Positions 1 through 64,000 of a stretch of DNA of 64,000 nucleotides are shown here, piece by piece. The stretch covers positions 47,189-111,188 of IMG/VR virus record IMGVR_UViG_3300041964_000014. The stretch is one strand, 5' to 3'. The stretch comes from a virus. Made by a program: the position numbers and the translations under genes. The notes beneath the pieces were generated by a model. That model was not told the DNA's origin and did not search any database. It saw nothing but the letters and a program-made list of their open reading frames with translations. Every line of letters starts with the position of its first letter. Positions within the stretch are counted from its first letter, which is position 1.

Positions 1-1271
1 ATTAAGCCGCTCACATGACGTTGCAAGGTATCTATAGCCGCCTGTCCATTGCTTTTCTTTTCAATTAGTATTGCCCTAATCTCTGGATACTTCAACTTAA
101 AAGAAACAATAGCCTCAATCTGTTGTGGGAATGTTAGTTTTGCCCTAATACAATCTACCAAGTATCTCCGACTACCGACTTTGCCCCACACAGTTCCGAC
201 ACAATAGTCATTCTTATTACTATTAGCTAAATCCCACGACGCTACCAATATGTCGAAATGATCTGGGAGTCCCGCATCAGAATACTCATTTATTTGTTCG
301 GACTTGACATACCCCCCACCTTTCGGGACTGGTTGTTGTTGGAACTGGCTAGCCCATCTCCATTCACCTTTACGTTTTTCTTTAGCTACCGTTTCCTCAC
401 TCATTAGGTTGGGGGCTAATAACTCTCCCGGTTCACGGCGGGGATCTTCAAAGCCTAGCGAAGTAGTATAAGTACGCTCCGGATCGTATTCAATTGGTAG
501 TGCAAAGTAATCCCAACCACTATCCTGCGACAACACACGCCCAATTAAATCGTCTTCTGCCAGTCTCTGATGCACAATCAACTGTGTAAAGGTCTCAGGA
601 GTCTCCCAACGTGACGACATAGTATCGAAGTACCAATCACTCACTTTGTCTTTAGATACCCTTGAATGAGCTTCTAGAGCTTTGTGGGGGTCATCTATGA
701 TTAGTGTGCGACAACCTTCTCCCGTACCTTTACCTTCAATAGATGTGGCTAATCTAAAGCCTCCTTTATCGTTTTCATAGCGAGACTTTTGGTTAGTATC
801 GTGCCGCAGTTTAAATAATCGTCCCCACCTGTTTTGAAACCATGTTGTATTAATTAATCTACGGCTAGCTACTGCATCTCGCACAACCAAACTTTCACCA
901 TAACTCGCGGTAATAAAAGTATGTGTAGCATCTTGTATCCAGCACCATACCGGAAACGCCACACTACATATTGTGGATTTTGCATGACGTGGACTTACGG
1001 CTATGGCTAGTTTTTCAATTTGGCGAGTACGTAATGCCATTAAGTGTTCACAAATGGCATCTACGTACCAGTTCTCTTTAAACTCCCCTCGTGCTATGTG
1101 TTGCCAGCTAGCTACTAGAAAATGATATAAATTAGCTTCTGCTAGTATTGTTAATTCTTCTTCTAGTAATACCTCTAATTCCGATTCTTCGTTAGTACTG
1201 TTATTTTCTAACTTAGCTATTTCAGCTTCAATTAGTTGTAGTTCTTTTAATAACGCATCTTTACTAGCCAT
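1..1271 (-). CDS. terL: Terminase large subunit (3' end runs off the window)
   Basis: Manual translation from ATG at 1271: MASKDALLKE...AVSPRHAKSTICSVAFPVW (Walker A-like PRHxKS), GKGTGEGCRTLIIDDPHK (Walker B), IVHQRLAEDDLIG, SQFQQQPVPKGGG, nuclease-domain SWD. Absent from the ORF track because it has no stop in the window. Confidence 0.92.
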   Translation of the reverse strand, partial: MASKDALLKELQLIEAEIAKLENNSTNEESELEVLLEEELTILAEANLYHFLVASWQHIARGEFKENWYVDAICEHLMALRTRQIEKLAIAVSPRHAKSTICSVAFPVWCWIQDATHTFITASYGESLVVRDAVASRRLINTTWFQNRWGRLFKLRHDTNQKSRYENDKGGFRLATSIEGKGTGEGCRTLIIDDPHKALEAHSRVSKDKVSDWYFDTMSSRWETPETFTQLIVHQRLAEDDLIGRVLSQDSGWDYFALPIEYDPERTYTTSLGFEDPRREPGELLAPNLMSEETVAKEKRKGEWRWASQFQQQPVPKGGGYVKSEQINEYSDAGLPDHFDILVASWDLANSNKNDYCVGTVWGKVGSRRYLVDCIRAKLTFPQQIEAIVSFKLKYPEIRAILIEKKSNGQAAIDTLQRHVSGL

Positions 1272-1273
1272 AA

Positions 1274-2095
1274 TTAATTAGATACCTTCATTAAACTACC
1301 CAATTTATCCAACACTTTAATAAAGATGTTAGTACTCTCAATATGTGGCACTAAATGGCTTTCAATTGTTGCCACTAATTCCTCAATCTTACGGTTAATA
1401 CTACGTACTTTATCCAAGCTATTGTATTGAACAAATACAGCCCCAATATCTCGTTCTTCTTTGTCTACATTACCTCGCAACAAAAAACAGTAGTATCCTT
1501 CCACACCCATACGTAACATACGTTGTTTACTAGTACTACTATTTTTAGAATCTCCAAAACTATTAGGGGTTATAAATACATAGTTTGTGGGTAGTAATTC
1601 CTGAAACTCCTCGTTATCATAAGCTTTCTTTTTTACTAGTGCCAAATCTTCGGCATACAAACTAAGCGGTATTTCCCTCAAATTAAACGCTACTGTAGCT
1701 ACCCCATTATCTACTGTTTCATGTGTGATAGTTAGTTTGCTATAAGAGTATCCCCCGTAATAGTTCTGCCCGTTATGAAACTGAGCAATTAATACGCGAC
1801 TAGCACAGCTTTCAGCTAGTATACGCCCCAACAGTGAATTGATATGGTGTTCTGTTTCGACAGGTAGTGCCAACGATCTTTTGGCTGCCGATAACTTTGG
1901 TTGCAATATGTTTTTACTTACCCAACCCAACACCAACAGCGAAACTAACCCTAGCGTTTGTCCCCCCACAACTATTAACTTGTCTTTGATTGGGGCATCG
2001 TCTTGTGAATTTGGTGGTACTGTTATAACAGAAGCCCCGCTTTTGTCTTGTTTAATTATATTGGTGTTGTCATTCGCTAATATCATTTGGCTCAC
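1274..2095 (-). CDS. Single-TM membrane protein with a GAF-like periplasmic/cytosolic domain
   Basis: Hydrophobic segment LIVVGGQTLGLVSLLVLGWV, then ASRVLIAQFHNG...IGAVFVQY, a GAF-like pattern; lies between terS and terL. Confidence 0.45.
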   Translation of the reverse strand: MSQMILANDNTNIIKQDKSGASVITVPPNSQDDAPIKDKLIVVGGQTLGLVSLLVLGWVSKNILQPKLSAAKRSLALPVETEHHINSLLGRILAESCASRVLIAQFHNGQNYYGGYSYSKLTITHETVDNGVATVAFNLREIPLSLYAEDLALVKKKAYDNEEFQELLPTNYVFITPNSFGDSKNSSTSKQRMLRMGVEGYYCFLLRGNVDKEERDIGAVFVQYNSLDKVRSINRKIEELVATIESHLVPHIESTNIFIKVLDKLGSLMKVSN

Positions 2096-2810
2096 TTAAA
2101 TCCTGCATTTGTGATTCTATTTGACGTTTTTTCTTCATCAAGTCTTCCAACACCGATTGGCGACTTTCCACTGATTTTAATAAGTTATTAATACGTTGTT
2201 TACCTTGTTTTTTACCTGCTTTCTTATTGTTTTCGGCTTGCTCTAATTGTTGCAATTCTAATAGCTCATTGACAATCTTTTCAGCGTTTATAGGTTCTCC
2301 CATTATATTTCGGACTAGTGTATGCCCTTTACTAATTAGTCCTATAGCAGCCTCCAAGTCTTTGATTTTATGCGAACGAGCAAATGGGGATGCCTGAGTA
2401 ATATCTTCTTCCCCCGTTGTATCGGATAACAATGCTTCGGTGTCTAGCCATATATCTAATTGCTCGTATATCTTATCGAGCAGTATAAGGTTTTTAGCGT
2501 CGTAACGAGCGCTTTCACTCATTAGTGAGTTGACTTTTTCTTGCCCAATACGTCGCTTGATTTTTTGCTTGTACAGCTCCCTACGTTCTACCCATTTCTC
2601 TGTACGACATTTCTCAGCTAACCGCCTTACATCTATTTCGTATTTCTTAGCTAAATCAGCTTGAGAAGGGAAATACATATTGCGGGTGCCTGTATTGCTG
2701 TCTACTGTTATGCATCCGTGTATGTATTCTGCTTCGATGCTTAACCAGTCTATCTGACGCCGTGTAGACGCTGATCCTGGTTTGTGCTGTATCTGTCGGA
2801 TATCGTGCAT
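2070..2810 (-). CDS. Probable terminase small subunit
   Basis: IDWLSIEAEYI...SQADLAKKYEID...EKWVERRE HTH-type N-terminus typical of TerS, coiled-coil C-terminus, upstream of terL on the same strand. Confidence 0.65.
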   Translation of the reverse strand: MHDIRQIQHKPGSASTRRQIDWLSIEAEYIHGCITVDSNTGTRNMYFPSQADLAKKYEIDVRRLAEKCRTEKWVERRELYKQKIKRRIGQEKVNSLMSESARYDAKNLILLDKIYEQLDIWLDTEALLSDTTGEEDITQASPFARSHKIKDLEAAIGLISKGHTLVRNIMGEPINAEKIVNELLELQQLEQAENNKKAGKKQGKQRINNLLKSVESRQSVLEDLMKKKRQIESQMQDLSEPNDISE

Positions 2811-2974
2811 AAGTGTATATTGTGAAATACTGTTTATATACTGTTATTTTAGTGTAGTTTGATGTGGATTGATATAGGTACTGTTCTTGTGGAAAACGTT
2901 ACCCCCAATAACGTAGAATACCACACAGGCTAAAACGTATACACCGTATACCTTACACCAATTCAACAACACCA

Positions 2975-3003
2975 GTGACAAAGCAGGGGGTGAAAGGTAT
3001 TCT
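2975..3003 (+). promoter_or_regulatory. Candidate sigma70-type promoter for the + strand early region
   Basis: GTGACA-17 nt-TATTCT in the divergent intergenic region between terS and the first + strand gene. Confidence 0.4.
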
Positions 3004-3195
3004 ATATACATGGCGAGGGAATGGCTCTCGTAGCGCGTCGGTCGGTTACTTCCCCTTAATGGTAGGGGTATATACAGTAACCTTAATTACCCACTATGGT
3101 GATTAATTTAGTTGCTCTTAACTCAGCTATCTGTATATCAGTTAGTTGTATTGAGTGCAATGCACTCTCTTACCCTGTTTATCGAGGTTTTTATC

Positions 3196-3948
3196 ATGTC
3201 TGATTTTACTTTTCCCACAATTCAGATTACTTGTGTTGATACTAATCTAGTTGTCCCAGTCGAGACTAAACTGGCTAAAGGCAAGTTAGAAGACGTTTTC
3301 TACCGTATCGAGTTAGTGCGTGATTTTCCCACGTTAAGCATTGGTATATCATTAGGCACTCAATCCACCCAAACACCCGAAAAAGGCAAGCCCGGTTACA
3401 AAGTCAAGGGTACTAAGTACGTTGACTACTCACCGCTTATCGTTTACTCTTTCGATAAGCAAATGCAACCTAGCATTGATAAGTTCGATTTACTCGACCA
3501 ATCCCCATCAGTGGACGGCTCAACAGTGTATATATATACAAATGACAATAAGAAGGAAGCCCGCGACTACCCCAATCACTTAGACCTGATTAACTCACAT
3601 ATCCTACCTATGGCTGTGAGATTGCTGTTTAATCCGAAATACATAGGTGCCAGGTTCTCTAGTTGGCTATACGTCGGCTTAAAGCTTATCACCCTCATTA
3701 CTGAGAGAATTGACAAGACAGAGGATAACGGCTTTATTAAGACACTACAACCAATCACACAAGAAGCACTGTTTGAAGCGGTTACCAGTGCCCAGAGTGA
3801 ATTACACAGTGCTAAAGCATACGTTACCGAGACTCATACAAAGATTGCTGAATCAATCCGTAGCAAGCAGAAGCAGTTACCTAATGTACCCGCTACCGTG
3901 ACTGTTGAAGCTGAAGTTAAACCAGTTATATCAACAGAAACCAAGTAA
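3196..3948 (+). CDS. Hypothetical protein (likely start MSDFTFP at 3196)
   Basis: ORF 3112..3948; GAGG RBS precedes ATG 3196; no recognised motif. Confidence 0.7.
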   Translation: MSDFTFPTIQITCVDTNLVVPVETKLAKGKLEDVFYRIELVRDFPTLSIGISLGTQSTQTPEKGKPGYKVKGTKYVDYSPLIVYSFDKQMQPSIDKFDLLDQSPSVDGSTVYIYTNDNKKEARDYPNHLDLINSHILPMAVRLLFNPKYIGARFSSWLYVGLKLITLITERIDKTEDNGFIKTLQPITQEALFEAVTSAQSELHSAKAYVTETHTKIAESIRSKQKQLPNVPATVTVEAEVKPVISTETK

Positions 3949-3957
3949 CGTGTACTA

Positions 3958-4016
3958 GTCCGAAACAATAAGAGGCGAGGCGGCTCAAATGTCACTTACC
4001 CTTATTGATTTCGGAC
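3958..4016. repeat. Inverted pair of the GTCCGAAAYAATAAG motif
   Basis: gtccgaaacaataag ... cttattgatttcggac. Confidence 0.9.
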
Positions 4017-4105
4017 AGCATCCCGTCTCTATCTTTCCTTTCACGGATAGATAGACAGGGGATAAATGCCTCTAACACACAGTACTCTAATGGTGAGTAA
4101 CACAA

Positions 4106-6601
4106 ATGACTAACTACGACGCTTTAAACAAATCTGAACTTTGGGCACTAATCAAGACTCGTCAGAACACTGCGGGTGTACATAGCAGTATCAACGATAT
4201 CGTGTGGCAAACATCTAAGCGCGATATGGTGTATGCGCTTATCTGGGATGATAACCAACATATACACTTACCTGTGCCAGAGGTAGTTAGTGCTGAAGCT
4301 GTTAGTGATGACTTCTCGCTATGGGATGAGATAGTTAGTGAAGCGTTAGGGGAAGAAATAGTCGATAGTACCCCCCCTACCCTTAGCGGAACTGTAGTAC
4401 ACGAACCAACCAACCAAATAATTCCTAAAGCTGATGTGATAACAGAATCACATACATCAACCGAAGTATCTCCCCCAAAACTTGATGTGATAACAAGTAC
4501 CACAAGTACGGTGGATACTACAGAGGTAGCTAACGTAATTACCTCCACAAAAAAATCAACCACTACAAAAGCAAGTGTTAGTTCTGCGAAAGCACTCACA
4601 AATACACCGGATACTGTAATAACCCGTACCACTGTTTACACATGGCAATATTTAGACCATGAGATGAGCGGACGCTGGAAACAGATCACTGAGCAAGAAA
4701 GCATTGAGCAATATATAGAGTTTTTGGAAGCGGTTAACGCTCATTTGCAAGCTAACAATGCTAAGACGTTCTTAGTCAGGAATTGTACTCTATCCGTAAA
4801 AATGAAACCTCGGATAGTAAAAGAGCAAGATGTAAATGGACGTACCTTAAACCGTATAGACCGTTCGGCTCAAAAGAACAATATGTACGATAACCGCAAT
4901 CGTACATCTATGGCTACCACTGAAACAGCTGGTAGAAATATTGGTGAAGCTGCTGTTAAAGCGTCGGTACTGTTTCAAGCTAGTCGCTACATACCTCAAG
5001 CTATTCGGGTAAACAATGCTTGGAATATCGACGGGATTGACACAATAAGTGTTAACGGTAAGCAAGTTTATCCGGTATCGCTTACAGCAGCTATTGACGA
5101 GAGTGAGCCTGTAAATCAAGACTTACCCACTAAGGTGTTGAAACGTCGTGAAATATCGGCAGAGAAAAAGGTTGAAGGTCGTTCTTTCTCTCATATCCGG
5201 GGAAAAATCAACAACGGTTTATCACCATCGTTTAAGGACGGTGATAAGTTCTTCTGCTTTCAAGTAGACAGCAATAACCGAGTGTCGTTGTGGCTACTCT
5301 CTAATGATGTAAACCATACTGTGTCAGCCAGTGATTTAGTTAAGGGTAGGAAGCTAGCCGATATCGGTTACGTAGAGGCACAACCGTATCAAGAGACTGA
5401 ATTTGTCAATGTCACAATGGACATGATTAAAGGAGGGCAAGAAGCACGGGTTGAACGCTTTGACTGGATACGTAAGCAACTAAATAAACAGTGGCTTGAT
5501 TCCGATGAAGCTATTTATCAATTCCTATCCAACCTAAAAAAAGTAAATGGCGAGGCGCTTGTTATCACAAACCTACAAGTTATCGATGGTGTTGTAACTG
5601 GTAACCTGTATGGCAGCAAGCTAATTATCCGTAAGAGAAATGTTACAAAGCATCGTGTAGTATTTCACCCTGTAATCCGTTCGAGCTTTGGAATGGGGGA
5701 GCGCAACAAAAAAACTGGTAGCAAAATCATTAGAGATACTGCTGTAAGTCGTAGCGATGCTTATGACCGCATAATCGCAGCAGCTAATACTTGGCTGTTT
5801 GGGATTGGTGGCAGTGTGCTAAGTGACCTTAACGTGAGGACAGACGGGTTAACACATCGTAACCAGGTAATAGGGTTGCATAACGCTCAACGTAACGCCC
5901 GTACACGGGAAAGGTTTGATGGAACTAAGAAATCGCTTCGCAATCCGAAAGATAGAAAGTACATTGCAAAGCTGCTAACCCGGTTCACTACTAACGGGAT
6001 ATTCACCCGTACAGACGGAGATTACATCGGTAAGCTAACCAAAACAGATGGCTCTCAATTAACCGAGAGCGAGATTACACGCATTACTGAAGTAGTAATG
6101 AACAACTACCCCGTAAATAAACCATTAGCCACTTTATTCACTCCCTCTCACTTTGACTCTCCTGAAGAATGGCAGAGTACATTCCTGAACTTGTTAAAAG
6201 CTTATGGGGATATCGAGGTGGCTATCCTAGAAGATGGCAAACTACTAACATACAACACAGGTAATCAGGTTCTTGAAGGATACGCACGAGAGCTGTACTC
6301 ATATCTGCAAAGTATGGGTAAGGAAGTAGACACACTCACAATGAACGGTGCTATAGAGCTATTACAGATGTCTCCCTCATCACCGTATAAGGAAATTCTG
6401 TTAAGGGTGCCTAACGTAGCACAGCTTAATGGTAGTCAATCCTTGAGATTGTTAGCAGGGCATGACAGAGCTGAGGCAATCGCTCAACGTCGCAAGGAAA
6501 GTATCTACAATCTGACGGTAGGTTTAGAGGTAGCAAAGCTAGACAAAGTAGCTGCTGATAAAGCAGCTAAACTAGCCAAGCTAACGCAACATCTCAAATA
6601 A
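4106..6601 (+). CDS. Large hypothetical protein (831 aa) with a small N-terminal helical domain and a T/S-rich linker
   Basis: Long ORF; N-terminus YDALNKSELWALIKTR resembles Rho-N/SAP-like helix-extension-helix; no catalytic motif recognised. Confidence 0.75.
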   Translation: MTNYDALNKSELWALIKTRQNTAGVHSSINDIVWQTSKRDMVYALIWDDNQHIHLPVPEVVSAEAVSDDFSLWDEIVSEALGEEIVDSTPPTLSGTVVHEPTNQIIPKADVITESHTSTEVSPPKLDVITSTTSTVDTTEVANVITSTKKSTTTKASVSSAKALTNTPDTVITRTTVYTWQYLDHEMSGRWKQITEQESIEQYIEFLEAVNAHLQANNAKTFLVRNCTLSVKMKPRIVKEQDVNGRTLNRIDRSAQKNNMYDNRNRTSMATTETAGRNIGEAAVKASVLFQASRYIPQAIRVNNAWNIDGIDTISVNGKQVYPVSLTAAIDESEPVNQDLPTKVLKRREISAEKKVEGRSFSHIRGKINNGLSPSFKDGDKFFCFQVDSNNRVSLWLLSNDVNHTVSASDLVKGRKLADIGYVEAQPYQETEFVNVTMDMIKGGQEARVERFDWIRKQLNKQWLDSDEAIYQFLSNLKKVNGEALVITNLQVIDGVVTGNLYGSKLIIRKRNVTKHRVVFHPVIRSSFGMGERNKKTGSKIIRDTAVSRSDAYDRIIAAANTWLFGIGGSVLSDLNVRTDGLTHRNQVIGLHNAQRNARTRERFDGTKKSLRNPKDRKYIAKLLTRFTTNGIFTRTDGDYIGKLTKTDGSQLTESEITRITEVVMNNYPVNKPLATLFTPSHFDSPEEWQSTFLNLLKAYGDIEVAILEDGKLLTYNTGNQVLEGYARELYSYLQSMGKEVDTLTMNGAIELLQMSPSSPYKEILLRVPNVAQLNGSQSLRLLAGHDRAEAIAQRRKESIYNLTVGLEVAKLDKVAADKAAKLAKLTQHLK

Positions 6602-6641
6602 ACCGCTTAGTTATCTACTCTAAAACTGAATACCACTAATT

Positions 6642-6690
6642 AGCTTACCAGGTTAACTCTCTAACGAGGGTTAATTTGGTAGGCTTTTTT
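6642..6690 (+). terminator. Intrinsic terminator
   Basis: agcttaccaggttaactctc-taac-gagggttaatttggtaggct followed by a T run. Confidence 0.75.
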
Positions 6691-8092
6691 GTTGTGTGAG
6701 TATGTGCAACTTTTTTCTTTGTTGTTAAAGGTATTAATCGTATGCAAGAACAACCACTAAATCCCGGTCATTATGTTGAGGCTTGCGAAAGAGCTTTTCT
6801 AGCATCTAAATTTCTAGAAACAATAGCAGACCATCCTGTGTTTTTATCTAACACAGAGCTAAAGAAACAATGGGATACTGTGCAAGAACTGGTAGCAGAT
6901 ATCTACCAGCTTGCTGGGACTCTAATGTATTACTCGGAGAATGCAGAGAATAGTCCGAAATAATGGGGTGGAGTTTTTTTTGTTGTTGTGGGGAATTGTA
7001 TTATGGTTACAATGAGAGCCGTTGTTGAAACTTTAAATGCAGTTAATTTTATAGGTACTAACTGTAGTTTTTTTTCATGCTTAATCCCCCAAACAGTTTA
7101 GATCAAATCAGACAAGCAGTAACGGGAGTATCGTTAGTAGCTGGTCGTAGTACTAATTTAGATACCCTAAAAGCGAATACCAGTATCTGTAGTTACAGTA
7201 GCTACTGCGACAATCTTGTAGTAGGTATAAAGTTTACTTGTTTTAACCTATCTAATTTAAACCAAGTTAAACAAGTAGCTACTACTGTTATTAAGAATGT
7301 GCATCCTAACCCACTACAAATAAAGCCTGTAGTGCTGTTAGAAACAGGGGTTAGTTTTGTTATTGGAGTAACACTAGTAAAGTTGCAGCGATAAGTATGC
7401 CTAAACAACCATCTCGTTTATGGGCTATTGCTGAAGGTACTTACCAACAGCATCAGATCAATGAAGCGCTACTGAAAAATAAATCCCGCCGTGAAGAACA
7501 GAAAAGGTTCGCTGAAAATACACGACGATTTTCTTTGGCACTTACGAAAGTGTTAGGTACACAGCTATATAAGGAGCTTATTTGTTTCGGACTCCGGTAT
7601 GAGTTGCACGACTACAACAACGGATTGCATGGTGCTGAACTACATTTCTGTGAAACATTAGTAGTAATTCTGTTCAACCATAGTTCGCTTAGTTTTGGCT
7701 TAGACGTAGGAGGTAAACGGATATTTAGTATGGAACGGGAGGAGGAATTCAAGACTAAGTTTCTAACTGAACTCGGAAGATTGATTGTGGAGTGTAAGGA
7801 GAAGTATCGGATTAGTTAGGTAATAGTCCGAAACAAATAAGAGAATTTTTTTAGTTAGTAATGGAGTAATCTCATGCGCGTTAAAGTACTCAACAATCGA
7901 ACGATAGTTGGAGATAATCTCCACGATCTTTTAGTCCAAGCTTATGGAGGTACTATCGAGGACTATCAATACGGAGACACTATCGATTCTAAGGAGGAGC
8001 CGTATCGCCACTGTGTACTTTTCAGAAATGGAAAGCAAGAGATGATTCAAAAAGTGAATTTAGTCAATGTAAGAGCTTTGTAGGTAAATCAC

Positions 8093-8464
8093 ATGAGTAA
8101 ACTCAAAGTGCTAGGAGTTGCAGTTTTAGTTGTTGGCAGTATTGTTCTGTCAGCAGCAAGTGGGATGTTTTACTACTCGAAGCGAGAGATAGTAGAAGTC
8201 AAGATCTTTGATACTGCTATTAAGCGTAGCGAAGAAGATGGTATAGATAAATACCTGGTATACACTAACAGCGAGGTATTTGAGAATGTTGGTGATGTGT
8301 GGATAGGGAAGTTGGATAGTTCTGATGTGCAAAATCAGCTTATCCAAGCCAAGCAAAAGATCTGCACTATCGATGTGGTAGGTTACAGGCTACATTCTCG
8401 ATCTGTGTATCGCAACGTACTTAGAATTGAAGAGTGTCGAGATGTTCCAGCAATATCGGAGTAA
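8093..8464 (+). CDS. Membrane-anchored phage protein (DUF1523-like)
   Basis: N-terminal TM, then KYLVYT...EVFEN...GKLDSSDVQ...VVGYR...YRNVL. Confidence 0.45.
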   Translation: MSKLKVLGVAVLVVGSIVLSAASGMFYYSKREIVEVKIFDTAIKRSEEDGIDKYLVYTNSEVFENVGDVWIGKLDSSDVQNQLIQAKQKICTIDVVGYRLHSRSVYRNVLRIEECRDVPAISE

Positions 8465-9163
8465 TTAACTATGTGCGATTTAGATAGAGTTTGGATAGTG
8501 TATCATTCCGATTGCTACAGTATCTGTCCGGATACAAATACAGGAGGGGTTAGCATCTTGGGTACGTTTGCTGATGAAACAGATGCAACGGATTTCCGAA
8601 ACCAGCAAGATGCTGATAACCTAGATTGTATCTTCATTCAGAGTAGTACTTGGCAGGCGAGAAAGTTGGCACAAGACAATCCGCCGGGTATTCGTAATGA
8701 CCTGTACTTTGCAGTGGAAATACTCGACAGTTGTTATAAGTCCGTTGGATTCATGGATAACGATGGTAAGGTTTCTCCTATCGTTTTTTGGATACATGAA
8801 AATCAAGTGGCTCGTTTGGGCAACATAGTAATTTCGCAGAAAATGTATCCTACTTTCGTAGCTACTAAAACTTTTCGAGAATTAACTCCCGAAGAATACC
8901 AACAAACTATCTTGGAGTAACTATTATGTCTGATTGCGACGAGATTTCTGATAAAACAAGTGCAGAGCTAGATGCGATTAGCAAAAAGCTGTTCGATGGA
9001 GACGCATCTTATGTTACGCAAGGAGACAAGACATACAAACTGCGGCACTTTCCAGCTATCTATCCTGGCTATTCTGTATATAGCCAGGATAGTAAGGGAT
9101 ACCGGATAGTTTACAAAAAGTACGGTTGTCTCACTCGCCCTTATTAGTTTTAGGAGTCACACA

Positions 9164-9349
9164 ATGGATTGCCATCACATTTTTCTTGACCAAAGCGAAA
9201 TGAATGTATACTACTGGCTATTTATGATACCTGTAGTGTGTTTTATTATCTACACCTATTGCAAGTATCCTAGCAAGCAAACAGCATACCGCATGGTGCT
9301 TATGGGGTATTTACTCGGTTGTATCGAAAGGGCGTTTCAAATCTGGTAA
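9164..9349 (+). CDS. Small 2-TM membrane protein, paralog 1
   Basis: HIFL...MIPVV...P..K/QTA...YLLGCI.RAF..W shared with 9405..9590. Confidence 0.7.
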   Translation: MDCHHIFLDQSEMNVYYWLFMIPVVCFIIYTYCKYPSKQTAYRMVLMGYLLGCIERAFQIW

Positions 9350-9404
9350 GTAGGAAATAGTTATCTCTGCCTCACTCGTCCACATTAGTTTTGGGAAATA
9401 ACCA

Positions 9405-9590
9405 ATGAACTTGTACCACATATTCCTCGAATCTAATCAATTCAACTGGAATTTCGCGATTGTAATGATCCCAGTTGTCACTGCTGTATTCATAACTTAC
9501 AGGGTACATCCGGGCATGAAAACTGCACTTACAACTAGCTTCTTGGCTTATCTTCTTGGGTGTATTGGACGAGCTTTTTATCTTTGGTAA
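9405..9590 (+). CDS. Small 2-TM membrane protein, paralog 2 (tandem duplicate)
   Basis: Same length (61 aa) and motifs as 9164..9349; similar upstream tcactcg...ttagtttt. Confidence 0.7.
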   Translation: MNLYHIFLESNQFNWNFAIVMIPVVTAVFITYRVHPGMKTALTTSFLAYLLGCIGRAFYLW

Positions 9591-9826
9591 ACGTATGAAA
9601 CTAAGTGAGTTTTTGACAGAAGGAAATAAGTTACTTAGAGAATTGGGGGACAGAGAAATCGCAATAGAAGTTTGCGATGGTGCAAATACGGGATACTACA
9701 CAGTACCCGATTTACAACTAAGTCATGGTGTAGTTATCATCCAAGAAAACTTACGTGTATCCGAGGAAGAACTCGAAGCGCTAAGGAAGCACTTTGTCTA
9801 GTCAATTGATTTGTTAGTAGATATGT

Positions 9827-9863
9827 GTCCGAAATAATAAGTGCCCCGCTATTTATTTCGGAC
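9827..9863. repeat. Inverted pair of the motif
   Basis: gtccgaaataataag-tgccccg-ctatttatttcggac. Confidence 0.9.
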
Positions 9864-10328
9864 TGCCTTTGTGATCTTTCTAGGGAGAAATTAAATGGCT
9901 AATTGGACAGATGAACTGAGCCATAACCCTGATGTAGTACTACGCATCAATACTCTTACACTGCTAATACATATTTCGGATAATGTGCCTGTAGCTGCAA
10001 TAAATGAGCTAACCGAAATTAATAAGAAAGCTGGGTTTCAATTAACATCAGAAAGACCGGGACTGTACGGGATTCATGTATCGTTTCCTTACAATATGTG
10101 TACACTTCAAGATGCGGTAGCCAAAATGTTTGCTGGTCATGGGTGCGTAGTTACAAAGCACTAGTCCAAAATAAATAGGAGATGCCTATGGATATCTATC
10201 TCACGGAGTCTAAAGCCAAAGAGTTAAGTGCGGCATTAGATCCAAATTGTGCATTGAAGGTAGTCTAGCAAGTAAGTTACTTGCTAGTAGACACACGGGA
10301 GCGAGAATTAACTAACTGTGAGTTAGTA

Positions 10329-10580
10329 ATGCAACCGCTGAAAAACACGCAATTAGTAGATACTAATCGTACCTACAGGGAGTTACTATTCATAGCATTG
10401 CCTCAAATAATTGATTGCGATCAAGAACACGAAAGGCAGCTTAAGTTAGTTGACCAACTCATGGAAATTGGGGAAGAAAATCTGTCGTCTGCCCAAAACG
10501 AATTACTAGGATTGCTAGTCGGATTAATTGCTGACTACGAAGATCGCACAGTAGATTTTCCCCGCAGTAAGGAACAATAG
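10329..10580 (+). CDS. HigA-antitoxin N-terminal-like protein (no HTH, no cognate toxin)
   Basis: TYRELL...PQIIDCDQEHERQL..VDQLM...LLGLLVGLIADYE resembles the toxin-binding N-domain of HigA-type antitoxins. Confidence 0.55.
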   Translation: MQPLKNTQLVDTNRTYRELLFIALPQIIDCDQEHERQLKLVDQLMEIGEENLSSAQNELLGLLVGLIADYEDRTVDFPRSKEQ

Positions 10581-10714
10581 GCTAACTGTCTTAGCCCTTA
10601 TTATTTCAGACGACTTGCTACTGGAGTAAATGATTGTGAGGGGAGTACCTTGGGGTACTTCTCCCAGAGTTTATAACTCTACTGTTACTTGTCTTTTACT
10701 GTAAGTATTAAGCT

Positions 10715-11257
10715 ATGCAGACATACAACATCAACCCAGTCGTACAAATTATTGCTGATCAAGAAGTCTCAGTTATTTCCTTGGGAGAACAAGGAAGGGG
10801 ACGTAAATATAAGCTGATTAAGTGTCCAAAGAATTTCACTAACCTAAGTGTGGTTGCACCTAAGCCGGGAATGCCAGGTAATGTGCGTTTAGTCGAAACC
10901 GAGGATAATAAGCCAGGTTTAATCATGAGAGTGTGTACACACTCCTCGTATGTTCGAGGTGCTAACGGTAATGTATCCGTACATCCCGACCACATTAAAA
11001 ATGTAGAAGTGATAACTGCTGGACAAGGCGCATTCGGTGCAGCTGGACGCACAGGTACATGGGATGACTTGCTGTTAGTGGTAACGGGGGAAACTGTCCT
11101 ACGTGTGAAACCTTCTAGGGGAGATGCCTACATCTTGAGGGTTAATGAAGATTTCACGGTTCAGAGGCTAACATACGCTGAGGCGGAAGTCCTAGAGGTT
11201 GATACATTGAGTTCCAGTACAACTTCTCGTGGGGAGTTCATCCGATTGTCTGTTTAG
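10715..11257 (+). CDS. Hypothetical phage protein
   Basis: 180-aa ORF with Gly-rich motifs LGEQGRGR and GQGAFGAAGRTGTWDD; followed by a ggggct/agcccc terminator hairpin. Confidence 0.7.
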   Translation: MQTYNINPVVQIIADQEVSVISLGEQGRGRKYKLIKCPKNFTNLSVVAPKPGMPGNVRLVETEDNKPGLIMRVCTHSSYVRGANGNVSVHPDHIKNVEVITAGQGAFGAAGRTGTWDDLLLVVTGETVLRVKPSRGDAYILRVNEDFTVQRLTYAEAEVLEVDTLSSSTTSRGEFIRLSV

Positions 11258-12170
11258 TAGTTTTAGGGGCTTGAAATACAGCCCCGATTTTCGTAACCTA
11301 ACAGTTGGAGTATACTATGTTTTCAGCAATCCGTAAATTGTTTGCCCCGAAGACTGTGAATAATACAGGCACGATTACTCTAAATGAGTATATCGCCAAG
11401 TTACAAAAGTTAGCAAAACAGTATGGAGATAACCCAATAACTGTTCAGCTAACGGTAAAAGAAGATGAGGATTATTCAGATACCTGGATAGTATATGGTG
11501 TACCGGATATTTGGTTGCGACATAAAACTCAGCAATTAATTATTCGACCAGGCGATGCAAGTAAATTGTCGTCTGAGCTAATGGAACCTTTATTGGAAGA
11601 GGGATTTGGTGAAGAAGATGATGATTACTACAAAGAACGATTTTACTCAGCTTACAAGAAACTGTAAGTAACACAACGATAACTTGTAATTACTGCGTAG
11701 TAGTTGTGCCCCTTAGTGGTTAAGGGGCTTAGTTGTTTAGGAAAAACAGGGAGTACACTAGACTACTTAATCTTAATACCATTAAGTAGTCTAATTTTCT
11801 TATACTCTTAACAGCATTAAATTTCACAGGGTGTCTTTGCTCTTTTAGGTGTACAACTACTTACGGTTATTTATCGTAGGTAGTTTTCTTAGTAATTTAG
11901 TGTACTTAAATGACAAAGTTTGATCTTAGTAATAATAGTCCTAATAAAGACCCTTATATACTATGGCGAGAACTAGCTACAAGAGTCCGAAATAATAAGG
12001 ACTACAACCAAGTAGTATCTGTCACGGTTATGGAAGGTTACCTTCAAATACAGTTTGAAGGGCATACCAAGCTGTATTTCTATAGAGACAAGCACAAAAT
12101 TGCTTCACTATTAAGCCGCCAAGATGCCGAGTGGTGGTTAAGTCAACCGTTTTAGATAGTAGGAGGTTCG

Positions 12171-12362
12171 ATGTTACTTAGGTATGGGATTTACGAGGCA
12201 TTAGTTATGTATGACAAAGAATCCCACAAACTATGTGGGAGGATTACAAATATTGGGAATGATGTGGTAACTTTCCAAAGTACTACGTGGAAAGGAATAC
12301 AAGAGGAATTTAAAACCTCGGTTGACGATTACGTAGAATGGTGTGTTGAATTAGCGGCTTAA
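12171..12362 (+). CDS. HicB-like antitoxin (N-terminal domain only)
   Basis: Y..YEA.V.YD....LCGRITNIGNDVVTFQSTT...IQEEFKTSVDDYVEWC is the classic HicB N-domain. Confidence 0.8.
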   Translation: MLLRYGIYEALVMYDKESHKLCGRITNIGNDVVTFQSTTWKGIQEEFKTSVDDYVEWCVELAA

Positions 12363-12441
12363 TACGTACCCCGATTTGAGATCGGGAAGGGTAAATTAGT
12401 GGAATCTATTTTGTTTACTTGTATATTCAGAGGAAAAACAA

Positions 12442-13188
12442 ATGACTGAGTTTAGTTTGGATTTGGCTAAAGAATTAGTAGCATCTAACGATGAGTTTCC
12501 TGTTGATTTTGAGCAAGCATATGTTTGGTTAGAGTACTCTCGTAAGGATGTTGCAAAACGAGCGTTTTTAAATGTAGGCTTTATTGAGAATGTCGATTTC
12601 AAGGTTTTCCACACTTCTGCGGAAAACTCCCAAGGTGGTCGTCCCACTGAGATTATTAAGTTGACAGTAGATTGTTTCAAGCAATGGGGAATGGTATGTG
12701 GCAACGATAAAGGAAAACAGATTCGTTTGTATTTCCTTGAATGCGAAAAGGTAGCCAAACAAGTAACTAATATCCCTGCCGAAATGTTGCAGTTTATGCA
12801 GACTATGCAATCAGAAATGCGATTATTAAGGGAGCGTACTGAGAAACTAGATATTGTACAAGAAGAAAAGCAGCAACTAGCGTCAGAACTCCAAGACCGT
12901 AACACACTACTCAAACTGCTGGATGAAGCGGGCTACGAACACCAGGGTTGTTACAACATTGTCAATCAAGCCGTAGTTTCCCCAAAACAACGACTATTCA
13001 CAGCTTTTAAGTACCTTGATCATATGGGATACGATACTGGGTTTGCCAATATACTTGCACGTCGAGCAGCTGCTTTCTACCGTACTAGTAAGAAAATCGA
13101 GCCGCACCGTGATGCAGATAATAATCTGCTGTTTGAGGAAAGCTATTTAGCAGAAGTATATGAAGCACTCAAGCAAGTAGACGAATAG
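12442..13188 (+). CDS. AntA/AntB-like antirepressor with coiled coil and shared C-terminal module
   Basis: FPVDFEQAYVWLEYSRKDVAKR...FIENVDF...GGRP...LTVDCFKQWGM...GKQIRLYFLECEK. Confidence 0.75.
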   Translation: MTEFSLDLAKELVASNDEFPVDFEQAYVWLEYSRKDVAKRAFLNVGFIENVDFKVFHTSAENSQGGRPTEIIKLTVDCFKQWGMVCGNDKGKQIRLYFLECEKVAKQVTNIPAEMLQFMQTMQSEMRLLRERTEKLDIVQEEKQQLASELQDRNTLLKLLDEAGYEHQGCYNIVNQAVVSPKQRLFTAFKYLDHMGYDTGFANILARRAAAFYRTSKKIEPHRDADNNLLFEESYLAEVYEALKQVDE

Positions 13189-14208
13189 TTCTCTTATTGT
13201 TTCGGACATCTTAAAGGAGTTATCATGTCTCAACTAAAAAGAACCTTAGTAGTTACTAGTACTACTATCAATCTTGTGGGGACTAATGAATCTGGCGCAG
13301 TAGAAGAACTAATTGTATTTCGAGGCAAGGATATACGCGGAGCAGCTATTAAGGGAGATAAAGCTGAGTTGTTTGTAAATCAAGAGTCGGGAAACACTTG
13401 GATAAATGTTTCTCCTTGGAAAGAGCCACTAACCAAATGGCTCTTAGACGTAGATGGTACAACTTACGAGTAATCCGCTTTTGTAATTAGTAACTAGGAG
13501 AGTATCATGTTTGACGTATCGCACTTACCGTTTTTTACTCGTATGTATTGGGAAGCAGAATTCCAGTGGATAGCCGAATTTGAAGCCAAAATTATGGCAG
13601 TGAGAAAGTTACAGGAGCGGCAACAGTTCTTTCATTACCTAGGGAAGTTGAAGTGCTTTCCCCGCAAAGTGCATGATGCTAAGTCTCGGCGACACACACT
13701 AGCGATTCCTATTGCTAGTTTGGTACAAGCAGGTTTACTTAAACCCACTGGAAAATTACCCACGGAACATATTGTTAAAAAGCGGTACTTGACGAAAGAT
13801 GGGGGCGAGAAAGTAGTCCCAATGCTCAAGGTTTCTTACGTGAAGAAACTAGTCAATAAGCAGAAGAAATCATTAGCAGCATAATCCCTCACACACTTAG
13901 TAATTTACAAGGTCAATTAACTATGCGTTTAGTTTTGAAGTTGAAGAATGCTGAAAATCTGTACTATAGTAACAGCACCCGGACAGGATTAACAAGGTCT
14001 ATCAAAAAAGCTACTAACTGCAACATTAAAAGGTTGGTAGACATCTCTCCCAGGCTGTTAGACGTGTTTGACTTACTTGTGGTAGAGCCAGGTAAAACAA
14101 TGGAGTCTACTATGCAGTTTCCCGACAAAAACACTCAGGAAATATATCAGTCCTTGATCGATGCATTTTCTAACGGGGTTCCTCACGTTGAGTAAATAGT
14201 AGTATAGT

Positions 14209-14244
14209 GTCCGAAATAATAGCTTCCTCCTTGTTGTTTCGGAC
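14209..14244. repeat. Inverted pair of the motif
   Basis: gtccgaaataatag...cttgttgtttcggac. Confidence 0.85.
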
Positions 14245-14278
14245 TTCTAATGTGTAGATAATTATTTAGGAGATACAA

Positions 14279-14779
14279 ATGGTTGACCACATAATTAGCA
14301 AAGAATTAGCTAAAGCATTGGCAAGTACCTTAACACCGGGAAGTGACGTTCAAGTTGTGGCAGAAACTACTTATAAGCTTGTGGTATTGGAAGGACGGGG
14401 ATTAAAAGACAACGAAGAATTGTATGTAGTTCCGCCAGACCCTAATTCAGAAGTAGATGAAGACATTCGTAATAATTTCTCGGAAGGTATGTTTCCTCCG
14501 GGAATGCGGCTAAAATTAGCCAGACTGTTACGCCATGTTACGAGAAAACAGCTGACACTGCGACAATGCAAAGAACTATCTGAGTACCTATCTCCGACTA
14601 GTGAAAGCTTTGTACAGCAACTTCAGGGTAAGTACAGCAATTGTAGACCGTTACAAGTAAACAGCTTTACTCAGACTCAAGTAGGGCAGATAGCTCATAT
14701 TATTAGTATTGCGACTAATTACGCTCTGTCGTATGAGGACGCTGCAAAAGTAGCACAGCATATTGTTGATTTGTGGTAG
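14279..14779 (+). CDS. Protein with a ribosomal L7/L12 C-terminal-like domain, paralog 1
   Basis: RLKLARLLRHVT...LTLRQCKELSE; clearly paralogous to 15209..15694. Confidence 0.4.
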   Translation: MVDHIISKELAKALASTLTPGSDVQVVAETTYKLVVLEGRGLKDNEELYVVPPDPNSEVDEDIRNNFSEGMFPPGMRLKLARLLRHVTRKQLTLRQCKELSEYLSPTSESFVQQLQGKYSNCRPLQVNSFTQTQVGQIAHIISIATNYALSYEDAAKVAQHIVDLW

Positions 14780-14914
14780 TTACAAGATGAAGTGTCAACA
14801 TTGCGGTAGTAGCAATCTTAGTTTCGTGCAAATAATCACTATGTACTCTAAAAAGTACAAGGATTATAGATGTAACGATTGTCGTAAGAACACAGCCTTC
14901 ACAGCATAAACATA

Positions 14915-15145
14915 ATGGAAACTCTCCACAGTCCTAACAGTGATGTATTTAAGTTTGCAGTATTTGATGAAGTGAGTTTCGCCATGTTAGCTAATGTGGC
15001 TAATAAATTGTATTTGTATCGGGGGATAACCCCGAAAGTCTGGAAAGAGTTGCTAGCAGCTGAAAGCAAAGGTAGGTATTTCAATGTGCAAATTAAAGAT
15101 CGGTATCAGACTACGGAGTTAAATAGTCTGGATATTGTGAAGTAA
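14915..15145 (+). CDS. KTSC domain protein
   Basis: S.....A.FD......L......YLYRGITPKVWKELLAAESKGRYFNVQIKDRY. Confidence 0.85.
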   Translation: METLHSPNSDVFKFAVFDEVSFAMLANVANKLYLYRGITPKVWKELLAAESKGRYFNVQIKDRYQTTELNSLDIVK

Positions 15146-15208
15146 CTTGCTTACTACGGGAAATTTCTTCGGGGTGTCTACTATTTACTTACCTAAGGGA
15201 GTTATATC

Positions 15209-15694
15209 ATGTCTACGAATCTTACACTCGACCAAGCCAAACAATTTGCTCAAGCGTTACCCTACGATAGTAACTTAAGGGTAGTTGTCGCTAGTACTGA
15301 GACTTATAAGCTCGTTAATGCTGACGAGTATGCGCCGCAACCGGGAGAATCGTATTGGGCAACAACACCTAGTGTAATAAGTCAGATTCAGAATCGATTT
15401 CCTGAAGGTTATTTGTCTGGCAACTCATGTATCAAATTAATTAAGTTGCTTCGGACTATTGACACCAACTTAGGACTTCGCGAAGCCAAAGATGTTGCCG
15501 ACTACTTACTTCCATCCATAGAGGCGACAAAAGAAAAGTGGAAACAGCAAATCTCAGATAGCACTGCCTTACAGGACAATAAGTTTTTTGGTTGTGATGC
15601 CTCCGCTTTGGAAGACTTAATTGAAATACTCACGAATGATCAGCTTAATTCCGAGGATGTGAAAGAAATTGTGAATGTATTAATCGGTAAGTAA
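15209..15694 (+). CDS. Protein with a ribosomal L7/L12 C-terminal-like domain, paralog 2
   Basis: IKLIKLLRTIDTNLGLREAKDVAD matches the L7/L12 CTD pattern KI..IK.VR..TGLGLKEAK..VE. Confidence 0.55.
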   Translation: MSTNLTLDQAKQFAQALPYDSNLRVVVASTETYKLVNADEYAPQPGESYWATTPSVISQIQNRFPEGYLSGNSCIKLIKLLRTIDTNLGLREAKDVADYLLPSIEATKEKWKQQISDSTALQDNKFFGCDASALEDLIEILTNDQLNSEDVKEIVNVLIGK

Positions 15695-15708
15695 ACGTTA
15701 AGCAAAGA

Positions 15709-15742
15709 GTCCGAAATAACAAGACACTTATTTATTTCGGAC
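15709..15742. repeat. Inverted pair of the motif
   Basis: gtccgaaataacaag-aca-cttatttatttcggac. Confidence 0.9.
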
Positions 15743-17317
15743 TTCTGCATTCCTATTCCAAAAGGAGATTTCTATGTTGGTGCCTAATGTTGCCAGATGT
15801 ATACGCAGCTTGTTTTCTAAGCCTCCTTTGCATTTGAAGCATTCCGATTGGAGCTATGTATTTAAGTGTTCATCTGGGTACGTAATCGCGGGCATCCCTT
15901 TATCGGAAACAACGCGAATTCCGTCGCATAGCTTACTTGTAGAACTTTACGCGGATGAGAAAGGAGACTCGTATCACTTTGGTAAGTTTGCTGACGGCTC
16001 AGTAATACAACTCAATCCGGTACATTGGTCAGAAACACCTCCACAGCTAGTTTGGCATCCCCCTGATTTTGATATTTGGGATAAGTTATCTGTAGCAGGA
16101 TTAGCTCCGAGATACCCTAAAGAGCAAATAGATAAAGCTTGTCAAGCCGAGAAAACACTTAAAGAAGCTTACTCACAGTATGAAGCCACAATGAAACAGT
16201 TGGGAGCTGAACTAGTAGATGAACGTTGGGAAAACTTGGAATGCTATCAATTTCCTACCCATCCGTTAATAGAGTTTTATGCTGACTCCGAATTAGGAGA
16301 ATAAGTTTATATGAATATCCGTATAACTGCCAAGAAAGTACTGTGGGCTTCAGTGCATAGAACTGGGGAGTCTAAGCTTCAAGCGGGAGAGTCAGCCACA
16401 ATTACCAAAGCCGTGGTAGCTCACCCGACTAATCCTCTGTATGAGGTGACTAAAGCGGATGGTAAACAATTTGTGGTGTATCGTGACGATTTAGTTGAAT
16501 GTGGGGCTTTAGATAGAATACCGGAATGATGTAATAGTCCGAAACAATAAGGGTGTGTTTGCTACTTCCGATGTTGTTATTTAATGGTAAGGAGTTACTA
16601 ATGACGGCTACCGTAATATACGTTGCGAGTTTAGTGGTATTAAAATTAGATGGTACTATTCACACTAAACCAGTTATTAGTAACCCCGCAGCTTATTCCT
16701 CCTTGTCAAGTTTTGTTGAGAGTTGTGTTACCAATATTAAAAGTGTGGCGGAGTTTAGTAATACTAAAATAGTGGGTTGTTTTGCTCATGAGGTACTCGA
16801 TATTAGTACTGGTAAAGTAATGGTATTAGATGAGGTTAGTTTTATGGAGGATAATAGACCAACTATCAATTAAGCCCCGCAGTTAGGTAGTCTTTATTGT
16901 TTCGGACACTTAGTAGTTAGCAAGTTAAAAAGGGTAAGACTATGGATGAGAATTACAAACGTAAATGGCAAGAAGCTCTACGCAATGGGGGCTATCTTAA
17001 AACAGAAGGGGTACTAAGAGATAGTACTACTGGAATGCCTTGTTTTTGTGCAGTAGGAGTATTAGCAGATATCTTTGTTCAAGAATCCGATAACTATTAC
17101 TGGGATGAGGATGACTATTTAGTGGATAAGACTACTAAGCTTAAGTATTACGATAGTTTACCAAGAGAGGTATTGAGCATGATAGGATTAGAAGCTTATG
17201 ACGAGTGTGTCATAACTGCAATAAATGATAAAGAAGATACGGATTTTGATCAAGTAGCCGATGCACTAGAAAGATATTAAACTGTTTAATTTACTAGCCC
17301 TACTTTGGAGATTACAT

Positions 17318-18235
17318 ATGACCACTACTATGCCTAAATTAGGGCTGTGTTGTTTAACAGATGATAAGATAATTAGTTATCGCACAATAACTAAGACGAG
17401 GTTTGAGAGACTTAATTACAGCGAACAATATACTGCGCTATATAAGATATATAGCGACAATGTAGCTATGTTTGCTACAGCTATTAAATACTGTAGTGAT
17501 AACGGTATTAAAATGTACCGTGTAACAAGCCATCTATTTCCCTTTTACGAGAGTACCGTAGGAGCAGATATTTTAGATCACTTAACCGATAAGTTGCTAG
17601 ATGTAGGTAATTTAGCGAGAGCATTAGATATAAGGGTAGTAATGCACCCAGATCAATGGGTAGTTCTTAGCTCCGATACTAAAGAAGTTGTGGAGCGTAG
17701 TATCCAGGAACTACAACATCACGCACGAGTGTTTGATGATATGGGATTATCTCAGACACACTATAACTTGCTTAACATTCACGGGGGTAAGAGAGACAGG
17801 CTTAATAACCTGATAAAGGTTATCAATGATTTACCTACCAACGTTAAGTCCCGACTCACATTGGAGAATGACGAAAACTGCTACAGTGTCAGAGAGTTGT
17901 ATAAGGTACACGAGCTGACCAACATACCCATACTCTTTGATTTCCACCATTCAATTATTAATAACAAATTGTGCAGCTATGATCACAAGAAGATTACCGA
18001 AGAATACCAAGTTGCAGCCTCCACATGGTCTCAGCACAGTAACGTCACTACTCATATATCTAATGGCGCTGCTGATTTGTTGGATAGCAAGCATAGTGAT
18101 TATATTGTTAGATATCCAGAGTTACTACTCACAGTACCGTGGGTAGAGGTTGAGGCTCGGAAAAAAGAACTAGCATTGGTACAATTGAAACAAAGTTTAG
18201 AAAACTATTATGGACATGACCACACAAACAATTGA
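17318..18235 (+). CDS. uvsE: UV damage endonuclease
   Basis: LGLCC, YRVTSHLFP, MHPDQWVVLSS, NIHGG, RLTLENDE, FDFHH, HSDY, VEVEARKKELA. Confidence 0.92.
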   Translation: MTTTMPKLGLCCLTDDKIISYRTITKTRFERLNYSEQYTALYKIYSDNVAMFATAIKYCSDNGIKMYRVTSHLFPFYESTVGADILDHLTDKLLDVGNLARALDIRVVMHPDQWVVLSSDTKEVVERSIQELQHHARVFDDMGLSQTHYNLLNIHGGKRDRLNNLIKVINDLPTNVKSRLTLENDENCYSVRELYKVHELTNIPILFDFHHSIINNKLCSYDHKKITEEYQVAASTWSQHSNVTTHISNGAADLLDSKHSDYIVRYPELLLTVPWVEVEARKKELALVQLKQSLENYYGHDHTNN

Positions 18236-19663
18236 ATCCCCCGTAGGAATAATCGCCCGGACTGCTGACTTCACCTACTATTTAAAATCGTACCAAGTAC
18301 CCGACAACTGGTTACTCCCAGAAAGTCTCCAGAAAAAGCTAGGGGCAAATGATTTGCATAAACAAGCTAGTGGTAAAGGAGTAGTCGGGAACACTCCGGG
18401 ATTTACTGGCAAGATGTTGGACTTGAGTATAGTGCCTGTGGAATGAACAAAACAGTATTTGGAACTCTCCAAAAACGCAAGGATAGAAATAAGTGGTATC
18501 TTCTAACTGATAGAGGTGCCACTTATTTTATTTCGGACTATGAGCCTTTGCTTGTACTTGTGACTTCAGGGGATATTGGAAAGAACTTTAAAGGACAAGT
18601 TACTGAAACTCCTACAGGGTTGTATAATGGATTCGTTAATAATTCAACCTTAGAACGAGCATGAAACGCAGAGTAACATTAATAGTTCATCCCCCTGGTT
18701 TACCTATGAAAAGTATAAAGAAGGTGTATGCAGGAGAGTACACTACTTGGGTTAATCCTGGAGATGCTATTCCACTGGCTAAATACAACTTTTACCAGGA
18801 GAATCCTAAACATAAGAATTGGGTAATTACACGAGAAATCGAGGAACCAATGGAATGATTGAAAATAACTTGCCAGATTCCCTACTCCTATACACGGGGG
18901 TAGGGTTTTATTTGTCAGTAATGTGCATCTACATTGCGGGAATGTACGATATCATTTGGTCGGCAGATGACCTTCTGCATAGAGAGAAAATAGTTAACAC
19001 TATTTTTATAGTGTGCATATCTCCGCTATGGGTGCTGATTGCGTTGTATGTGTTTATAAAACCCCTCTTAACCGGAGACGATGATTACCAGTAAGTATCG
19101 CTCTCAGGCTGTTTTTGTGACAAACTAAGGAGTTGCTTTATGATGATGTTAGTACCTGCATCTACACACAAGGCATTGCACGAGATTTCCAGACTTTACA
19201 GAGTTAGTGTGCTGGATTTAATCAACTTTCATGGCAGCATATCTCAGGTACTAGAAGACTATGGATACGAATACTGCGATTGAAATCTATCACAAAGATG
19301 TTAGCTACAGTTTAGTTGTAGCTAAACGTCCTATCACAATGATGTTCTTGTATCGGATCGTTAGGTTCGCATACAATGAATCATTATACAGCTACGTCCG
19401 AAATAATCAGAGCGATAATTCTGATTACTACATTCCTGGTTTAGGGGCATTTCAATTGCAAGCACTAGATCCGGGTACTGACATCACAGTCGTTCGATTA
19501 GGTGGTCATCCTGTTTCTCTTGCACGGTACTTAACACCTATGCTAGGATATACTCCAGAACTCTGGAGTGAGGAACAAGTGTTTGAGCAATTTTTGGCTC
19601 AAACCGCATAGAACAAAGTTACGAGTTTCACTGTACACACTGTTTACTTAGAGGTTCTTTCTC

Positions 19664-20047
19664 ATGGCTAACACTAACTTTTTCGGTCGTTTCATCAATC
19701 GTGCAGCTGAAGTTGTTTTTGGTGCTAATGAATCTGATGTACAACAACCAACACTGTCTGTCGAATCATTGCAAGTTGAGCAAATCGAAAAAGATGACGC
19801 GGCTAAAACAGTTACTTTACGGGCACAAGTCGGACTTACTCCAATTGAACTTACAGTCCCCGTGGGTACAACTTACTTGGAAATGATTGAGCTTTCCAAA
19901 AAGCAAGTGCCGGGATTAAATGTCTCAGCTGAGTCCGTGACTATCTTAAATACGGATACTAATGTAACGGTGCCCAACAATGCAATGACAACTCCAGTAC
20001 AGGAAGGTAACTACTCCTTCGAGTCTACTAGCGGTACTGCGGGTTAG
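19664..20047 (+). CDS. Ubiquitin-like (beta-grasp) protein 1, C-terminus ESTSGTAG
   Basis: Terminal Gly motif GTAG (compare PRTRC protein C GTKG); beta-strand/helix pattern TVTL...ELTVPVGTTYLEMIE; directly upstream of JAB/E2/E1. Confidence 0.75.
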   Translation: MANTNFFGRFINRAAEVVFGANESDVQQPTLSVESLQVEQIEKDDAAKTVTLRAQVGLTPIELTVPVGTTYLEMIELSKKQVPGLNVSAESVTILNTDTNVTVPNNAMTTPVQEGNYSFESTSGTAG

Positions 20048-20074
20048 AGATTGATTTAGTTCCGTCTACTGATT

Positions 20075-20118
20075 GAGATACAGGGGATTATACATCTCCT
20101 GTATTTCTTGTTTGTTTG
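20075..20118 (+). terminator. Intrinsic terminator after Ubl1
   Basis: gagatacaggggat-tatac-atctcctgtatttc followed by ttgtttgtttg. Confidence 0.6.
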
Positions 20119-20158
20119 TATAACGTCCACATTCAACTACAAAAGAACGAGAATCACT

Positions 20159-20524
20159 ATGGCTATCAATAACTTCTTCGGTCGCTTCGTTTCCAACTTC
20201 GCCCCTAAGTCCAACGAAGTCTCATTGCCTGTAGAGTCAGTAACTGCCGATATCGAAACAATCTCCGAGAACAAAGAAGATAAGACTGTGACTGTCTCGG
20301 TTACTTATAAATTCACCAGCGAGACATTTACGGTGGCTGTGGGAACGACAATGAACAATTTGTTCAAGTTAATTGCTGCTAAGTTCTCTATTGGCTCACT
20401 CGATGCAGTGGCTATTCTTAATACTGAAACCAATAGTGTTGCAAAGCTAGCCGATGTGCAGGAAACCCCGATCACCGAAGATACTTCTCTGTCTATCGAA
20501 GACACCAGTGGTACAGCTGGTTAA
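20159..20524 (+). CDS. Ubiquitin-like protein 2, C-terminus EDTSGTAG (likely start MAINNFFGRF at 20159)
   Basis: Paralog of Ubl1 over its whole length (NFFGRF, VES, KTVT, TV.VGTT, ILNT.TN, TP, TSGTAG). Confidence 0.75.
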   Translation: MAINNFFGRFVSNFAPKSNEVSLPVESVTADIETISENKEDKTVTVSVTYKFTSETFTVAVGTTMNNLFKLIAAKFSIGSLDAVAILNTETNSVAKLADVQETPITEDTSLSIEDTSGTAG

Positions 20525-20567
20525 TCTGGTAGCAATCAGATAGAGGATAAAGGCGCGTAGTTAATCC

Positions 20568-20600
20568 GGTCTGGGAGTGTAGTGCTTCCAGACCTTTTCT
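20568..20600 (+). terminator. Intrinsic terminator after Ubl2
   Basis: ggtctgggagt-gtagt-gcttccagacc followed by ttttct. Confidence 0.65.
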
Positions 20601-20620
20601 GTAATGTTTAGGAGACACAA

Positions 20621-21526
20621 ATGAGACTTATTAACGGAATGCGTGTTCGGCTAGCTACGGAATATCCGTATGGTAGTTATATCGCCAGAGATACTACCCC
20701 CGAAGAAGGTGGGCTAGAATTCGAGGCTTTGAATTATCTAGACCCTAATCCCGATCTACCGAAAATCCCCCAACAACTGTTTCGTAAGCTGAGTAAGTTC
20801 TTCTACGATTACGCATCTAAATCTCTGGAGGTTCACGCACGAGTAGTATATAACCCTCGTGATAAAAGTTTCCGGGTGTTTGTCCCAACACAAACAATTG
20901 CCGGAGCTAGTGTTGACCACTTTGAATACTCCCATGCCGTAGACCTGGAGACGGGAGAATCAGTATCTCTTCCACACAAAGACTACGCTACTCTGTGGCA
21001 GTTTCATGTGCATCCGTTTGCAATGCCGGGACCTTCTAGTATCGACGATAACGGTTTTCCAAACCAGCCAGGTACTGGAGAACTTGATCGCCCCGGTGGA
21101 TATGGGATATTCAGTTGTTGGAATAAGAACAAAGACGGATATGCTATTTTCACCCTTCGCTGTAACGTAGTTGTTTCGGACGGATTTAAAACCCGTAACA
21201 AGAGACTAGACATTGCTACTAGCGATGTAGTTGAAGGTGTTGAAGATGGTGAGCAGATACTTGTATACAATGTGCCTTACAGTGAATTAGCACATAGTGT
21301 TGTGTCTAGATATATACCAAAGCCTCAAGCGAAAGTAAAAGGCGGCGTTAATCTACTTAACGTCCAGTATCTGCCTAAGAATTTTGTTTCCCAAGCACAA
21401 GCATCAGACTATCTAGCGTTAGATAGCGTAATACACTCTCACTCTTTAGAGGAAGTGTTAATGGCACTTCAGATTAAGTACGACAAGGCTCAAATAGAAA
21501 CAGCACTGAATACAATGTTTGGCTGA
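20621..21526 (+). CDS. JAB/JAMM (MPN+) metalloisopeptidase, PRTRC protein A-like
   Basis: Upstream Glu (SLEVHA), VP.Q....ASV, and JAMM motif H-x-H-x7-S-x2-D in FHVHPFAMPGPSSIDD. Confidence 0.85.
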   Translation: MRLINGMRVRLATEYPYGSYIARDTTPEEGGLEFEALNYLDPNPDLPKIPQQLFRKLSKFFYDYASKSLEVHARVVYNPRDKSFRVFVPTQTIAGASVDHFEYSHAVDLETGESVSLPHKDYATLWQFHVHPFAMPGPSSIDDNGFPNQPGTGELDRPGGYGIFSCWNKNKDGYAIFTLRCNVVVSDGFKTRNKRLDIATSDVVEGVEDGEQILVYNVPYSELAHSVVSRYIPKPQAKVKGGVNLLNVQYLPKNFVSQAQASDYLALDSVIHSHSLEEVLMALQIKYDKAQIETALNTMFG

Positions 21527-21531
21527 TCAAT

Positions 21532-22305
21532 ATGGTACAAGTTACTACTCCACCTAACATACAAGCTATTGTGACTGTATCTGATTCTGATGAAGATACT
21601 GTTGCAAGAGGGATGATTCTATTGTGTGATGAAATTGATGTGCGCCTACAAGTCCGCCGTGGTGTACTGTCGGAGGCAATATACTACGAGCGTTGCAGAA
21701 ACTGCAAAACCAGGGCACAGAATAAGTGCATTGGGGGAATGAAAATAATCAAAGACCATCTGTGTCCCGAAGGTGTAACTGCAAGATCCGAAATAGCATA
21801 TATCCCCAAAAGATTACCTCAGCACATTGTGTACATTGATGGATCTCTGGAATACTATCTCTTTGTAGTTGAAGGGGAGATAACACCGGAAGGGAATCTC
21901 AGGGTATTTCCCATGATGCTAGGTAACATAACTACATACGGCTCACTTTGTTCTGGAAATATGAGAACAAGGAGATGGAATTTCGCTGAATCATATGCAG
22001 CTATTTGGCAGCTGCTATGGACTGGCGATTACAACTATACAGAGCATTCTATTGCTCAGCTAATCGAGAACTGGTCTCCGGAATGGCAGAAAGAAAACTA
22101 CAGATACGATGATCTAGATACACTGTACAAAGACTTGTTTAGTTTAGTGGGAATACGTTCCTTAGATCAGACAGTAATAAGGCAGCCGGGTACTTACGAT
22201 ATATACAATGCTCGTGAGCTTTACTCAAGCAAAGTATCGGAACTGATAAAAGACGGATATGAATACTTGAACTGCCGAGTGCTAGGCAAAAGGATAGATA
22301 GCTAA
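21532..22305 (+). CDS. Prokaryotic E2-like conjugating protein (PRTRC protein B-like)
   Basis: FPMMLGNITTYGSLCSG matches the E2 N-x4-G-x2-C active-site signature; sits between JAB and E1. Confidence 0.65.
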   Translation: MVQVTTPPNIQAIVTVSDSDEDTVARGMILLCDEIDVRLQVRRGVLSEAIYYERCRNCKTRAQNKCIGGMKIIKDHLCPEGVTARSEIAYIPKRLPQHIVYIDGSLEYYLFVVEGEITPEGNLRVFPMMLGNITTYGSLCSGNMRTRRWNFAESYAAIWQLLWTGDYNYTEHSIAQLIENWSPEWQKENYRYDDLDTLYKDLFSLVGIRSLDQTVIRQPGTYDIYNARELYSSKVSELIKDGYEYLNCRVLGKRIDS

Positions 22306-23192
22306 TGCAACTCAATCAAACAACTTTGTATGTGGTAGGTTGTGGTGGAACGGGAGGTCGTTTGCTAGACTTACTAGCGGACTATTTTGCCTTTAGCCAC
22401 AACTACCCTAATCGTATAGTTCTAGTAGACGATGACAAAATCGAAGAACGCAATGCCGAAAGACAGGTGTTTGACAGATTAGACGCAGGTAGATATAAAG
22501 TAGAAGTACTTAAAGACCGATTTATTACAAAGTCCGGGTTTGGTCGTGTAGAAGCGCTTCCCGTAAAGTGGACACCTGAAACACTTCCCCATGATTTGGG
22601 GAAAATGTCGGAGGCAGGAGCTTCTATCAGTTTGTTTATCTGCATAGACAATGCAAGGGGGCGTAACGCACTGTGGTCGTATATAGTGGGATATTACGAC
22701 TCAGTTAAGCGGGAGTACGAGAAAGCCGAAGTTGCATACAAAGGTAACTTTCTTATCGTAGATGGTGGGAATGGCACGTATGATGGTCAGGTAACTACTT
22801 GCTTACGGGTGCGCTACGAAAACTTTGACTGCATTTTAGGGCAAGACCCTAGAGTTCTTTTCGAGAACGTTCGTAACGCAGATCCCCGAATCACGGGTTG
22901 TGCCGCTGCCGAGGGCGATGACGTTGCCCAAACAGTGATGGCAAATATGCAAGTAGCCACACTTATGTTTAGTGAATTTGTTAGTGCAATAACCACTCAC
23001 AAATTTCAACCGTTAATCAAGTTTGATTTACAGCAACGTCGAATGTTACCTGTCGGCGCAATGTGCGACTTGGGTGCTGAATACACGGCATTCATCACCG
23101 AAAAAACAGCCGCACTAGAAGCAGCCGCTAACACTCAAATAGTTGAGACTGCTGAAGCTACGACCGAAACAGTAATTGAAGTCACCGTTTAG
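22305..23192 (+). CDS. ThiF/E1-family Ubl-activating enzyme
   Basis: VVGCGGTG, LVDDDKIEERNAERQ, GRYKVEVL, CIDNARGR, DGGNG, candidate catalytic Cys in ITGCA, Q..MAN. Confidence 0.92.
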   Translation: MQLNQTTLYVVGCGGTGGRLLDLLADYFAFSHNYPNRIVLVDDDKIEERNAERQVFDRLDAGRYKVEVLKDRFITKSGFGRVEALPVKWTPETLPHDLGKMSEAGASISLFICIDNARGRNALWSYIVGYYDSVKREYEKAEVAYKGNFLIVDGGNGTYDGQVTTCLRVRYENFDCILGQDPRVLFENVRNADPRITGCAAAEGDDVAQTVMANMQVATLMFSEFVSAITTHKFQPLIKFDLQQRRMLPVGAMCDLGAEYTAFITEKTAALEAAANTQIVETAEATTETVIEVTV

Positions 23193-23809
23193 TGAGAAAT
23201 ACCATGAACCAAGAATTGTACACCAGACTAATCGACCAAGGAATGAATGAAGAAGCTGCTAGTGCAATAGCCGCTGACTTTAGCCAAGTGACTCGTGCAA
23301 AGAAACTACCTAAGCAAACACTATCTACTTGGTCAGACGAGTATGTTGCGGCATCGGCTAAGTTGCGTTTACAAGCTATATCTTCTTTAATCGCAGTCTT
23401 AGGATTGCAACCATCTCCTCAAATGGTAATGGAAGTAAAAAACTTTGAACCCGAAACCATTGAAATACTACGACGACTAGGGGCTTTAATGGAGAGCAAA
23501 TGGATAACAATGCGAAACACAGGAGGCAAGTTGCAAGAACTAGCAAATGAGCTAAATGGCAATAAGGGTAAAAAGCCTATAGTCCAAGCCTCCGAAGATG
23601 TTGACGAGATGTTGAACTTAGTATCTTCCGTGGTAATACCAACAAGTGAAATAGAGGAGTCCGAAATAAAAAAGGAGGAGGGTGATTTGGAGTCTGTTGA
23701 TGCTTTGGCACTAGCAGAACTTGAGGATAAAACCGATACACCTGAAACCTCGGAGATGTTAGGTATGGGCGCGTTGCCGGACGATTTCGACGTGTCTAAG
23801 TTCTACTAA
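23192..23809 (+). CDS. Hypothetical helical protein with acidic C-terminal tail
   Basis: Abuts the E1 gene; ends ALPDDFDVSKFY; followed by a gtggggctaa/ttagcccccac hairpin. Confidence 0.7.
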   Translation: MRNTMNQELYTRLIDQGMNEEAASAIAADFSQVTRAKKLPKQTLSTWSDEYVAASAKLRLQAISSLIAVLGLQPSPQMVMEVKNFEPETIEILRRLGALMESKWITMRNTGGKLQELANELNGNKGKKPIVQASEDVDEMLNLVSSVVIPTSEIEESEIKKEEGDLESVDALALAELEDKTDTPETSEMLGMGALPDDFDVSKFY

Positions 23810-23873
23810 ATTTCAGTAATAGTGTGGGGCTAATTAGTATAAGTAGTTAGCCCCCACTAATACCCTTAACTAT

Positions 23874-25328
23874 ATGGTTGATAAGTTAGTGTTAGAGCAG
23901 TATCTTTTAGATACTTTAAAACAAAATAAAGAACTGTTTGATTTAGTAGTAAATAAACAATACATACTATACGGAGAGTATTTAGGCACATTACTGGTTA
24001 ATAAAGTAATGCAGCTAAATTATTCGTTACCTAAGCCTACCTTACTTCGTTTAGATCCTACTAATAAAACTAATGGATATTCAGAGGTAATAGAATATCC
24101 TACATACGTTATTAGTATTACTTCTAATATAGGTTTACTGGATAGTTGTACTAATTTTAATAGTTGCTTTATTACTAGTACTGATGTTGTTATTTCAGAT
24201 AGCTTTGTAGAACTACTAAATACCAAACAATTAGAGATAGTTAATATTAATCCGCTATCGAAAGCTTTAGCAGAGTTAGTTTATCTAGCCGATAGGTACA
24301 AGGGATACTTATATGCTAATATTACCAAAGCTATTGCAATGGCTAAAGATATTAGCAGGTTAATGGCTTCTCCAGAATGCAGTTTAATTACTTCAAACAC
24401 TAACGCTGGTATATTAAAAACACTAACCGATATTGAAATTAAATGGGTTACTTTAGATGTCTACAAAGACTCGTTAGTACCTTTAGTCGTGCTTCCTGAA
24501 GTATCGTTATTACCGGATAATATTTCCAAATACTCTAAAAGCCATCTTGCCCATGATGATACTTTATCTCAATGTTATTTAGCATTAGCTAATTGCTTAT
24601 ACGGTAACGGTGTTAAAAAGTCTGCTAGAGAAAACAAGTTAATAGTATTAGAATATCCTGAACTATACCCGTATGTTGTAAGTAACCTTAGTTACACAGA
24701 TAATCTACCTAACAATTGGAAAGCCAAACTACCTTACTTAAACAAGCTTTTAGCAGAACACAATGTAAGGCTATTTTTTAATAAGCTTAATTTAGCAGAA
24801 CAAATACAGTTACTAGATGAGTTGCGTGGATTAATTAAACAATACGGCTTATGGGTAATTGGTTTATTAGAGCAACAATCTAAATACGATAAAAAAGAGT
24901 TAGTTAAACTAATAGAGTTTAAAAAACTAGAAAATAGCAAATGGTTAGTTCCTCCGTTTAAGCTCCCGGAAATATTCCCATTTGGACTACATAAAACATG
25001 GAAAATAGTTGAGTTAAATACACGCCAACTACTAATACATGAAGGCGAATACCAAGGGCATTGCGTAGGAGGATACAGTGTATCTCCAGCGCATAGAATC
25101 TTCTCATTGAGGAAAGATAAGCTTCGCTATACTCTAGAGATATATTACGATACCTACAAACACAAGTGGATAACAGGACAAGAGCGAGGAAAACATAATT
25201 CCTTGCTAGAAAGTATTGAACCAATCACACAACAAGAACTACGGATTATAATTCCGTGGTTACTCTCAGTACTACCTAGGGTAACTGTTTCTCCGAGTAC
25301 AACAAGCAACGACTACATATACTTTTGA
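23874..25328 (+). CDS. PcfJ-like domain protein
   Basis: C-terminal IVEL.T...L.HEGEYQGHCVGGY...IFSLR....YTLEI...QERGKHN. Confidence 0.75.
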   Translation: MVDKLVLEQYLLDTLKQNKELFDLVVNKQYILYGEYLGTLLVNKVMQLNYSLPKPTLLRLDPTNKTNGYSEVIEYPTYVISITSNIGLLDSCTNFNSCFITSTDVVISDSFVELLNTKQLEIVNINPLSKALAELVYLADRYKGYLYANITKAIAMAKDISRLMASPECSLITSNTNAGILKTLTDIEIKWVTLDVYKDSLVPLVVLPEVSLLPDNISKYSKSHLAHDDTLSQCYLALANCLYGNGVKKSARENKLIVLEYPELYPYVVSNLSYTDNLPNNWKAKLPYLNKLLAEHNVRLFFNKLNLAEQIQLLDELRGLIKQYGLWVIGLLEQQSKYDKKELVKLIEFKKLENSKWLVPPFKLPEIFPFGLHKTWKIVELNTRQLLIHEGEYQGHCVGGYSVSPAHRIFSLRKDKLRYTLEIYYDTYKHKWITGQERGKHNSLLESIEPITQQELRIIIPWLLSVLPRVTVSPSTTSNDYIYF

Positions 25329-25340
25329 GGTTCAAACAAA

Positions 25341-25823
25341 ATGGCTACTTCAACTCTTACAGCTTCAACTGAAACAATTACTCACAACATGACTGCGTAT
25401 GAACTAGCTCTTGCCCCTATTATTTCGGACGAGGCTACATCTTTGTTCGTGCTATCGGCTCTTTATGGAGAGGAGGTAGAAACAATTTTTGAAGATTATC
25501 AGGGAAAAGCTATTACTCGAACAGGAGCAATTGCTAGTCAATTCAAATTAAACACTTGGGAGATTGCCGCTAAAAGAGCAATGTATAAAGACTTTTTCTT
25601 GAAGCTGGGCTGCATTCGGGAAGAGTTAGATAGTACTACTACCCTTCGAGGAATGTTGTTAACTAAGTATAAGTCTCACACTGTCACATGGGGAATGTCT
25701 CCATCAGGTGTTGTAGCTATTCTATTAAATAGCAGTCCTGATTTTAATACACTACTAAGTCTGTTATTGGGGATTAATCTCCCACCAGGCTTTAGTCTGG
25801 GTGCATTGGATGCTATGATTTAA
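25341..25823 (+). CDS. Hypothetical protein
   Basis: 160-aa ORF with GAGG RBS. Confidence 0.65.
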   Translation: MATSTLTASTETITHNMTAYELALAPIISDEATSLFVLSALYGEEVETIFEDYQGKAITRTGAIASQFKLNTWEIAAKRAMYKDFFLKLGCIREELDSTTTLRGMLLTKYKSHTVTWGMSPSGVVAILLNSSPDFNTLLSLLLGINLPPGFSLGALDAMI

Positions 25824-26416
25824 ACCACATTACACCAATCCAAAGGCACATATGCACTTCGCAACACTATCTCTAACAATGGGAGACTGTCCCTCAACAC
25901 TACTAGCAGAACTTCGTCAGCTAGAGAAAGAACTAACTAATCCAAATTTATCTGATATAGTTAGATACGCGAAGGTGCGAAGACGGGATACCTTGCTAAG
26001 TCTGCAAAGACGTGGCAAGTTTTAAGTGAAGTACGATGGGGGCTGACAACCCCCTTTTCAGTTAGTACTTTATAATGGACTATAACTATGCTACAACTCA
26101 TTCACCAAAACAATGCAACGATACGATCAAGCAGTAGCAATCGAGACAGACGGGAGTATTAGATGTTGTAACGGTAAGACGCGTGTTTATACCGTGGAAT
26201 ACGAAAATGCTGGTTATATCAAGCTATTTGATGTACCCGGCATATTATTTGACAGTAATGGGAATATTGTTGTTATGAGTGCTGTAGACAGATTTTCCGT
26301 AGATAGCGGGGAAGAACTAACTGCACATTCTGTTGTGAGGTCGAACGTTAATTGGTCACCTGGCGTATCGCTTAGGTACGCTTGTTCTTTGTTAAATAAA
26401 TTTAAATAATTATATA

Positions 26417-27396
26417 ATGGCTAAGAAAATTTATCTTCGAGAAAGCTTCACGCAAGAAGCTAAAAGCCCGTATATGTATTTATGGTTTAAGCGGTAGCGG
26501 AAAAAGCTACGGAGCTTTGCAGATTGCTACATTACTAGCTCAGGGAAAACCTATTGTTGTAATCGATACAGAGAATGGGACTTCATCGATATACGCCAAA
26601 GGCGACGATGGTGTAGGTTTTGATTTTGACACTATAGTTTTGGACGGAGACTATAGTATGGATACATTAGTTGCTTGCTTTCAACAAGCAGAAGCTCATG
26701 TAGGCGCAGGGGAGTCATCATTATTGACAGCACCTCGAAGTTTTGGGCAGGTACAAATGGTGCATTAGATGAAGTAAATAAGTTAACCGGAGGTAATCAA
26801 GCTAAAACCGAGATGCTTGGAACACCGTTACCCCTAAAATTGGTAAAGCTATTGAGACGATTTCTTCTAGTAAATCAGCTCATGTGATTTGCACATTCCG
26901 ATGCAAGTCCGAAACAATACAGGAAGAGTACGTCGATTACAAGGGTAAAACTCGAACTAAAGCCACAAAAGTTGGATTGGCTCCAGTATTCAAGGATGGT
27001 ATTGAGTATGAGTTTGATGTAGCTCTCGAAGCCTCTTTAGTCACTAACAAAGACGGTACAGATAGTCAAGTTATTCGTGTAAGCAAACCGCCTCGTTTCC
27101 GTGAGTTTACTAAATTAAATGCATCGATTTACGGAGATGTGGAAGGAACAACTATGTGGGATGCAGAAGCTTTTGTTAAAACACTGCTGTACCGCTTAGA
27201 TCAAGGAGAAGATCCCGAACAAAAGCGTAAAGACAAAGCTCGTGAAGCTATAGGGCAGTTACTACTTCAGTACGAGGAGTTAAAGCATGAACCATATGCT
27301 GTAGAATTGAATCCGGAAGCCACCATTCCAGAACTACAAACATACTATTTACAACTAGCTAAAGAGGTAAAGGAACTTGAATCAGTCCCACAATAA
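26417..27396 (+). CDS. Sak4-like/AAA_24 recombination ATPase, split by about three apparent frameshifts
   Basis: Joined frames give KARICIYGLSGSGKSYGAL (Walker A), VIDTENG, VIIIDSTSKFW (Walker B), HVICTFRCK, GLAPVFKDGIEYEFD. Confidence 0.8.
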
Positions 27397-27515
27397 AGAA
27401 CGAAAGCCTGTCATTATCAATGGCAAACCTGTGCCATACGAAGACGTGTTTGGCGATGATATAGATACTACAACTAAATCTCAGCCTCGCCGTTAACCCA
27501 AAGTAAAAGTAAGTA

Positions 27516-27564
27516 GTCCGAAATAATAAGTAGTCATTCCTCCGTGGCTCTTATTGTTTCGGAC
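27516..27564. repeat. Inverted pair of the motif
   Basis: gtccgaaataataag...cttattgtttcggac. Confidence 0.9.
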
Positions 27565-27717
27565 TCTTTATTTGTCAGCTCCTCATTTATGCGGAACTCA
27601 GACTGTATGGGGTTATTATCAGTAAAGATAATAACTAACAAGGAGGTTTTAGTGTTTAATGGGTAGGGATTGTTCGTTTATGCGTGAGATTACTAAAAGT
27701 TAAATAAATGCAGAATT

Positions 27718-28479
27718 ATGGCTAATTTAGTTCGCTACGATCACGATGGTTTAGAGTTGGTTATCGATACGGAGACCGGAGAGAGTTTTGCCACTATTTC
27801 GGGTTATGCTCGAATGGTAGGAAAAGATAAATCAACTATCTCACGCCGATGCGATGGTGTTGCATCAGGAGTCGTAGGAACGGCTGAAATTCCCACAGAG
27901 AGGGGGTTACGAACCGTTGCAATGATTCCGGAATCATTAATTACCGAATGGGTGGTTAAAGATAACCCCGATTTAGCTGTGCAACTTATGAGAGCAGGGG
28001 TTCGAGTATTCCTACATAAGCTGGCGGGATATACCGTTACATCTACTGTAGTAGCCCCGCAGCCGCACGATATTAGTAAGTTAGTCGAACTAGTTACGGA
28101 GGTGAATCAAAAGCTACAGCAGCAGGAAACACAACTGCTGATGATGACTGTTGATAAAGCAAAACTAGACAAGCTTCAACAAGAAAGGGAGGAATTGGAA
28201 ACTGCATCTCAAGTACATCCAGGATGCGCTGACGTACTTGCTGAAGAAACCGATTGTCCATACCCAAGAGATTTGACTCTTACGGTTGCTCAGTACCTTA
28301 AGTTCAAAGAGTTAGAAGGAGAAACATTGTACCATGCAATGACAAAGAAAGCGGCACAGTATTACCGATTTGCCAAAAAGTGTTCGCCGCCTAAGAACAC
28401 TAAGCAACAAAACATCTACACCGGGAGTGCCATTCTGTATTTAGACGAAGCACTAAAATCTGTGCTAAATCTAAGCTAG
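27718..28479 (+). CDS. Antirepressor-type DNA-binding protein with shared C-terminal module
   Basis: N-terminal DGLELVIDTETGESFATISGYARMVGKDKSTISRR (HTH-like); C-terminal HPGC...KKAAQYYR...YLDEAL. Confidence 0.65.
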   Translation: MANLVRYDHDGLELVIDTETGESFATISGYARMVGKDKSTISRRCDGVASGVVGTAEIPTERGLRTVAMIPESLITEWVVKDNPDLAVQLMRAGVRVFLHKLAGYTVTSTVVAPQPHDISKLVELVTEVNQKLQQQETQLLMMTVDKAKLDKLQQEREELETASQVHPGCADVLAEETDCPYPRDLTLTVAQYLKFKELEGETLYHAMTKKAAQYYRFAKKCSPPKNTKQQNIYTGSAILYLDEALKSVLNLS

Positions 28480-28532
28480 AATTAACTTACCTACAACGCG
28501 TTTAACTAGATAACTATATACCGATTAATATT

Positions 28533-28949
28533 ATGGCAGTTACAATTTGTGGTTCTTTTCGTGTTACTAATATTCGCCAGAGTGATAAAGTCAATGCTGT
28601 TAACTTCAAAGCCAGCGCTCCGATTGGTCGTAAGAACACTGAAGGCAAAAAAGAATATGTGAATATTGACTGCACTCTTTGGGGTGTGCAAGGGGAGAAA
28701 GTATTTTTGCCGTATGTTAAAGAAGGTGACTACATAACTCTTACTTTAGATTGGGAGGCTCTGAGTATCTGGGAAGCTTCGGGTAAGACGGGTATCAACA
28801 TCAAAGCCACAGTACTTACTATCACTTTGCTGAATCAATCGGCAGTTGCTGTCGAAGTATCTGCCAGTGCTGACGATTTAACTGAGGCTACGAACACTAC
28901 AGCTCCAAATGTATCGGCGGAAGCTACCAAAGACGGTATCCCGTTCTAA
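28533..28949 (+). CDS. ssb: Single-stranded DNA-binding protein
   Basis: OB-fold pattern (IDCTLWG..GE....YVKEGD.I), flexible tail ending DGIPF. Confidence 0.8.
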   Translation: MAVTICGSFRVTNIRQSDKVNAVNFKASAPIGRKNTEGKKEYVNIDCTLWGVQGEKVFLPYVKEGDYITLTLDWEALSIWEASGKTGINIKATVLTITLLNQSAVAVEVSASADDLTEATNTTAPNVSAEATKDGIPF

Positions 28950-29012
28950 GTCTTAGTTCCACGTCTGGCTCCTAAATAGCTTACACTGGTCATTAGTTGT
29001 TCTTCTATACTA

Positions 29013-29951
29013 ATGACCAGTTTTTTAGATATTGATGACAGTTTCATACAGCAAACTGAAATTAACGGTGTTAGGTATTACGAAGTTATGGGGGATTATG
29101 GTCAACGCAAATATCCGAGTGTATCTACACTAGTTAATAGCTTCAAGAGTACAGAGGGACTAAAAATTTGGGCAACGAATCTCGGATACGAAACAATTAC
29201 ACCGGAAGAACAGGCAGCGCTATCGTCCGAAACAATAAGAGAACTTGTGGAGAGTAGAGGTAAAGTAGCCGCTAATAATATTCGAGATAGTGCTGCAAGA
29301 CGAGGCACAAAAACCCACGACTTGTGTGAGAAATATTTTAAGTACGGGACTGTATCAGATGACCCTTGTTTCCAGAGATTACTACCGTTCTTGAAAATAT
29401 GTGAACCACTTACCGTCGAAACCAAGGTGAAATGGGAGTGGAGACCCAGCCCTGATGTTGTAGTAGATTTACCTGAAAATACAGTAGTCGGTTGGTCAGG
29501 TCGATTAGACAAAGTGGGTAAAGTGGATTTAACTAAACTGTATACTGAGCATGGCGTGTTACTTGGTAATACGTCTACTCCGGCTATTATTGATTACAAG
29601 ACCTGGGACAAAGCTAAATACAATAGTGGACAAACTAAAGCAGGAAGTAAATATTATCCGCTGCTAAGTTACTACCTACAGTTGTCAGCGTATTTAGCTG
29701 GCTTTAATCAGTGTAAGTACTACTCGCAATTAGTTGATGATGCTTTCTTAGTAGGTGTAACTGTAACTTGCAGAGAACCTTGGATATACCATATTAATTT
29801 AGAGAAGGTTAATTTTTATTTTAAAGAGCTTAAGGCAATGGTGTTAGCTTACTACAAGTTAGGTACTTACTCTTGGGAAGCATTAGAAGAAAAGGTAGAA
29901 CCTTACTTAGGAGAAAGAGTATATATTAATGCACCTAAATTACCGTTTTAA
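29013..29951 (+). CDS. PD-(D/E)XK exonuclease
   Basis: YPSVSTL, RGTKTHDLCE, WSGRLD, IIDYKT, LQLSAY. Confidence 0.85.
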   Translation: MTSFLDIDDSFIQQTEINGVRYYEVMGDYGQRKYPSVSTLVNSFKSTEGLKIWATNLGYETITPEEQAALSSETIRELVESRGKVAANNIRDSAARRGTKTHDLCEKYFKYGTVSDDPCFQRLLPFLKICEPLTVETKVKWEWRPSPDVVVDLPENTVVGWSGRLDKVGKVDLTKLYTEHGVLLGNTSTPAIIDYKTWDKAKYNSGQTKAGSKYYPLLSYYLQLSAYLAGFNQCKYYSQLVDDAFLVGVTVTCREPWIYHINLEKVNFYFKELKAMVLAYYKLGTYSWEALEEKVEPYLGERVYINAPKLPF

Positions 29952-29973
29952 TAAGCGTATTGTTAAATAACAA

Positions 29974-30378
29974 ATGGACTACGAATTAACTCATTTGGCT
30001 GAGATTAAATCAGGGGATTTAATATTACTAGACTGCTTTTATCTTGCAGGATTAGTAAATGTGCTTAATATTAAACAGAATATAAGAACAAGTAGTTTTA
30101 CACTACTACTATCTTATGCAAAGTTACTGTCAGGACACGTATATACAATTATCGTATCTAAAGACCAAAGTAACGTAGTTAGATTTAATCGATCTAGATT
30201 ATTAGATTTAAAGTATCTTGCTTTAAGAGAAGTACCACTTAGTGCCACTATATTTTACAAACACAAACTATGGAGTTTAACTGAGTTAACAAATAATAAA
30301 GAGTTTAATCCACCAGATTATGTATGGTCTATTACAAAGAGTTGTGACGCACCTAATACTTTATCGTTTTTATTGTAG
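29974..30378 (+). CDS. Hypothetical protein, paralog of 30390..30791
   Basis: Similar length and layout; ends APNTLSFLL. Confidence 0.55.
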   Translation: MDYELTHLAEIKSGDLILLDCFYLAGLVNVLNIKQNIRTSSFTLLLSYAKLLSGHVYTIIVSKDQSNVVRFNRSRLLDLKYLALREVPLSATIFYKHKLWSLTELTNNKEFNPPDYVWSITKSCDAPNTLSFLL

Positions 30379-30389
30379 GTAATTTAGCT

Positions 30390-30791
30390 ATGTTTAACTT
30401 CGATAAGTATCAAATAGCCAGTGTTCTTAGTTTACAAATCAACGATAAAGTAATAGTAGATAACCTAAATAGAGACGGATTATTAGTAGTTAAAAAGATA
30501 TCTATACATACTGATAATGAGCCGTATACTACAATATCTTTTGAAACTGAGTTTGGAGATATAGTTAGCGATGATTATTACACTGAAGAGTTTAAAGTAT
30601 TAAAGCTACTAGACCATAATCTAGACGTTATGTTTAGGTTCACAAAAAGAGTAGAAGATAATGCTGTAGTTTTTTACGGTGGTGAACTGTATCCAGCTTT
30701 TGAGCTAAAAAGTAGAAGGTACAAACCATTCAAAGTGTGGGTAGTAGATCACTTTCCTATTGCACCCGACAATTTAGCCTTTCAACTATAA
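30390..30791 (+). CDS. Hypothetical protein, paralog of 29974..30378
   Basis: Ends APDNLAFQL. Confidence 0.55.
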   Translation: MFNFDKYQIASVLSLQINDKVIVDNLNRDGLLVVKKISIHTDNEPYTTISFETEFGDIVSDDYYTEEFKVLKLLDHNLDVMFRFTKRVEDNAVVFYGGELYPAFELKSRRYKPFKVWVVDHFPIAPDNLAFQL

Positions 30792-30884
30792 ATGAAATAC
30801 CAAATAGTCGAAGTACACAGTCTCCAGCTTTCGACTGTGATACCTCTAAAATAAAAAGAGGCAGTCTTCCCAAAACCACCCCTT

Positions 30885-31700
30885 ATGGATATTACACGAT
30901 ATTTAGGACAACCGAAAGGATTTATAGGTTCCACGGTTGCTGTTTACGTTTGTCCTTGTTGTAACAAGGATCTAAAAGTAAATATAGCAATAAAAACAAA
31001 ACCTTACAAATGCTGGAGTGGTGGTTGTACTCCAGATCAGATCCGGGCTAAGTTGAAGCTAACCGTACTTCCCAAGTCCGAAATAATAAGCCAGCCAGCT
31101 TACAACATTCAGCCAATCCACTTAAGTAGCATAGATCCCCTATTTATTTCGGACTATGTTCCTCCTATCGCGGTACGACGTAATATAATTCACGACGGCA
31201 AGGCAGCGGTAAGTACTACTTATAGGTACTCATCTACACATCAAGTACAACGTATAGATTTCCTAGACGGTAGTAAGAAAAAGTTTCTGCCGTCTTATAT
31301 ATTTGAAGGAAACAGAAAATACGGGGCAGATTACAATTGCCCACTGTTTAACGAAGAATTTATTAAAGATGAGGGTAAAACAATCTATATGGTGGAGGGA
31401 GAAAAATGTGCTGTAACAATGACACAAGCATTAGGGCTGTTAGCTGTAAGTCCACCGGGATTTGGATGGAACGAAAAGTATTTAAGACCTAGACTGCAAA
31501 TACTCTCTAAGAAAATATCGGGGATTGTAATTCTGCCTGACAATGATAAAGCTGGTATAACCAAAGCGGATTTATTACGAACAGTAGCTTGGACAGTCGG
31601 GATTCCCACTAAGTTAGTTAAGTTCCCAGAAGCCCAAGACAGTGAAGATATAGCTGATCTGATATATAGAAACGTTAATGTACTACCTTACTTAAAGTAA
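30885..31700 (+). CDS. DNA primase (Zn finger + TOPRIM)
   Basis: CPCC...YKCWSGGC; YMVEGEKCA; ILPDNDKAG; EDIAD. Confidence 0.85.
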   Translation: MDITRYLGQPKGFIGSTVAVYVCPCCNKDLKVNIAIKTKPYKCWSGGCTPDQIRAKLKLTVLPKSEIISQPAYNIQPIHLSSIDPLFISDYVPPIAVRRNIIHDGKAAVSTTYRYSSTHQVQRIDFLDGSKKKFLPSYIFEGNRKYGADYNCPLFNEEFIKDEGKTIYMVEGEKCAVTMTQALGLLAVSPPGFGWNEKYLRPRLQILSKKISGIVILPDNDKAGITKADLLRTVAWTVGIPTKLVKFPEAQDSEDIADLIYRNVNVLPYLK

Positions 31701-33394
31701 TGCTTAATAACTTGTTAATCATGCTCAGTAATGAGCCAGATTCATCACGTCGGCTGGTGCTGATGGACGACTGGCTTGTGGATAACCCAGATATAATGTC
31801 CAAGGAAGAACTCGAAGATCAGTTCTATCAGTATCTCGAAGACATTACCCGAGAAAGATTATTGCTGATCCGGGACGCCCCGAATCCATTTAAAAGTGCG
31901 TCGTTGAAAAATGATTTAGTAAATTGGTTGAAACTATTTGTTTCGGACAAACAAGACCTTCAACGGTTAATAGAAACATACTCATCGGAGGCAAAAGAAG
32001 CCGAAACCTATACTCTCGCTCAGTTGCGGGAGTTAGCTAAAGACCATAAAGACTTTTACTTAGTTCAAGGACTAATAAGGAAGAATATATTACTACTTAT
32101 TGTTGGTGCGCCCAAGACAGGCAAGTCGCTATTTGCTACTAACCTAGCGGTACGGGTTATCCAGGGTGAGCCGTTTCTGAATAGAAATACTTATAAAAGC
32201 CGAGTATTATTTCTTCAAAACGAAGAAAACGTTATAAATACATATAAGCGTATTTATAACAATGGACTTCAGCTGCTAGAAGCACAAGAGCCAGAATTAT
32301 TTAATGAATTATTGGATAGTGAGAATCTGTTAATTGCCAAGCATCTTGACTTGGTAGTTGATAAGAAAACTATTATTAAAACTCTGGAAGAAAGTGAAGC
32401 CGATGTGCTAATCATCGACTCACTGGCTGCGTCTATACGTAAGTCCGGACTAACCGAATATTCCCCCGAACTAGCTGGTGTACTATACGATTATCAAGAG
32501 ATAGCGCATACTCGGAATGTAACTATCTTAGTACTGCATCATAGTACTAAGATGGATTCCACCGAAAGCAAAACATCAATGATACGAGGTGTTGGTGGTA
32601 GTAACGCATTAGTACGGGCTAATGACGGATTGTTTAAGCTACATCCACGTAAAGATGGTGATGTCGATTTATTTACCATTCCTCGGGATGGAAATCCCGA
32701 AGAGCTAGTAATCCGTTATGTAGAGGAGGAGGCATCGTTCTGGAGCTTCGAGGTTAAGGCAGAGAAGACTTTGTCTCCAGAAAACATAGCACTCCAGAAC
32801 TCTATTCTTCGTTTGTTGCTAGAGTCTTACTTGTTGTGGAAAGAATCAGTTACAGAAGATGATACAGAAGTTGGGGGTCTTAATTTAACTGAGCTAGTGG
32901 ATATCCTTGCTGTTCCACGGATGGATATTATCAAAAGGCTCAATCATATGTATGATACAGAAGGTATTTCCCGACGTATCTCCCAACGAAAATATGTGTA
33001 TCACATTCCTGCTAGTGGTGAAAGCTGGCTATTAGCTTACTTAGAGGTAGAGGAAGCTGAGAAACGGAGACAACAAGAACAGCAGGAAATAGACGCTCGG
33101 ATGGCAACTGCTGTCCGAAATACTAAGACGAGGGAAGAGTTTCTTGCTTTAATACAAAACTGGACAGACGAGGAAAAGAAACGGGTTTTTAATTTAATCG
33201 ACCCAGCTATTCGGCTAGAAAAAATGTTATTAGTAAACCCACCTAAGTATCCGGTTGGTACTGCTTTAACAGTAGAAGGCATCGAAGTATTCGTAGCAGA
33301 AGTCAAAATCAAGGAAGGTAAACACTTGTATAATATCCGTGATGCAGCAGGAAATGTATTAACCGAGTACTTGGAGGAACAGCTGAATACATGA
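31700..33394 (+). CDS. RecA-family (AAA_25/RepA-like) replicative helicase
   Basis: GAPKTGKS Walker A, VLFLQNEE, VLIIDSL Walker B, VLHHSTK, RGVGGS. Confidence 0.85.
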   Translation: MLNNLLIMLSNEPDSSRRLVLMDDWLVDNPDIMSKEELEDQFYQYLEDITRERLLLIRDAPNPFKSASLKNDLVNWLKLFVSDKQDLQRLIETYSSEAKEAETYTLAQLRELAKDHKDFYLVQGLIRKNILLLIVGAPKTGKSLFATNLAVRVIQGEPFLNRNTYKSRVLFLQNEENVINTYKRIYNNGLQLLEAQEPELFNELLDSENLLIAKHLDLVVDKKTIIKTLEESEADVLIIDSLAASIRKSGLTEYSPELAGVLYDYQEIAHTRNVTILVLHHSTKMDSTESKTSMIRGVGGSNALVRANDGLFKLHPRKDGDVDLFTIPRDGNPEELVIRYVEEEASFWSFEVKAEKTLSPENIALQNSILRLLLESYLLWKESVTEDDTEVGGLNLTELVDILAVPRMDIIKRLNHMYDTEGISRRISQRKYVYHIPASGESWLLAYLEVEEAEKRRQQEQQEIDARMATAVRNTKTREEFLALIQNWTDEEKKRVFNLIDPAIRLEKMLLVNPPKYPVGTALTVEGIEVFVAEVKIKEGKHLYNIRDAAGNVLTEYLEEQLNT

Positions 33395-35468
33395 TACAAC
33401 CGTGTTTACTGGCTATGCTCCAGCCAGATGTACAGCTGGACAGCCATATTATTCTGATAGACCATCCGGATTTCTTTGACGCCCTCCGAGAGTTTCACAA
33501 TGCTGAGCTGTTTGGCTGTGACATCGAGACTTTTGGAGCCAAGGGGGAAATATTCGATAAAGAGAATGATGACGCTTTAGTGCCCTGGAAAGGATGTATC
33601 CGGCTGATTCAGATTGCTCTCCCAGTATCGCGGAGAGTCATTATTGTTGACCTTGGTGGACGGGAATACAAGCCTGTGCTGTATCCTGAGCGATATCGGC
33701 AGTTTGGAATAGTACTACTCACAAAGCTAGCGTGTCCGAAAACAAAAAGGTTGGACATAATTTCAAGTTTGATGGCAAGTTTTTGGCAGTGCATCTAGGG
33801 GCTACTTTCCGGACACTATGTGACACTATGTTGATGTCGCAAATTGTTTGGTCGGGTGTTGGAGTATCTAAAGCCAAGAAAGGAGAAAACAGAGCTGATC
33901 GTTGTAAGTTATCTCATAGTCTCAAAGCAGTAGCTGAAAGACTAGAAATAGGGGATTTAGATAAAACAGAGCAAAAAAGTGATTGGGGAGGCACACTTAC
34001 TAATGCTCAGTTAAATTATGCAGGAAATGACGCATTAATACTACTGGATATATACGCAAGATTACGGCGGTTAATTATAGAGCATCAACAACAGTACCCT
34101 ATTTATAGCGAGTTTTTGTTTCTTCCAGTACTAATAGATATGGAAGTACAAGGTGTACCTGTTGATGCCGCTAGATTAGATGAGTTAATCTTGCAATATA
34201 CAGAAGCTATTAACTACCATACTGCTATTTGGTATAGCGAGTTTCCTGATTTATCTCATACTGCTACTAAGAAAGATCTTGTACCCGCACTTAATAATAA
34301 GTACAGTTTAAATCTAGAGGCAACTGATGATAGTGCTTTAGCTCCTTTAGCAAAAGAGTATCCTGCCATTAGAGCGCTGTTAGATTACCGTACATTAAAT
34401 ATTAGTCTTAAGTACCTTACTAGTGTTAAGACTAATATGTTTAACGGTACAGTACGTAGTAATTATAGGCAGGTTACTGGAGGCTGGCGTACTAGTAGTA
34501 ATAAGATAAATCTACAAAACCCTCCTAAACTGCATCCTCGGTTTAAGCAGTACAATTACGGTAGTGTTAAAAGTGCATTTAAACCCCCCGAGGGTTATGC
34601 GTTTTTAGTGGCAGATCTTAGTGCCGCGCATAGTCGCATTGCCACTCAAGTAACTAAATGTCAGGCATTAATTGATGGTTATAACTTAGGACAAGATAAT
34701 CACATTAAAGTATGTGCAAGAATACTGCAAGCTAGTGGAGTAGAAGTATCAGAACAAGAAGCTCTTAATTTACATAAGAGTTACAAGGCTAAAAAGAAAG
34801 ATAAATTAGCAGTAACAGAATTAGAAGCTAAGGTTGCTGAATATCGTGACTACGGTAAGATAGGTTTCTACGCCTATCTAAATCAAGCTGGGGCTTATAC
34901 TATGCAGCAGACTTTTGCTGGATGGGGAATTACAGTTACTTTAGAATTCTGCGAACTACTAATTAGTATTCTTAGAGAAATATACGGAGAGATCTACGAC
35001 TATGTACGTAAGGTATTAATCCCCTACGCTAATAGTCATGATATTGATTTCAGCCATTTTAAGGACATAAATGGTAAGCCATTACAAGGTACATACGGTA
35101 TTACTTATGGACTAACGGGTGGGCGTAATTATTGTTTAAAGGTAAAGAATAAACATACAGGTAGATACGAGGTTCCTTACACAGATACTATTAGCTTTAC
35201 TTGGCTAAGTAGTGAAGCCAATATGTTAATGGAGGCAGCCGGATTACTGTATCTAGAGTTTCTCAATCACCCTGAATGGGAAGCTCGTATATGTAACTAC
35301 GTTCACGACGAGACAGATATAGTATGTCTGCAAGAATACGCGGAGGTTGTGGCTAGCCTGGTTGGCAATACTATTAAAGCTGTACTAAGCCGATTTATTA
35401 CTATCATTCCAGTAGAAGAGGATAGTAACTATAGTGCTTTTATTGTTGAGGACTGGAGTAAGAAATAA
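33391..35468 (+). CDS. polA: Family A DNA polymerase with 3'-5' exonuclease; one apparent frameshift near 33745
   Basis: Exo I CDIET, Exo II GHNFKFD, Exo III YAGNDA; NLQN, motif A ADLSAAHSR, motif B R..GK...YA, motif C VHDE. Confidence 0.88.
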
Positions 35469-36149
35469 TGGAAACTAATTTAACACGCGATCAGGTATAT
35501 CAAGGCTTATTAGCCTATTATTTTAAGCGTTACGAGCAATTACTATTTGAGCGTAATTTGCCAAGTTTGAGTGAAGATGTTAAAGAACAATTAGACAATC
35601 ACTACAACGGATTTATTTTCAACGTATTAATCGACCCAGAACATTCTCCCGCCGCTGTTTGGACATTTGAACTACTGGGTAAAGCCTATTTAATTATTGA
35701 GGACGCAATTCAAAATGACATCCGTACAAAGTTAAATAAGGTAGGAGGAGACAATGCTAAATTGGCTTAAGAGGGGTATTAATGAGGATACTGTTCAAGC
35801 ACAGCGGGAGTTGTCTACTTCAGATAAGCAGTGGCAATCTAACTTAACTCGTAAGGAGTTTAGCGATGCTGAGAAAGCCATTGAAATGGATAGTAATTAC
35901 AAAGCTCTTACTAACCTCAATACAAGGGAGCTAAGAAATATAGCTTGTAAATCCGCTAGTGAATCTCCCCGTCCTAGTTTTAACAAAGAAGCTCTAAAGG
36001 AGACAAAAGAGCTACTTGACAATCAAACTAGCTGTACTAAGCCGCTAACAAATAAAGAGGAAATCAAAGAAAAACTAGAAGAAGAACGCAGTAAGAAACG
36101 AGGCTTATTCTGGTAATCAAGTAGAGAAATAAGTAATAGAGTCCGAAGT

Positions 36150-36329
36150 ATGGATCATGTGCTACCAACATACAAAGGTTTCACAGCACGTTGCAAGTTA
36201 GATTTAACTACAATGACCTACAAAGGAATTGCTGACGGTAATCCTAGTATTCAGTTTGAAGGTGCAAGCATTGTGCAGGCAAGTATGAGATTCAGGGATG
36301 CTGTGGATGCTTACCTGAAAAGTAAATAG
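36150..36329 (+). CDS. Second HicB-like protein (59 aa, below the ORF-track cutoff)
   Basis: Manual translation MDHVLPTYKGFTARCKLDLTTMTYKGIADGNPSIQFEGASIVQASMRFRDAVDAYLKSK*. Confidence 0.7.
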   Translation: MDHVLPTYKGFTARCKLDLTTMTYKGIADGNPSIQFEGASIVQASMRFRDAVDAYLKSK

Positions 36330-36452
36330 TAAATAGTAGTTTGTTTGAAATACTCCCCGTAGTATTTCGGACAGCAGCTGCCTTGTTTTAAACGGCACTT
36401 GGTATATTAATTGGATTAAATTTGTTGTACCTATATTTGGAAATTAAAAACC

Positions 36453-36700
36453 ATGACGGAGTTTAGTTTAGATTTAGCAAAACAATTGATTAATTCTGGA
36501 GAACAATTTCCAGTTAATTTTAACGATGCTTATGTATGGTTAGAATATTCCAGAAAAGACAATGCTAAAGTTAGTTTTCTTAAGTGTGGGTTTATCGAGG
36601 GTGTAGATTATCGGCTCCTGAGAGTTCAGGAGTCGGCTCCAACGGGGATAGATATTTAAAAGAAGCCATAACATCTATATCCGATTTGTTAGTAGATTAA
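36453..36700 (+). pseudogene. Internally deleted AntA-like antirepressor (paralog of 12442..13188)
   Basis: Starts MTEFSLDLAK...VWLEYSRKD, stops after 68 aa; an out-of-frame tail RYLKEAITSISDLLVD* matches the end of 36746..37519. Confidence 0.75.
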
Positions 36701-37547
36701 GTCCGAAATAATAAGAAGCGCGGGGCTTCTTATTATTTCGGACTATTGTTTTGTGTATATAAAAAGGAAATTATTATGTTACAAGTAATTGAAAAGAATA
36801 GTGTTTTAGTAGTAGACTCTCGTTTAATTGCCGAAGAATTGGGAATAGAACATCGTAGTTTTAAAGATACTATCCAGGTTAATGCTTCAGATTTAGAGGA
36901 ACATTTTGGACAGTTGCGGCGTGAAACCGCACCGTCAAAAGCTAATGGTGGTGGGGGTTTTGGAGAAACGTACTATTTGCTAACAGAAGAACAAGCCACT
37001 TATTTGATGACTCTTTCTCGTAATACTGAGCAAGTCAAGAAAGCCAAGCTTAATTTAGTTAAAGCCTTTAGTGCGGCTAAACAATCCTTAATCGTAACTC
37101 CTAGCAAAGAAATAACACAGTTATTAACTACACTAATTAATAACCAACAAAATCAGGCACAGCAATTAGCTACATTAACTGAACGTACACAACGTTTAGA
37201 TACTGTAGAACAAGAGAAAGCACAATTAGCTAACCAACTTACAGAGTTTAATGTAGCTGGCTCAATACATCAAGGTTGTTACAATATTATTCGTGCCGAG
37301 ATTAATCAACAAACTATAGTACTGATTACTGCTACAGATTACTTATTAGAAAACGGTAAATCAATAACTTACTCAAAACTACTCGCTCGACGTGCTGCTA
37401 GTTTGTATCGTTGTAGTAGAAAAGCCGAACCATTTAAAAACAAACAAAATCAAATGTTATTTGAACGTAAATATCTTGATGAAGCCATAACATCTATATC
37501 CGATTTGTTAGTAGATTAAGTCCGAAATAATAAGAAGCGCGGGGCTT
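36662..37547 (+). repeat. 67-bp exact direct repeat (36662..36728 and 37481..37547), each copy running into an inverted motif pair
   Basis: gaagccataacatctatatccgatttgttagtagattaagtccgaaataataagaagcgcggggctt occurs twice; motif pairs at 36701..36743 and 37520..37564. Confidence 0.92.
36776..37519 (+). CDS. Rha-family phage regulatory protein with shared C-terminal module
   Basis: LVVDSRLIAEELGIEH...YLLTEEQATYLMTLSRNTEQVKKAKLNLVKAF. Confidence 0.8.
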   Translation: MLQVIEKNSVLVVDSRLIAEELGIEHRSFKDTIQVNASDLEEHFGQLRRETAPSKANGGGGFGETYYLLTEEQATYLMTLSRNTEQVKKAKLNLVKAFSAAKQSLIVTPSKEITQLLTTLINNQQNQAQQLATLTERTQRLDTVEQEKAQLANQLTEFNVAGSIHQGCYNIIRAEINQQTIVLITATDYLLENGKSITYSKLLARRAASLYRCSRKAEPFKNKQNQMLFERKYLDEAITSISDLLVD

Positions 37548-37587
37548 ACCTATTTATTTCGGACTATTACTTTATATCTAATAGATT

Positions 37588-38004
37588 ATGACTACAAAGA
37601 AGATAGAGCAAGAAATGTTAGCGGCTATAGCTAACAAAACATATTGGAGAAAGAGTAATACTGAGGTATACCATGACTATTACACTGGGGACATTAGAAT
37701 TCGTTTATTTGGACATATAATAGCTGTAATTACCTCTGAGACAGTACATCTTACTGATGCTGGATATCAAACAGCAACTACTAAGTCAAGATTAAATGCA
37801 TTACTAGAATATTTTAAAGAAGGTGACACAATACAAGTAATCTCTTCTGTAAGAGGGACTTGGCGAATATACAGTACCGCAGGTTCTAGCTATAGTCGAA
37901 TATGGACAGGAGAACTAATATTTGATAACCCTCATAACCCGGCTAATAGCACACCGCCACCAGTACCTGTAATTACACCAAAAGATATGAGTTTTGTATT
38001 ATGA
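37588..38004 (+). CDS. Conserved phage hypothetical protein
   Basis: NTEV...LFGHIIA...DAGYQTATTKSRLNALL, a motif I recognise from phage proteins of unknown function. Confidence 0.6.
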   Translation: MTTKKIEQEMLAAIANKTYWRKSNTEVYHDYYTGDIRIRLFGHIIAVITSETVHLTDAGYQTATTKSRLNALLEYFKEGDTIQVISSVRGTWRIYSTAGSSYSRIWTGELIFDNPHNPANSTPPPVPVITPKDMSFVL

Positions 38005-38231
38005 ATCTAACTTCAGAATTGTCCGTTGAAGAACTATTTCTAATCGAACAGAGTATGTTGTTATATCAGCGCAGTTCTCCTAGGGAGAAAGAATTGTACT
38101 ACAGACAACTACTCCATCAAGCCTTTATGATGCAGAAAGTAGCTAGACAACTATTCGAGGAACTAGAAGAAAGAGAACAAGCAGAGTCACAGCTTTCTGT
38201 TAACGCACTTATAGGATTCTCCGATGGATAA
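38001..38231 (+). CDS. NblA-like phycobilisome degradation adaptor
   Basis: ELSVEELF......L....S..E.......L..Q..M.QK..RQL resembles NblA LSLEQ.F...S.EQ...L..LY.Q.M.K. Confidence 0.5.
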   Translation: MNLTSELSVEELFLIEQSMLLYQRSSPREKELYYRQLLHQAFMMQKVARQLFEELEEREQAESQLSVNALIGFSDG

Positions 38232-38943
38232 ACAAGATAAAGACAAAGATAAGGGTAGCGAAAAAAAAGATAAGCCCAAGGTAGTTAAAAAGCAACCAGG
38301 ATCGGGACGTAAAAGTGGAAGATAATCTTGTTAAACAATTAGCTCGGATGGCTACTGAATATAGTTATGACTTCAAGGTTAGCTCACAGTTAGCTGCTGC
38401 CCATAACTTGGTAGCACAAGATGAACCTCGTAAAGCTTTTAGTGTTTTAAACCAACTAATAACTAACACACAGCAAGGTGAACTTAAATTTGTTTTATTT
38501 CATATTGCACATTTGTTAAGCATAAGAATTACGCTGCAATGTATACCGTCTAAAGCTAGGGTATTTTAGTAGTGTTAAATTAACCCCCTTTAAAATTACT
38601 TAGCTTAAGGGGGTATCGTTAAACATAGCTAGCGAGGTTATTTAATGGAAAGTATAAGTTTGATAAAAGCTGACGATTATGTGGTCACTATTTTAGCCCC
38701 ATTAGTAGATAGATCTGAACTAGAGCTTAAACTACAACAAGTTTGCGTATCTCAAATAAGTTGTATTAAAAAAGGCAACATGATTAGTATCCAGCACACT
38801 GGGGAACAAGACACAATCCTGAAAGAGTTGGGATTATGAGCGAATACGAAACTGGAATGTACTTGTTGTTTCTGTTAGGTGCTGTTTGGATTGTTTTGAA
38901 CAGCCTCGAATAACTTTGTCTCCCTATTATTTCGGACAATACC

Positions 38944-39237
38944 ATGTTGTACGTGCTAATTGAGAAAGACGATTACCGAGTAGTCAAGCTGGGTACAACA
39001 GTTAACCTCAAACAGCGACTAAGAGATCTACAAACTGGCAATTACCGTGAGCTACAAATAGTAGCAGTATTAGATGGTGACGCAACTACAGAAGCACTAC
39101 TAAAACTACAGTTTAAAGAGTATAGGTTAAATCGGGAGTGGTTTAATTTAGAAGGTGAGTTATTAGAGTTTCTAAGACCTCACTTGTTTAGTTACCGAAA
39201 TCCTAAGCTAATAAGTGTTTGCAATTGTCCGAAATAA
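38944..39237 (+). CDS. GIY-YIG (T5orf172-like) domain protein
   Basis: LYVL......VKLGTT.NLKQRLRDLQTGN...E..L...F...RLNREWF. Confidence 0.8.
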   Translation: MLYVLIEKDDYRVVKLGTTVNLKQRLRDLQTGNYRELQIVAVLDGDATTEALLKLQFKEYRLNREWFNLEGELLEFLRPHLFSYRNPKLISVCNCPK

Positions 39238-41059
39238 TAAGGAGAGAAGTATGTCGCTTCCAATAACTACCTACACAGTACTGTCACTAATTTATCAGTT
39301 AATAGATATGTTACAAAACCCTGAGACAATGCCAGAAGTAGCGGCTATATTGCAACTACTAAAGGATGGGCAAGTTAAGGAAGCTTACCGGGATTTGCAA
39401 CTGGTAATAGATAAGCCAGATATTAGTCCGGAGCTAAAAGCGGAGTTATGTAATGTTAGTTCGTCACTGTTAGTGCGGATACTGAATAGCGGAATTTAGA
39501 TAGTAAATTAGCTAAGGTACAAACGAATGTTGGATGTTATTTCCTATAACGGAATTTGTATTCCGTTAGTAGACAACTGTAATGTGATGTACGATAATCT
39601 TCGTAGATATTATCAGAGAAGAAATAAACAGATTAGAGATATTTGTAAATTACCAATATATACTGATGAACAAGAAAAACTAGTACTCGATTATCAGTAT
39701 GGGGAATATCTATACAATCAGTTTTGTTGCGGATACAACCCATCATCTCCAGATACCCTAAAATATGAGCCAACGTGGTTTAACTCGCCTTGGACAACTG
39801 AAAAGTTAGAGCGATGCATAGTTACCATCGAAATACAGTTGTGGAAAGACGCGGCTATTGAGTTAAGTACAACCTTGTCTACGGAGGTAAAATAAGATGC
39901 CCAGGGATTTCTTAAAATCTTCCGGAGAAAATAACAATTCAGAATATGTACATACTGCAATGACGGATATCGAGTGGCAACAAACCTTGGAAGCTAAAAG
40001 AGTGACTATCCGAGAGGATACATTTCAGGCTTTGGAAGAGGAACGCCGAAAACGATAATATTGAAATAGTTAGCTAGAGTCCGAAATAATAAGCCTCCCG
40101 ACAATGTGGAGGCTTATTTTGTGTTGAGAAGAGGGAAAATCCATCCCTGACAATCAAAAATTAAAAAAACGGCACCGTCTCCCCTAATAATTGATTTATA
40201 TAATTATAATTAATAATAAATAAATATACTTTTAGTACCTGTAATAATGATTGTGTAATTATGAAGACGACTATGGTAACGTAGAACGAGTTAGAACTTG
40301 CCGAGCCGAACTAAGTATTTTAGATAATGTAATACTAAGTCTACTTAAGTTGCGTAATAAGTTACTACGTAAATAAACTAAATTTCACTAGCGTATATAC
40401 CACTAAATACTATGACCCCAAGAGATTTTTGCTACTGGTTTAATGGTTACATTGAGTTAACTAATCCCTCACAATTAGTGCTACGGAAGTTAAAGTAATT
40501 AAGCGCCATTTAAGAATGGTGTTTCATCATATAGATGCTACTTACCCGGACGATCAGCAAGCAGCACTAAATCAGCTGCACAGCGGTGATGATGATAACC
40601 CTTATATTGATGTGAGATGTTAATGGCAAATAATCGTGTAGCACTAACACTTGCACAACACTTACGTATTAACGATGTTTACGTATGCCCACTAACTAAC
40701 GAACATTTAATAGTCACTCAAGTAGTTGAAGATAGAACTACTAATCCTATACAGTATTTAGTGAGCTTTAAAAATAGTTCACTAACAGCTGTACATAATT
40801 ACAACGATATGGTAGATATACTTGTTTATGGCTAATTCTCGAATAAGCATAGTTAGTCAGCAAACCAATTTAATGGTGCTTAAAGTCGCTAACACACTTA
40901 ATATTGCAGACATCCAGACAGCACTAAACATGAGGTCGGATACTATGCGGTTTAACGTGCTTCGTAATGGTAATCTACAAATACACCACCAAGGTGAAGA
41001 CGCACTTATTAAGCGTGTTCTAGGGTTATAGAATTCCCGCAATTTGTAGTAAGTAAATA

Positions 41060-41096
41060 GTCCGAAATAATAAGGGTGCATCTATTTATTTCGGAC
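41060..41096. repeat. Inverted pair of the motif
   Basis: gtccgaaataataag-ggtgcat-ctatttatttcggac. Confidence 0.9.
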
Positions 41097-41136
41097 TCTT
41101 AGTTGTTGTTTTTATTATTTAAATTACAAGGTTCTT

Positions 41137-41910
41137 ATGTCTCAAATAATTAAATCCTTTAATGGTAAGAGTATTCGGGTTAGAGAAGACGACCAATACT
41201 TTTGTTTAACCGATATGGCTCAAGCTGTAGATAAACGTGTCAACAATTGGAGCCGTTTAGAAAGTACTCGTACTTACTTATCTACGTTATCATCCGTTAC
41301 TCAGATTCCCGTAACGGGCTTAGTTTCTACTATTCAAGGGGGATTTCCAGAGTTACAGGGTACTTGGGCACACAAAATGGTTGCTTTGGAGTTTGCCAGA
41401 TGGTGTTCCCCAGAATTTGCTATACAATGCAATATGTGGGTCGAAGAATTAATGGCTAACGGTAAAGTAGAATTAGTCCCACAAAAACCTAAGTCATCTG
41501 CTGAAATGCTAGTACTGTATGCTGAACAGTTTTTGGAGCATGAACAACGTCTTCTGAAAATAGAAGAAGAAAATCAAAAACTACTAGCAGCCCAGGAAGA
41601 AATACATAATATAGTAACTATTGTTGAAGACCAGGTAGAAGAGTTTGCTCAAGCAACAGAAGAACGTTTAATCGCTATTGAAGTTGAACAAGACAGACAC
41701 AATACTCCCGCAGGGCATAAATACACAGTACTTGGTTATGCTCGTTTGCAGGGATTAGAGTTGTCTAATTCTTCTGCTTCAGTCAAAGGAAGAAAAGCCA
41801 CCCGTCTTTGCAGAGAAAGAGGGATTGAGGTAGAGCAAATACACGATCCCCGTTACGGCTATGTGGGCTTATATCCCGAATCGCTCTTACGTGAGGTATT
41901 CGCCGATTAG
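41137..41910 (+). CDS. KilA-N domain protein, paralog 1
   Basis: FNGKSIRVREDDQYFCLTDMA...QGTWAHKMVALEFARWCSPEFA; C-terminal G...T.LC......I.DPRYG.V..YP. Confidence 0.88.
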   Translation: MSQIIKSFNGKSIRVREDDQYFCLTDMAQAVDKRVNNWSRLESTRTYLSTLSSVTQIPVTGLVSTIQGGFPELQGTWAHKMVALEFARWCSPEFAIQCNMWVEELMANGKVELVPQKPKSSAEMLVLYAEQFLEHEQRLLKIEEENQKLLAAQEEIHNIVTIVEDQVEEFAQATEERLIAIEVEQDRHNTPAGHKYTVLGYARLQGLELSNSSASVKGRKATRLCRERGIEVEQIHDPRYGYVGLYPESLLREVFAD

Positions 41911-41957
41911 TTTTTGTCCTCTTATTATTTCGGACTCTTAGTTGTTGTTTTTATTAG

Positions 41958-42752
41958 TTGAATTATGAGGTTAGTATGTCTGCAATTATCAAGTCTTTTA
42001 ACGATGTAGATATCCGCATTCGAGATACAGACAATTATGTGTGTCTTACAGATATGGCAAATGCTTGTGGGAAACAGTTTGGTCACTGGAAGGCTTTAAA
42101 ATCTACTGAGTCATATCTGACAGCGTTATCCTCCGCAGTCGGAAAGCCGATAGCGGAGTTAATTGTATCAAAAGTGGGAGGAGTACCTGAGCTACAAGGA
42201 ACTTGGGGACATCCTAAGATAGCTATTCGTTTTGCTCAATGGTGTAGCGATGAATTTGCTGTACAGGTGGATTTTTGGATAGAAGAATTAATGACCAAGG
42301 GAAAAGTAGAGTTAAGCAAGCCTAAGTCTGCAATAGAGCTGGTACAACAGCAGTTAGAAACGTTGACTCAAATAGTAACTATATCTGTGGAGCATGAGCG
42401 CCAACTTCTTCTATTAAAAGAAAAGACAGAGCAACAAGATAAAGAATTAGCACTTGTAAAGCAAGAGAATGCTACACTAAATTTCAATCTAGAAACGGTA
42501 GAAATGGAAGTAGCAGCTAATACTGCTGAATTAGAGAGATTTTCTAATGGGCACGGTTACTGGTTTAGTATTGTGGGGTATTGTACTAAGCTAGGTATTA
42601 AACCTGATCTTAATTGGGTAACCAATCAAGGACGCAGAGCTACAGCAAGATGTAAGGAGTTAAATATTCGTCCAGTAAAAATAAATGACCCTCGCTACGG
42701 CACAGTAAACACTTATCCAGACAGTGTGCTGGAAACTCTTAATTGGGAATAG
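41958..42752 (+). CDS. KilA-N domain protein, paralog 2 (tandem)
   Basis: YVCLTDMA...QGTWGHPKIAIRFAQWCSDEFA; same C-terminal DPRYG domain; same 5' leader tttcggactcttagttgttgtttttatta. Confidence 0.88.
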   Translation: MNYEVSMSAIIKSFNDVDIRIRDTDNYVCLTDMANACGKQFGHWKALKSTESYLTALSSAVGKPIAELIVSKVGGVPELQGTWGHPKIAIRFAQWCSDEFAVQVDFWIEELMTKGKVELSKPKSAIELVQQQLETLTQIVTISVEHERQLLLLKEKTEQQDKELALVKQENATLNFNLETVEMEVAANTAELERFSNGHGYWFSIVGYCTKLGIKPDLNWVTNQGRRATARCKELNIRPVKINDPRYGTVNTYPDSVLETLNWE

Positions 42753-42854
42753 TACTATTTATTTCGGACTAAAATGCAGTAAAGTATCTTACTAACTGAG
42801 CTATCAAAGTATCTATAATTTGTTACAGTAAATTATCTACAGTAAATACTAACG

Positions 42855-45800
42855 ATGGACTTATTATCACAAGAGAGTTACCTAAAGTACTATCAGTTAA
42901 TCAATCCGCAGTATATTAGCTGGGACTTTTATTCGCAGTATTTAGACAAAGAACCCCCATTTGGTGAGTTAGGGGCAATTGTATTCCTACGTACATACAG
43001 TCGATTTGTGCTTGAACTCAAGCGACGCGAGAAGTTTGCCGAGACTTGTTTACGTGTTGTGGAATACAGTTTATCGCTAGATACTGTTAGCGATACTTAC
43101 GCTCTCCGGGAGGAAGCCGAGCAGTTATTTGATTGTTTATTTAGTTTACGGGGATTTGCTTCGGGACGCTCGTATTGGGTAGCCGGAACTGAGCAAACAA
43201 AACGATGTGGTTCTGCTACGTGGAATTGTTGCTTCCGTACAATGGATAGCATCTCCGCTTTTAGTGAAGTATTTTATTGGTTGCTACTAGGTGCTGGTGT
43301 TGGTTTCTCTGTAGAGAATAAGTATGTCAGCAAGCTGCCTACGTTTAATACTCAAGTAGAAATTAAACATACCCCATACATTTTTAATCAAAGTTATTAC
43401 CCTAATACTCTTATTTATCCCAATGAATCTCGGCTGGATGGCTATACTCTTACAGATACTGATCTAGTTGTTTCGGACGCAGAGTTTCTCCAACATTGGG
43501 GATTTCAGGATGAAGAACACTTTACCGTAATAGTTGGAGATAGTAAAGAAGGCTGGTGTACAGCTTTAAGAGTGTTATTGTATTTACTTACACTACCCAA
43601 CACTAAGTCAATAACATTTAACTATAATAACGTTCGCCCTAAAGGAGAACGTATTAAAGTATTTGGTGGACGTGCTAGTGGTCATCAGAATCTACAAGAT
43701 GTATTGCAACGTACTCACGACATTGTTTGCGAGAGTAAAGGTAAGCTTAATTCTCTTAACGTACTAGATGAAGTTAATACTATAGGTGTTGGAGTAGTTA
43801 GTGGCGGTGTTCGTCGTACTGCTGAAATTGCGTTAGGGGATGCGGATGATACTTATTTTATTGAAGCCAAACAAGATTTATGGACTGATGAGTCAAAGGC
43901 TAAGTATAGGAATATTCGAGTTATGTCTAATAATTCAGTAGTTTTCTATGAAAATCCTGGACTTGAAAAGATACGTGAAATTGTACGTAGAATTCAAACC
44001 AATGGTGAACCGGGCTTTTCTATTGTAGGCAATGCTCAAAAACATGATCCTAATATAAAGGGTTTCAATCCCTGCCATGAAGCCAGTCTTGATTCTCATC
44101 AATCCTGCAATTTAGTGACCGAGAATCTAGTAGCTCATATCTTTGATGGACTACTTGACTATGCTTTATTACAAGATACTTTACGCTTGATTACTCGTGT
44201 TGCGTGTCGTCAAACTACAGCTAGTCAGTGGCATCCACAATGGGACGCAGTACAAAAACGAGACAGACTAATCGGTGTATCGATGACTGGAGTTGAGGAT
44301 GCGTTTGATATTCTAAACTGGGGCGATGAACAAAAAGCTGATTTCTACAACTGGGCAGCAGATATTGTGCGGGATGAGGCAGATAAGTACAACGCTCATC
44401 TAGGTATTGAGAAATCTAAGCGGGTTACTTTGGTTAAACCTGAAGGCTGTGAAGTAATTGAGAGTTTGCGAGTCTTTAACGAAGGTATCCTTCGCATAGA
44501 TGAAATAGACTCCAATATATCTAATAAAACGGGATTTTACAAAAATACTGTTTCTTTGACAACAACACACTGGAATGATAAGGTTAGTAGCTTATTTAAT
44601 AATGGGTTATCTGATATTGCAGAAATTACTCTAAATAATGGTCGCAAGTTGAAGACAACAGTCGAGCATCGATTTCATGTGCAAGGAACATGGAAACGGG
44701 TTTTAGATCTAACTATAGGGGATGTATTAGATGTAGAATTAGGTAGTTATCAAAATAAAAACAATACCCCAATGTATGTTCCTACTAATGGAACAGGACT
44801 TAAGAAGGTTTCTCTACCTACACGAATGTCAGAACCTTTAGCTTGGTTTTTAGCTGCTATTTACGCAAATGGCAGCACTTCTACAAGGGGATATGTAGAT
44901 TTCTGTAGTGGACATTTGTTAGTTTGCACTAAATTCAAACAGATCGTTAAGCAATTATTCGGGGTAAATGTAGAGTTCAAAAAAGACTCTATAAAGGATA
45001 TGTATCGCACTCGTATTAATTCTGTCGATATTTGGCAATATTTGAAAGAAAATAACTGTTTAAAAAGCGATCAGTTTGATCGTGTACCGCTTGTTGTAAG
45101 AAAGTCTAGTCGTCAGAGTGTATTAGCTTTTGTGGCAGGCTATCTAGACACCGATGGCTGTTTTAAAAATAAAACTTGCGCGATTACATCCACGAAACTA
45201 GACTTTGCCCGAAATCTACAAGAAGTGTGCGAAGCCGTTGGATTATCATTCAGTGCTTACGAAACTAAACGAGAAACTACAAAAGGAGAATGTCATTATA
45301 TAGATTTGCAGTTATCCCGTACTTTTAGCACTAAAGATGCAATTGATTATATTAATCAAAACTGCATCAAGGCACAGGAGCATCCAATCCTTTACTCCAG
45401 TAAATCACATAAAAATCCCTATAAAGTAAAATCTATTACTTTACTGGATAACCTTGAAATGACTTATGATATCGAAGTAGAAAATTCACACTGTTACCTA
45501 AATGGGGGAATTAAATCGCATAACACATTAAGTCAATTGCCCACAGTATCGAGTGGTATTGGTAAAGCTTATGCCCCCTATTATCTTCGCCGTATAAGAT
45601 TTTCTAGTCTCGATCCACTAGCATTAGCACTGTATCAGCAAGGTGTGCCTGTAGTACCTGAGAATGGTCAGGGAGACGATTTATTTAGCGAAAAGTGCAA
45701 TACATGGGTATTTACTTTCCCAATAAAAACAAACGCTAAGATCCGTGCTATTGATGAACCTATTGAGGAGCAATTTAAGCGGTACTTGCTGGTACAAAAC

Positions 45801-46129
45801 ACATATGTGCGCGAAGGTTATAATGCGTCTAACACAATGACAGTAGCTCCGATGAGTGGGACAAAGCCGCTGAATTAGTGCATGAACATTGGGGTTCAAT
45901 TATTGGTATTACTTTTCTACCCCGTTTTGATCCACGAGAAGGAGGTAAAGCTGCTTATCCTAATATGCCGTATGAGCCTTGCGAAGAACACGAGTATATC
46001 GAGTACTCGAAACAACTACCTAAGTTAACTGAAAATGATTTAATAAGGTTAGTAGCAAGCTTTGAACAACAAGCAGAAGAACAAACTTTAGACGATGCTT
46101 GTTCGACAGGTGCGTGCCCCGTCCGCTGA
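42855..46129 (+). CDS. nrdJ: Class II (AdoCbl-dependent) ribonucleotide reductase with intein; apparent frameshift near 45860
   Basis: FLRTYSR, WNCCF, GAGVGFS, GGVRRTAEI, FNPCHE (thiyl Cys), CNL, VKPEG|T; C-terminal CSTGACPVR in the next frame (DEWDKAAELVHEHW joins the two). Confidence 0.9.
44448..45524 (+). mobile_element. Intein with LAGLIDADG homing endonuclease (359 aa) in nrdJ
   Basis: VKPEG|CEVIES...TVEHRF...FLAAIYANG...FVAGYLDTDG...TYDIEVENSHCYLNGGIKSHN|TLSQL. Confidence 0.92.
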
Positions 46130-46706
46130 GGGTAGTTAAAGATAACTAAAACAATGCAGCTTAAGTACCCTACTATTTAAGCTGCTTACTACTACTAAAC
46201 TAATATGCTTATTACTAAAGACAATTTAGAGTTAGGTAGATTAGAACAGTTATTAAACTCGCCTAATCTTAGTAGTGCAGACATTAGAAGGATTAATAGA
46301 TTAATAAGGCTAATTAAGGAAGCAGAATCTGAGTGATTATTACTTATGCTATTATCCGAAGCTTTTAATACCCTTAACACTGTAGACTTCTTAGAACTAG
46401 TAAATAAGGTTATTACTAGCAATCAATTAGCTGTCGCAGATATAGACACATTAATAGTTTATAAATTAAGAAAGCTATGGATAGAGCATAATAGTATGGA
46501 TAAGTATCCTTGTTCTAGTAATGTTTATACAAATACTACTAATAACACTACTAGTACTACTAGGATATTTTACGACAGTAAGGAAGCTAGTACTTATTTA
46601 CAAGATGCAATAGTTGAACTAACTAAATTGGGTTATGTATTTGTAGCTCACAAAGTAGACACTATTGGCAAGAAATTTATAGTTAGTTATACAGTTACTA
46701 AATAAT

Positions 46707-47339
46707 ATGCGATTAACTAGTTTACGTACCCGTAAAGGTAACTCCGGTTTTACCGAGCTAATTAAAGGTAACAGAGTACCTAAAAGCGATCAACTTTGCT
46801 TTATTAACAACGGTATTCAACGAGCAGCTACACGGGCTAACTTACTTAACAAAGAATACAACTTTCTGCATAAGGAGGATGCCGAGTTAATTGGCAAGTT
46901 GGTAAACCCTGAGTTAGGTAAACTTATTGCTAGCTTATGGGCGAAGTTAGAACTAAATGAAATGGCTCCACAACTATCTTTACTTGAATCATTTGAAGCA
47001 AGACTGTCCGAAATAAATAAGGGGTTTAAGTCAGAGCATGAGTTTGTGGTATTCCATAGTGTCCCAGCGCTGAAATTTTATATGGTGACTCTGGATATCC
47101 GCGATGTAGAACACTTTGCATGGTGCATCATACATCGCTTCTATGGATATGCTGAGGAAAACTTCAGTGACGAGGTACAGATCACAGGATCGTTTTATAA
47201 CTTGCTGGGTGATTACTTTTTCAATGTATGTCGTTTGATAGAAAAAGATCATTACGGTAAGGTAGAGTACTGGCAAAACCCGCTAACAAACAATCCCCTT
47301 ATTATTTCGGACGCATCTTCCAGCTCCGAGGAACTATAA
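46707..47339 (+). CDS. PduO-type ATP:cob(I)alamin adenosyltransferase-like protein
   Basis: N-terminal RTRKGNSGFTELIKGNRVPKSD (compare YTRTGDxGxTxLxxGxRVxKxD), EFV, IRDVE, YNLLGDYFFNVCR. Confidence 0.65.
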   Translation: MRLTSLRTRKGNSGFTELIKGNRVPKSDQLCFINNGIQRAATRANLLNKEYNFLHKEDAELIGKLVNPELGKLIASLWAKLELNEMAPQLSLLESFEARLSEINKGFKSEHEFVVFHSVPALKFYMVTLDIRDVEHFAWCIIHRFYGYAEENFSDEVQITGSFYNLLGDYFFNVCRLIEKDHYGKVEYWQNPLTNNPLIISDASSSSEEL

Positions 47340-47366
47340 TATAACCAGTGAAGCGGAGGGACAACG

Positions 47367-47846
47367 ATGGACAGTTTTAGTCAGTTACTTATAATACTTG
47401 GTAAGCTAGTGGCTGAAGCTGAAGATCGAACAGCTCTACGTATACGAACTCTTTTGTCAAAACCACCATTTAATTACGTACCAGAAGGAAATATGTCAGC
47501 AAAACTTGGCGATACACTTACCTTGCTTGAGCAGTTGGCTGAAAAGTTAGTTGCAGAAGAAGTTCAGGAAGACGAAGCAGCTAAAGCGCAGGTTCAAGAT
47601 CTGCAAAAGCAGATTGAAAAATTGTCAGCTGAGGCTGTAACTGAGCAACAAATGGCACGTCTGGATGCTTTGCGTGACCAGCTAGCAGCTATGCTACCCG
47701 CAGACTCTGTAACTCCCCCTATTGCAGAAGTTCCGCCTGTAGATGAGCCTGTAAACCCTCCAGACGTGGATGTTCCTCCGGCTATTCCTGGTAATCCTAC
47801 TGAAGAATCCCCAGTCGAAGCTCCTCCAGGGATTATCAACGAGTAA
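47367..47846 (+). CDS. Coiled-coil protein with Pro/Glu-rich tail
   Basis: Composition; followed by terminator gccccagac-taa-gttctggggc-tttt. Confidence 0.6.
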   Translation: MDSFSQLLIILGKLVAEAEDRTALRIRTLLSKPPFNYVPEGNMSAKLGDTLTLLEQLAEKLVAEEVQEDEAAKAQVQDLQKQIEKLSAEAVTEQQMARLDALRDQLAAMLPADSVTPPIAEVPPVDEPVNPPDVDVPPAIPGNPTEESPVEAPPGIINE

Positions 47847-47904
47847 TCTCGGCAGCGCACACAACACATTTGCCCCAGACTAAGTTCTGGGGCTTTTAAT
47901 TTAT

Positions 47905-48381
47905 ATGTTTAGGTGTACTATGCAAGAAGAACTAGGTTTGGCTATATCGGATGTTCAATCGACTATAGATCGTCAACCTTATGTAAATCAATTAACTTTA
48001 CCACAACGACAATTGATTGGACTACTAGGGTTAGTTGAAGAAGCGAATGAAGTAGCGGAGGTTTTATTTAACAACTTAGACATCTTTGCTACACAAGATG
48101 AAGGGTATAGTACATCGGAAAGACTACAAACGCTATTAGAGTTAAGTATAACTACTGGTAAAGAGTTAGGAGTCTTTAAGAAAAGACTACTTAGTGAAAG
48201 TCTACATATTAACGTAGTTAATCGATATACTTATCGACAGTATCAGGATAATGTACAAGAAGGGTGTTTTAATGTTTTATATTACTGGTTATTAATTACT
48301 GACACTAATTCTATTGATTTAGTAACTCTGCTAAAAACCGGATTAAGTAAGGTTAAACGACGAGATCCTAATGTCCGCTAA
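47905..48381 (+). CDS. MazG-like NTP pyrophosphatase (degenerate)
   Basis: LLGLVEEANEVAE...EGCFNVLYY...KVKRRDP. Confidence 0.55.
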   Translation: MFRCTMQEELGLAISDVQSTIDRQPYVNQLTLPQRQLIGLLGLVEEANEVAEVLFNNLDIFATQDEGYSTSERLQTLLELSITTGKELGVFKKRLLSESLHINVVNRYTYRQYQDNVQEGCFNVLYYWLLITDTNSIDLVTLLKTGLSKVKRRDPNVR

Positions 48382-48560
48382 TATTGAATACAACTTAAAG
48401 CAGTTAATTCTAGAGTACATAAGACTTATTCAACTACCGGAATTAACTGAAGAAGAAGAAGAGTCATTGAACAGTATTTTAATACTGGCTAAAACCGACT
48501 ACTTACTTCAAGCTTATATTAACGTAGCTAAAAAACATTACCCTACAAACTAGATAAACT

Positions 48561-49268
48561 ATGAACCTTATTGAACTGGAAATCAAAGCACTAGCTAATA
48601 ATTTTGATATTGCTAAATTAGAGGCTTTAGAATACTATGTTTACTCGCGGGAAAAACAACTCAATCATTACTTTGCTTACGATAACCCCGATAGTTTAAA
48701 TAATTTATTAGAAGCAGTAAAACAGTTTGTGGGTTTATCTACTTACGAGGAGCTACGTACTGCGTTTACTACAAAAAAAGTAAGTGTGCGTACTCGTGAA
48801 GTAACTGATATTCACGGTAATCATGTAGTTTATTTTATTGTTAAGTACTCGCTAGTAGATAGTAATGCTGCTAACGGTAATCTCCGGAAAGAGATAGAGC
48901 TAGAAACAGATCTTAGCTTGTCGGCTTTAGATAATCTACTGAAAGAACAAGGACTAACTTATGCAAGTAAATGGTCCAGAGAGCGGGAAACATATGTGAA
49001 TCTCGATTTGTCGAAGCCAACAATATGCTTAGACAAGAACGCAGGGTATGGACGACTGTTAGAGGTGGAAAAACTTGTGCAAGAAGAGGAAATCGAAGCC
49101 ACAAAACCCTTACTGTACGCCACACTATCTAGCCTAGAGCTAGAAGAACTTGATAGTGAGTTACTGTCAAATATGTTTGCTTTCTACGAAGCGAACTGGA
49201 AGAAATACTACGGTACTGATAAACTGATTTGGGATGACCCTGAGTTTATTAGGAGTCTCGACAAGTAA
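48561..49268 (+). CDS. CYTH (triphosphate tunnel) domain protein
   Basis: IELEIKA (ExExK), Q.NHYF, VRTR, RKEIE, RERETY, LDKNAGYGRLLEVEK. Confidence 0.8.
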   Translation: MNLIELEIKALANNFDIAKLEALEYYVYSREKQLNHYFAYDNPDSLNNLLEAVKQFVGLSTYEELRTAFTTKKVSVRTREVTDIHGNHVVYFIVKYSLVDSNAANGNLRKEIELETDLSLSALDNLLKEQGLTYASKWSRERETYVNLDLSKPTICLDKNAGYGRLLEVEKLVQEEEIEATKPLLYATLSSLELEELDSELLSNMFAFYEANWKKYYGTDKLIWDDPEFIRSLDK

Positions 49269-49313
49269 TAAGTGCGCTAAACTGGGGAAGTGATATAAAC
49301 GACCACGATAATA

Positions 49314-49356
49314 GTCCGAAATAATAAGGGAGTGAGAGTTCCTTGTTGTTTCGGAC
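49314..49356. repeat. Inverted pair of the motif
   Basis: gtccgaaataataagg...ccttgttgtttcggac. Confidence 0.9.
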
Positions 49357-49482
49357 TTCCTTTAGGGTTATAACCTAGAACATACTGAGTTATTTTTACT
49401 ACTTCAAATAAGTATGTTTTCACGGATGGCAAGAATTATCTAATTATTTATATTGAACTTACTACTACTTAACTCTAAACAA

Positions 49483-50196
49483 ATGTTAGAAATACACAAC
49501 AAAGATGGGATTTTACTGGTAGATTCTCGGTTAGTTGCAGATGCTCTAGGTATTCAGCACGAATCCTTTATGAGAACCATACATAACTACGAAACCGAGG
49601 CTAGCTTTGCGTTTGGAGTTTTCCGATTTGAAATCGGGAAACCTCAAAGTGACGCAGAGGGGGGTAGACCGACATCCTACGCTTTATTAACCGAAGATCA
49701 AGCGATTTTCCTGATGACTCTCAGCCGTAATACTCCCCAGGTAGTGCAAGCCAAGCTTAATTTAGTTAAAGCGTTTTCGACGGCTAAAGAAGCACTTAAA
49801 GCCCAACAAGTGGACTTGAATGCGATGCTTCTACTTATCCAAGAGATGCATCAGAAGCTTGCTCAACAAGAGCAAAATATGAATGTGCTTACTGAGCGTA
49901 CTCAGCGATTAGATCGAGCAGAACAAGACCTTGCACAAATAGAAGAAGCTAGTATTGAGCATCCCGGTTGTGCTGGTGTGATCTTTGATGACGATGACAG
50001 CATTGAAATGACTGCTGCGGAGTTTGTTGAGTTAAAAGGTATAGACCAACGTCATACCAACACGTTAAGCAAACGAGCAGCAAATTTTCAAAGGGTGGGT
50101 AAGAATGAAACGCCATCTAGTCGCCGTAATGGGCGTTTACTACTAGCGGTTCGTTACCTTAAACAAGCCGCTAAATCAGTATTAAACTTAGACTAA
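49483..50196 (+). CDS. Rha-family phage regulatory protein, second copy
   Basis: LLVDSRLVADALGIQH...LLTEDQAIFLMTLSRNTPQVVQAKLNLVKAF; C-terminal HPGC...KRAANFQR. Confidence 0.8.
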   Translation: MLEIHNKDGILLVDSRLVADALGIQHESFMRTIHNYETEASFAFGVFRFEIGKPQSDAEGGRPTSYALLTEDQAIFLMTLSRNTPQVVQAKLNLVKAFSTAKEALKAQQVDLNAMLLLIQEMHQKLAQQEQNMNVLTERTQRLDRAEQDLAQIEEASIEHPGCAGVIFDDDDSIEMTAAEFVELKGIDQRHTNTLSKRAANFQRVGKNETPSSRRNGRLLLAVRYLKQAAKSVLNLD

Positions 50197-50675
50197 TTAA
50201 AATTACTAGGGTGTTTATGTTAAGTAAAAATCTCCAACCTTATACATTAGTAGCTATAGGCATATGCTATGTAACAGTATCTATAGCTAATCCAAATGCA
50301 ATAGTACTGGCACTAATATGGATTAGTTTTTGGAGTGTGTATATTACTTGGGATACTGCTCGTAACAAAGGCGTACTAAAATCGCGAGCGCAAGTATTAC
50401 GGTTAACACTAGCGCTGTTGTATCTACCTTGTTTGTTTATGCCTAAGAATACCTTACCAGTACTGCTACTAGTAGCAATGATAGATGCATTGTTAGTGGT
50501 TGCTATTTGTATGCCGGATGATGAGTATGTTTAAAGACTTAGTATTTGATGGATTTGGTATACAGCCTCCTAATGACCGTCTTATAGGACATGACGTAAT
50601 ATGGCACGACGGTTATTGGCATAGATTTGGTTTGTACTTTGTGCCAATACATTGGCATTATATAGGTAATTACAA

Positions 50676-50999
50676 ATGAATCAAAAAGAATTCTTAGAAT
50701 ATCACAGACAAGTTATCGAATCAATGCACGATACTTGCAAGAAAAAGAATGCCGACTATTGTGGAGGTAAAGATAATAACGATGCTTTTGCTAACTTTAG
50801 ATTAGTTGAAGCATTTGAGGTCACTACCGCAGAGATAGGATTGTTTACTCGATTGCTAGATAAATTAAGCCGTATTGCAAGTTTCCTTAAACAAGGTCAG
50901 TTATTAGTAACTAATGAGTCGGTAGTAGATACATTAATAGATGCAGCAAACTACTGTATATTGATGGCAGCGTTTTTGCAGTCTAAGAATAAAGAGTAA
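50676..50999 (+). CDS. Nucleotide-modification-associated domain 1 (DUF1599-like) protein
   Basis: KKNADY...DAFANF...RLLDKLSRI...ESVVDTLIDAANY. Confidence 0.75.
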   Translation: MNQKEFLEYHRQVIESMHDTCKKKNADYCGGKDNNDAFANFRLVEAFEVTTAEIGLFTRLLDKLSRIASFLKQGQLLVTNESVVDTLIDAANYCILMAAFLQSKNKE

Positions 51000-51456
51000 C
51001 AAACTACAGCAGACCTTATTATTTCGGACAATGATTGGATTTGCGATCGGTTTAACACTAGGAGTATTAAGCTATGCGTTCTAGGAATAAAGTGAACACT
51101 AGCTATTTTGTATTAATAGCTACTATGGTCGCTTATTTAATTGTCTTATTCTCTACAGACAATGCAGTAGCTAAATGTGTGTTATGGATTTGTCTTTGGA
51201 TAGCAGATGCTATTTATGACATAGACAGGGAAATACCTTTATTTGGTAGTACTGCAAAGGTAGTTACCAAGATACTGGTAGTACTGCAAACACCTTTATA
51301 TTTCATTGAGAAACCCGTACTGTATTTGTATCCTGCCGTTAATGTATTGGCTTGGATGATTACAATATTTTTACTAATCTCCGTAATTGCAAGTGTGAGA
51401 GATTCCGATTAATGGACTTAGTTACGTGGACTTTGTTTACTTATATGGAGAATCCG

Positions 51457-51984
51457 ATGTCTGAAACAGTAGTATTTCAAACTCCCTTTGTGTGTATAAA
51501 GAAAACACAGAAAGGGTTTTTTTATTTAGAGCGTAAAGGAGTAAATTCTGTTGCTATATTCTTGATCAGGAAAACACTACTAAATAGTCAGCTAGATTGG
51601 GATGTACTAATCCGATACCAACCTCTCCCTATAGATAATTCCGAAGATATGTGCTTGTTTCCTTGCCCAATAACTGGGGGTATTGAACCCGGAGAAGTTC
51701 CACAAGATTGCGCGGACAGAGAAACATTTGAAGAAGCTGGGTACTCTGTGGAAACCAAATTATTATGCAATTATGTTGTTGGAACTCAAACTAATGAAAT
51801 AGTCAGTATTTACTGGGCAGATGTAACAGATATAGAGCCTGAAATTCCTAGTAATGATGGTACTTACTTTGAAAGTATTAGTAATAACCAATGGGAAAAA
51901 TTAGAAGACTTAAAACAACATCGATACAGCGCTTGTAAGATAGGCTACCTATATTTGTGTAGCTTATTAAATAAACCCGCTTAA
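51457..51984 (+). CDS. Nudix hydrolase
   Basis: Nudix box GGIEPGEVPQDCADRETFEEAG; GGAG RBS before ATG 51457. Confidence 0.85.
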   Translation: MSETVVFQTPFVCIKKTQKGFFYLERKGVNSVAIFLIRKTLLNSQLDWDVLIRYQPLPIDNSEDMCLFPCPITGGIEPGEVPQDCADRETFEEAGYSVETKLLCNYVVGTQTNEIVSIYWADVTDIEPEIPSNDGTYFESISNNQWEKLEDLKQHRYSACKIGYLYLCSLLNKPA

Positions 51985-52008
51985 TATACACCTTACTAAC
52001 TAATTAAA

Positions 52009-53253
52009 ATGTCAGAAGAGATTCAATACTTACAACTACTTGATCGTGTTCTTAATGAAGGTAGCCGCAAGACTATTTTCAGTCCGAGTGATAAGCTAGG
52101 GACAATTGACCGAAATAAATATAGCGAGATTCCCAAGGACAGTAAGTATCTGTTGTCTGTGTTTGGAGCGAGTTTGAGCTTCGATTGTTCGGATGGAAAG
52201 ATTCCCATCTATACAAGTAGAGAGGTATACTATCCAGGAGCATTCAAAGAGATGCTTTGGTTCCTTAAAGGGAACGGTAATGTAGCGGCTTTACATCAGC
52301 AAAAAGTCCCTATATGGAATGGGTTTGCTTATAAGTATCATTTGAAACAAGCGGGGATATCCTCGGATGTATTAAGCTACGAGAACTTCGTGCAAGGGTA
52401 TCTCTCAAAAGACGAGTACACTATCCCAATACCTTACACCGACTTTACGGGGTACTCAGTTAATAACACTGAGATCGACCAAACTAAATGGCTAATTGAT
52501 ACTATCCAGAAAACCCCGGATCGTAAGAGTTTCGTGGTATCTGCTTGGAATCCCGCAAGATTGTATGGGATGTCCGAAATATCAAGGCAGGAATCTGTAG
52601 TGCTTGCAGCTTGTCATTGCGAGCATCAATGTGTAGTAAATGACGGTAAATTAAATCTTCGTGTCACGATTCGCAGCAACGATTTGCCACTCGGTTAAAT
52701 AAGACTAGCTGAGTATAAACTCCTCTAAACGGTGGAACTCCCACTGGGACAATACCGTGGTAAGCTCAATAGAGTAATCCGTAACGACTATCGAAAAGGA
52801 GCTTTAGCTCACTGAGTAGAGTACATCCAAGTGGATGGAAACGGGGAGGCACCTAATAAGTGCAAGATATAGTCTGGTCTGCATAGATATCGAATATGCA
52901 GCTGCTTGAATAAAGCGGGTTAGAATTAACGACTCTAACTGAACATAACGAATCCTTTCAATGTGTGTCAATATGGCTTACTTTTGCATATGTACGCATA
53001 CTGTACTGGCTTCGAGCCTGGTACTTTACTTGTGCAGATAACTGACGCACATATCTATTCAGATCAGATAGATGCTGTTCAAAAGCAGATAGACACACAT
53101 CAATCAGATAGTTTAAAACCGTTCCCCACACTTTCGATAAAAGATCGTGGGCAGCAGTATCTAACAGACTTTATTTATGAGGATTTCAAGGTGTATGGCT
53201 ACTATCCAGAGGAATCCCTGCGATTTCCCCTTACACTAGTAGGTGGTTATTAA
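52009..53253 (+). CDS. thyA: Thymidylate synthase, two exons (52009..52695 + 52951..53253)
   Basis: EMLWFLKG, IWN, SAWNP, LAACH, IRSNDLPLG | NPFNVCQY, DAHIY; splicing restores RSNDxxLGxPFN in frame. Confidence 0.92.
52696..52950 (+). ncRNA. Group I intron (255 nt, no ORF) at the T4 td-equivalent site
   Basis: 5' exon ends in U (ctcggt|taaataag...ctgagtataa); P7 gacta/tagtc; aagatatagtct S element; ends ctgaacataacG. Confidence 0.9.
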
Positions 53254-53449
53254 CTAAAGGTAAGTTATGACAGATTCAAATCAGTCCAAAAGCGATCGCC
53301 CAGAATACGATGAAGCAGTGGATAAAGATGAGCTGCTTGAACAAAATGAACAACTCGCACAAGAAGCTATCGAACGAGGAGCTGAAGCAATACGTAAGTT
53401 GAAAGCCGAACAAACTGATGCTGAATAAGTTAAGCATCTAGTGAGGTAT

Positions 53450-53487
53450 GTCCGAAATAATAAGACACCCCCTTTATTATTTCGGAC
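53450..53487. repeat. Inverted pair of the motif
   Basis: gtccgaaataataag-acaccccct-ttattatttcggac. Confidence 0.9.
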
Positions 53488-53513
53488 TTCTTTTTTATTA
53501 TTATTGAGGTTTT

Positions 53514-53756
53514 ATGTCTGCAATAGAAAAGTTTTTCAATGGAAAGTCTGTTCGTGTAATAGTTAGAGAGGAAACTCCTTGGTTTATTGCACGAGATGTA
53601 TTTGAGATTTTGGGTATATCTTGGAATAGCTCTAGCAGTATAGATACCCTGTCAGATAGTATGAAGAGCAAAATAACTAAAAATGACGTAGAGTATGTTG
53701 ACCCCTCTCTGGGGGGGTCACGTCATTGTGTGTTGGAATGTATTAAGAGACTATAG
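53514..53756 (+). pseudogene. Truncated Bro-N domain protein
   Basis: FNGKSVRVIVREETPWFIARDVFEILG, then similarity is lost and the ORF stops at 80 aa. Confidence 0.65.
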
Positions 53757-53965
53757 GGGTATGGCTAAAAGCGCCAATCCCTTAAACAGTGTGTGATTGA
53801 TATTATAAAAACTTTCCACCCCCCCTTATTTATAATAATTTGATATTATTATTATTATACCTTTAGTAGGTGTATTATAATAGAAAATGAAACCCTTACA
53901 GTGTATAGGTTTTAGGTTATGTATTATTAATTACAAAATTAGATTATTGAAAAATAATAAAAGTT

Positions 53966-54859
53966 ATGAGAAGTATGATTAGAGATTATTCAGATATGCC
54001 CGTACTGCCTACTCAGTATGTAGCGGGAATGTTTCCCATAGGCAAAGTCAGCGCACTTATTGGCAATGGTGGAGTAGGGAAAAGCTTCACTCTTTTACTA
54101 GCCAGTATGTCGGTTACAAGTGGCTATACTTTCTTACCTAGAGAAGATTATCCGGTATGGGATGATAAAAAGGTAATGTTAATAGAAACAGAAAACAGAA
54201 GTAGAACGTTTTACGACAGATTAGTATTAGCAGGTGCCACTATAGAAAACTATTATGTACCTACTGATTGCCTGACCAATACAATATCCTTTTCTGATGA
54301 TAAGGATAAAGCATCTATTGAAGAAGAAATTCAAGATCCCGAAACTATAATGGTTTTAGTTGATTCTCTTGCAGGGTTTAATGGCGGCATAGATGAAAAT
54401 ACAATCGCCGCCTCTGCTTCTATTAAATGGTTAGGGAATCTAGCTCAGAAATATCATAAAGCCGTTGTTTTAACTCACTTTCTAAATAAAACAGAAGTTG
54501 CGGGTAAAATCAACACTGAAAATATGCGGGGGCATAGCAGTTGTCAGCAGTATATTGAATTAATTTGGGCAATAGATAAGGAAAAAGGATCTGAAAAAGT
54601 AAAGAGGCTATACCAAATTAAGAATAATGTATCGGAATTAGATGACACTATTTATAAATTCAAACTAACCAATGCCAGTGCTGAGTTTTTAAATGAACCA
54701 TCCGCATCTGAGCTTAAAGGTAAAGCTTTACGCATTAAGATTTATGAAGCTAATTTAGACAAATCTGATAAGGAAATAGCCGATTTAATTCATGCAACAG
54801 AACCTGATAGTATTATCTATAATTTGCTGGCTTGGGTTAAACGTCGTCGTAAAGGTTAG
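53966..54859 (+). CDS. Second RecA-family AAA_25 (RepA-like) ATPase/helicase
   Basis: GNGGVGKS, LIETE, VLVDSL, LTHFLNK, RGHS, IKNN. Confidence 0.8.
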   Translation: MRSMIRDYSDMPVLPTQYVAGMFPIGKVSALIGNGGVGKSFTLLLASMSVTSGYTFLPREDYPVWDDKKVMLIETENRSRTFYDRLVLAGATIENYYVPTDCLTNTISFSDDKDKASIEEEIQDPETIMVLVDSLAGFNGGIDENTIAASASIKWLGNLAQKYHKAVVLTHFLNKTEVAGKINTENMRGHSSCQQYIELIWAIDKEKGSEKVKRLYQIKNNVSELDDTIYKFKLTNASAEFLNEPSASELKGKALRIKIYEANLDKSDKEIADLIHATEPDSIIYNLLAWVKRRRKG

Positions 54860-55068
54860 TAAGTGAGTTGGATTATGACAGACCAAGACAAGTTACCTCT
54901 TCAGACTTATGTAGAAGCGTGGTGTCAAAAGTCAGGCTACACTGATCCGGAATTTAAAGACGGCAGTTGGTACGCGTATCCTCCTGGAAATGCTGTTATG
55001 AAAGTAAAACTCGAATGGTACGAGACAATGAAGGCTCAGTATATCTCACGTCCTCCGGAGAATAACGC

Positions 55069-55551
55069 ATGAACATTAATATCATCGCGGCAGTTGCTTT
55101 AAATGGAGTAATTGGTAATCAAGGCAGGTTACCTTGGAGTAGAATAAGTACTGATTTACAACACTTTTTTAATACTACAGTTAACCACACTGTAATAATG
55201 GGAGCTACTACGTTCTTAGACGATTTAAAAGGTAGGTCTTTGTACGACCGTCAAAATATTGTGCTAACTAAACAGCGGAATGATATACTATCTCATTACA
55301 TTAATGTTGAGGTAGCTAACAGCGTTGATAAAGCACTTGCTTTAGCAGTAAATAATGAGGTATTTATTATAGGGGGTGCTAAAGTGTATGAGGCTTTTTT
55401 ACCGCTAGCTAATACTATGTATATTACTCACATTTTTAATACGTATACTGGGGATACTTATTTTCCTAGTATTGATTGGGGGAAATACCGAGTAGATAGT
55501 GTATTGCATAAAGACGATACAATACTAATAAATAAGTATTGTAAAAAGTAG
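55069..55551 (+). CDS. folA: Dihydrofolate reductase
   Basis: IAAVALNGVIGNQGRLPW...DLQHF...VIMGATT...RQNIVLT...FIIGGAKVY...GDTYFP. Confidence 0.93.
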   Translation: MNINIIAAVALNGVIGNQGRLPWSRISTDLQHFFNTTVNHTVIMGATTFLDDLKGRSLYDRQNIVLTKQRNDILSHYINVEVANSVDKALALAVNNEVFIIGGAKVYEAFLPLANTMYITHIFNTYTGDTYFPSIDWGKYRVDSVLHKDDTILINKYCKK

Positions 55552-55552
55552 T

Positions 55553-56014
55553 ATGTTATTAGCAATTGATCCGGGATACAAAAACATGGGTTACTGTGTA
55601 GGACATTTAGATACACTAAATGTGACTACTAGTGGCACTATCGTTACACGCAATAAAACATTCCCGGATCAGTTGTTAGAACTGTATACAAATTTAAGTA
55701 CCTTAATTAACACGCATAAAATAACTACTTTAGTATATGAAAAGCCTACATATGCTGTAGGTCACGATACAGGTAATAAAGTACAACAAGCAATAGGGAT
55801 ACTACTGTGTGTTAGTGCTTATCACGATATTAGGAGTATTACTACATACACTCCTAGTGAGATTAAGAAGCTACTAACTAAAGATGGTAAAGCTGATAAG
55901 TATGCTATTCAATTAGCTGTACTAAATCAATTACCAAATATACAGTTTAAGACGCATCATGAAAGTGATGCCATTGGGATGTATATTTGTTATGTTAATT
56001 CTATTTTTAAATAA
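55553..56014 (+). CDS. ruvC: Holliday junction resolvase
   Basis: LAIDPG, VYEKP, YTPSEIKK...G.ADK, HESDAIG. Confidence 0.88.
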   Translation: MLLAIDPGYKNMGYCVGHLDTLNVTTSGTIVTRNKTFPDQLLELYTNLSTLINTHKITTLVYEKPTYAVGHDTGNKVQQAIGILLCVSAYHDIRSITTYTPSEIKKLLTKDGKADKYAIQLAVLNQLPNIQFKTHHESDAIGMYICYVNSIFK

Positions 56015-56989
56015 CACAGGTAACAGTGTCGGTAAAATCCATTTAGAGAATGCTTTTTACCGCTCAGGAGATTATATTATTAATAACAAAGTCATTCAAG
56101 CACATTGTTATGGAGATATTCATAATCTGATACTGTATACTACCAACGATGTTGAGGTGCGATTACTCGATCAACAAACGAATTTGCTCGTATCCGCGCA
56201 TCCCACACCGTTATCTCACTTCTATTTTCGGTCAGGCGACTTGAGACTTTTTCCAATTGAATCACTGAAAATACCGATATACAGCAAAGACCATTACCAG
56301 GAGTATTGGGAACCGGAAACAGACTTACTAGAACTATAAGGAAAGTATGACCACACCTACTAACTTTAGCGCTGCCCTAAACAATTCGGATGTACCTGTC
56401 ACTGAGTTAATTAGCTGGCTAAAAAGTGCTAATGTTCCTCTTTATGCCACGTTAACTTTTAAAGAGGTGGAACAGTTACATCATTATGCACTTATACCAG
56501 AAGAACGTCGTTCTAAAATAGTTTATCAGACTATCCGACAACTTAATGAGACTAACTATATAGGTGTAACTACTCAAGGTATTGTTAAGAGAGCATTTTT
56601 TGAAGGCTAATGTCCGAAACAAATAGTGAGCTTATTGCTGCGTTGAGTTTTCACACTCACGCAGCGTTTCTTGCGGGAAAAATTCCACGAGAGTATCCGA
56701 TATTCGATAAAAATGGAACTAGATACTTAGATATTGCTGATGCTTATACTAAGTACTACAAACAATTGTTTTCTTACGATAGAAGATCTTTAGTAGTAAA
56801 ACTAATAACTAAGAAGTTTACTTTATATCCGCACTTAGTTATGGAGATTACTACATATGGCGGTACTAAGTGTATTAGTAGCAATACTATTACTGAGGCA
56901 CTACCAGAAATTAATGTTAATAGTGCCCGTCGTTTAATTGTACAAGCATATAACGATGTAGTAGTTCAACCTCCCCATTTATTTGTGTT

Positions 56990-57850
56990 ATGAGGAACTT
57001 TATAGTTAGGAAAATAGGACAAGTAGATTTACTCGAATCTCAATCAATACGTTGTGTAAAAGTACATCGTCCTTTTACATTAGGTAATCCGTTTCAATTG
57101 AGAGAAGAAGCAAGTCGTGATAAAGTAATTCAGGCTTATCGTAAGTGGTTGTGGGATAATCTACATACTATTGACAACAAGTATATATCTCCCGTAGCGG
57201 AGGGAGTACAATCTATATATCACGGTAACTTATCGAATCCCAGCGCAATTAAACGAGTTATTTTAGATATTTTATTAAGACATAGAGAAGATCGTACTAA
57301 ACCTATAGCCTTAATTTGTTATTGTCATCCTAAACCATGCCATGCAGATTCAATAGCCCAGTGTTTAGAGTGGTTAGCCATTCCTACGCTAGAGGTAATT
57401 ATTTCGGGAGGTCAGACGGGAGCCGATGAAGCTGGTTTAAGAGCAGCTAGAGATATCGGAATACCGACGGGAGGTACAGCTCCCAAAAATTATCGTATTT
57501 GTTTGCCAGATGGTAGTGATGGTACAAATCCCGATTTGGCTAACTACAGTCTAGTCGAATCGCATAGCTATTCATACAAGCCGCGTACTATTAAGAATGT
57601 AAAAGATTCAGATGGCACAGTGTGGTTTGGTTTTTCGGATTCTCCTGGGGGTATTCTAACTATAAAGACTTGTAAAGAAAATAATAAGCCTTACATTTTA
57701 AATCCAACTAGTTTGGATTTATTCTTCTGGGTTAAGACACGTAAAATTAAAGTGCTTAATGTAGCAGGTAATAGATTGTCGAATCTTAATCCCACTATTG
57801 CCGATACTACATATAAGTGCATTAAACACGCTTTCCAATACTGTAGGTAA
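56990..57850 (+). CDS. DUF4326 fused to SLOG (molybdenum-carrier/YpsA-like) domain
   Basis: RPFTLGNPF...LICYCHPKPCHAD; IISGGQTGADEAGL...RTIKNVKDSDGT...LNVAGNR. Confidence 0.8.
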   Translation: MRNFIVRKIGQVDLLESQSIRCVKVHRPFTLGNPFQLREEASRDKVIQAYRKWLWDNLHTIDNKYISPVAEGVQSIYHGNLSNPSAIKRVILDILLRHREDRTKPIALICYCHPKPCHADSIAQCLEWLAIPTLEVIISGGQTGADEAGLRAARDIGIPTGGTAPKNYRICLPDGSDGTNPDLANYSLVESHSYSYKPRTIKNVKDSDGTVWFGFSDSPGGILTIKTCKENNKPYILNPTSLDLFFWVKTRKIKVLNVAGNRLSNLNPTIADTTYKCIKHAFQYCR

Positions 57851-57856
57851 TATACT

Positions 57857-58060
57857 ATGGAAATTGAATATATTAGTGCAGGTACTTTAAACGAACTAGA
57901 AAAGAAGATAAACACATACTTATCTATGGGATATAGATTACATGGAACACTAATTTATACTCCAGATTTATATAGTAAGTACGTACAAACAGTAATTAAG
58001 CCACCTAAAGAACTTAAACGAGTATCCCTAGATTATCCTGTACTAAATAAAGGTCAATAA
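57857..58060 (+). CDS. DUF1737-like small protein
   Basis: ELEKKINTYLSMGYRLHG...YVQTVIK. Confidence 0.55.
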   Translation: MEIEYISAGTLNELEKKINTYLSMGYRLHGTLIYTPDLYSKYVQTVIKPPKELKRVSLDYPVLNKGQ

Positions 58061-58429
58061 TATGGAAGAGATAAATACAGCGATACAAAGTTTATTAGAT
58101 AGTGATAATCCCGAAACCGAGGAATACTATGTACTTAAAGAGGACAACTTCTTTGTTACTCTGATAGCTAATCGAGATTTCGATGCTAGTACAGGTATCA
58201 ATATCTTACATGAATACAATGACGATATTATTCGGATAGGCATAATACTTATGCGTAACCCCTTAAGCTGGATAGCGAGTAAAAGGTTCCTACAATATCC
58301 AGCTTGTATTACTGACACTATGGTTATAGTATTCTTACCCAACAAAGAAAAAGAGCCGGACCAAGTCAGACTCTTTTCTAAACTGTTTAGTAAGTTTGGC
58401 TTAGTTGGAACTTTCTGTGAAATAGCCAA

Positions 58430-58990
58430 CTAGCAAGCAGTAACTAATCGCCCCCAACCTCCTTCTCCGGGGGCATCAAAGTACACTTTATTCAGCAGTC
58501 CCCACGAATAAAAGTCATAGCTGCCGCCTACACCTACTGCATAAATGTCAGCAGAGCCGTCTCTAGTACCGTATGGATCGTGGATTAGAAAACCATCATC
58601 GGTATAGCCAACAATAAGAACAATATGTCCACTGCTTTTGTATATCACACCAGCTGGCACAGGATATTTGTTATCTATTTGGCTTATTATTTCGGACTTC
58701 GAGAGCTGCGTACACCACCGAGATTCAATACGAAACTCGTGTCTCAAACACTGAGTATGGGCGTTGTGGTCAGTGGTATCGCCATATTTATATAGCTTAC
58801 TACCGTAGTAAGATTCGGGTTCATCAAAACCGTTAGCTACACTACGCTTAACAAATTCTGGTTGCAAGTAAGCCACCATCATTGCGTGGGCAGTTAAGTT
58901 ACATTGACGATAACCAGTACCAAAGTAGTCGGTATTATTATCTACTTGATAGTAATAAGGTACGGATAATTTAACAGTAGTCATAAACAC
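58430..58990 (-). CDS. Peptidase C39-like protein
   Basis: LSVPYYYQVDN...QCNLTA.AM...GHIVLIVGY...IHDPYG (Cys-His-Asp triad). Confidence 0.85.
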   Translation of the reverse strand: MFMTTVKLSVPYYYQVDNNTDYFGTGYRQCNLTAHAMMVAYLQPEFVKRSVANGFDEPESYYGSKLYKYGDTTDHNAHTQCLRHEFRIESRWCTQLSKSEIISQIDNKYPVPAGVIYKSSGHIVLIVGYTDDGFLIHDPYGTRDGSADIYAVGVGGSYDFYSWGLLNKVYFDAPGEGGWGRLVTAC

Positions 58991-59001
58991 AGTAATATAG
59001 T

Positions 59002-59460
59002 ATGTTAACCATTTTACCTAACAGTATTAATATATTCGATTATCCTAGTGATGCAATAGTAATACCTGTTAATTTAATAGGAGTAGCTGGAGCGGGATTA
59101 GCTAAACAGTGTAAGGAAAGACATCCAGATTGGTATGCTCAATATAATGCCGATTGTCATCAGTATTTAACTATAGGATCAATTACTACTTATTATTTAG
59201 TGGAAAGAGATCAATATATTATTAACTTTCCCACTAAGACTCATTATAAATACGATAGTGAACTAACTTATATTGAAAAAGGATTAGTATCTTTAGTGGA
59301 ATGGATTCTGGACAAAGATATTAAAGAGTCTGTGCAAAGACTCACTTTACCAGCTCTTGGTTGTGGATGTGGGAAGTTACAGTTCAAGGATGTCCGAAAT
59401 ATAATAGAGCGACACTTATGTAATCTCGATATTGATGTGTTTTTAATTTCACCACGATAA
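59002..59460 (+). CDS. Macrodomain (ADP-ribose hydrolase, DarG/TARG1-like)
   Basis: AIVIPVNLIGVAGAGLAKQ...IINFPTK.H...LPALGCGCGKL. Confidence 0.88.
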   Translation: MLTILPNSINIFDYPSDAIVIPVNLIGVAGAGLAKQCKERHPDWYAQYNADCHQYLTIGSITTYYLVERDQYIINFPTKTHYKYDSELTYIEKGLVSLVEWILDKDIKESVQRLTLPALGCGCGKLQFKDVRNIIERHLCNLDIDVFLISPR

Positions 59461-59464
59461 TAAA

Positions 59465-60022
59465 ATGGCAACTAGATATTTGATGGTATTAGATGTTGAA
59501 TCTAATGGTTTGTATGGAGAAGGTTTTGCTGTAGCTACCGTAATATTTGATCGTAGTACTGGCGAAATTATAAAAAGACATCTTATAACTTGCCCGTATA
59601 CTACAGCAACACTAGGAGCAACTACTAAATCAAATTACGAATGGGTTGAAGTAAATGTATTACCTTATATGCCCCGTGCCAACATAAGTACTACTTGTCC
59701 TAAAGAGATGCGAGATGTTTGGTATAGCTACTACCAGCTATACACTTCTAGATACAGTAACGATATATCGATATGGGGTGATTGTATATATCCTGTTGAA
59801 GCTAACTTTTTACGGCAAGTAACTTTGGATCAAATGTGGGAAAGAGAATGGAAAATGCCGTATCCTATACACGAAATCGCTACCGTAAGAATGCTGGCGG
59901 GGCTTCATCCTACGGCTAGTTACAATTTACCTACAAATGAACAGCATAATCCCGTAGCTGAATGTAGCTATATTGTGCATCAACTGGACAAATGGTTAAC
60001 ACAAATAAATTGGGAAGCTTAA
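59465..60022 (+). CDS. DEDD-family 3'-5' exonuclease-like protein
   Basis: VLDVESNGL...WV..NVLP...HNPVAE. Confidence 0.65.
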   Translation: MATRYLMVLDVESNGLYGEGFAVATVIFDRSTGEIIKRHLITCPYTTATLGATTKSNYEWVEVNVLPYMPRANISTTCPKEMRDVWYSYYQLYTSRYSNDISIWGDCIYPVEANFLRQVTLDQMWEREWKMPYPIHEIATVRMLAGLHPTASYNLPTNEQHNPVAECSYIVHQLDKWLTQINWEA

Positions 60023-60023
60023 T

Positions 60024-60311
60024 ATGCCAACAGCAATACCTGAAATAGTTATACCCAATGTTTTCGTAGTTCCAACTACGGAGTATGGGTGGAATGTTAT
60101 ATTGTGGAATGACAACACTGTATCGGCTGAAGTAGTTATTGAGGCGTTACAAACAGAGTTGGGTTATGACGAGATTAAAGCTGGAGCGATTATGTGGGAA
60201 GCTCACACAGACAATAAAGCGAGTGTAATAGTTACTCACAAAACGTTGGCAGAACACTATCGAGAACGGTTGCAATCATATGGTTTAACAATTACAATCG
60301 AAAAAGTTTGA
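60024..60311 (+). CDS. clpS: ClpS N-degron adaptor
   Basis: WNVILWNDN.....VI..L......A..IMWEAH...A.V......AEHY...L...GLTITIE. Confidence 0.85.
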   Translation: MPTAIPEIVIPNVFVVPTTEYGWNVILWNDNTVSAEVVIEALQTELGYDEIKAGAIMWEAHTDNKASVIVTHKTLAEHYRERLQSYGLTITIEKV

Positions 60312-60788
60312 CTATTGATTACAGTTGCTTAGTATCAGATAAGGGACATACAATGCCTAATTTCAAAGGACCACAAGCTGCTCAACTTCAGGCTCAATAC
60401 AACGAAGCTAAGAATAATCTGTCTAAAGCTGAAACTGAATTAAACCGTTTGCAAGCCTTACACGCAACTTACTGCGCTGAAACTGGGAGTAGTGGTAGTG
60501 TGGCACAACAACTTGAAAATGCATTCCGTCAGGTAGAGCGATACAAGAGTATTCTTGCTCAATACAGTCGATAATCGTTAAGTAGTTTATATGCCCCATC
60601 GATTAGGTGGGGCAACAAGTGTATGACTAAACAATCCGAATCGCCTTCTCGGATAACTTTATATAAATACGTGCTGGACAGAATATATTTCATAACCCCA
60701 CCTACTTCAGCGGGAGTCACACTTCTGTTGGAGAAAGGGTGGTCACGTAGCGAACAAGAAGCTTACAACAAATATTACGGAGTTACTG

Positions 60789-61766
60789 ATGCGTAAACTA
60801 GCTACCATTCGAGTAATTGGTGAAATCTGTCCTATCGAGAATGCCGATTCTTTGGAGTTAGCAATTATCTATGGATGGCAAGCAGTAGTTAGGAAAGGAG
60901 AATACAAGGCAGGAGATATTGTAGTTTATTGTGAAATAGATTCTCTACTGCCAGTTATTCCAGAGTATGAGTTCTTACGGAAGTCTTGTTATAAGCGGCT
61001 TTCCGATGGACGAGAAGGTTTTCTAATCAAGACTATTAAGTTACGAGGACAATTATCTCAAGGGTTAGTATTGCCTGTAACTGCTCCAATATTCCAAACG
61101 ATTCCACCTCTGGGAACTGATGTTACTAAACTACTTGGCATTACTCATTACGATTCTTTAGCAGAAGGTAGTTTCCCAAGCTGTGTGCCTAAAACAGATG
61201 AGGAGCGTATCCAGAATCTTGTTTATATGTATCCAGAGTTATTAAACAACGAGTTTGCAGTTACGGAAAAGCTCGATGGTACTAGCTTTACTTGTTATAA
61301 CTATCGAGGACATTTTGGAGTATGTAGTCGCACCACAGAGTTACCAGATACTCCCAACTGCATATACTGGAATATAGTCCGAAAATATAAGCTGCGAGAA
61401 GCTCTGGAAAATACTAATATCGCAGTACAAGGGGAAATAATCGGACCCGGAATACGCGGCAATAAGTATAATCTCAAAGAGAAAGAGCTGTACGTGTTTA
61501 ATACATATAGTATTGATGCACAAAAGTACTTTAGTCCGTTTCTATCTCCGTTCCTGGCACAAGAGTTAGAGCTTAATTACGTGCCGATTATTTCAGACAG
61601 TATGCTTTTACCGGAAAGTATTTTAGATATTCTAGATTTTGCAGAAGGAAAGAGTGTACTAAACTCTGAAATAGAAAGAGAAGGTTTAGTATTTGTTAGT
61701 AGGTATGGTAAACGGATATCGTTTAAAGCTATATCTAATAAGTATCTATTAAAGTATAGTAATTAA
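60789..61766 (+). CDS. RNA ligase, DRB0094/Rnl5 type (N-terminal OB domain)
   Basis: RKLATIR..I.PI.NAD.LE, KLRGQLSQGL, PKTDEERIQN, TEKLDGTS, QGEIIG, EGLV, FKAISNKYL. Confidence 0.9.
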   Translation: MRKLATIRVIGEICPIENADSLELAIIYGWQAVVRKGEYKAGDIVVYCEIDSLLPVIPEYEFLRKSCYKRLSDGREGFLIKTIKLRGQLSQGLVLPVTAPIFQTIPPLGTDVTKLLGITHYDSLAEGSFPSCVPKTDEERIQNLVYMYPELLNNEFAVTEKLDGTSFTCYNYRGHFGVCSRTTELPDTPNCIYWNIVRKYKLREALENTNIAVQGEIIGPGIRGNKYNLKEKELYVFNTYSIDAQKYFSPFLSPFLAQELELNYVPIISDSMLLPESILDILDFAEGKSVLNSEIEREGLVFVSRYGKRISFKAISNKYLLKYSN

Positions 61767-61990
61767 AACCAATAGTTTAAGTACCTTAGTATCTATACTA
61801 TTAAGGTACTTAAACAAAGTAATATATTAAGAGAAAATAAATTATGTTTTACGTATTTGTTTATAACAGTACTAAGTACTACACAACTGTAGATAACTAT
61901 AGTAAGTTATCTAATGCTATTAAAACACAGTTTAAAGATGTTAACAAACGTAGTTATGTTAGTAGTAGTTATACTGAGTGGAAATAACCC

Positions 61991-62221
61991 ATGCTACATA
62001 AACATTTTAAAGGTAAGTATTACTTAGTACTAGGTCGTATCACTAATGGCGATACTTGTGAAGAATGCATAGTGTACTTATCTTTGTATGATAAGCCTCG
62101 CTTATTTGTTCGGACTGTTGCTGACTTTTATGCATGGATAAATAAACCGGAATACAACTACATAGGTAGTAGATTTACTAAAGTAACATTTACTAGTTAT
62201 TTAAAACAGTTATTTAAGTAA
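61991..62221 (+). CDS. DUF1653 domain protein
   Basis: HFKGKYYLVL......TCEECIVYLSLY....FVR....F. Confidence 0.8.
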   Translation: MLHKHFKGKYYLVLGRITNGDTCEECIVYLSLYDKPRLFVRTVADFYAWINKPEYNYIGSRFTKVTFTSYLKQLFK

Positions 62222-62873
62222 TGCTAAATAGTAACAATTACACAGTTATAGAAGAAGTATGCGATTACGAAGAAAAAGATATTGCTTCTTATATAGCTTA
62301 TTGTAGTGATGGTTATATACGTCGATATGTAGTTACTTTTAACCCCACTAATATTGAGCATACTAAAGAGACGTTTATTTACGAGGAGTATAAGCCTAGT
62401 AATAACAGTAAACAATATGATATATTGCAACTACTACTAAATACACTAAGTAGTGCCCCGTTATAGTCTGTAGATTTACCTTATTAAATATATGTCTAAT
62501 TTAACTACCAAAGAAGTTATTGATAATTTGGATGACGTAGGATATATAGCTAACTACGTTTGGGATATTTATAATAAATACTTTCCTAATTTTCCTACTA
62601 GTAAAGGTATTATTAAATCCACCGCAGAAGATGGTGCATTATTTTGTTGGCTACGTATGGTAGATAACAGTGAGTATATCATTATGGTGCATAACGATAT
62701 ACCGTGTTTGTTACCAACTGATTATCCGTATGTGAAGTGGTAGTGCTTATTATTTCGGGCTATAAGGGTATTGACATTGGCAATACCCTCCCAATATCAA
62801 TCATTAGTAAATAACCCTAATCCTGCAATATGATTAGGGTTATACTTTAGTTAGTTGTGTAGTTATTAAAGAA

Positions 62874-63802
62874 ATGTCTAATCCTATTGTGGTTAATCTG
62901 ATCGTTGTAGATGAGATTGAATTTTACGTATCTAGCGATGGGAGCTATACGGGAATGAGCCAAGACGGCTTATCCCGATTATGTGGAGTTAATTTAAAAA
63001 CCATTCAAGACCTACTACCTAAAATAGGGGTCACGGGTTATGGGGGTTCTGAAACCCTGGAAGCCTTGCCCCGTAAGGATCAATGGTCAGAGGTTGAGGC
63101 TCCAAATAATGCTGAGGTTATTCCTGCTGAAGTTTGTGCGGCTATCATAAAATACTATGCTTTTGAATCAAAAGTAGCTAATGACACAGCTAAATACGCA
63201 TTCCGTAAATTTGTAAGAAGGGTATAGATACTTGGATTAAAGAACTTACAGGATACGCGGAGCAGAATCGAAACGACCAGATACTAGCCTGCTTACATCA
63301 GGTAGTGGGTGACATTGCTGAACTAAAAGAAACTAGTAAAGCATATCATAACTTAAAAGGAACTACCACTAAGGTATTCCCTAATTTTAATAAGATGCTG
63401 GAAGATTTGGAAGTAGAAGACGAATTAGCAGAATTAGAGCCAGATACTAAGGAAATGACAGCTACTGAGTGGCTTAAATCTAAAGGTATTACATTTAATA
63501 TGCCCCAAAAACGCCGCTTTGCTTTACTGTTGTCCGAAACATATAAAACTACCGTAGGTAGCGACGCTAAGAAGGTTAACCGTAAATCTAAAGACGGTAA
63601 GAAAAACAATGGTGTTAGTGTTTACCATTGGACAGAGTTTCCAATTCTTCAGCTGTGTTTGAATAAGATGTTGTTCGAGGATAACGTAGCTTTAGTATTT
63701 CGGACTATGGGTATGGTTGACTATTATCTGTCTCCATACCTTCTTCTACAGCAGCTTCTTCAGCATAGCTTCTGGCGCAGGCGGAGTATTCAGTGCTTGT
63801 AG
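62874..63802 (+). CDS. Antirepressor-type DNA-binding protein, apparently frameshifted near 63220
   Basis: IEFYVS.DG..TGMSQ.GLSRLCGV...IIKYYAFES; the downstream frame continues to a TATEWLKSKG...Y C-terminal domain. The exact 3' end is uncertain. Confidence 0.55.
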
Positions 63803-64000
63803 TTGTGCTTGTAATTGAGCTTGAAACTGCTGCTCATCTGATTTGAATCGGGGCTATCCTCACACTTGTCTGAGGGAGTTAATAGCATCATTATCTCCTT
63901 GGGGAAATAAGTCCCATACTCATTGCCTGCATCAAGGTATTGTAAGTAGATTCTGTGTTTGTGGTCTTGACGAGCTTCTACCTTGAATTCCCCATACTCG

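Follow-up and report, generated by a model that had tools for sequence, protein, structure and literature searches.

An evenly spaced DNA word, GTCCGAAA, in the genome of an uncultured soil-crust phage and its possible link to replication

An uncultured soil-crust phage carries about 100 copies of a 15-letter DNA word, which are spaced evenly on each strand and written even into protein-coding genes. On sequence evidence alone, we tentatively consider the word to be a signal read by the phage's own DNA-copying machinery, most likely in lagging-strand priming, and such a signal has not been described for any phage. The window analysed here is a stretch of 64,000 nucleotides, corresponding to bases 47189-111188 of a 111,188-bp IMG/VR virus record (hereafter G000). 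Within it, GTCCGAAA has 57 exact copies, 29 on the + and 28 on the - strand, whereas dinucleotide shuffles gave 1.23 +/- 1.10 with a maximum of 4. The 15-mer GTCCGAAAYAATAAG with up to two mismatches has 49 copies against 0.38 expected. The observation underlying the original prediction, including its by-eye count, is therefore confirmed. The whole record holds 101 cores (52 on +, 49 on -), and the core is its most over-represented 8-mer at 38x. The profile of the extended word is [A/T, never G]-GTCCGAAA-[T/C]-A-A-[T/A]-[A/T]-A-G-G, specifying about 15 nt and about 22 bits. The features of the window are as follows, a dot marking those given no strand.

2308..63705 (.): 57 exact copies of the core GTCCGAAA, most extended to GTCCGAAA-YAAWWAG-G
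3958..4016 (.): convergent inverted pair forming a hairpin (59 nt, dG -26.0)
9827..9863 (.): convergent inverted pair forming a hairpin (37 nt, dG -16.1), with arms TAATAAG and TAAATAG, which gives a 2x2 internal mismatch
14209..14244 (.): convergent inverted pair forming a hairpin (36 nt, dG -15.5)
15709..15742 (.): convergent inverted pair forming a hairpin (34 nt, dG -11.7)
27516..27564 (.): convergent inverted pair forming a hairpin (49 nt, dG -26.1), T-rich on the 3' side, upstream of an AntA-type gene
30885..31700 (+): candidate reader of the word, a 271-aa primase with a Cys4 zinc ribbon and a TOPRIM domain, which itself carries two copies of the word, read as KSEIISQ and PLFISD
31700..33394 (+): RecA-type (AAA_25, gp4/RepA-like) replicative helicase, whose gene starts at the last base of the primase gene
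36701..36743 (.): perfect 19-20-bp hairpin (dG -28.7), the top terminator-like site on the + strand, whose first arm lies inside an 80-nt direct repeat that brackets the Rha gene
37520..37564 (.): convergent inverted pair forming a hairpin (45 nt, dG -17.4), the second copy of the repeat that brackets the Rha gene
41060..41096 (.): convergent inverted pair forming a hairpin (37 nt, dG -14.4)
49314..49356 (.): convergent inverted pair forming a hairpin (43 nt, dG -24.4), upstream of a Rha paralogue
53450..53487 (.): convergent inverted pair forming a hairpin (38 nt, dG -16.7) followed by a T-run, scored as terminator-like on the + strand

The word is a DNA-level signal rather than a peptide or codon effect. 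Sixty-nine cores lie inside ORFs, while codon-order shuffles gave 2.1 +/- 1.3 and synonymous-codon shuffles that keep every protein gave 7.1 +/- 2.2, indicating that synonymous sites are recruited. The copies lie in five frame/orientation classes, and the peptide footprints KSEIIS, SSETIR, VRNNK, PIISD, LFVSD and MSEISR are all present. Depending on the ORF cut-off, 33-46 of the 101 copies are intergenic, although intergenic DNA makes up only about 12% of the record. A few intergenic copies are not independent, because they travel with duplicated antirepressor-gene cassettes. No bias relative to transcription was observed (34 same : 21 anti, p=0.10), and the word is therefore not a promoter, in agreement with the original proposal that it is not simply a promoter. 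No tRNA genes were found in the window, and no Rfam model matched it at gathering score.

Each strand is kept evenly covered on its own. The coefficient of variation (CV) of the per-strand spacing is 0.59/0.60 in G000 and 0.61/0.61 in a related 127-kb soil-crust phage (G001), against about 0.97 for random placement (P<=0.001), and no per-strand gap exceeds 6 kb in G000. When the positions were held fixed and the strand labels permuted, the mean per-strand CV rose from 0.594 to 0.774 (P<0.0002; G001 P=0.0004). Single copies alternate strands in 53/78 cases (p=0.001) and 43/68 cases (p=0.02). All 19 close pairs are convergent hairpins that look like terminators, with the GC-rich end of the stem next to a T-rich 3' flank. 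Eleven convergent hairpins have dG values of -12 to -29, most with 4-7 T in the next 8 nt, and two of five pairs in 36-55 kb are the best terminator-like sites in that stretch. The features of an intrinsic terminator apply to the pairs only and not to the about 80% of copies that are singles.

The two phages share the same core and a similar density of about 1 copy per 1.1-1.5 kb, but not the positions of the copies. They are 58.6% identical in aligned codons, and only 6 of 36 (G000) and 6 of 21 (G001) intragenic copies share a position. Lack of conservation of intragenic copies in relatives had been named beforehand as an outcome that would speak against the signal, and this is largely what was found. 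However, the word, its density and its spacing are all conserved, which points to selection on coverage rather than on fixed sites. The non-shared sites show no indels, the lineage-specific intragenic copies aligning without gaps to unrelated codons in the orthologue, so that spread by insertion, as for REP- or MITE-type repeats, was rejected. A comparison of G001 with the 3% divergent G003 revealed 4 changes in 270 motif nucleotides against 8 expected, but was underpowered.

Among the more distant relatives examined, whose primase is only 27-28% identical, 0-1 copies were found in 65-151 kb. Single-protein and two-protein locus searches in IMG/VR found only G001, and a megablast of 20 kb against GenBank phages gave no match. 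Proteins of closer relatives were detected (capsid P0003 at 88%, primases P0065-P0068 at 50-67%). The as yet unidentified host is probably a filamentous cyanobacterium. No enrichment was seen in ten named genomes and in a sample of 401 Bacilli and 151 Cyanobacteria. A partial exact 15-mer scan of 185,579 genomes showed single chance hits and says nothing about a host; two MAGs that were hit twice were not enriched on a whole-genome count. A scan of metagenome contigs for the inverted-pair form returned 36 isolated palindromic hairpins in unrelated DNA, which are attributed to chance. Sequencing runs contained only small shares of the phage in one soil and one biocrust metagenome, with no RNA data set listed, and their contigs provided thin, fragmentary cover without power to assess motif constraint.

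The original interpretation, according to which a sequence-specific protein acts along the whole chromosome, for example in genome compaction or segregation, protection from host defence, packaging or ejection, or recombination, is only partly supported. The resemblance to uptake sequences was confirmed with respect to density, the core-plus-AT-tail design and the inverted pairs forming terminator-like hairpins. However, the signal depends on orientation, which an orientation-blind compaction or segregation site would not predict. The candidate proteins KilA-N, Rha, AntA, TerS and the 831-aa protein gained no support, and the primase is the better candidate.

We hypothesize that the word is a strand-specific signal read on single-stranded or unwinding DNA by the phage's own replisome, most likely a start or loading signal for lagging-strand priming by the T7 gp4-type primase working with the adjacent helicase. 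In this view, either strand can serve as lagging-strand template, so that each strand must carry a usable site every 2-3 kb, roughly one Okazaki-fragment length; selection would keep per-strand coverage rather than particular positions, and copies would be gained and lost by point substitution, even inside genes. The tail-to-tail pairs in intergenic DNA would additionally serve as transcription terminators. While the statistics, the turnover, the orientation dependence, the predicted fold of the primase and the restriction of the word to this clade are results of the analysis, it is an inference that the primase or replisome reads the word and that the word starts primers.

Several lines of evidence are in agreement with this tentative reading. 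The mean per-strand spacing of 2.2 kb in G000 and 2.7-3.3 kb in G001 lies within the range of phage Okazaki fragments. The word begins with 5'-GTC, the trinucleotide recognised by T7 primase, which is sensitive to flanking sequence (PMC6136900), and conservation ends abruptly at the 5' G and decays towards the 3' side, fitting a start site with an uncopied 3' recognition tail. The primase has a Cys4 ribbon as well as the EGEK / DxD motifs. Although a sequence search against the PDB returned nothing, a fold search with its AlphaFold2 model (pLDDT 94.6) identified T7 gp4 primase as the top match (1NUI, E 3.5e-6, and 5IKN), followed by DnaG cores. The flanks of the word differ between G000 and G001, as expected if the reader is phage-encoded and co-evolves. 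Furthermore, an otherwise unrelated phage group fetched through primase similarity has its own written-in word, TA[AT]CCCGAACA[AT]3, at about 1 per kb, in ORFs and in both orientations, which shares CCGAA with the word studied here; the primase is the only G000 protein with a homologue in all 16 of those loci. This association is confounded, because the loci were selected through the primase, the similarity between the words was noticed after the fact, and the match covers only the TOPRIM part and not the zinc ribbon that reads the template in T7. The lax 8-mer screen of primase-bearing loci was noisy, and only the CCCGAACA group was convincing. Other lineages carrying a related primase (G011, G012, L264, L265) show no iterated word, and cyanophage PA-SR01 shows only a weak one at about 10x.

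Other observations argue against priming. No primase is known to need more than 3-5 specified template bases, and a requirement for 15 nt would be unprecedented. Position -1 is never G, whereas T7 prefers G or T there, although GGWCC avoidance (8 observed against 25 expected) could explain this. Inverted pairs would fold on single-stranded template and hide the sites. Equal coverage of both strands everywhere requires a replication mode in which either strand can be the lagging strand, and this is assumed here. A more far-reaching version, which we regard as unlikely but cannot exclude, is that the primase-helicase has evolved a private start word of ~15 nt, so that the genome must carry an evenly spaced priming code on both strands, written into its genes, that co-evolves with the enzyme. 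Related primases in unrelated phages would then read related words centred on CCGAA, and such a code could restrict efficient lagging-strand synthesis to the phage's own DNA, favouring it over host DNA or parasitic elements.

Among the alternatives, all of which we consider unlikely, the least improbable is another phage-encoded, sequence-specific DNA protein acting in an orientation-dependent manner unrelated to priming, such as a polar roadblock, a helicase or translocase loader, a recombination or packaging cofactor, or a nucleoid organiser. A site of 15-17 bp with about 22 bits is of typical operator size, many genes specific to this clade have no known function, and the clade restriction and the flank drift between G000 and G001 fit a co-evolving reader. 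However, no candidate protein was identified, Rha, AntA and KilA-N paralogues vary in number between G000 and G001 while the word does not, and the strand alternation needs an explanation based on reading one strand. Genome-wide binding sites such as parS, NBS, SBS and matS number in the tens, are often palindromic and are not known to be written into coding DNA at 1 per kb. Somewhat less likely is a Chi-like signal read directionally by a helicase-nuclease travelling in from a DNA end (host RecBCD or AddAB, or a phage exonuclease complex) that protects or recombines permuted linear phage DNA. It would require both orientations everywhere and thus per-strand coverage, the phage has TerS/TerL packaging genes and an exonuclease, and phage P1 is rich in host Chi sites. 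Chi sites, however, are 5-8 nt long, whereas the 7-nt tail is also conserved here, and a host-read Chi should be enriched in the host, while no enriched genome was found among those sampled, and should not differ in its flanks between sister phages. In addition, relatives from what appear, by sample numbering, to be the same kind of samples lack the word.

Sites for a phage-encoded strand-specific nickase or base-modifying enzyme, comparable to the localized single-strand interruptions of T5, phiKMV-like and tf phages, are still less probable. Those phages have asymmetric consensus sequences of similar length on defined strands, and the signal described here is strand-specific as well, but their nick sites number 4-15 per genome and not 100, nicking of convergent copies 30-50 bp apart would create double-strand breaks, and no nickase or modification gene was identified. 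An uptake-type signal or another genome repeat shared with a naturally competent host is very unlikely: although the density, the design, the equal strand numbers, the tolerance in coding DNA, the terminator-like pairs and the turnover by substitution, as in molecular drive, would fit, orientation has no effect on uptake (PMC1939737), whereas strand labels are strongly non-random here, no known uptake sequence matches, and related phages lack the word. It is equally improbable that the word is only the stem of the phage's standard intrinsic terminator, with single copies being decayed or incipient half-terminators that have no function of their own. The convergence of all close pairs, their terminator-like scores and the movement of some pairs with gene cassettes support this view, but the singles lie mostly inside ORFs, in both orientations, and were created by substitution. 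Decay would not give exact 8-mer cores, even per-strand spacing or strand alternation, and one-mismatch cores are rare.

Genome-wide iterated words such as USS/DUS, Chi, KOPS and HIP1 have each revealed a machine that reads the whole chromosome. To our knowledge, none has been described that is private to a phage lineage, and a literature search for the word retrieved only primers. The combination of high specificity, even spacing on each strand, strand alternation and rapid turnover of position at constant density points to selection for coverage of each strand and to a process that reads one strand. If the reader is the primase, this would be the first case of a long primase recognition sequence shaping a genome, and the choice of Okazaki start sites would become directly testable with a 271-aa enzyme and synthetic oligonucleotides. 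Even if the reader is something else, the word is a handle, for example as a pull-down bait, for finding a new DNA-reading protein, and a sequence signature for recognising this phage clade in soil-crust metagenomes.

In comparison with known systems, the recognition sites of T7 gp4-type and DnaG primases share with the word its strand specificity and, for T7, the initial GTC, but they are trinucleotides that occur every ~30 bp by chance and leave no mark on the genome, whereas here about 15 nt are specified and the word is over-represented, evenly spaced and written into genes. The USS of Pasteurellaceae and the DUS of Neisseriaceae also occur at about 1 copy per kb with a core plus AT-rich flank, equal numbers on both strands, copies inside genes, inverted pairs acting as terminators and turnover by substitution, but differ in sequence, and the phage word has not been found in any sampled cell genome and its spacing depends on orientation. 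Chi is likewise an over-represented asymmetric word read directionally on one strand, but it is defined by the host and skewed with replication direction, while the word described here is specific to one phage clade and balanced between strands. HIP1 (GCGATCGC) of cyanobacteria and some cyanophages is also a short word iterated across the genome and spread by substitution into coding DNA, and the phage lineage described here is probably linked to cyanobacteria. It is, however, a palindrome shared by host and phage, whereas the present word is asymmetric; HIP1 is absent from the 50-kb stretch of PA-SR01 that was checked. The PeSL cassettes (promoter-early stem-loops) of T4-type phages are repeated intergenic stem-loops that flank small accessory genes and mediate cassette shuffling, comparable to the Rha gene bracketed by the 80-nt repeat, but they are intergenic only, include a promoter and do not account for the intragenic single copies. 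Finally, in the single-strand initiation signals of plasmids, such as RSF1010 ssiA/ssiB read by the RepB' primase, and in phage G4-type complementary-strand origins, a dedicated primase reads a long, specific sequence, with one signal per strand and with hairpin forms, but these occur once or twice per replicon at the origin and not about 50 times per strand across the genome.

The virus record (G000, 111,188 bp in IMG/VR), of which the window is bases 47189-111188, was estimated by CheckV to be 76% complete and has a GC content of 37.9%. A head and packaging module lies just upstream of the window, while a replication and nucleotide-metabolism module lies inside it and comprises an exonuclease, a primase, a helicase, a DNA polymerase, a ribonucleotide reductase, an RNA ligase and UvdE, in addition to several Rha/AntA-type genes. 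The nearest cultured relatives are the Pseudanabaena cyanophages PA-SR01 and Pam2 (137-143 kb), whose capsid protein is 31% identical (E 2e-48) and which have a primase-helicase pair in the same order. The features of the window to which we refer below are as follows.

17318-18235, UvdE-type UV-damage endonuclease (Pfam E 3e-59)
30885-31700, 271-aa primase, the candidate reader of the word
31700-33394, helicase
33732-35468, DNA polymerase (578 aa)
36649-36728 and 37468-37547, two copies of an 80-nt direct repeat (94% identical)
36746-37519, Rha-family gene bracketed by this repeat
41081 and 41920, a similar 146-nt repeat
42855-45878, ribonucleotide reductase ORF (1007 aa)

Four clues suggest a filamentous cyanobacterium of soil crusts as host, although this is an inference only: near-identical short contigs occur in a soil sequencing run and a relative occurs in a biocrust run, one capsid homologue was binned with Nodosilinea, GGCC is almost absent (1 observed against 102 expected), and many 6-bp palindromes are missing (CTGCAG, GGTACC and GAGCTC among others). 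Restriction-site avoidance is extreme across G000, the related phage G001, the more distant relatives G011 and G012, and PA-SR01. GGCC is found 0 times against 72 expected in G001, GGWCC is absent in G011 and G012, and GATC, GGCC and GGWCC are all absent in 50 kb of PA-SR01, which suggests hosts with many restriction systems, as in filamentous cyanobacteria. The phage-encoded UvdE-type endonuclease fits a sun-exposed soil-crust habitat.

The genome-wide signal described in the original prediction is real and stronger than had been estimated there. GTCCGAAA occurs 57 times in the window (29 on the plus and 28 on the minus strand) against 1.2 expected, and 101 times in the whole record, where it is the top 8-mer at 38x. 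The profile reads [A/T, never G]-GTCCGAAA-Y-A-A-W-W-A-G-G, with about 6.5 bits in the 3ʼ tail and almost none on the 5ʼ side. The absence of G at position -1 could be explained by avoidance of GGWCC (8 observed against 25 expected). Inside ORFs there are 69 cores, whereas codon-order shuffles give 2.1 +/- 1.3 and shuffling of synonymous codons only gives 7.1 +/- 2.2, so that neither codon usage nor protein sequence explains the word. The copies fall in five frame/orientation classes and yield the peptides that had been predicted (KSEIISQ, SETIR, VRNNK, PIISD, LFVSD and MSEIS). No significant bias relative to transcription was observed (34 same, 21 anti), and intergenic DNA is enriched about 3-fold. 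Some copies supply gene ends (xPK-stop-stop followed by GGAG), and some supply gene starts. In particular, several head-module genes upstream of the window (e.g. at G000 15346, 24801, 35840, 36241 and 43378) and their G001 orthologues start with M-x-x-L-F-I-S-D, encoded by exactly the reverse complement of the word (CTATTTATTTCGGAC) with identical codons. A proposed shared protein leader and the DNA word are dual-coded here.

The related phage G001 (IMGVR_UViG_3300018984_000002, 127 kb, 99% complete, 33.4% GC) carries the same core as its top 8-mer, with 85 copies. Its flanks have shifted, with more information on the 5ʼ side (AAGA-) and a looser tail. G000 and G001 share 70 reciprocal-best genes at 58.6% nucleotide identity in aligned codons, but only 6 of 36 intragenic copies of G000 and 6 of 21 of G001 sit at the same aligned position, and three of the six positionally conserved copies are of the M-x-x-L-F-I-S-D type. 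At the other sites the orthologue has unrelated codons and no gap. Copies therefore arise and decay by substitution, while density is held constant. The more distant relatives (G011 to G015, capsid 41-51% identical, 25-151 kb) have 0-1 copies and no discrete word of their own, and the word is a derived feature of the G000/G001 clade. The commonest over-represented 8-mers of G011 (L249-L256, loci of this genome) and G012 (L257-L263) are purine-rich and contain TAG (AGTAGTAG, AGGAGTAG, AGTAGAAG), with 45-66 copies each. This could be plain codon bias (Ser/Val repeats) or a hint of TAG reassignment. G011 has terminal repeats but is scored only 49% complete. The G000 DNA polymerase has full-length homologues in G011 and G012 (33-35% identical) but only a 27-residue match in G001, where the polymerase gene seems to have been replaced or lost. 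In the ribonucleotide reductase ORF, residues 6-531 match RNR and residues 540-764 match a family labelled terminase large subunit, while the G001 homologue is only 418 aa, which may reflect an intein, a homing-endonuclease insert or a fusion.

No cell genome enriched for the word was found among those examined. Ten named genomes, including two Nostocales, showed no enrichment, 401 evenly sampled Bacilli had at most 1 hit each, and 151 sampled Cyanobacteria had at most 3 one-mismatch hits, the same as the reversed-pattern control. Given that this is a sample, absence of the word from cell genomes is not proven by it. A search for the inverted-pair form in 241 million metagenome records gave only isolated chance palindromes.

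Spacing is even on each strand separately, with a CV of 0.59/0.60 in G000 and 0.61/0.61 in G001 against 0.97 for random placement (P<=0.001), and the largest per-strand gap in G000 is under 6 kb. When positions were held fixed, permuting the strand labels raised the per-strand CV to 0.77-0.79 (P<0.0002 and 0.0004), and single copies alternate strands more often than chance (53/78, p=0.001; 43/68, p=0.02). The signal is therefore read in an orientation-dependent way, and each strand needs its own coverage. All 19 close pairs in the two genomes are convergent (GTCCGAAA...TTTCGGAC), never divergent or direct (p=2e-6). They fold into hairpins of -12 to -29 kcal/mol, in which the GC-rich end lies at the stem base next to a T-rich 3ʼ flank, and two of five in one stretch are the best terminator-like sites there. 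A few pairs travel with duplicated antirepressor-gene cassettes. Each copy of the 80-nt repeat bracketing the Rha-family gene holds the 3ʼ end of a coding region (...ISDLLVD-stop) plus the first hairpin arm, which looks like a cassette duplication or insertion mediated by the terminator hairpins.

Among the machines that could read one strand, we considered the phage primase. The 271-aa protein has a Cys4 zinc ribbon and TOPRIM motifs, and a 40-sequence alignment gave a confident structural model (pLDDT 94.6), whose best PDB matches are the T7 gp4 primase fragment and replisome structures, followed by DnaG cores. We then retrieved 80 IMG/VR loci by primase similarity. One unrelated group of phages at about 45% GC with a related TOPRIM primase (loci L289, L291, L295, L298, L328, L337 and ten further loci) has its own word, TA[AT]CCCGAACA[AT]3, which occurs about once per kb, mostly in ORFs, in several frames and both orientations, and shares CCGAA with the word of G000. 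In locus L295 it is strongly one-stranded (2+/14-), with a cluster of 8 copies in 0.8 kb at the locus end. The primase is the only G000 protein with a homologue in all 16 of those loci. However, the loci were chosen through the primase, other lineages that carry the primase have no word, the match to this group covers TOPRIM only, and the similarity between the words was seen after the fact. In PA-SR01 (MT234670.1; loci L344 and L345), GCAGAAAA followed by purines occurs 38 times in 92.5 kb, about 10x expectation, with equal numbers on both strands whichever way the genes run. This may be a weak counterpart of the word in a cultured cyanophage.

Taken together, the analysis shows a highly non-random feature under selection for per-strand coverage, whereas the identity of its reader, and any binding or priming at the word, are inferred from sequence and from a predicted fold. 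We tentatively favour a replisome or priming signal as the best single reading, without holding it to be more likely than not. Another orientation-dependent phage DNA-binding protein is an unlikely but leading rival, and a Chi-like signal is somewhat less likely still. Nick or modification sites appear doubtful, and a host uptake-type signal or a role as terminator only is very unlikely. A pure terminator explains only the pairs. A promoter is excluded by the lack of orientation bias, and a mobile element by the lack of indels, so that what remains is a process that reads one strand. The interpretation given in the original prediction was partly supported: its description of the signal and its conclusion that the word is not simply a promoter stand, but the proteins it had put forward as candidate binders (KilA-N, Rha, AntA, TerS and an 831-aa protein) gained no support.

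In comparison with known systems, T7 primase recognises 5ʼ-GTC-3ʼ and is sensitive to flanking sequence (PMC6136900). The word described here begins with GTC, its conservation ends sharply there, and its per-strand spacing of 2-3 kb is on the Okazaki scale. Uptake signals, to which the original prediction had likened the word, work regardless of orientation (PMC1939737), so that the even spacing on each strand and the non-random strand labels argue against a USS/DUS-type role despite the close resemblance, and the analogy is one of resemblance rather than of membership.

Follow-up and report, generated by a model that had tools for sequence, protein, structure and literature searches.

The closest described relatives of the locus presented here are the PRTRC gene sets (ParB-Related, ThiF-Related Cassette; NCBIfam TIGR03734-03742), examples of which are carried by the Robbsia andropogonis plasmid p3 and Pseudomonas pQBR103. 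Their genes follow the order ParB-E-C-F-B-A-ThiF, where protein C is a small ubiquitin-like protein (Ubl) of about 70 aa ending in Gly, protein B is an E2 of the Prok-E2_D type, protein A is a JAB, and the ThiF protein is a small single-domain E1. On plasmids, PRTRC and its relatives adjoin replication and recombination genes (dnaN, exonuclease, Rad52, SSB). The function of PRTRC has not been studied (PMC13366799). PRTRC-type cassettes have already been annotated, by annotation only, in temperate phages (PMC13366799; bioRxiv 10.64898/2026.10.01.756045).

Several other systems combine the same kinds of proteins. The type I and type II Bil operons (BilABCD), which hosts carry against phages, encode Ubl, E2, JAB, and E1 in a gene each and lack an E3; the Bil Ubl has an obligatory terminal Gly, and target choice is believed to lie with the E2 (10.1101/2023.09.04.556158; PMC11601596). 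Bub (6E/DUF6527) and type II CBASS with Cap2/Cap3 are also E1/E2/JAB-based conjugation systems of bacteria, both found on mobile elements. Bub is built of fusions (Ubl-E2, JAB-E1 or E2-E1), its E2 uses a catalytic Ser, and its protease is BubE (PMC11601596). In Cap2, E2 and E1 are fused, and a CD-NTase is conjugated. Finally, the tail modules of the phages Lambda and T1 encode tail assembly proteins I, a Ubl with a C-terminal Gly, and K (JAB + NlpC/P60), without E1 and E2 (PMC1779556).

The cassette under study occupies positions 19664-23192 of the plus strand in a window of 64,000 nucleotides taken from an IMG/VR virus record, in the order Ubl1-Ubl2-JAB-E2-E1 (Table 1). The genes are contiguous and co-oriented, five nucleotides separate JAB from E2, and the final A of the E2 stop codon is the first base of the E1 start (TAATG). 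All sequence features listed in an earlier note on this DNA were found where that note had placed them. The phage setting was confirmed by genes for terminase, primase/helicase, DNA polymerase, exonuclease, RNR, and RNA ligase in the record, which represents a large uncultured phage; no tyrosine integrase was found, so that the phage looks virulent. The cassette has small early-type genes on one side and the replication module directly downstream. The absence of ParB and sulfur-transfer genes, noticed earlier for the neighbourhood, is true across the whole 111-kb record (estimated 76% complete), in which ParB_N, Rhodanese, and ATP_bind_3 gave zero matches while the controls were positive.

Four of the five domain calls are well supported by the tools used, and that of the JAB moderately so. 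The gene set is more than a product of chance because the JAMM spacing, the invariant E2 residues, and the whole gene set in a 127-kb viral contig (L002) are conserved. The latter contig bears the genes in the same order, with two Ubls and two diverged E2s.

Table 1. Features of the cassette and its flanks (positions in the window).
Feature	Position	Strand	Details
Conserved gene, 116 aa, directly 5′ of Ubl1	19261..19611	+	L002 counterpart 36% identical, same position, E 6e-22
Ubl1, 127 aa	19664..20047	+	N-terminal NFFGRF, ~30-aa disordered linker, one predicted beta-grasp (about 45-123), tail to Gly127
Terminator-like hairpin + U-run after Ubl1	20075..20107	+	14-bp stem; MFE -19.1 kcal/mol, z -5.0
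Ubl2, 121 aa from ATG 20159	20159..20524	+	Ubl1 paralogue; same N-terminal motif, same TSGTAG end
Terminator-like hairpin + U-run after Ubl2	20568..20594	+	12-bp stem by pattern scan; MFE -18.8 kcal/mol, z -4.5
Putative JAMM/JAB-type metallopeptidase, 301 aa	20621..21526	+	Catalytic region about residues 60-145; no domain call in the C-terminal half
E2-like carrier, 257 aa	21532..22305	+	Predicted UBC-type core; invariant N132, C140
E1, 295 aa, single-domain ThiF-type adenylating enzyme	22305..23192	+	Pfam ThiF 58.1 bits, cut-off 28.1
205-aa gene after E1 (201 aa from ATG 23204)	23192..23809	+	Acidic C-terminus; GTG overlaps E1 stop by one base

Ubl1 and Ubl2 share 41% identity, and each ends in TSGTAG followed by the stop codon. 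In the family alignment, the N-terminal N-F-F..F and the C-terminal S-G-T-A-G are invariant; the N-terminal peptide NFF[GS][RK]F is conserved in the duplicated Ubls and is special to this lineage. The longest reading frame of Ubl2 begins at TTG 20108, and the ATG at 20159 was chosen as the start matching the Ubl1 N-terminus. The AF2 model of Ubl1, built on a 4-row alignment, averages only 63 in pLDDT (core 65-80, residues 1-32 below 50). All of the top 50 VIA-align matches are beta-grasp/Ubl domains, with Z 6.3 for Rad60 SLD2 (rmsd 2.2, 67 aligned) and Z 6.2 for MoaD (rmsd 3.1, 73 aligned); MoaD is also the best Foldseek match (E 0.04, prob 0.93). Modelling gives each Ubl one beta-grasp, the fold that the earlier note had expected, with Gly as the last residue.

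Each Ubl gene is followed by a terminator-like hairpin. None of 200 shuffles folds as well as the hairpin behind Ubl1, and in that behind Ubl2 the RNA fold pairs 11 of the 12 bp from the pattern scan. Hairpins follow each Ubl gene in the L002 contig too, at the corresponding positions but with different sequences. A terminator hairpin behind each Ubl gene is a trait special to this lineage.

The JAMM motif of the putative peptidase is intact, with E70 in LEVHA and H129-V-H131-x7-S139-S-I-D142, and the E...HxHx7SxxD spacing is identical in all five JAB family members. The protein has no direct sequence match in Pfam, NCBIfam, or PDB. An hhalign comparison with PRTRC_A/Mov34 aligned both motif blocks (E 0.01), and the family HMM matches gp247c of phage Arash (15.1 bits), a protein that, at 31.8 bits, passes Pfam Prok-JAB. 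Structural neighbours in the ESM Atlas are Prok-JAB and PRTRC protein A, at TM 0.37-0.44 for a poor model. The short motif and the weak profile matches moderately support the assignment to the JAMM/JAB peptidases.

The E2-like protein carries the motif GNITTYGSLC (N132...C140), reported earlier as NITTYGSLC. N132, C140, G142, and D166 are invariant in 11 of 11 sequences of the family, including the Asn-x7-Cys arrangement typical of UBCs, and a cluster of four cysteines (C55, C58, C66, C78) is invariant and lineage-specific. The AF2 model (pLDDT 83, pTM 0.78) recovered E2s in nearly all of the top ~30 matches of a wide VIA search (best Z 5.5, rmsd 3.6, 117 aligned) and in 21 of the 22 top matches from pdb_via (Z 5.7-3.7), after which the score falls to 2.6. 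A UBC fold, proposed beforehand for this gene, is therefore predicted, with modest fold matches (Z < 6). By sequence, the protein scores 20.7 bits against Pfam Prok-E2_D (E 3.7e-4), under the cut-off of 25, and the family HMM picks up PRTRC protein B from pQBR103 at 18.9 bits and, at about 20 bits, an E2-like protein of a cyanobacterial plasmid.

The E1 contains VVGCGGTGG and NAERQ, and its GxGGxG, DxD, N..RQ, and K motifs align with MccB and Uba1. C199, the candidate catalytic Cys, is kept in 14 of 14 aligned PRTRC-like E1s, while C166 is not conserved; the closest annotated plasmid relatives of the enzyme are PRTRC ThiF proteins. A predicted complex of E1 with Ubl1 scored 0.77, against 0.01 for the best of three controls; 80 solved complexes and 110 mismatched pairs reach that mark in 58 and 2 cases, respectively, counts that apply only roughly here because of the 4-row alignments. 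At least 94% of the contacts are common to the three runs, with a partner pLDDT of at least 76. Residues 120-127 of Ubl1 contact E1 residues 12-17 (the Gly loop), 113-117 (with the Mg-site Asp115), and the family-specific 178-189 loop, so that the Ubl tail is predicted to lie in the E1 adenylation site. Since E1-Ubl complexes have been solved for MoeB-MoaD and ThiF-ThiS, the score may reflect likeness to these rather than binding by this particular pair.

The E1, E2, and JAB similarities uphold the suggested likeness to prokaryotic Ubl operons, PRTRC among them. Weak but consistent over all components, they point to a very divergent, stripped-down relative of PRTRC/Prok-E2_D. Common to both are a Gly-ending small Ubl, a Prok-E2_D-type E2, a JAB, and a small single-domain ThiF E1 with C199. 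However, no window component reaches the PRTRC model cut-offs of NCBIfam, and neither the cassette nor the rest of the 111-kb record has ParB or the proteins E and F. The gene order differs from that of PRTRC, the Ubl is duplicated and longer (121-127 aa with an N-terminal leader), the E2 has an extra 4-Cys cluster, and the carrier is a virulent-looking phage.

The link to Bil and Cap2/Cap3 drawn in the earlier note is no more than an analogy, and the architectures differ. Separate genes without an E3 are shared with Bil, whereas the window E1 is one 295-aa domain, the Ubl is one beta-grasp in the models, and the cassette is phage-encoded; no sequence similarity to Bil is detectable, and PADLOC matches are confined to the first ~85 residues of E1. 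Unlike in Bub and Cap2, the genes are not fused and the E2 has a Cys; family and PADLOC searches found neither DUF6527 nor CD-NTase at the cassette. With Lambda and T1 it shares a phage Ubl beside a JAB, but it lies outside the structural module and has both E1 and E2.

The rarity implied earlier is not borne out, given the annotated temperate phages and further phage loci. Relatives of E1, of E2, and of JAB each include contigs of 33,618, 73,158, and 6,851 bases; with the three sets falling on contigs of the same size, the genes appear to co-occur, and the cassette is probably present on three further contigs. No close relative was found in 185,579 bacterial species genomes. A second, commoner cassette with E1 and Prok-E2_D occurs at 14 viral loci (IMG/VR L003-L016), and the cultured virulent Salmonella phage Arash has a ThiF + Prok-JAB + E2_D-like set (gp246c-248c). 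Like the window, these phages carry a ThiF-type E1 and a Prok-E2_D-type E2 with the P.PN....C.G motif, and Arash has a Prok-JAB as well. Their E1s are just 22-29% identical to the window E1, though, and their layout is different: [~130 aa ending HKKG]-E1(221 aa)-[276 aa]-E2(205 aa). The duplicated Ubl, NFF leader, and 4-Cys cluster, all present in the window, were not seen in them, and a profile-profile comparison of the two phage E2 families was not significant (E 0.22).

The domain identities, catalytic motifs, predicted E1-Ubl geometry, and gene-set conservation come directly from the computations. The cassette is likely to be a self-contained ubiquitin-like protein-conjugation pathway used by the phage during infection; we infer its chemical steps as follows. 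E1, which like other minimal E1s probably forms a homodimer, would bind either Ubl, whose flexible ...SGTAG tail would thread into the ATP/Mg site for adenylation of the terminal Gly. The Ubl would then be handed to Cys140 of the UBC-fold E2, probably via a thioester on E1 Cys199. A thioester relay cannot be assumed because some bacterial E1/E2 systems (Bub) employ non-Cys chemistry or an E1 without a catalytic Cys (PMC11601596). The E2 would move the Ubl onto target proteins, and as no E3 is encoded, targets would most likely be chosen by the E2 N-terminal module with its phage-specific 4-Cys cluster. Both Ubls are made Gly-ended, so the JAMM peptidase would be unneeded for maturation and may take off or edit conjugates. 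The hairpins would keep Ubl transcripts in excess of enzyme transcripts, and the location of the co-oriented genes, with small early-type genes before them and the replication module after, suggests early to middle expression. The phage might benefit through remodelling of host or its own proteins; tagging of such proteins, like the decoying or reversal of host Ubl defence supposed earlier, is at this point pure conjecture.

Ubl systems of the host act against phages, and the JABs in them undo conjugation (10.1101/2023.09.04.556158; PMC11601596). The phage JAB, free for deconjugation since the phage Ubls need no processing, could strip host conjugates, and/or the Ubls could decoy or jam host enzymes (Bil, type II CBASS or similar), with which placement among early-type genes is compatible. 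Such counter-defence is unlikely, as an E1 and an E2 would be superfluous to a decoy or deconjugase, yet both are conserved with intact catalytic residues, and the likeness to Bil and Cap2/Cap3 is limited to shared superfamilies. Alternatively, Bil-like tagging of structural proteins from superinfecting phages or other mobile elements could shield the infected cell. Bil puts its Ubl on a phage tail fibre without an E3, leaving the choice of target to the E2 (10.1101/2023.09.04.556158; PMC11601596). L002 carries two diverged E2s, and in a Phocaeicola prophage PRTRC protein B is varied by a diversity-generating retroelement (bioRxiv 10.64898/2026.10.01.756045), as would suit an E2 that recognises variable targets. 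No such retroelement was seen near the window cassette, however, the Bil architecture is not matched, and exclusion is less important in the short lytic cycle of a virulent-looking phage, making this use of the cassette improbable as well.

All four components are closest to PRTRC parts, and the position just upstream of the replication module recalls the plasmid sets. The cassette might then modify replication or partition proteins of its own element, as suspected for plasmid PRTRC with ParB, and be a replication accessory rather than a tool of host takeover. With ParB, E, and F missing, this is very unlikely, and it merely moves the question because the function of PRTRC itself is unstudied. 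A sulfur carrier is the explanation to which a minimal ThiF-type E1, the MoaD match of the Ubl, and weak NCBIfam similarities to ThiF and MoeB would lend themselves: E1 would adenylate the Ubl to yield a thiocarboxylate, the sulfur donor for cofactor, nucleoside, or DNA modification, as in ThiF-ThiS, MoeB-MoaD, and TtuC-TtuB. Yet the ThiF and MoeB scores are far under the cut-offs, the 111-kb record has no rhodanese domain, PP-loop thiolase, or other sulfur-relay genes, and neither a JAB peptidase nor a conserved E2 with its Cys would have a part there; sulfur transfer is accordingly a most improbable function.

Two genes flank the cassette. The product of that preceding Ubl1 has no family match, and its membership in the system is uncertain. 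For the product of that following E1, family and Atlas searches gave nothing informative; it is 29% identical over 164 aa (E 1e-18) to the product of the gene following E1 in L002 and may be a candidate accessory, adaptor, or target protein.

The identity of the window cassette as a ubiquitin-like (Ubl) conjugation system is well supported. Its five open reading frames lie where the earlier note had placed them and carry every motif quoted there, and the overlap claimed between the E2 and E1 genes proved to be real. The next gene, which encodes a 205-aa protein, begins 0–11 nt from the E1 stop; an Atlas search with this protein was uninformative.

Genes of the Ubl conjugation cassette in window coordinates (plus strand)
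Gene	Position	Remark
Ubl1	19664–20047	
Ubl2	20159–20524	start is the ATG matching the Ubl1 N-terminus
JAB	20621–21526	
E2	21532–22305	stop overlaps the E1 start in TAATG
E1	22305–23192	

The surroundings of the cassette are of the phage type. The source record is a 111-kb IMG/VR virus, estimated to be 76% complete, whose 3′ 64 kb form the window. The large terminase gene is located on the minus strand at the start of the window and is followed by a plus-strand run encoding UvdE, primase, helicase, family A polymerase, exonuclease, class II RNR, and RNA ligase. No integrase was found in the 111 kb of this 76% complete record. The terminase shares no more than 38% identity with that of any deposited phage, thus indicating an uncultured phage lineage, and a DNA comparison with deposited phages gave no match. 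The absence of ParB and sulfur-transfer genes near the cassette, which had been noticed earlier, extends over the record: across its 111 kb (76% complete), ParB_N gave no match, while a control matched in 11 of 14 genomes, and searches of the same 111 kb for rhodanese and PP-loop thiolase were likewise blank. The UvdE/UvsE UV-damage endonuclease gene (window 17318–18235, 200.9 bits in Pfam) is located 1.4 kb 5′ of the cassette and occupies the same relative place in L002, a 127-kb viral contig with the same cassette, where its product is 56% identical. Directly 3′ of the cassette, a 484-aa gene (window 23874–25328) weakly resembles PcfJ in its C-terminal part (22.6 bits vs. a cut-off of 25) and has no counterpart in the examined part of L002. 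Further downstream, the RNR gene (window 42855–45878, 1007 aa) matches ribonucleotide reductase over residues 6–531 and a terminase-family PHROG over residues 540–764; the latter segment may be an inserted element or a fused domain.

The E1 protein (295 aa) comprises a single ThiF domain that scores 58.1 bits in Pfam against a cut-off of 28.1. In the family profile, its Gly loop, DxD, N..RQ, and Lys line up with those of MccB and Uba1, and D115 falls within a conserved C-[IV]-D motif. A Pfam score above the cut-off, together with the Gly loop, the Arg finger, and the Mg-binding Asp, marks the protein as a ThiF/E1 enzyme on sequence grounds. Since C199, unlike C166, is kept in all 14 aligned E1s (PRTRC, plasmid, and other viral), it is the candidate catalytic cysteine and a candidate for the thioester with Ubl. 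The top NCBIfam match is TIGR03736, the ThiF model of PRTRC (the ParB-Related, ThiF-Related Cassette, NCBIfam TIGR03734–03742), even though its 42.6 bits remain below the cut-off of 144.75; PADLOC E1–E2 models match residues 2–90 only. A scan of species genomes returned distant E1s alone, many of them cyanobacterial, with 23–31% identity over long matches and up to 42% in short segments only, and scans of viral and metagenome collections with the window E1, P0003, P0010, and P0013 as queries gave no further close loci.

In the AlphaFold (AF2) model of the Ubl, disordered residues 1–32 are followed by the succession strand-strand-strand-helix-strand-strand-strand and a loose tail, with a moderate pLDDT (63 overall, 65–80 in the core). 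Each of the 50 best VIA rows is a beta-grasp domain (Z 6.9–5.1), and the top Foldseek match is MoaD (prob 0.93), so that the model and both comparisons agree on the beta-grasp fold anticipated in the earlier note. The predicted fold and the flexible tail ending in Gly characterize both proteins as ubiquitin-like modifiers; the terminal Gly is present in four of the four Ubls of the window phage and L002, the L002 proteins both ending in SSGTAG. No NCBIfam match at E ≤ 0.1 was obtained for either Ubl or for the JAB protein, so PRTRC proteins A and C went unrecognized. The duplication of the Ubl is borne out by the 41% identity of the two paralogues in the window phage; the L002 pair is 73% identical, and the two values together imply that the pair is maintained yet is remodelled, lineage by lineage, through duplication or conversion. 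A strong hairpin with a U-run is found 3′ of every Ubl gene in both phages (z −4.5 to −5.7), at the same position but with a different sequence in each phage.

The E2 gene had been proposed to encode a UBC fold, and its AF2 model (pLDDT 83) agrees with the proposal. Among the top rows of the pdb_via comparison, 21 of 22 are E2s, with Z from 5.7 to 3.7 (the best at rmsd 3.4 over 121 aligned residues), and the first unrelated row after them drops to Z 2.6. A wide VIA search, independent of Foldseek, again gave E2 enzymes in nearly all top rows (best Z 5.5, rmsd 3.6, 117 aligned). These Z values are modest, and the fold was seen by VIA-align only, Foldseek searches of PDB and BFVD with the model having given nothing significant. 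All 11 members of the E2 family share an invariant N132 and C140, and likewise G142, D166, and four further cysteines (C55, C58, C66, and C78). The N132/C140 pair aligns with the P.PN....C.G motif of Prok-E2_D proteins; a putative catalytic Cys with a conserved Asn about eight residues upstream is what characterizes E2/UBC enzymes at the sequence level. Prok-E2_D (PF14460) itself scores 20.7 bits over the active-site region, below its cut-off of 25, and 21.2 bits in a six-frame search of the genome, and it matches 1 of the 11 family members at E < 0.01. The model of PRTRC protein B, TIGR03737, likewise stays at 13.4 bits, below 131.45. Conversely, an HMM of the E2 family matches a genuine protein B of PRTRC (18.9 bits) and a cyanobacterial plasmid E2-like protein, in which N..G..C.G and a downstream DY motif are aligned. 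In hhalign, the E2 family and the viral Prok-E2_D family were not significantly similar (E 0.22); their active-site motifs were nonetheless aligned. The E2 has hardly any relatives: an exhaustive search of 1.84 billion representatives with HMMER yielded 10 of them, a word-based protein search found the E2 itself as the sole match, tblastn against phages found none, and PDB sequence searches with the E2 and the JAB protein gave chance-level matches only.

The JAB identity of the remaining enzyme is probable. The intact E...HxHx7SxxD motif reported earlier is indeed there, represented by E70 and H129-x-H131-x7-S139-x2-D142, and is kept in five of five family members; it aligns with the equivalent motif of PRTRC_A/Mov34 proteins. 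With PRTRC protein A, hhalign gave E 0.01, and both the LEVHARVVYNP and HVHx7SSID blocks were aligned. Direct sequence searches of Pfam, NCBIfam, and PDB gave no match, six-frame searches of the genome for Prok-JAB and Prok_Ub were blank, and that for PRTRC_A (TIGR03735) was blank in the genome, with the control likewise lacking a match anywhere. The structural neighbors in the ESM Atlas are Prok-JAB and PRTRC A proteins, listed from a poor model (pLDDT 0.38, TM 0.37–0.44).

The block is conserved in L002 in the order UvdE, 116-aa gene, two Ubls, four small genes, JAB, two E2s, E1, and a homologue of the 205-aa gene. The four small genes form an insertion that separates the Ubls from JAB (L002:3868–5386), and the duplicated E2s (L002:6422–7942) are 40% identical, both having the four-Cys cluster and the N...C motif. 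In the protein collection, relatives of E1, E2, and JAB come from source contigs of equal sizes (33,618, 73,158, and 6,851 bases), implying three more co-occurrences.

The predicted E1–Ubl complex scored 0.77, the best of three controls reaching 0.01; between runs, at least 94% of the contacts were the same, and the partner pLDDT was at least 76. Of 80 solved complexes, 58 scored 0.77 or more, as did 2 of 110 mismatched pairs; these counts are only a rough guide for the E1–Ubl pair because own alignments were used. In the model, the Ubl tail (residues 120–127) lies against the Gly loop (12–17), the Asp115 region, and a family-specific loop (178–189) of E1, a predicted placement that corresponds to the canonical adenylation geometry. 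As similar complexes have already been solved, this result signifies likeness to those rather than binding. Judging from what is known of the family, Ubl would be adenylated by E1, relayed via Cys residues from E1 to E2, and transferred to targets under the direction of E2, while JAB would reverse the conjugation; terminators 3′ of the Ubl genes would provide Ubl in excess.

The disordered N-terminus of the Ubl, about 30 residues long, bears an invariant NFF[GS][RK]F, a peptide that presumably resembles known N-terminal protease recognition signals. It might make the Ubl, once conjugated by its C-terminus, a transferable handle read by a second machine and more than a mere tag, a reading that we regard as improbable. 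The reader would be either a host AAA+ protease, resulting in phage-encoded targeted degradation like that by ubiquitin–proteasome or Pup–Mpa, or a phage assembly into which tagged proteins are loaded; the two Ubls, plus the two E2s of L002, would in that case have separate sets of targets. An assignment of the peptide to a head-protein leader family was dropped, as a motif scan gave one loosely similar N-terminus (IANF).

Among known systems, PRTRC is the closest. The likeness drawn in the earlier note holds in that the nearest named relative of every cassette component is a PRTRC part, but every score falls below the PRTRC cut-offs, and ParB and PRTRC proteins E and F are missing from the ORFs adjoining the cassette. 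Because no curated cut-off is reached and these three are missing, the cassette is not filed as PRTRC; it is nevertheless predicted to work like the PRTRC core. The PRTRC-type branch of conjugation was reportedly predicted in 2006, and no experimental test of it was found in the searchable literature. The closest non-viral relatives of the window E1 and E2 belong to cyanobacterial plasmids of Leptolyngbya and Chondrocystis, which carry E2-like, JAB(Mov34)-like, and ThiF cassettes (L024:3902–7774 and L027:3148–6786). The small proteins upstream in these cassettes end in ...RGF and ...SGLI and may therefore be Ubl precursors that need trimming. The other bacterial systems differ in architecture. 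Bil (BilABCD) has an IAD-AAD-CYS E1 and a two-domain Ubl (PMC11601596; 10.1101/2023.09.04.556158), in contrast to the 295-aa single-ThiF E1 and one beta-grasp here, while Bub has fusions, a catalytic Ser in E2, and the BubE protease, and Cap2/Cap3 an E2–E1 fusion (PMC11601596), whereas the genes of the window cassette are separate. None of the Bub or type II CBASS traits (fused E2–E1 or JAB–E1, DUF6527, CD-NTase) was found in the cassette.

What is novel here is a virus-only, very small family with duplicated leader-bearing Ubls, a four-Cys E2, and no ParB. Ubiquitin is exploited by eukaryotic viruses, and conjugation has been demonstrated for Bub; to our knowledge, the roles shown experimentally for bacterial Ubl conjugation have so far been in host defence only (Bil, type II CBASS). 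A virulent-type phage keeping a complete, compact E1–E2–JAB set and two ready-made Ubls suggests that bacterial viruses, too, turn protein tagging to their own use. The system offers experimental handles: Ubls mature without processing, one candidate catalytic Cys per enzyme, a distinctive, metal-binding-looking module in E2, and the conserved N-terminal peptide of the Ubls.

Phage carriage of such cassettes is already known, and the rarity implied earlier by the phage location is not upheld. Annotated PRTRC cassettes are known from Burkholderia gladioli phage AB2 (PMC13366799) and from a Phocaeicola prophage, where protein B is diversified by a DGR (bioRxiv 10.64898/2026.10.01.756045). A distinct E1 and Prok-E2_D cassette, commoner than that of the window, occurs in 14 IMG/VR viral loci (L003–L016) in the order 338 aa, ~130 aa ending in ...HKKG, ThiF E1 (221 aa), 276 aa, E2 (205 aa), and Lin1244-like (e.g., L010:6577–10888). 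Its E2 passes the Pfam cut-off for Prok-E2_D, some of the loci adjoin RusA, and the HKKG-ended protein is a candidate modifier. In the cultured, virulent Salmonella phage Arash (OQ632216.1, 181 kb), the consecutive genes gp248c–gp246c encode an E2_D-like protein with the motif PFPN....MCVG, a Prok-JAB (31.8 bits), and a ThiF E1 (L029:1519–4539). No Gly-ended Ubl was found near this trio in the 8 kb examined, and the Arash genome paper mentions neither ThiF nor ubiquitin. The “structural protein” labels of the Arash E1 and E2 were not counted as a sign of virion packaging, since they derive from an LC-MS list of 116 proteins in which RNA polymerase and RNR appear as well. The window JAB family HMM matches gp247c, which passes Prok-JAB, with 15.1 bits. 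Because the window phage is uncultured, the Arash cassette may serve as a practical entry point.
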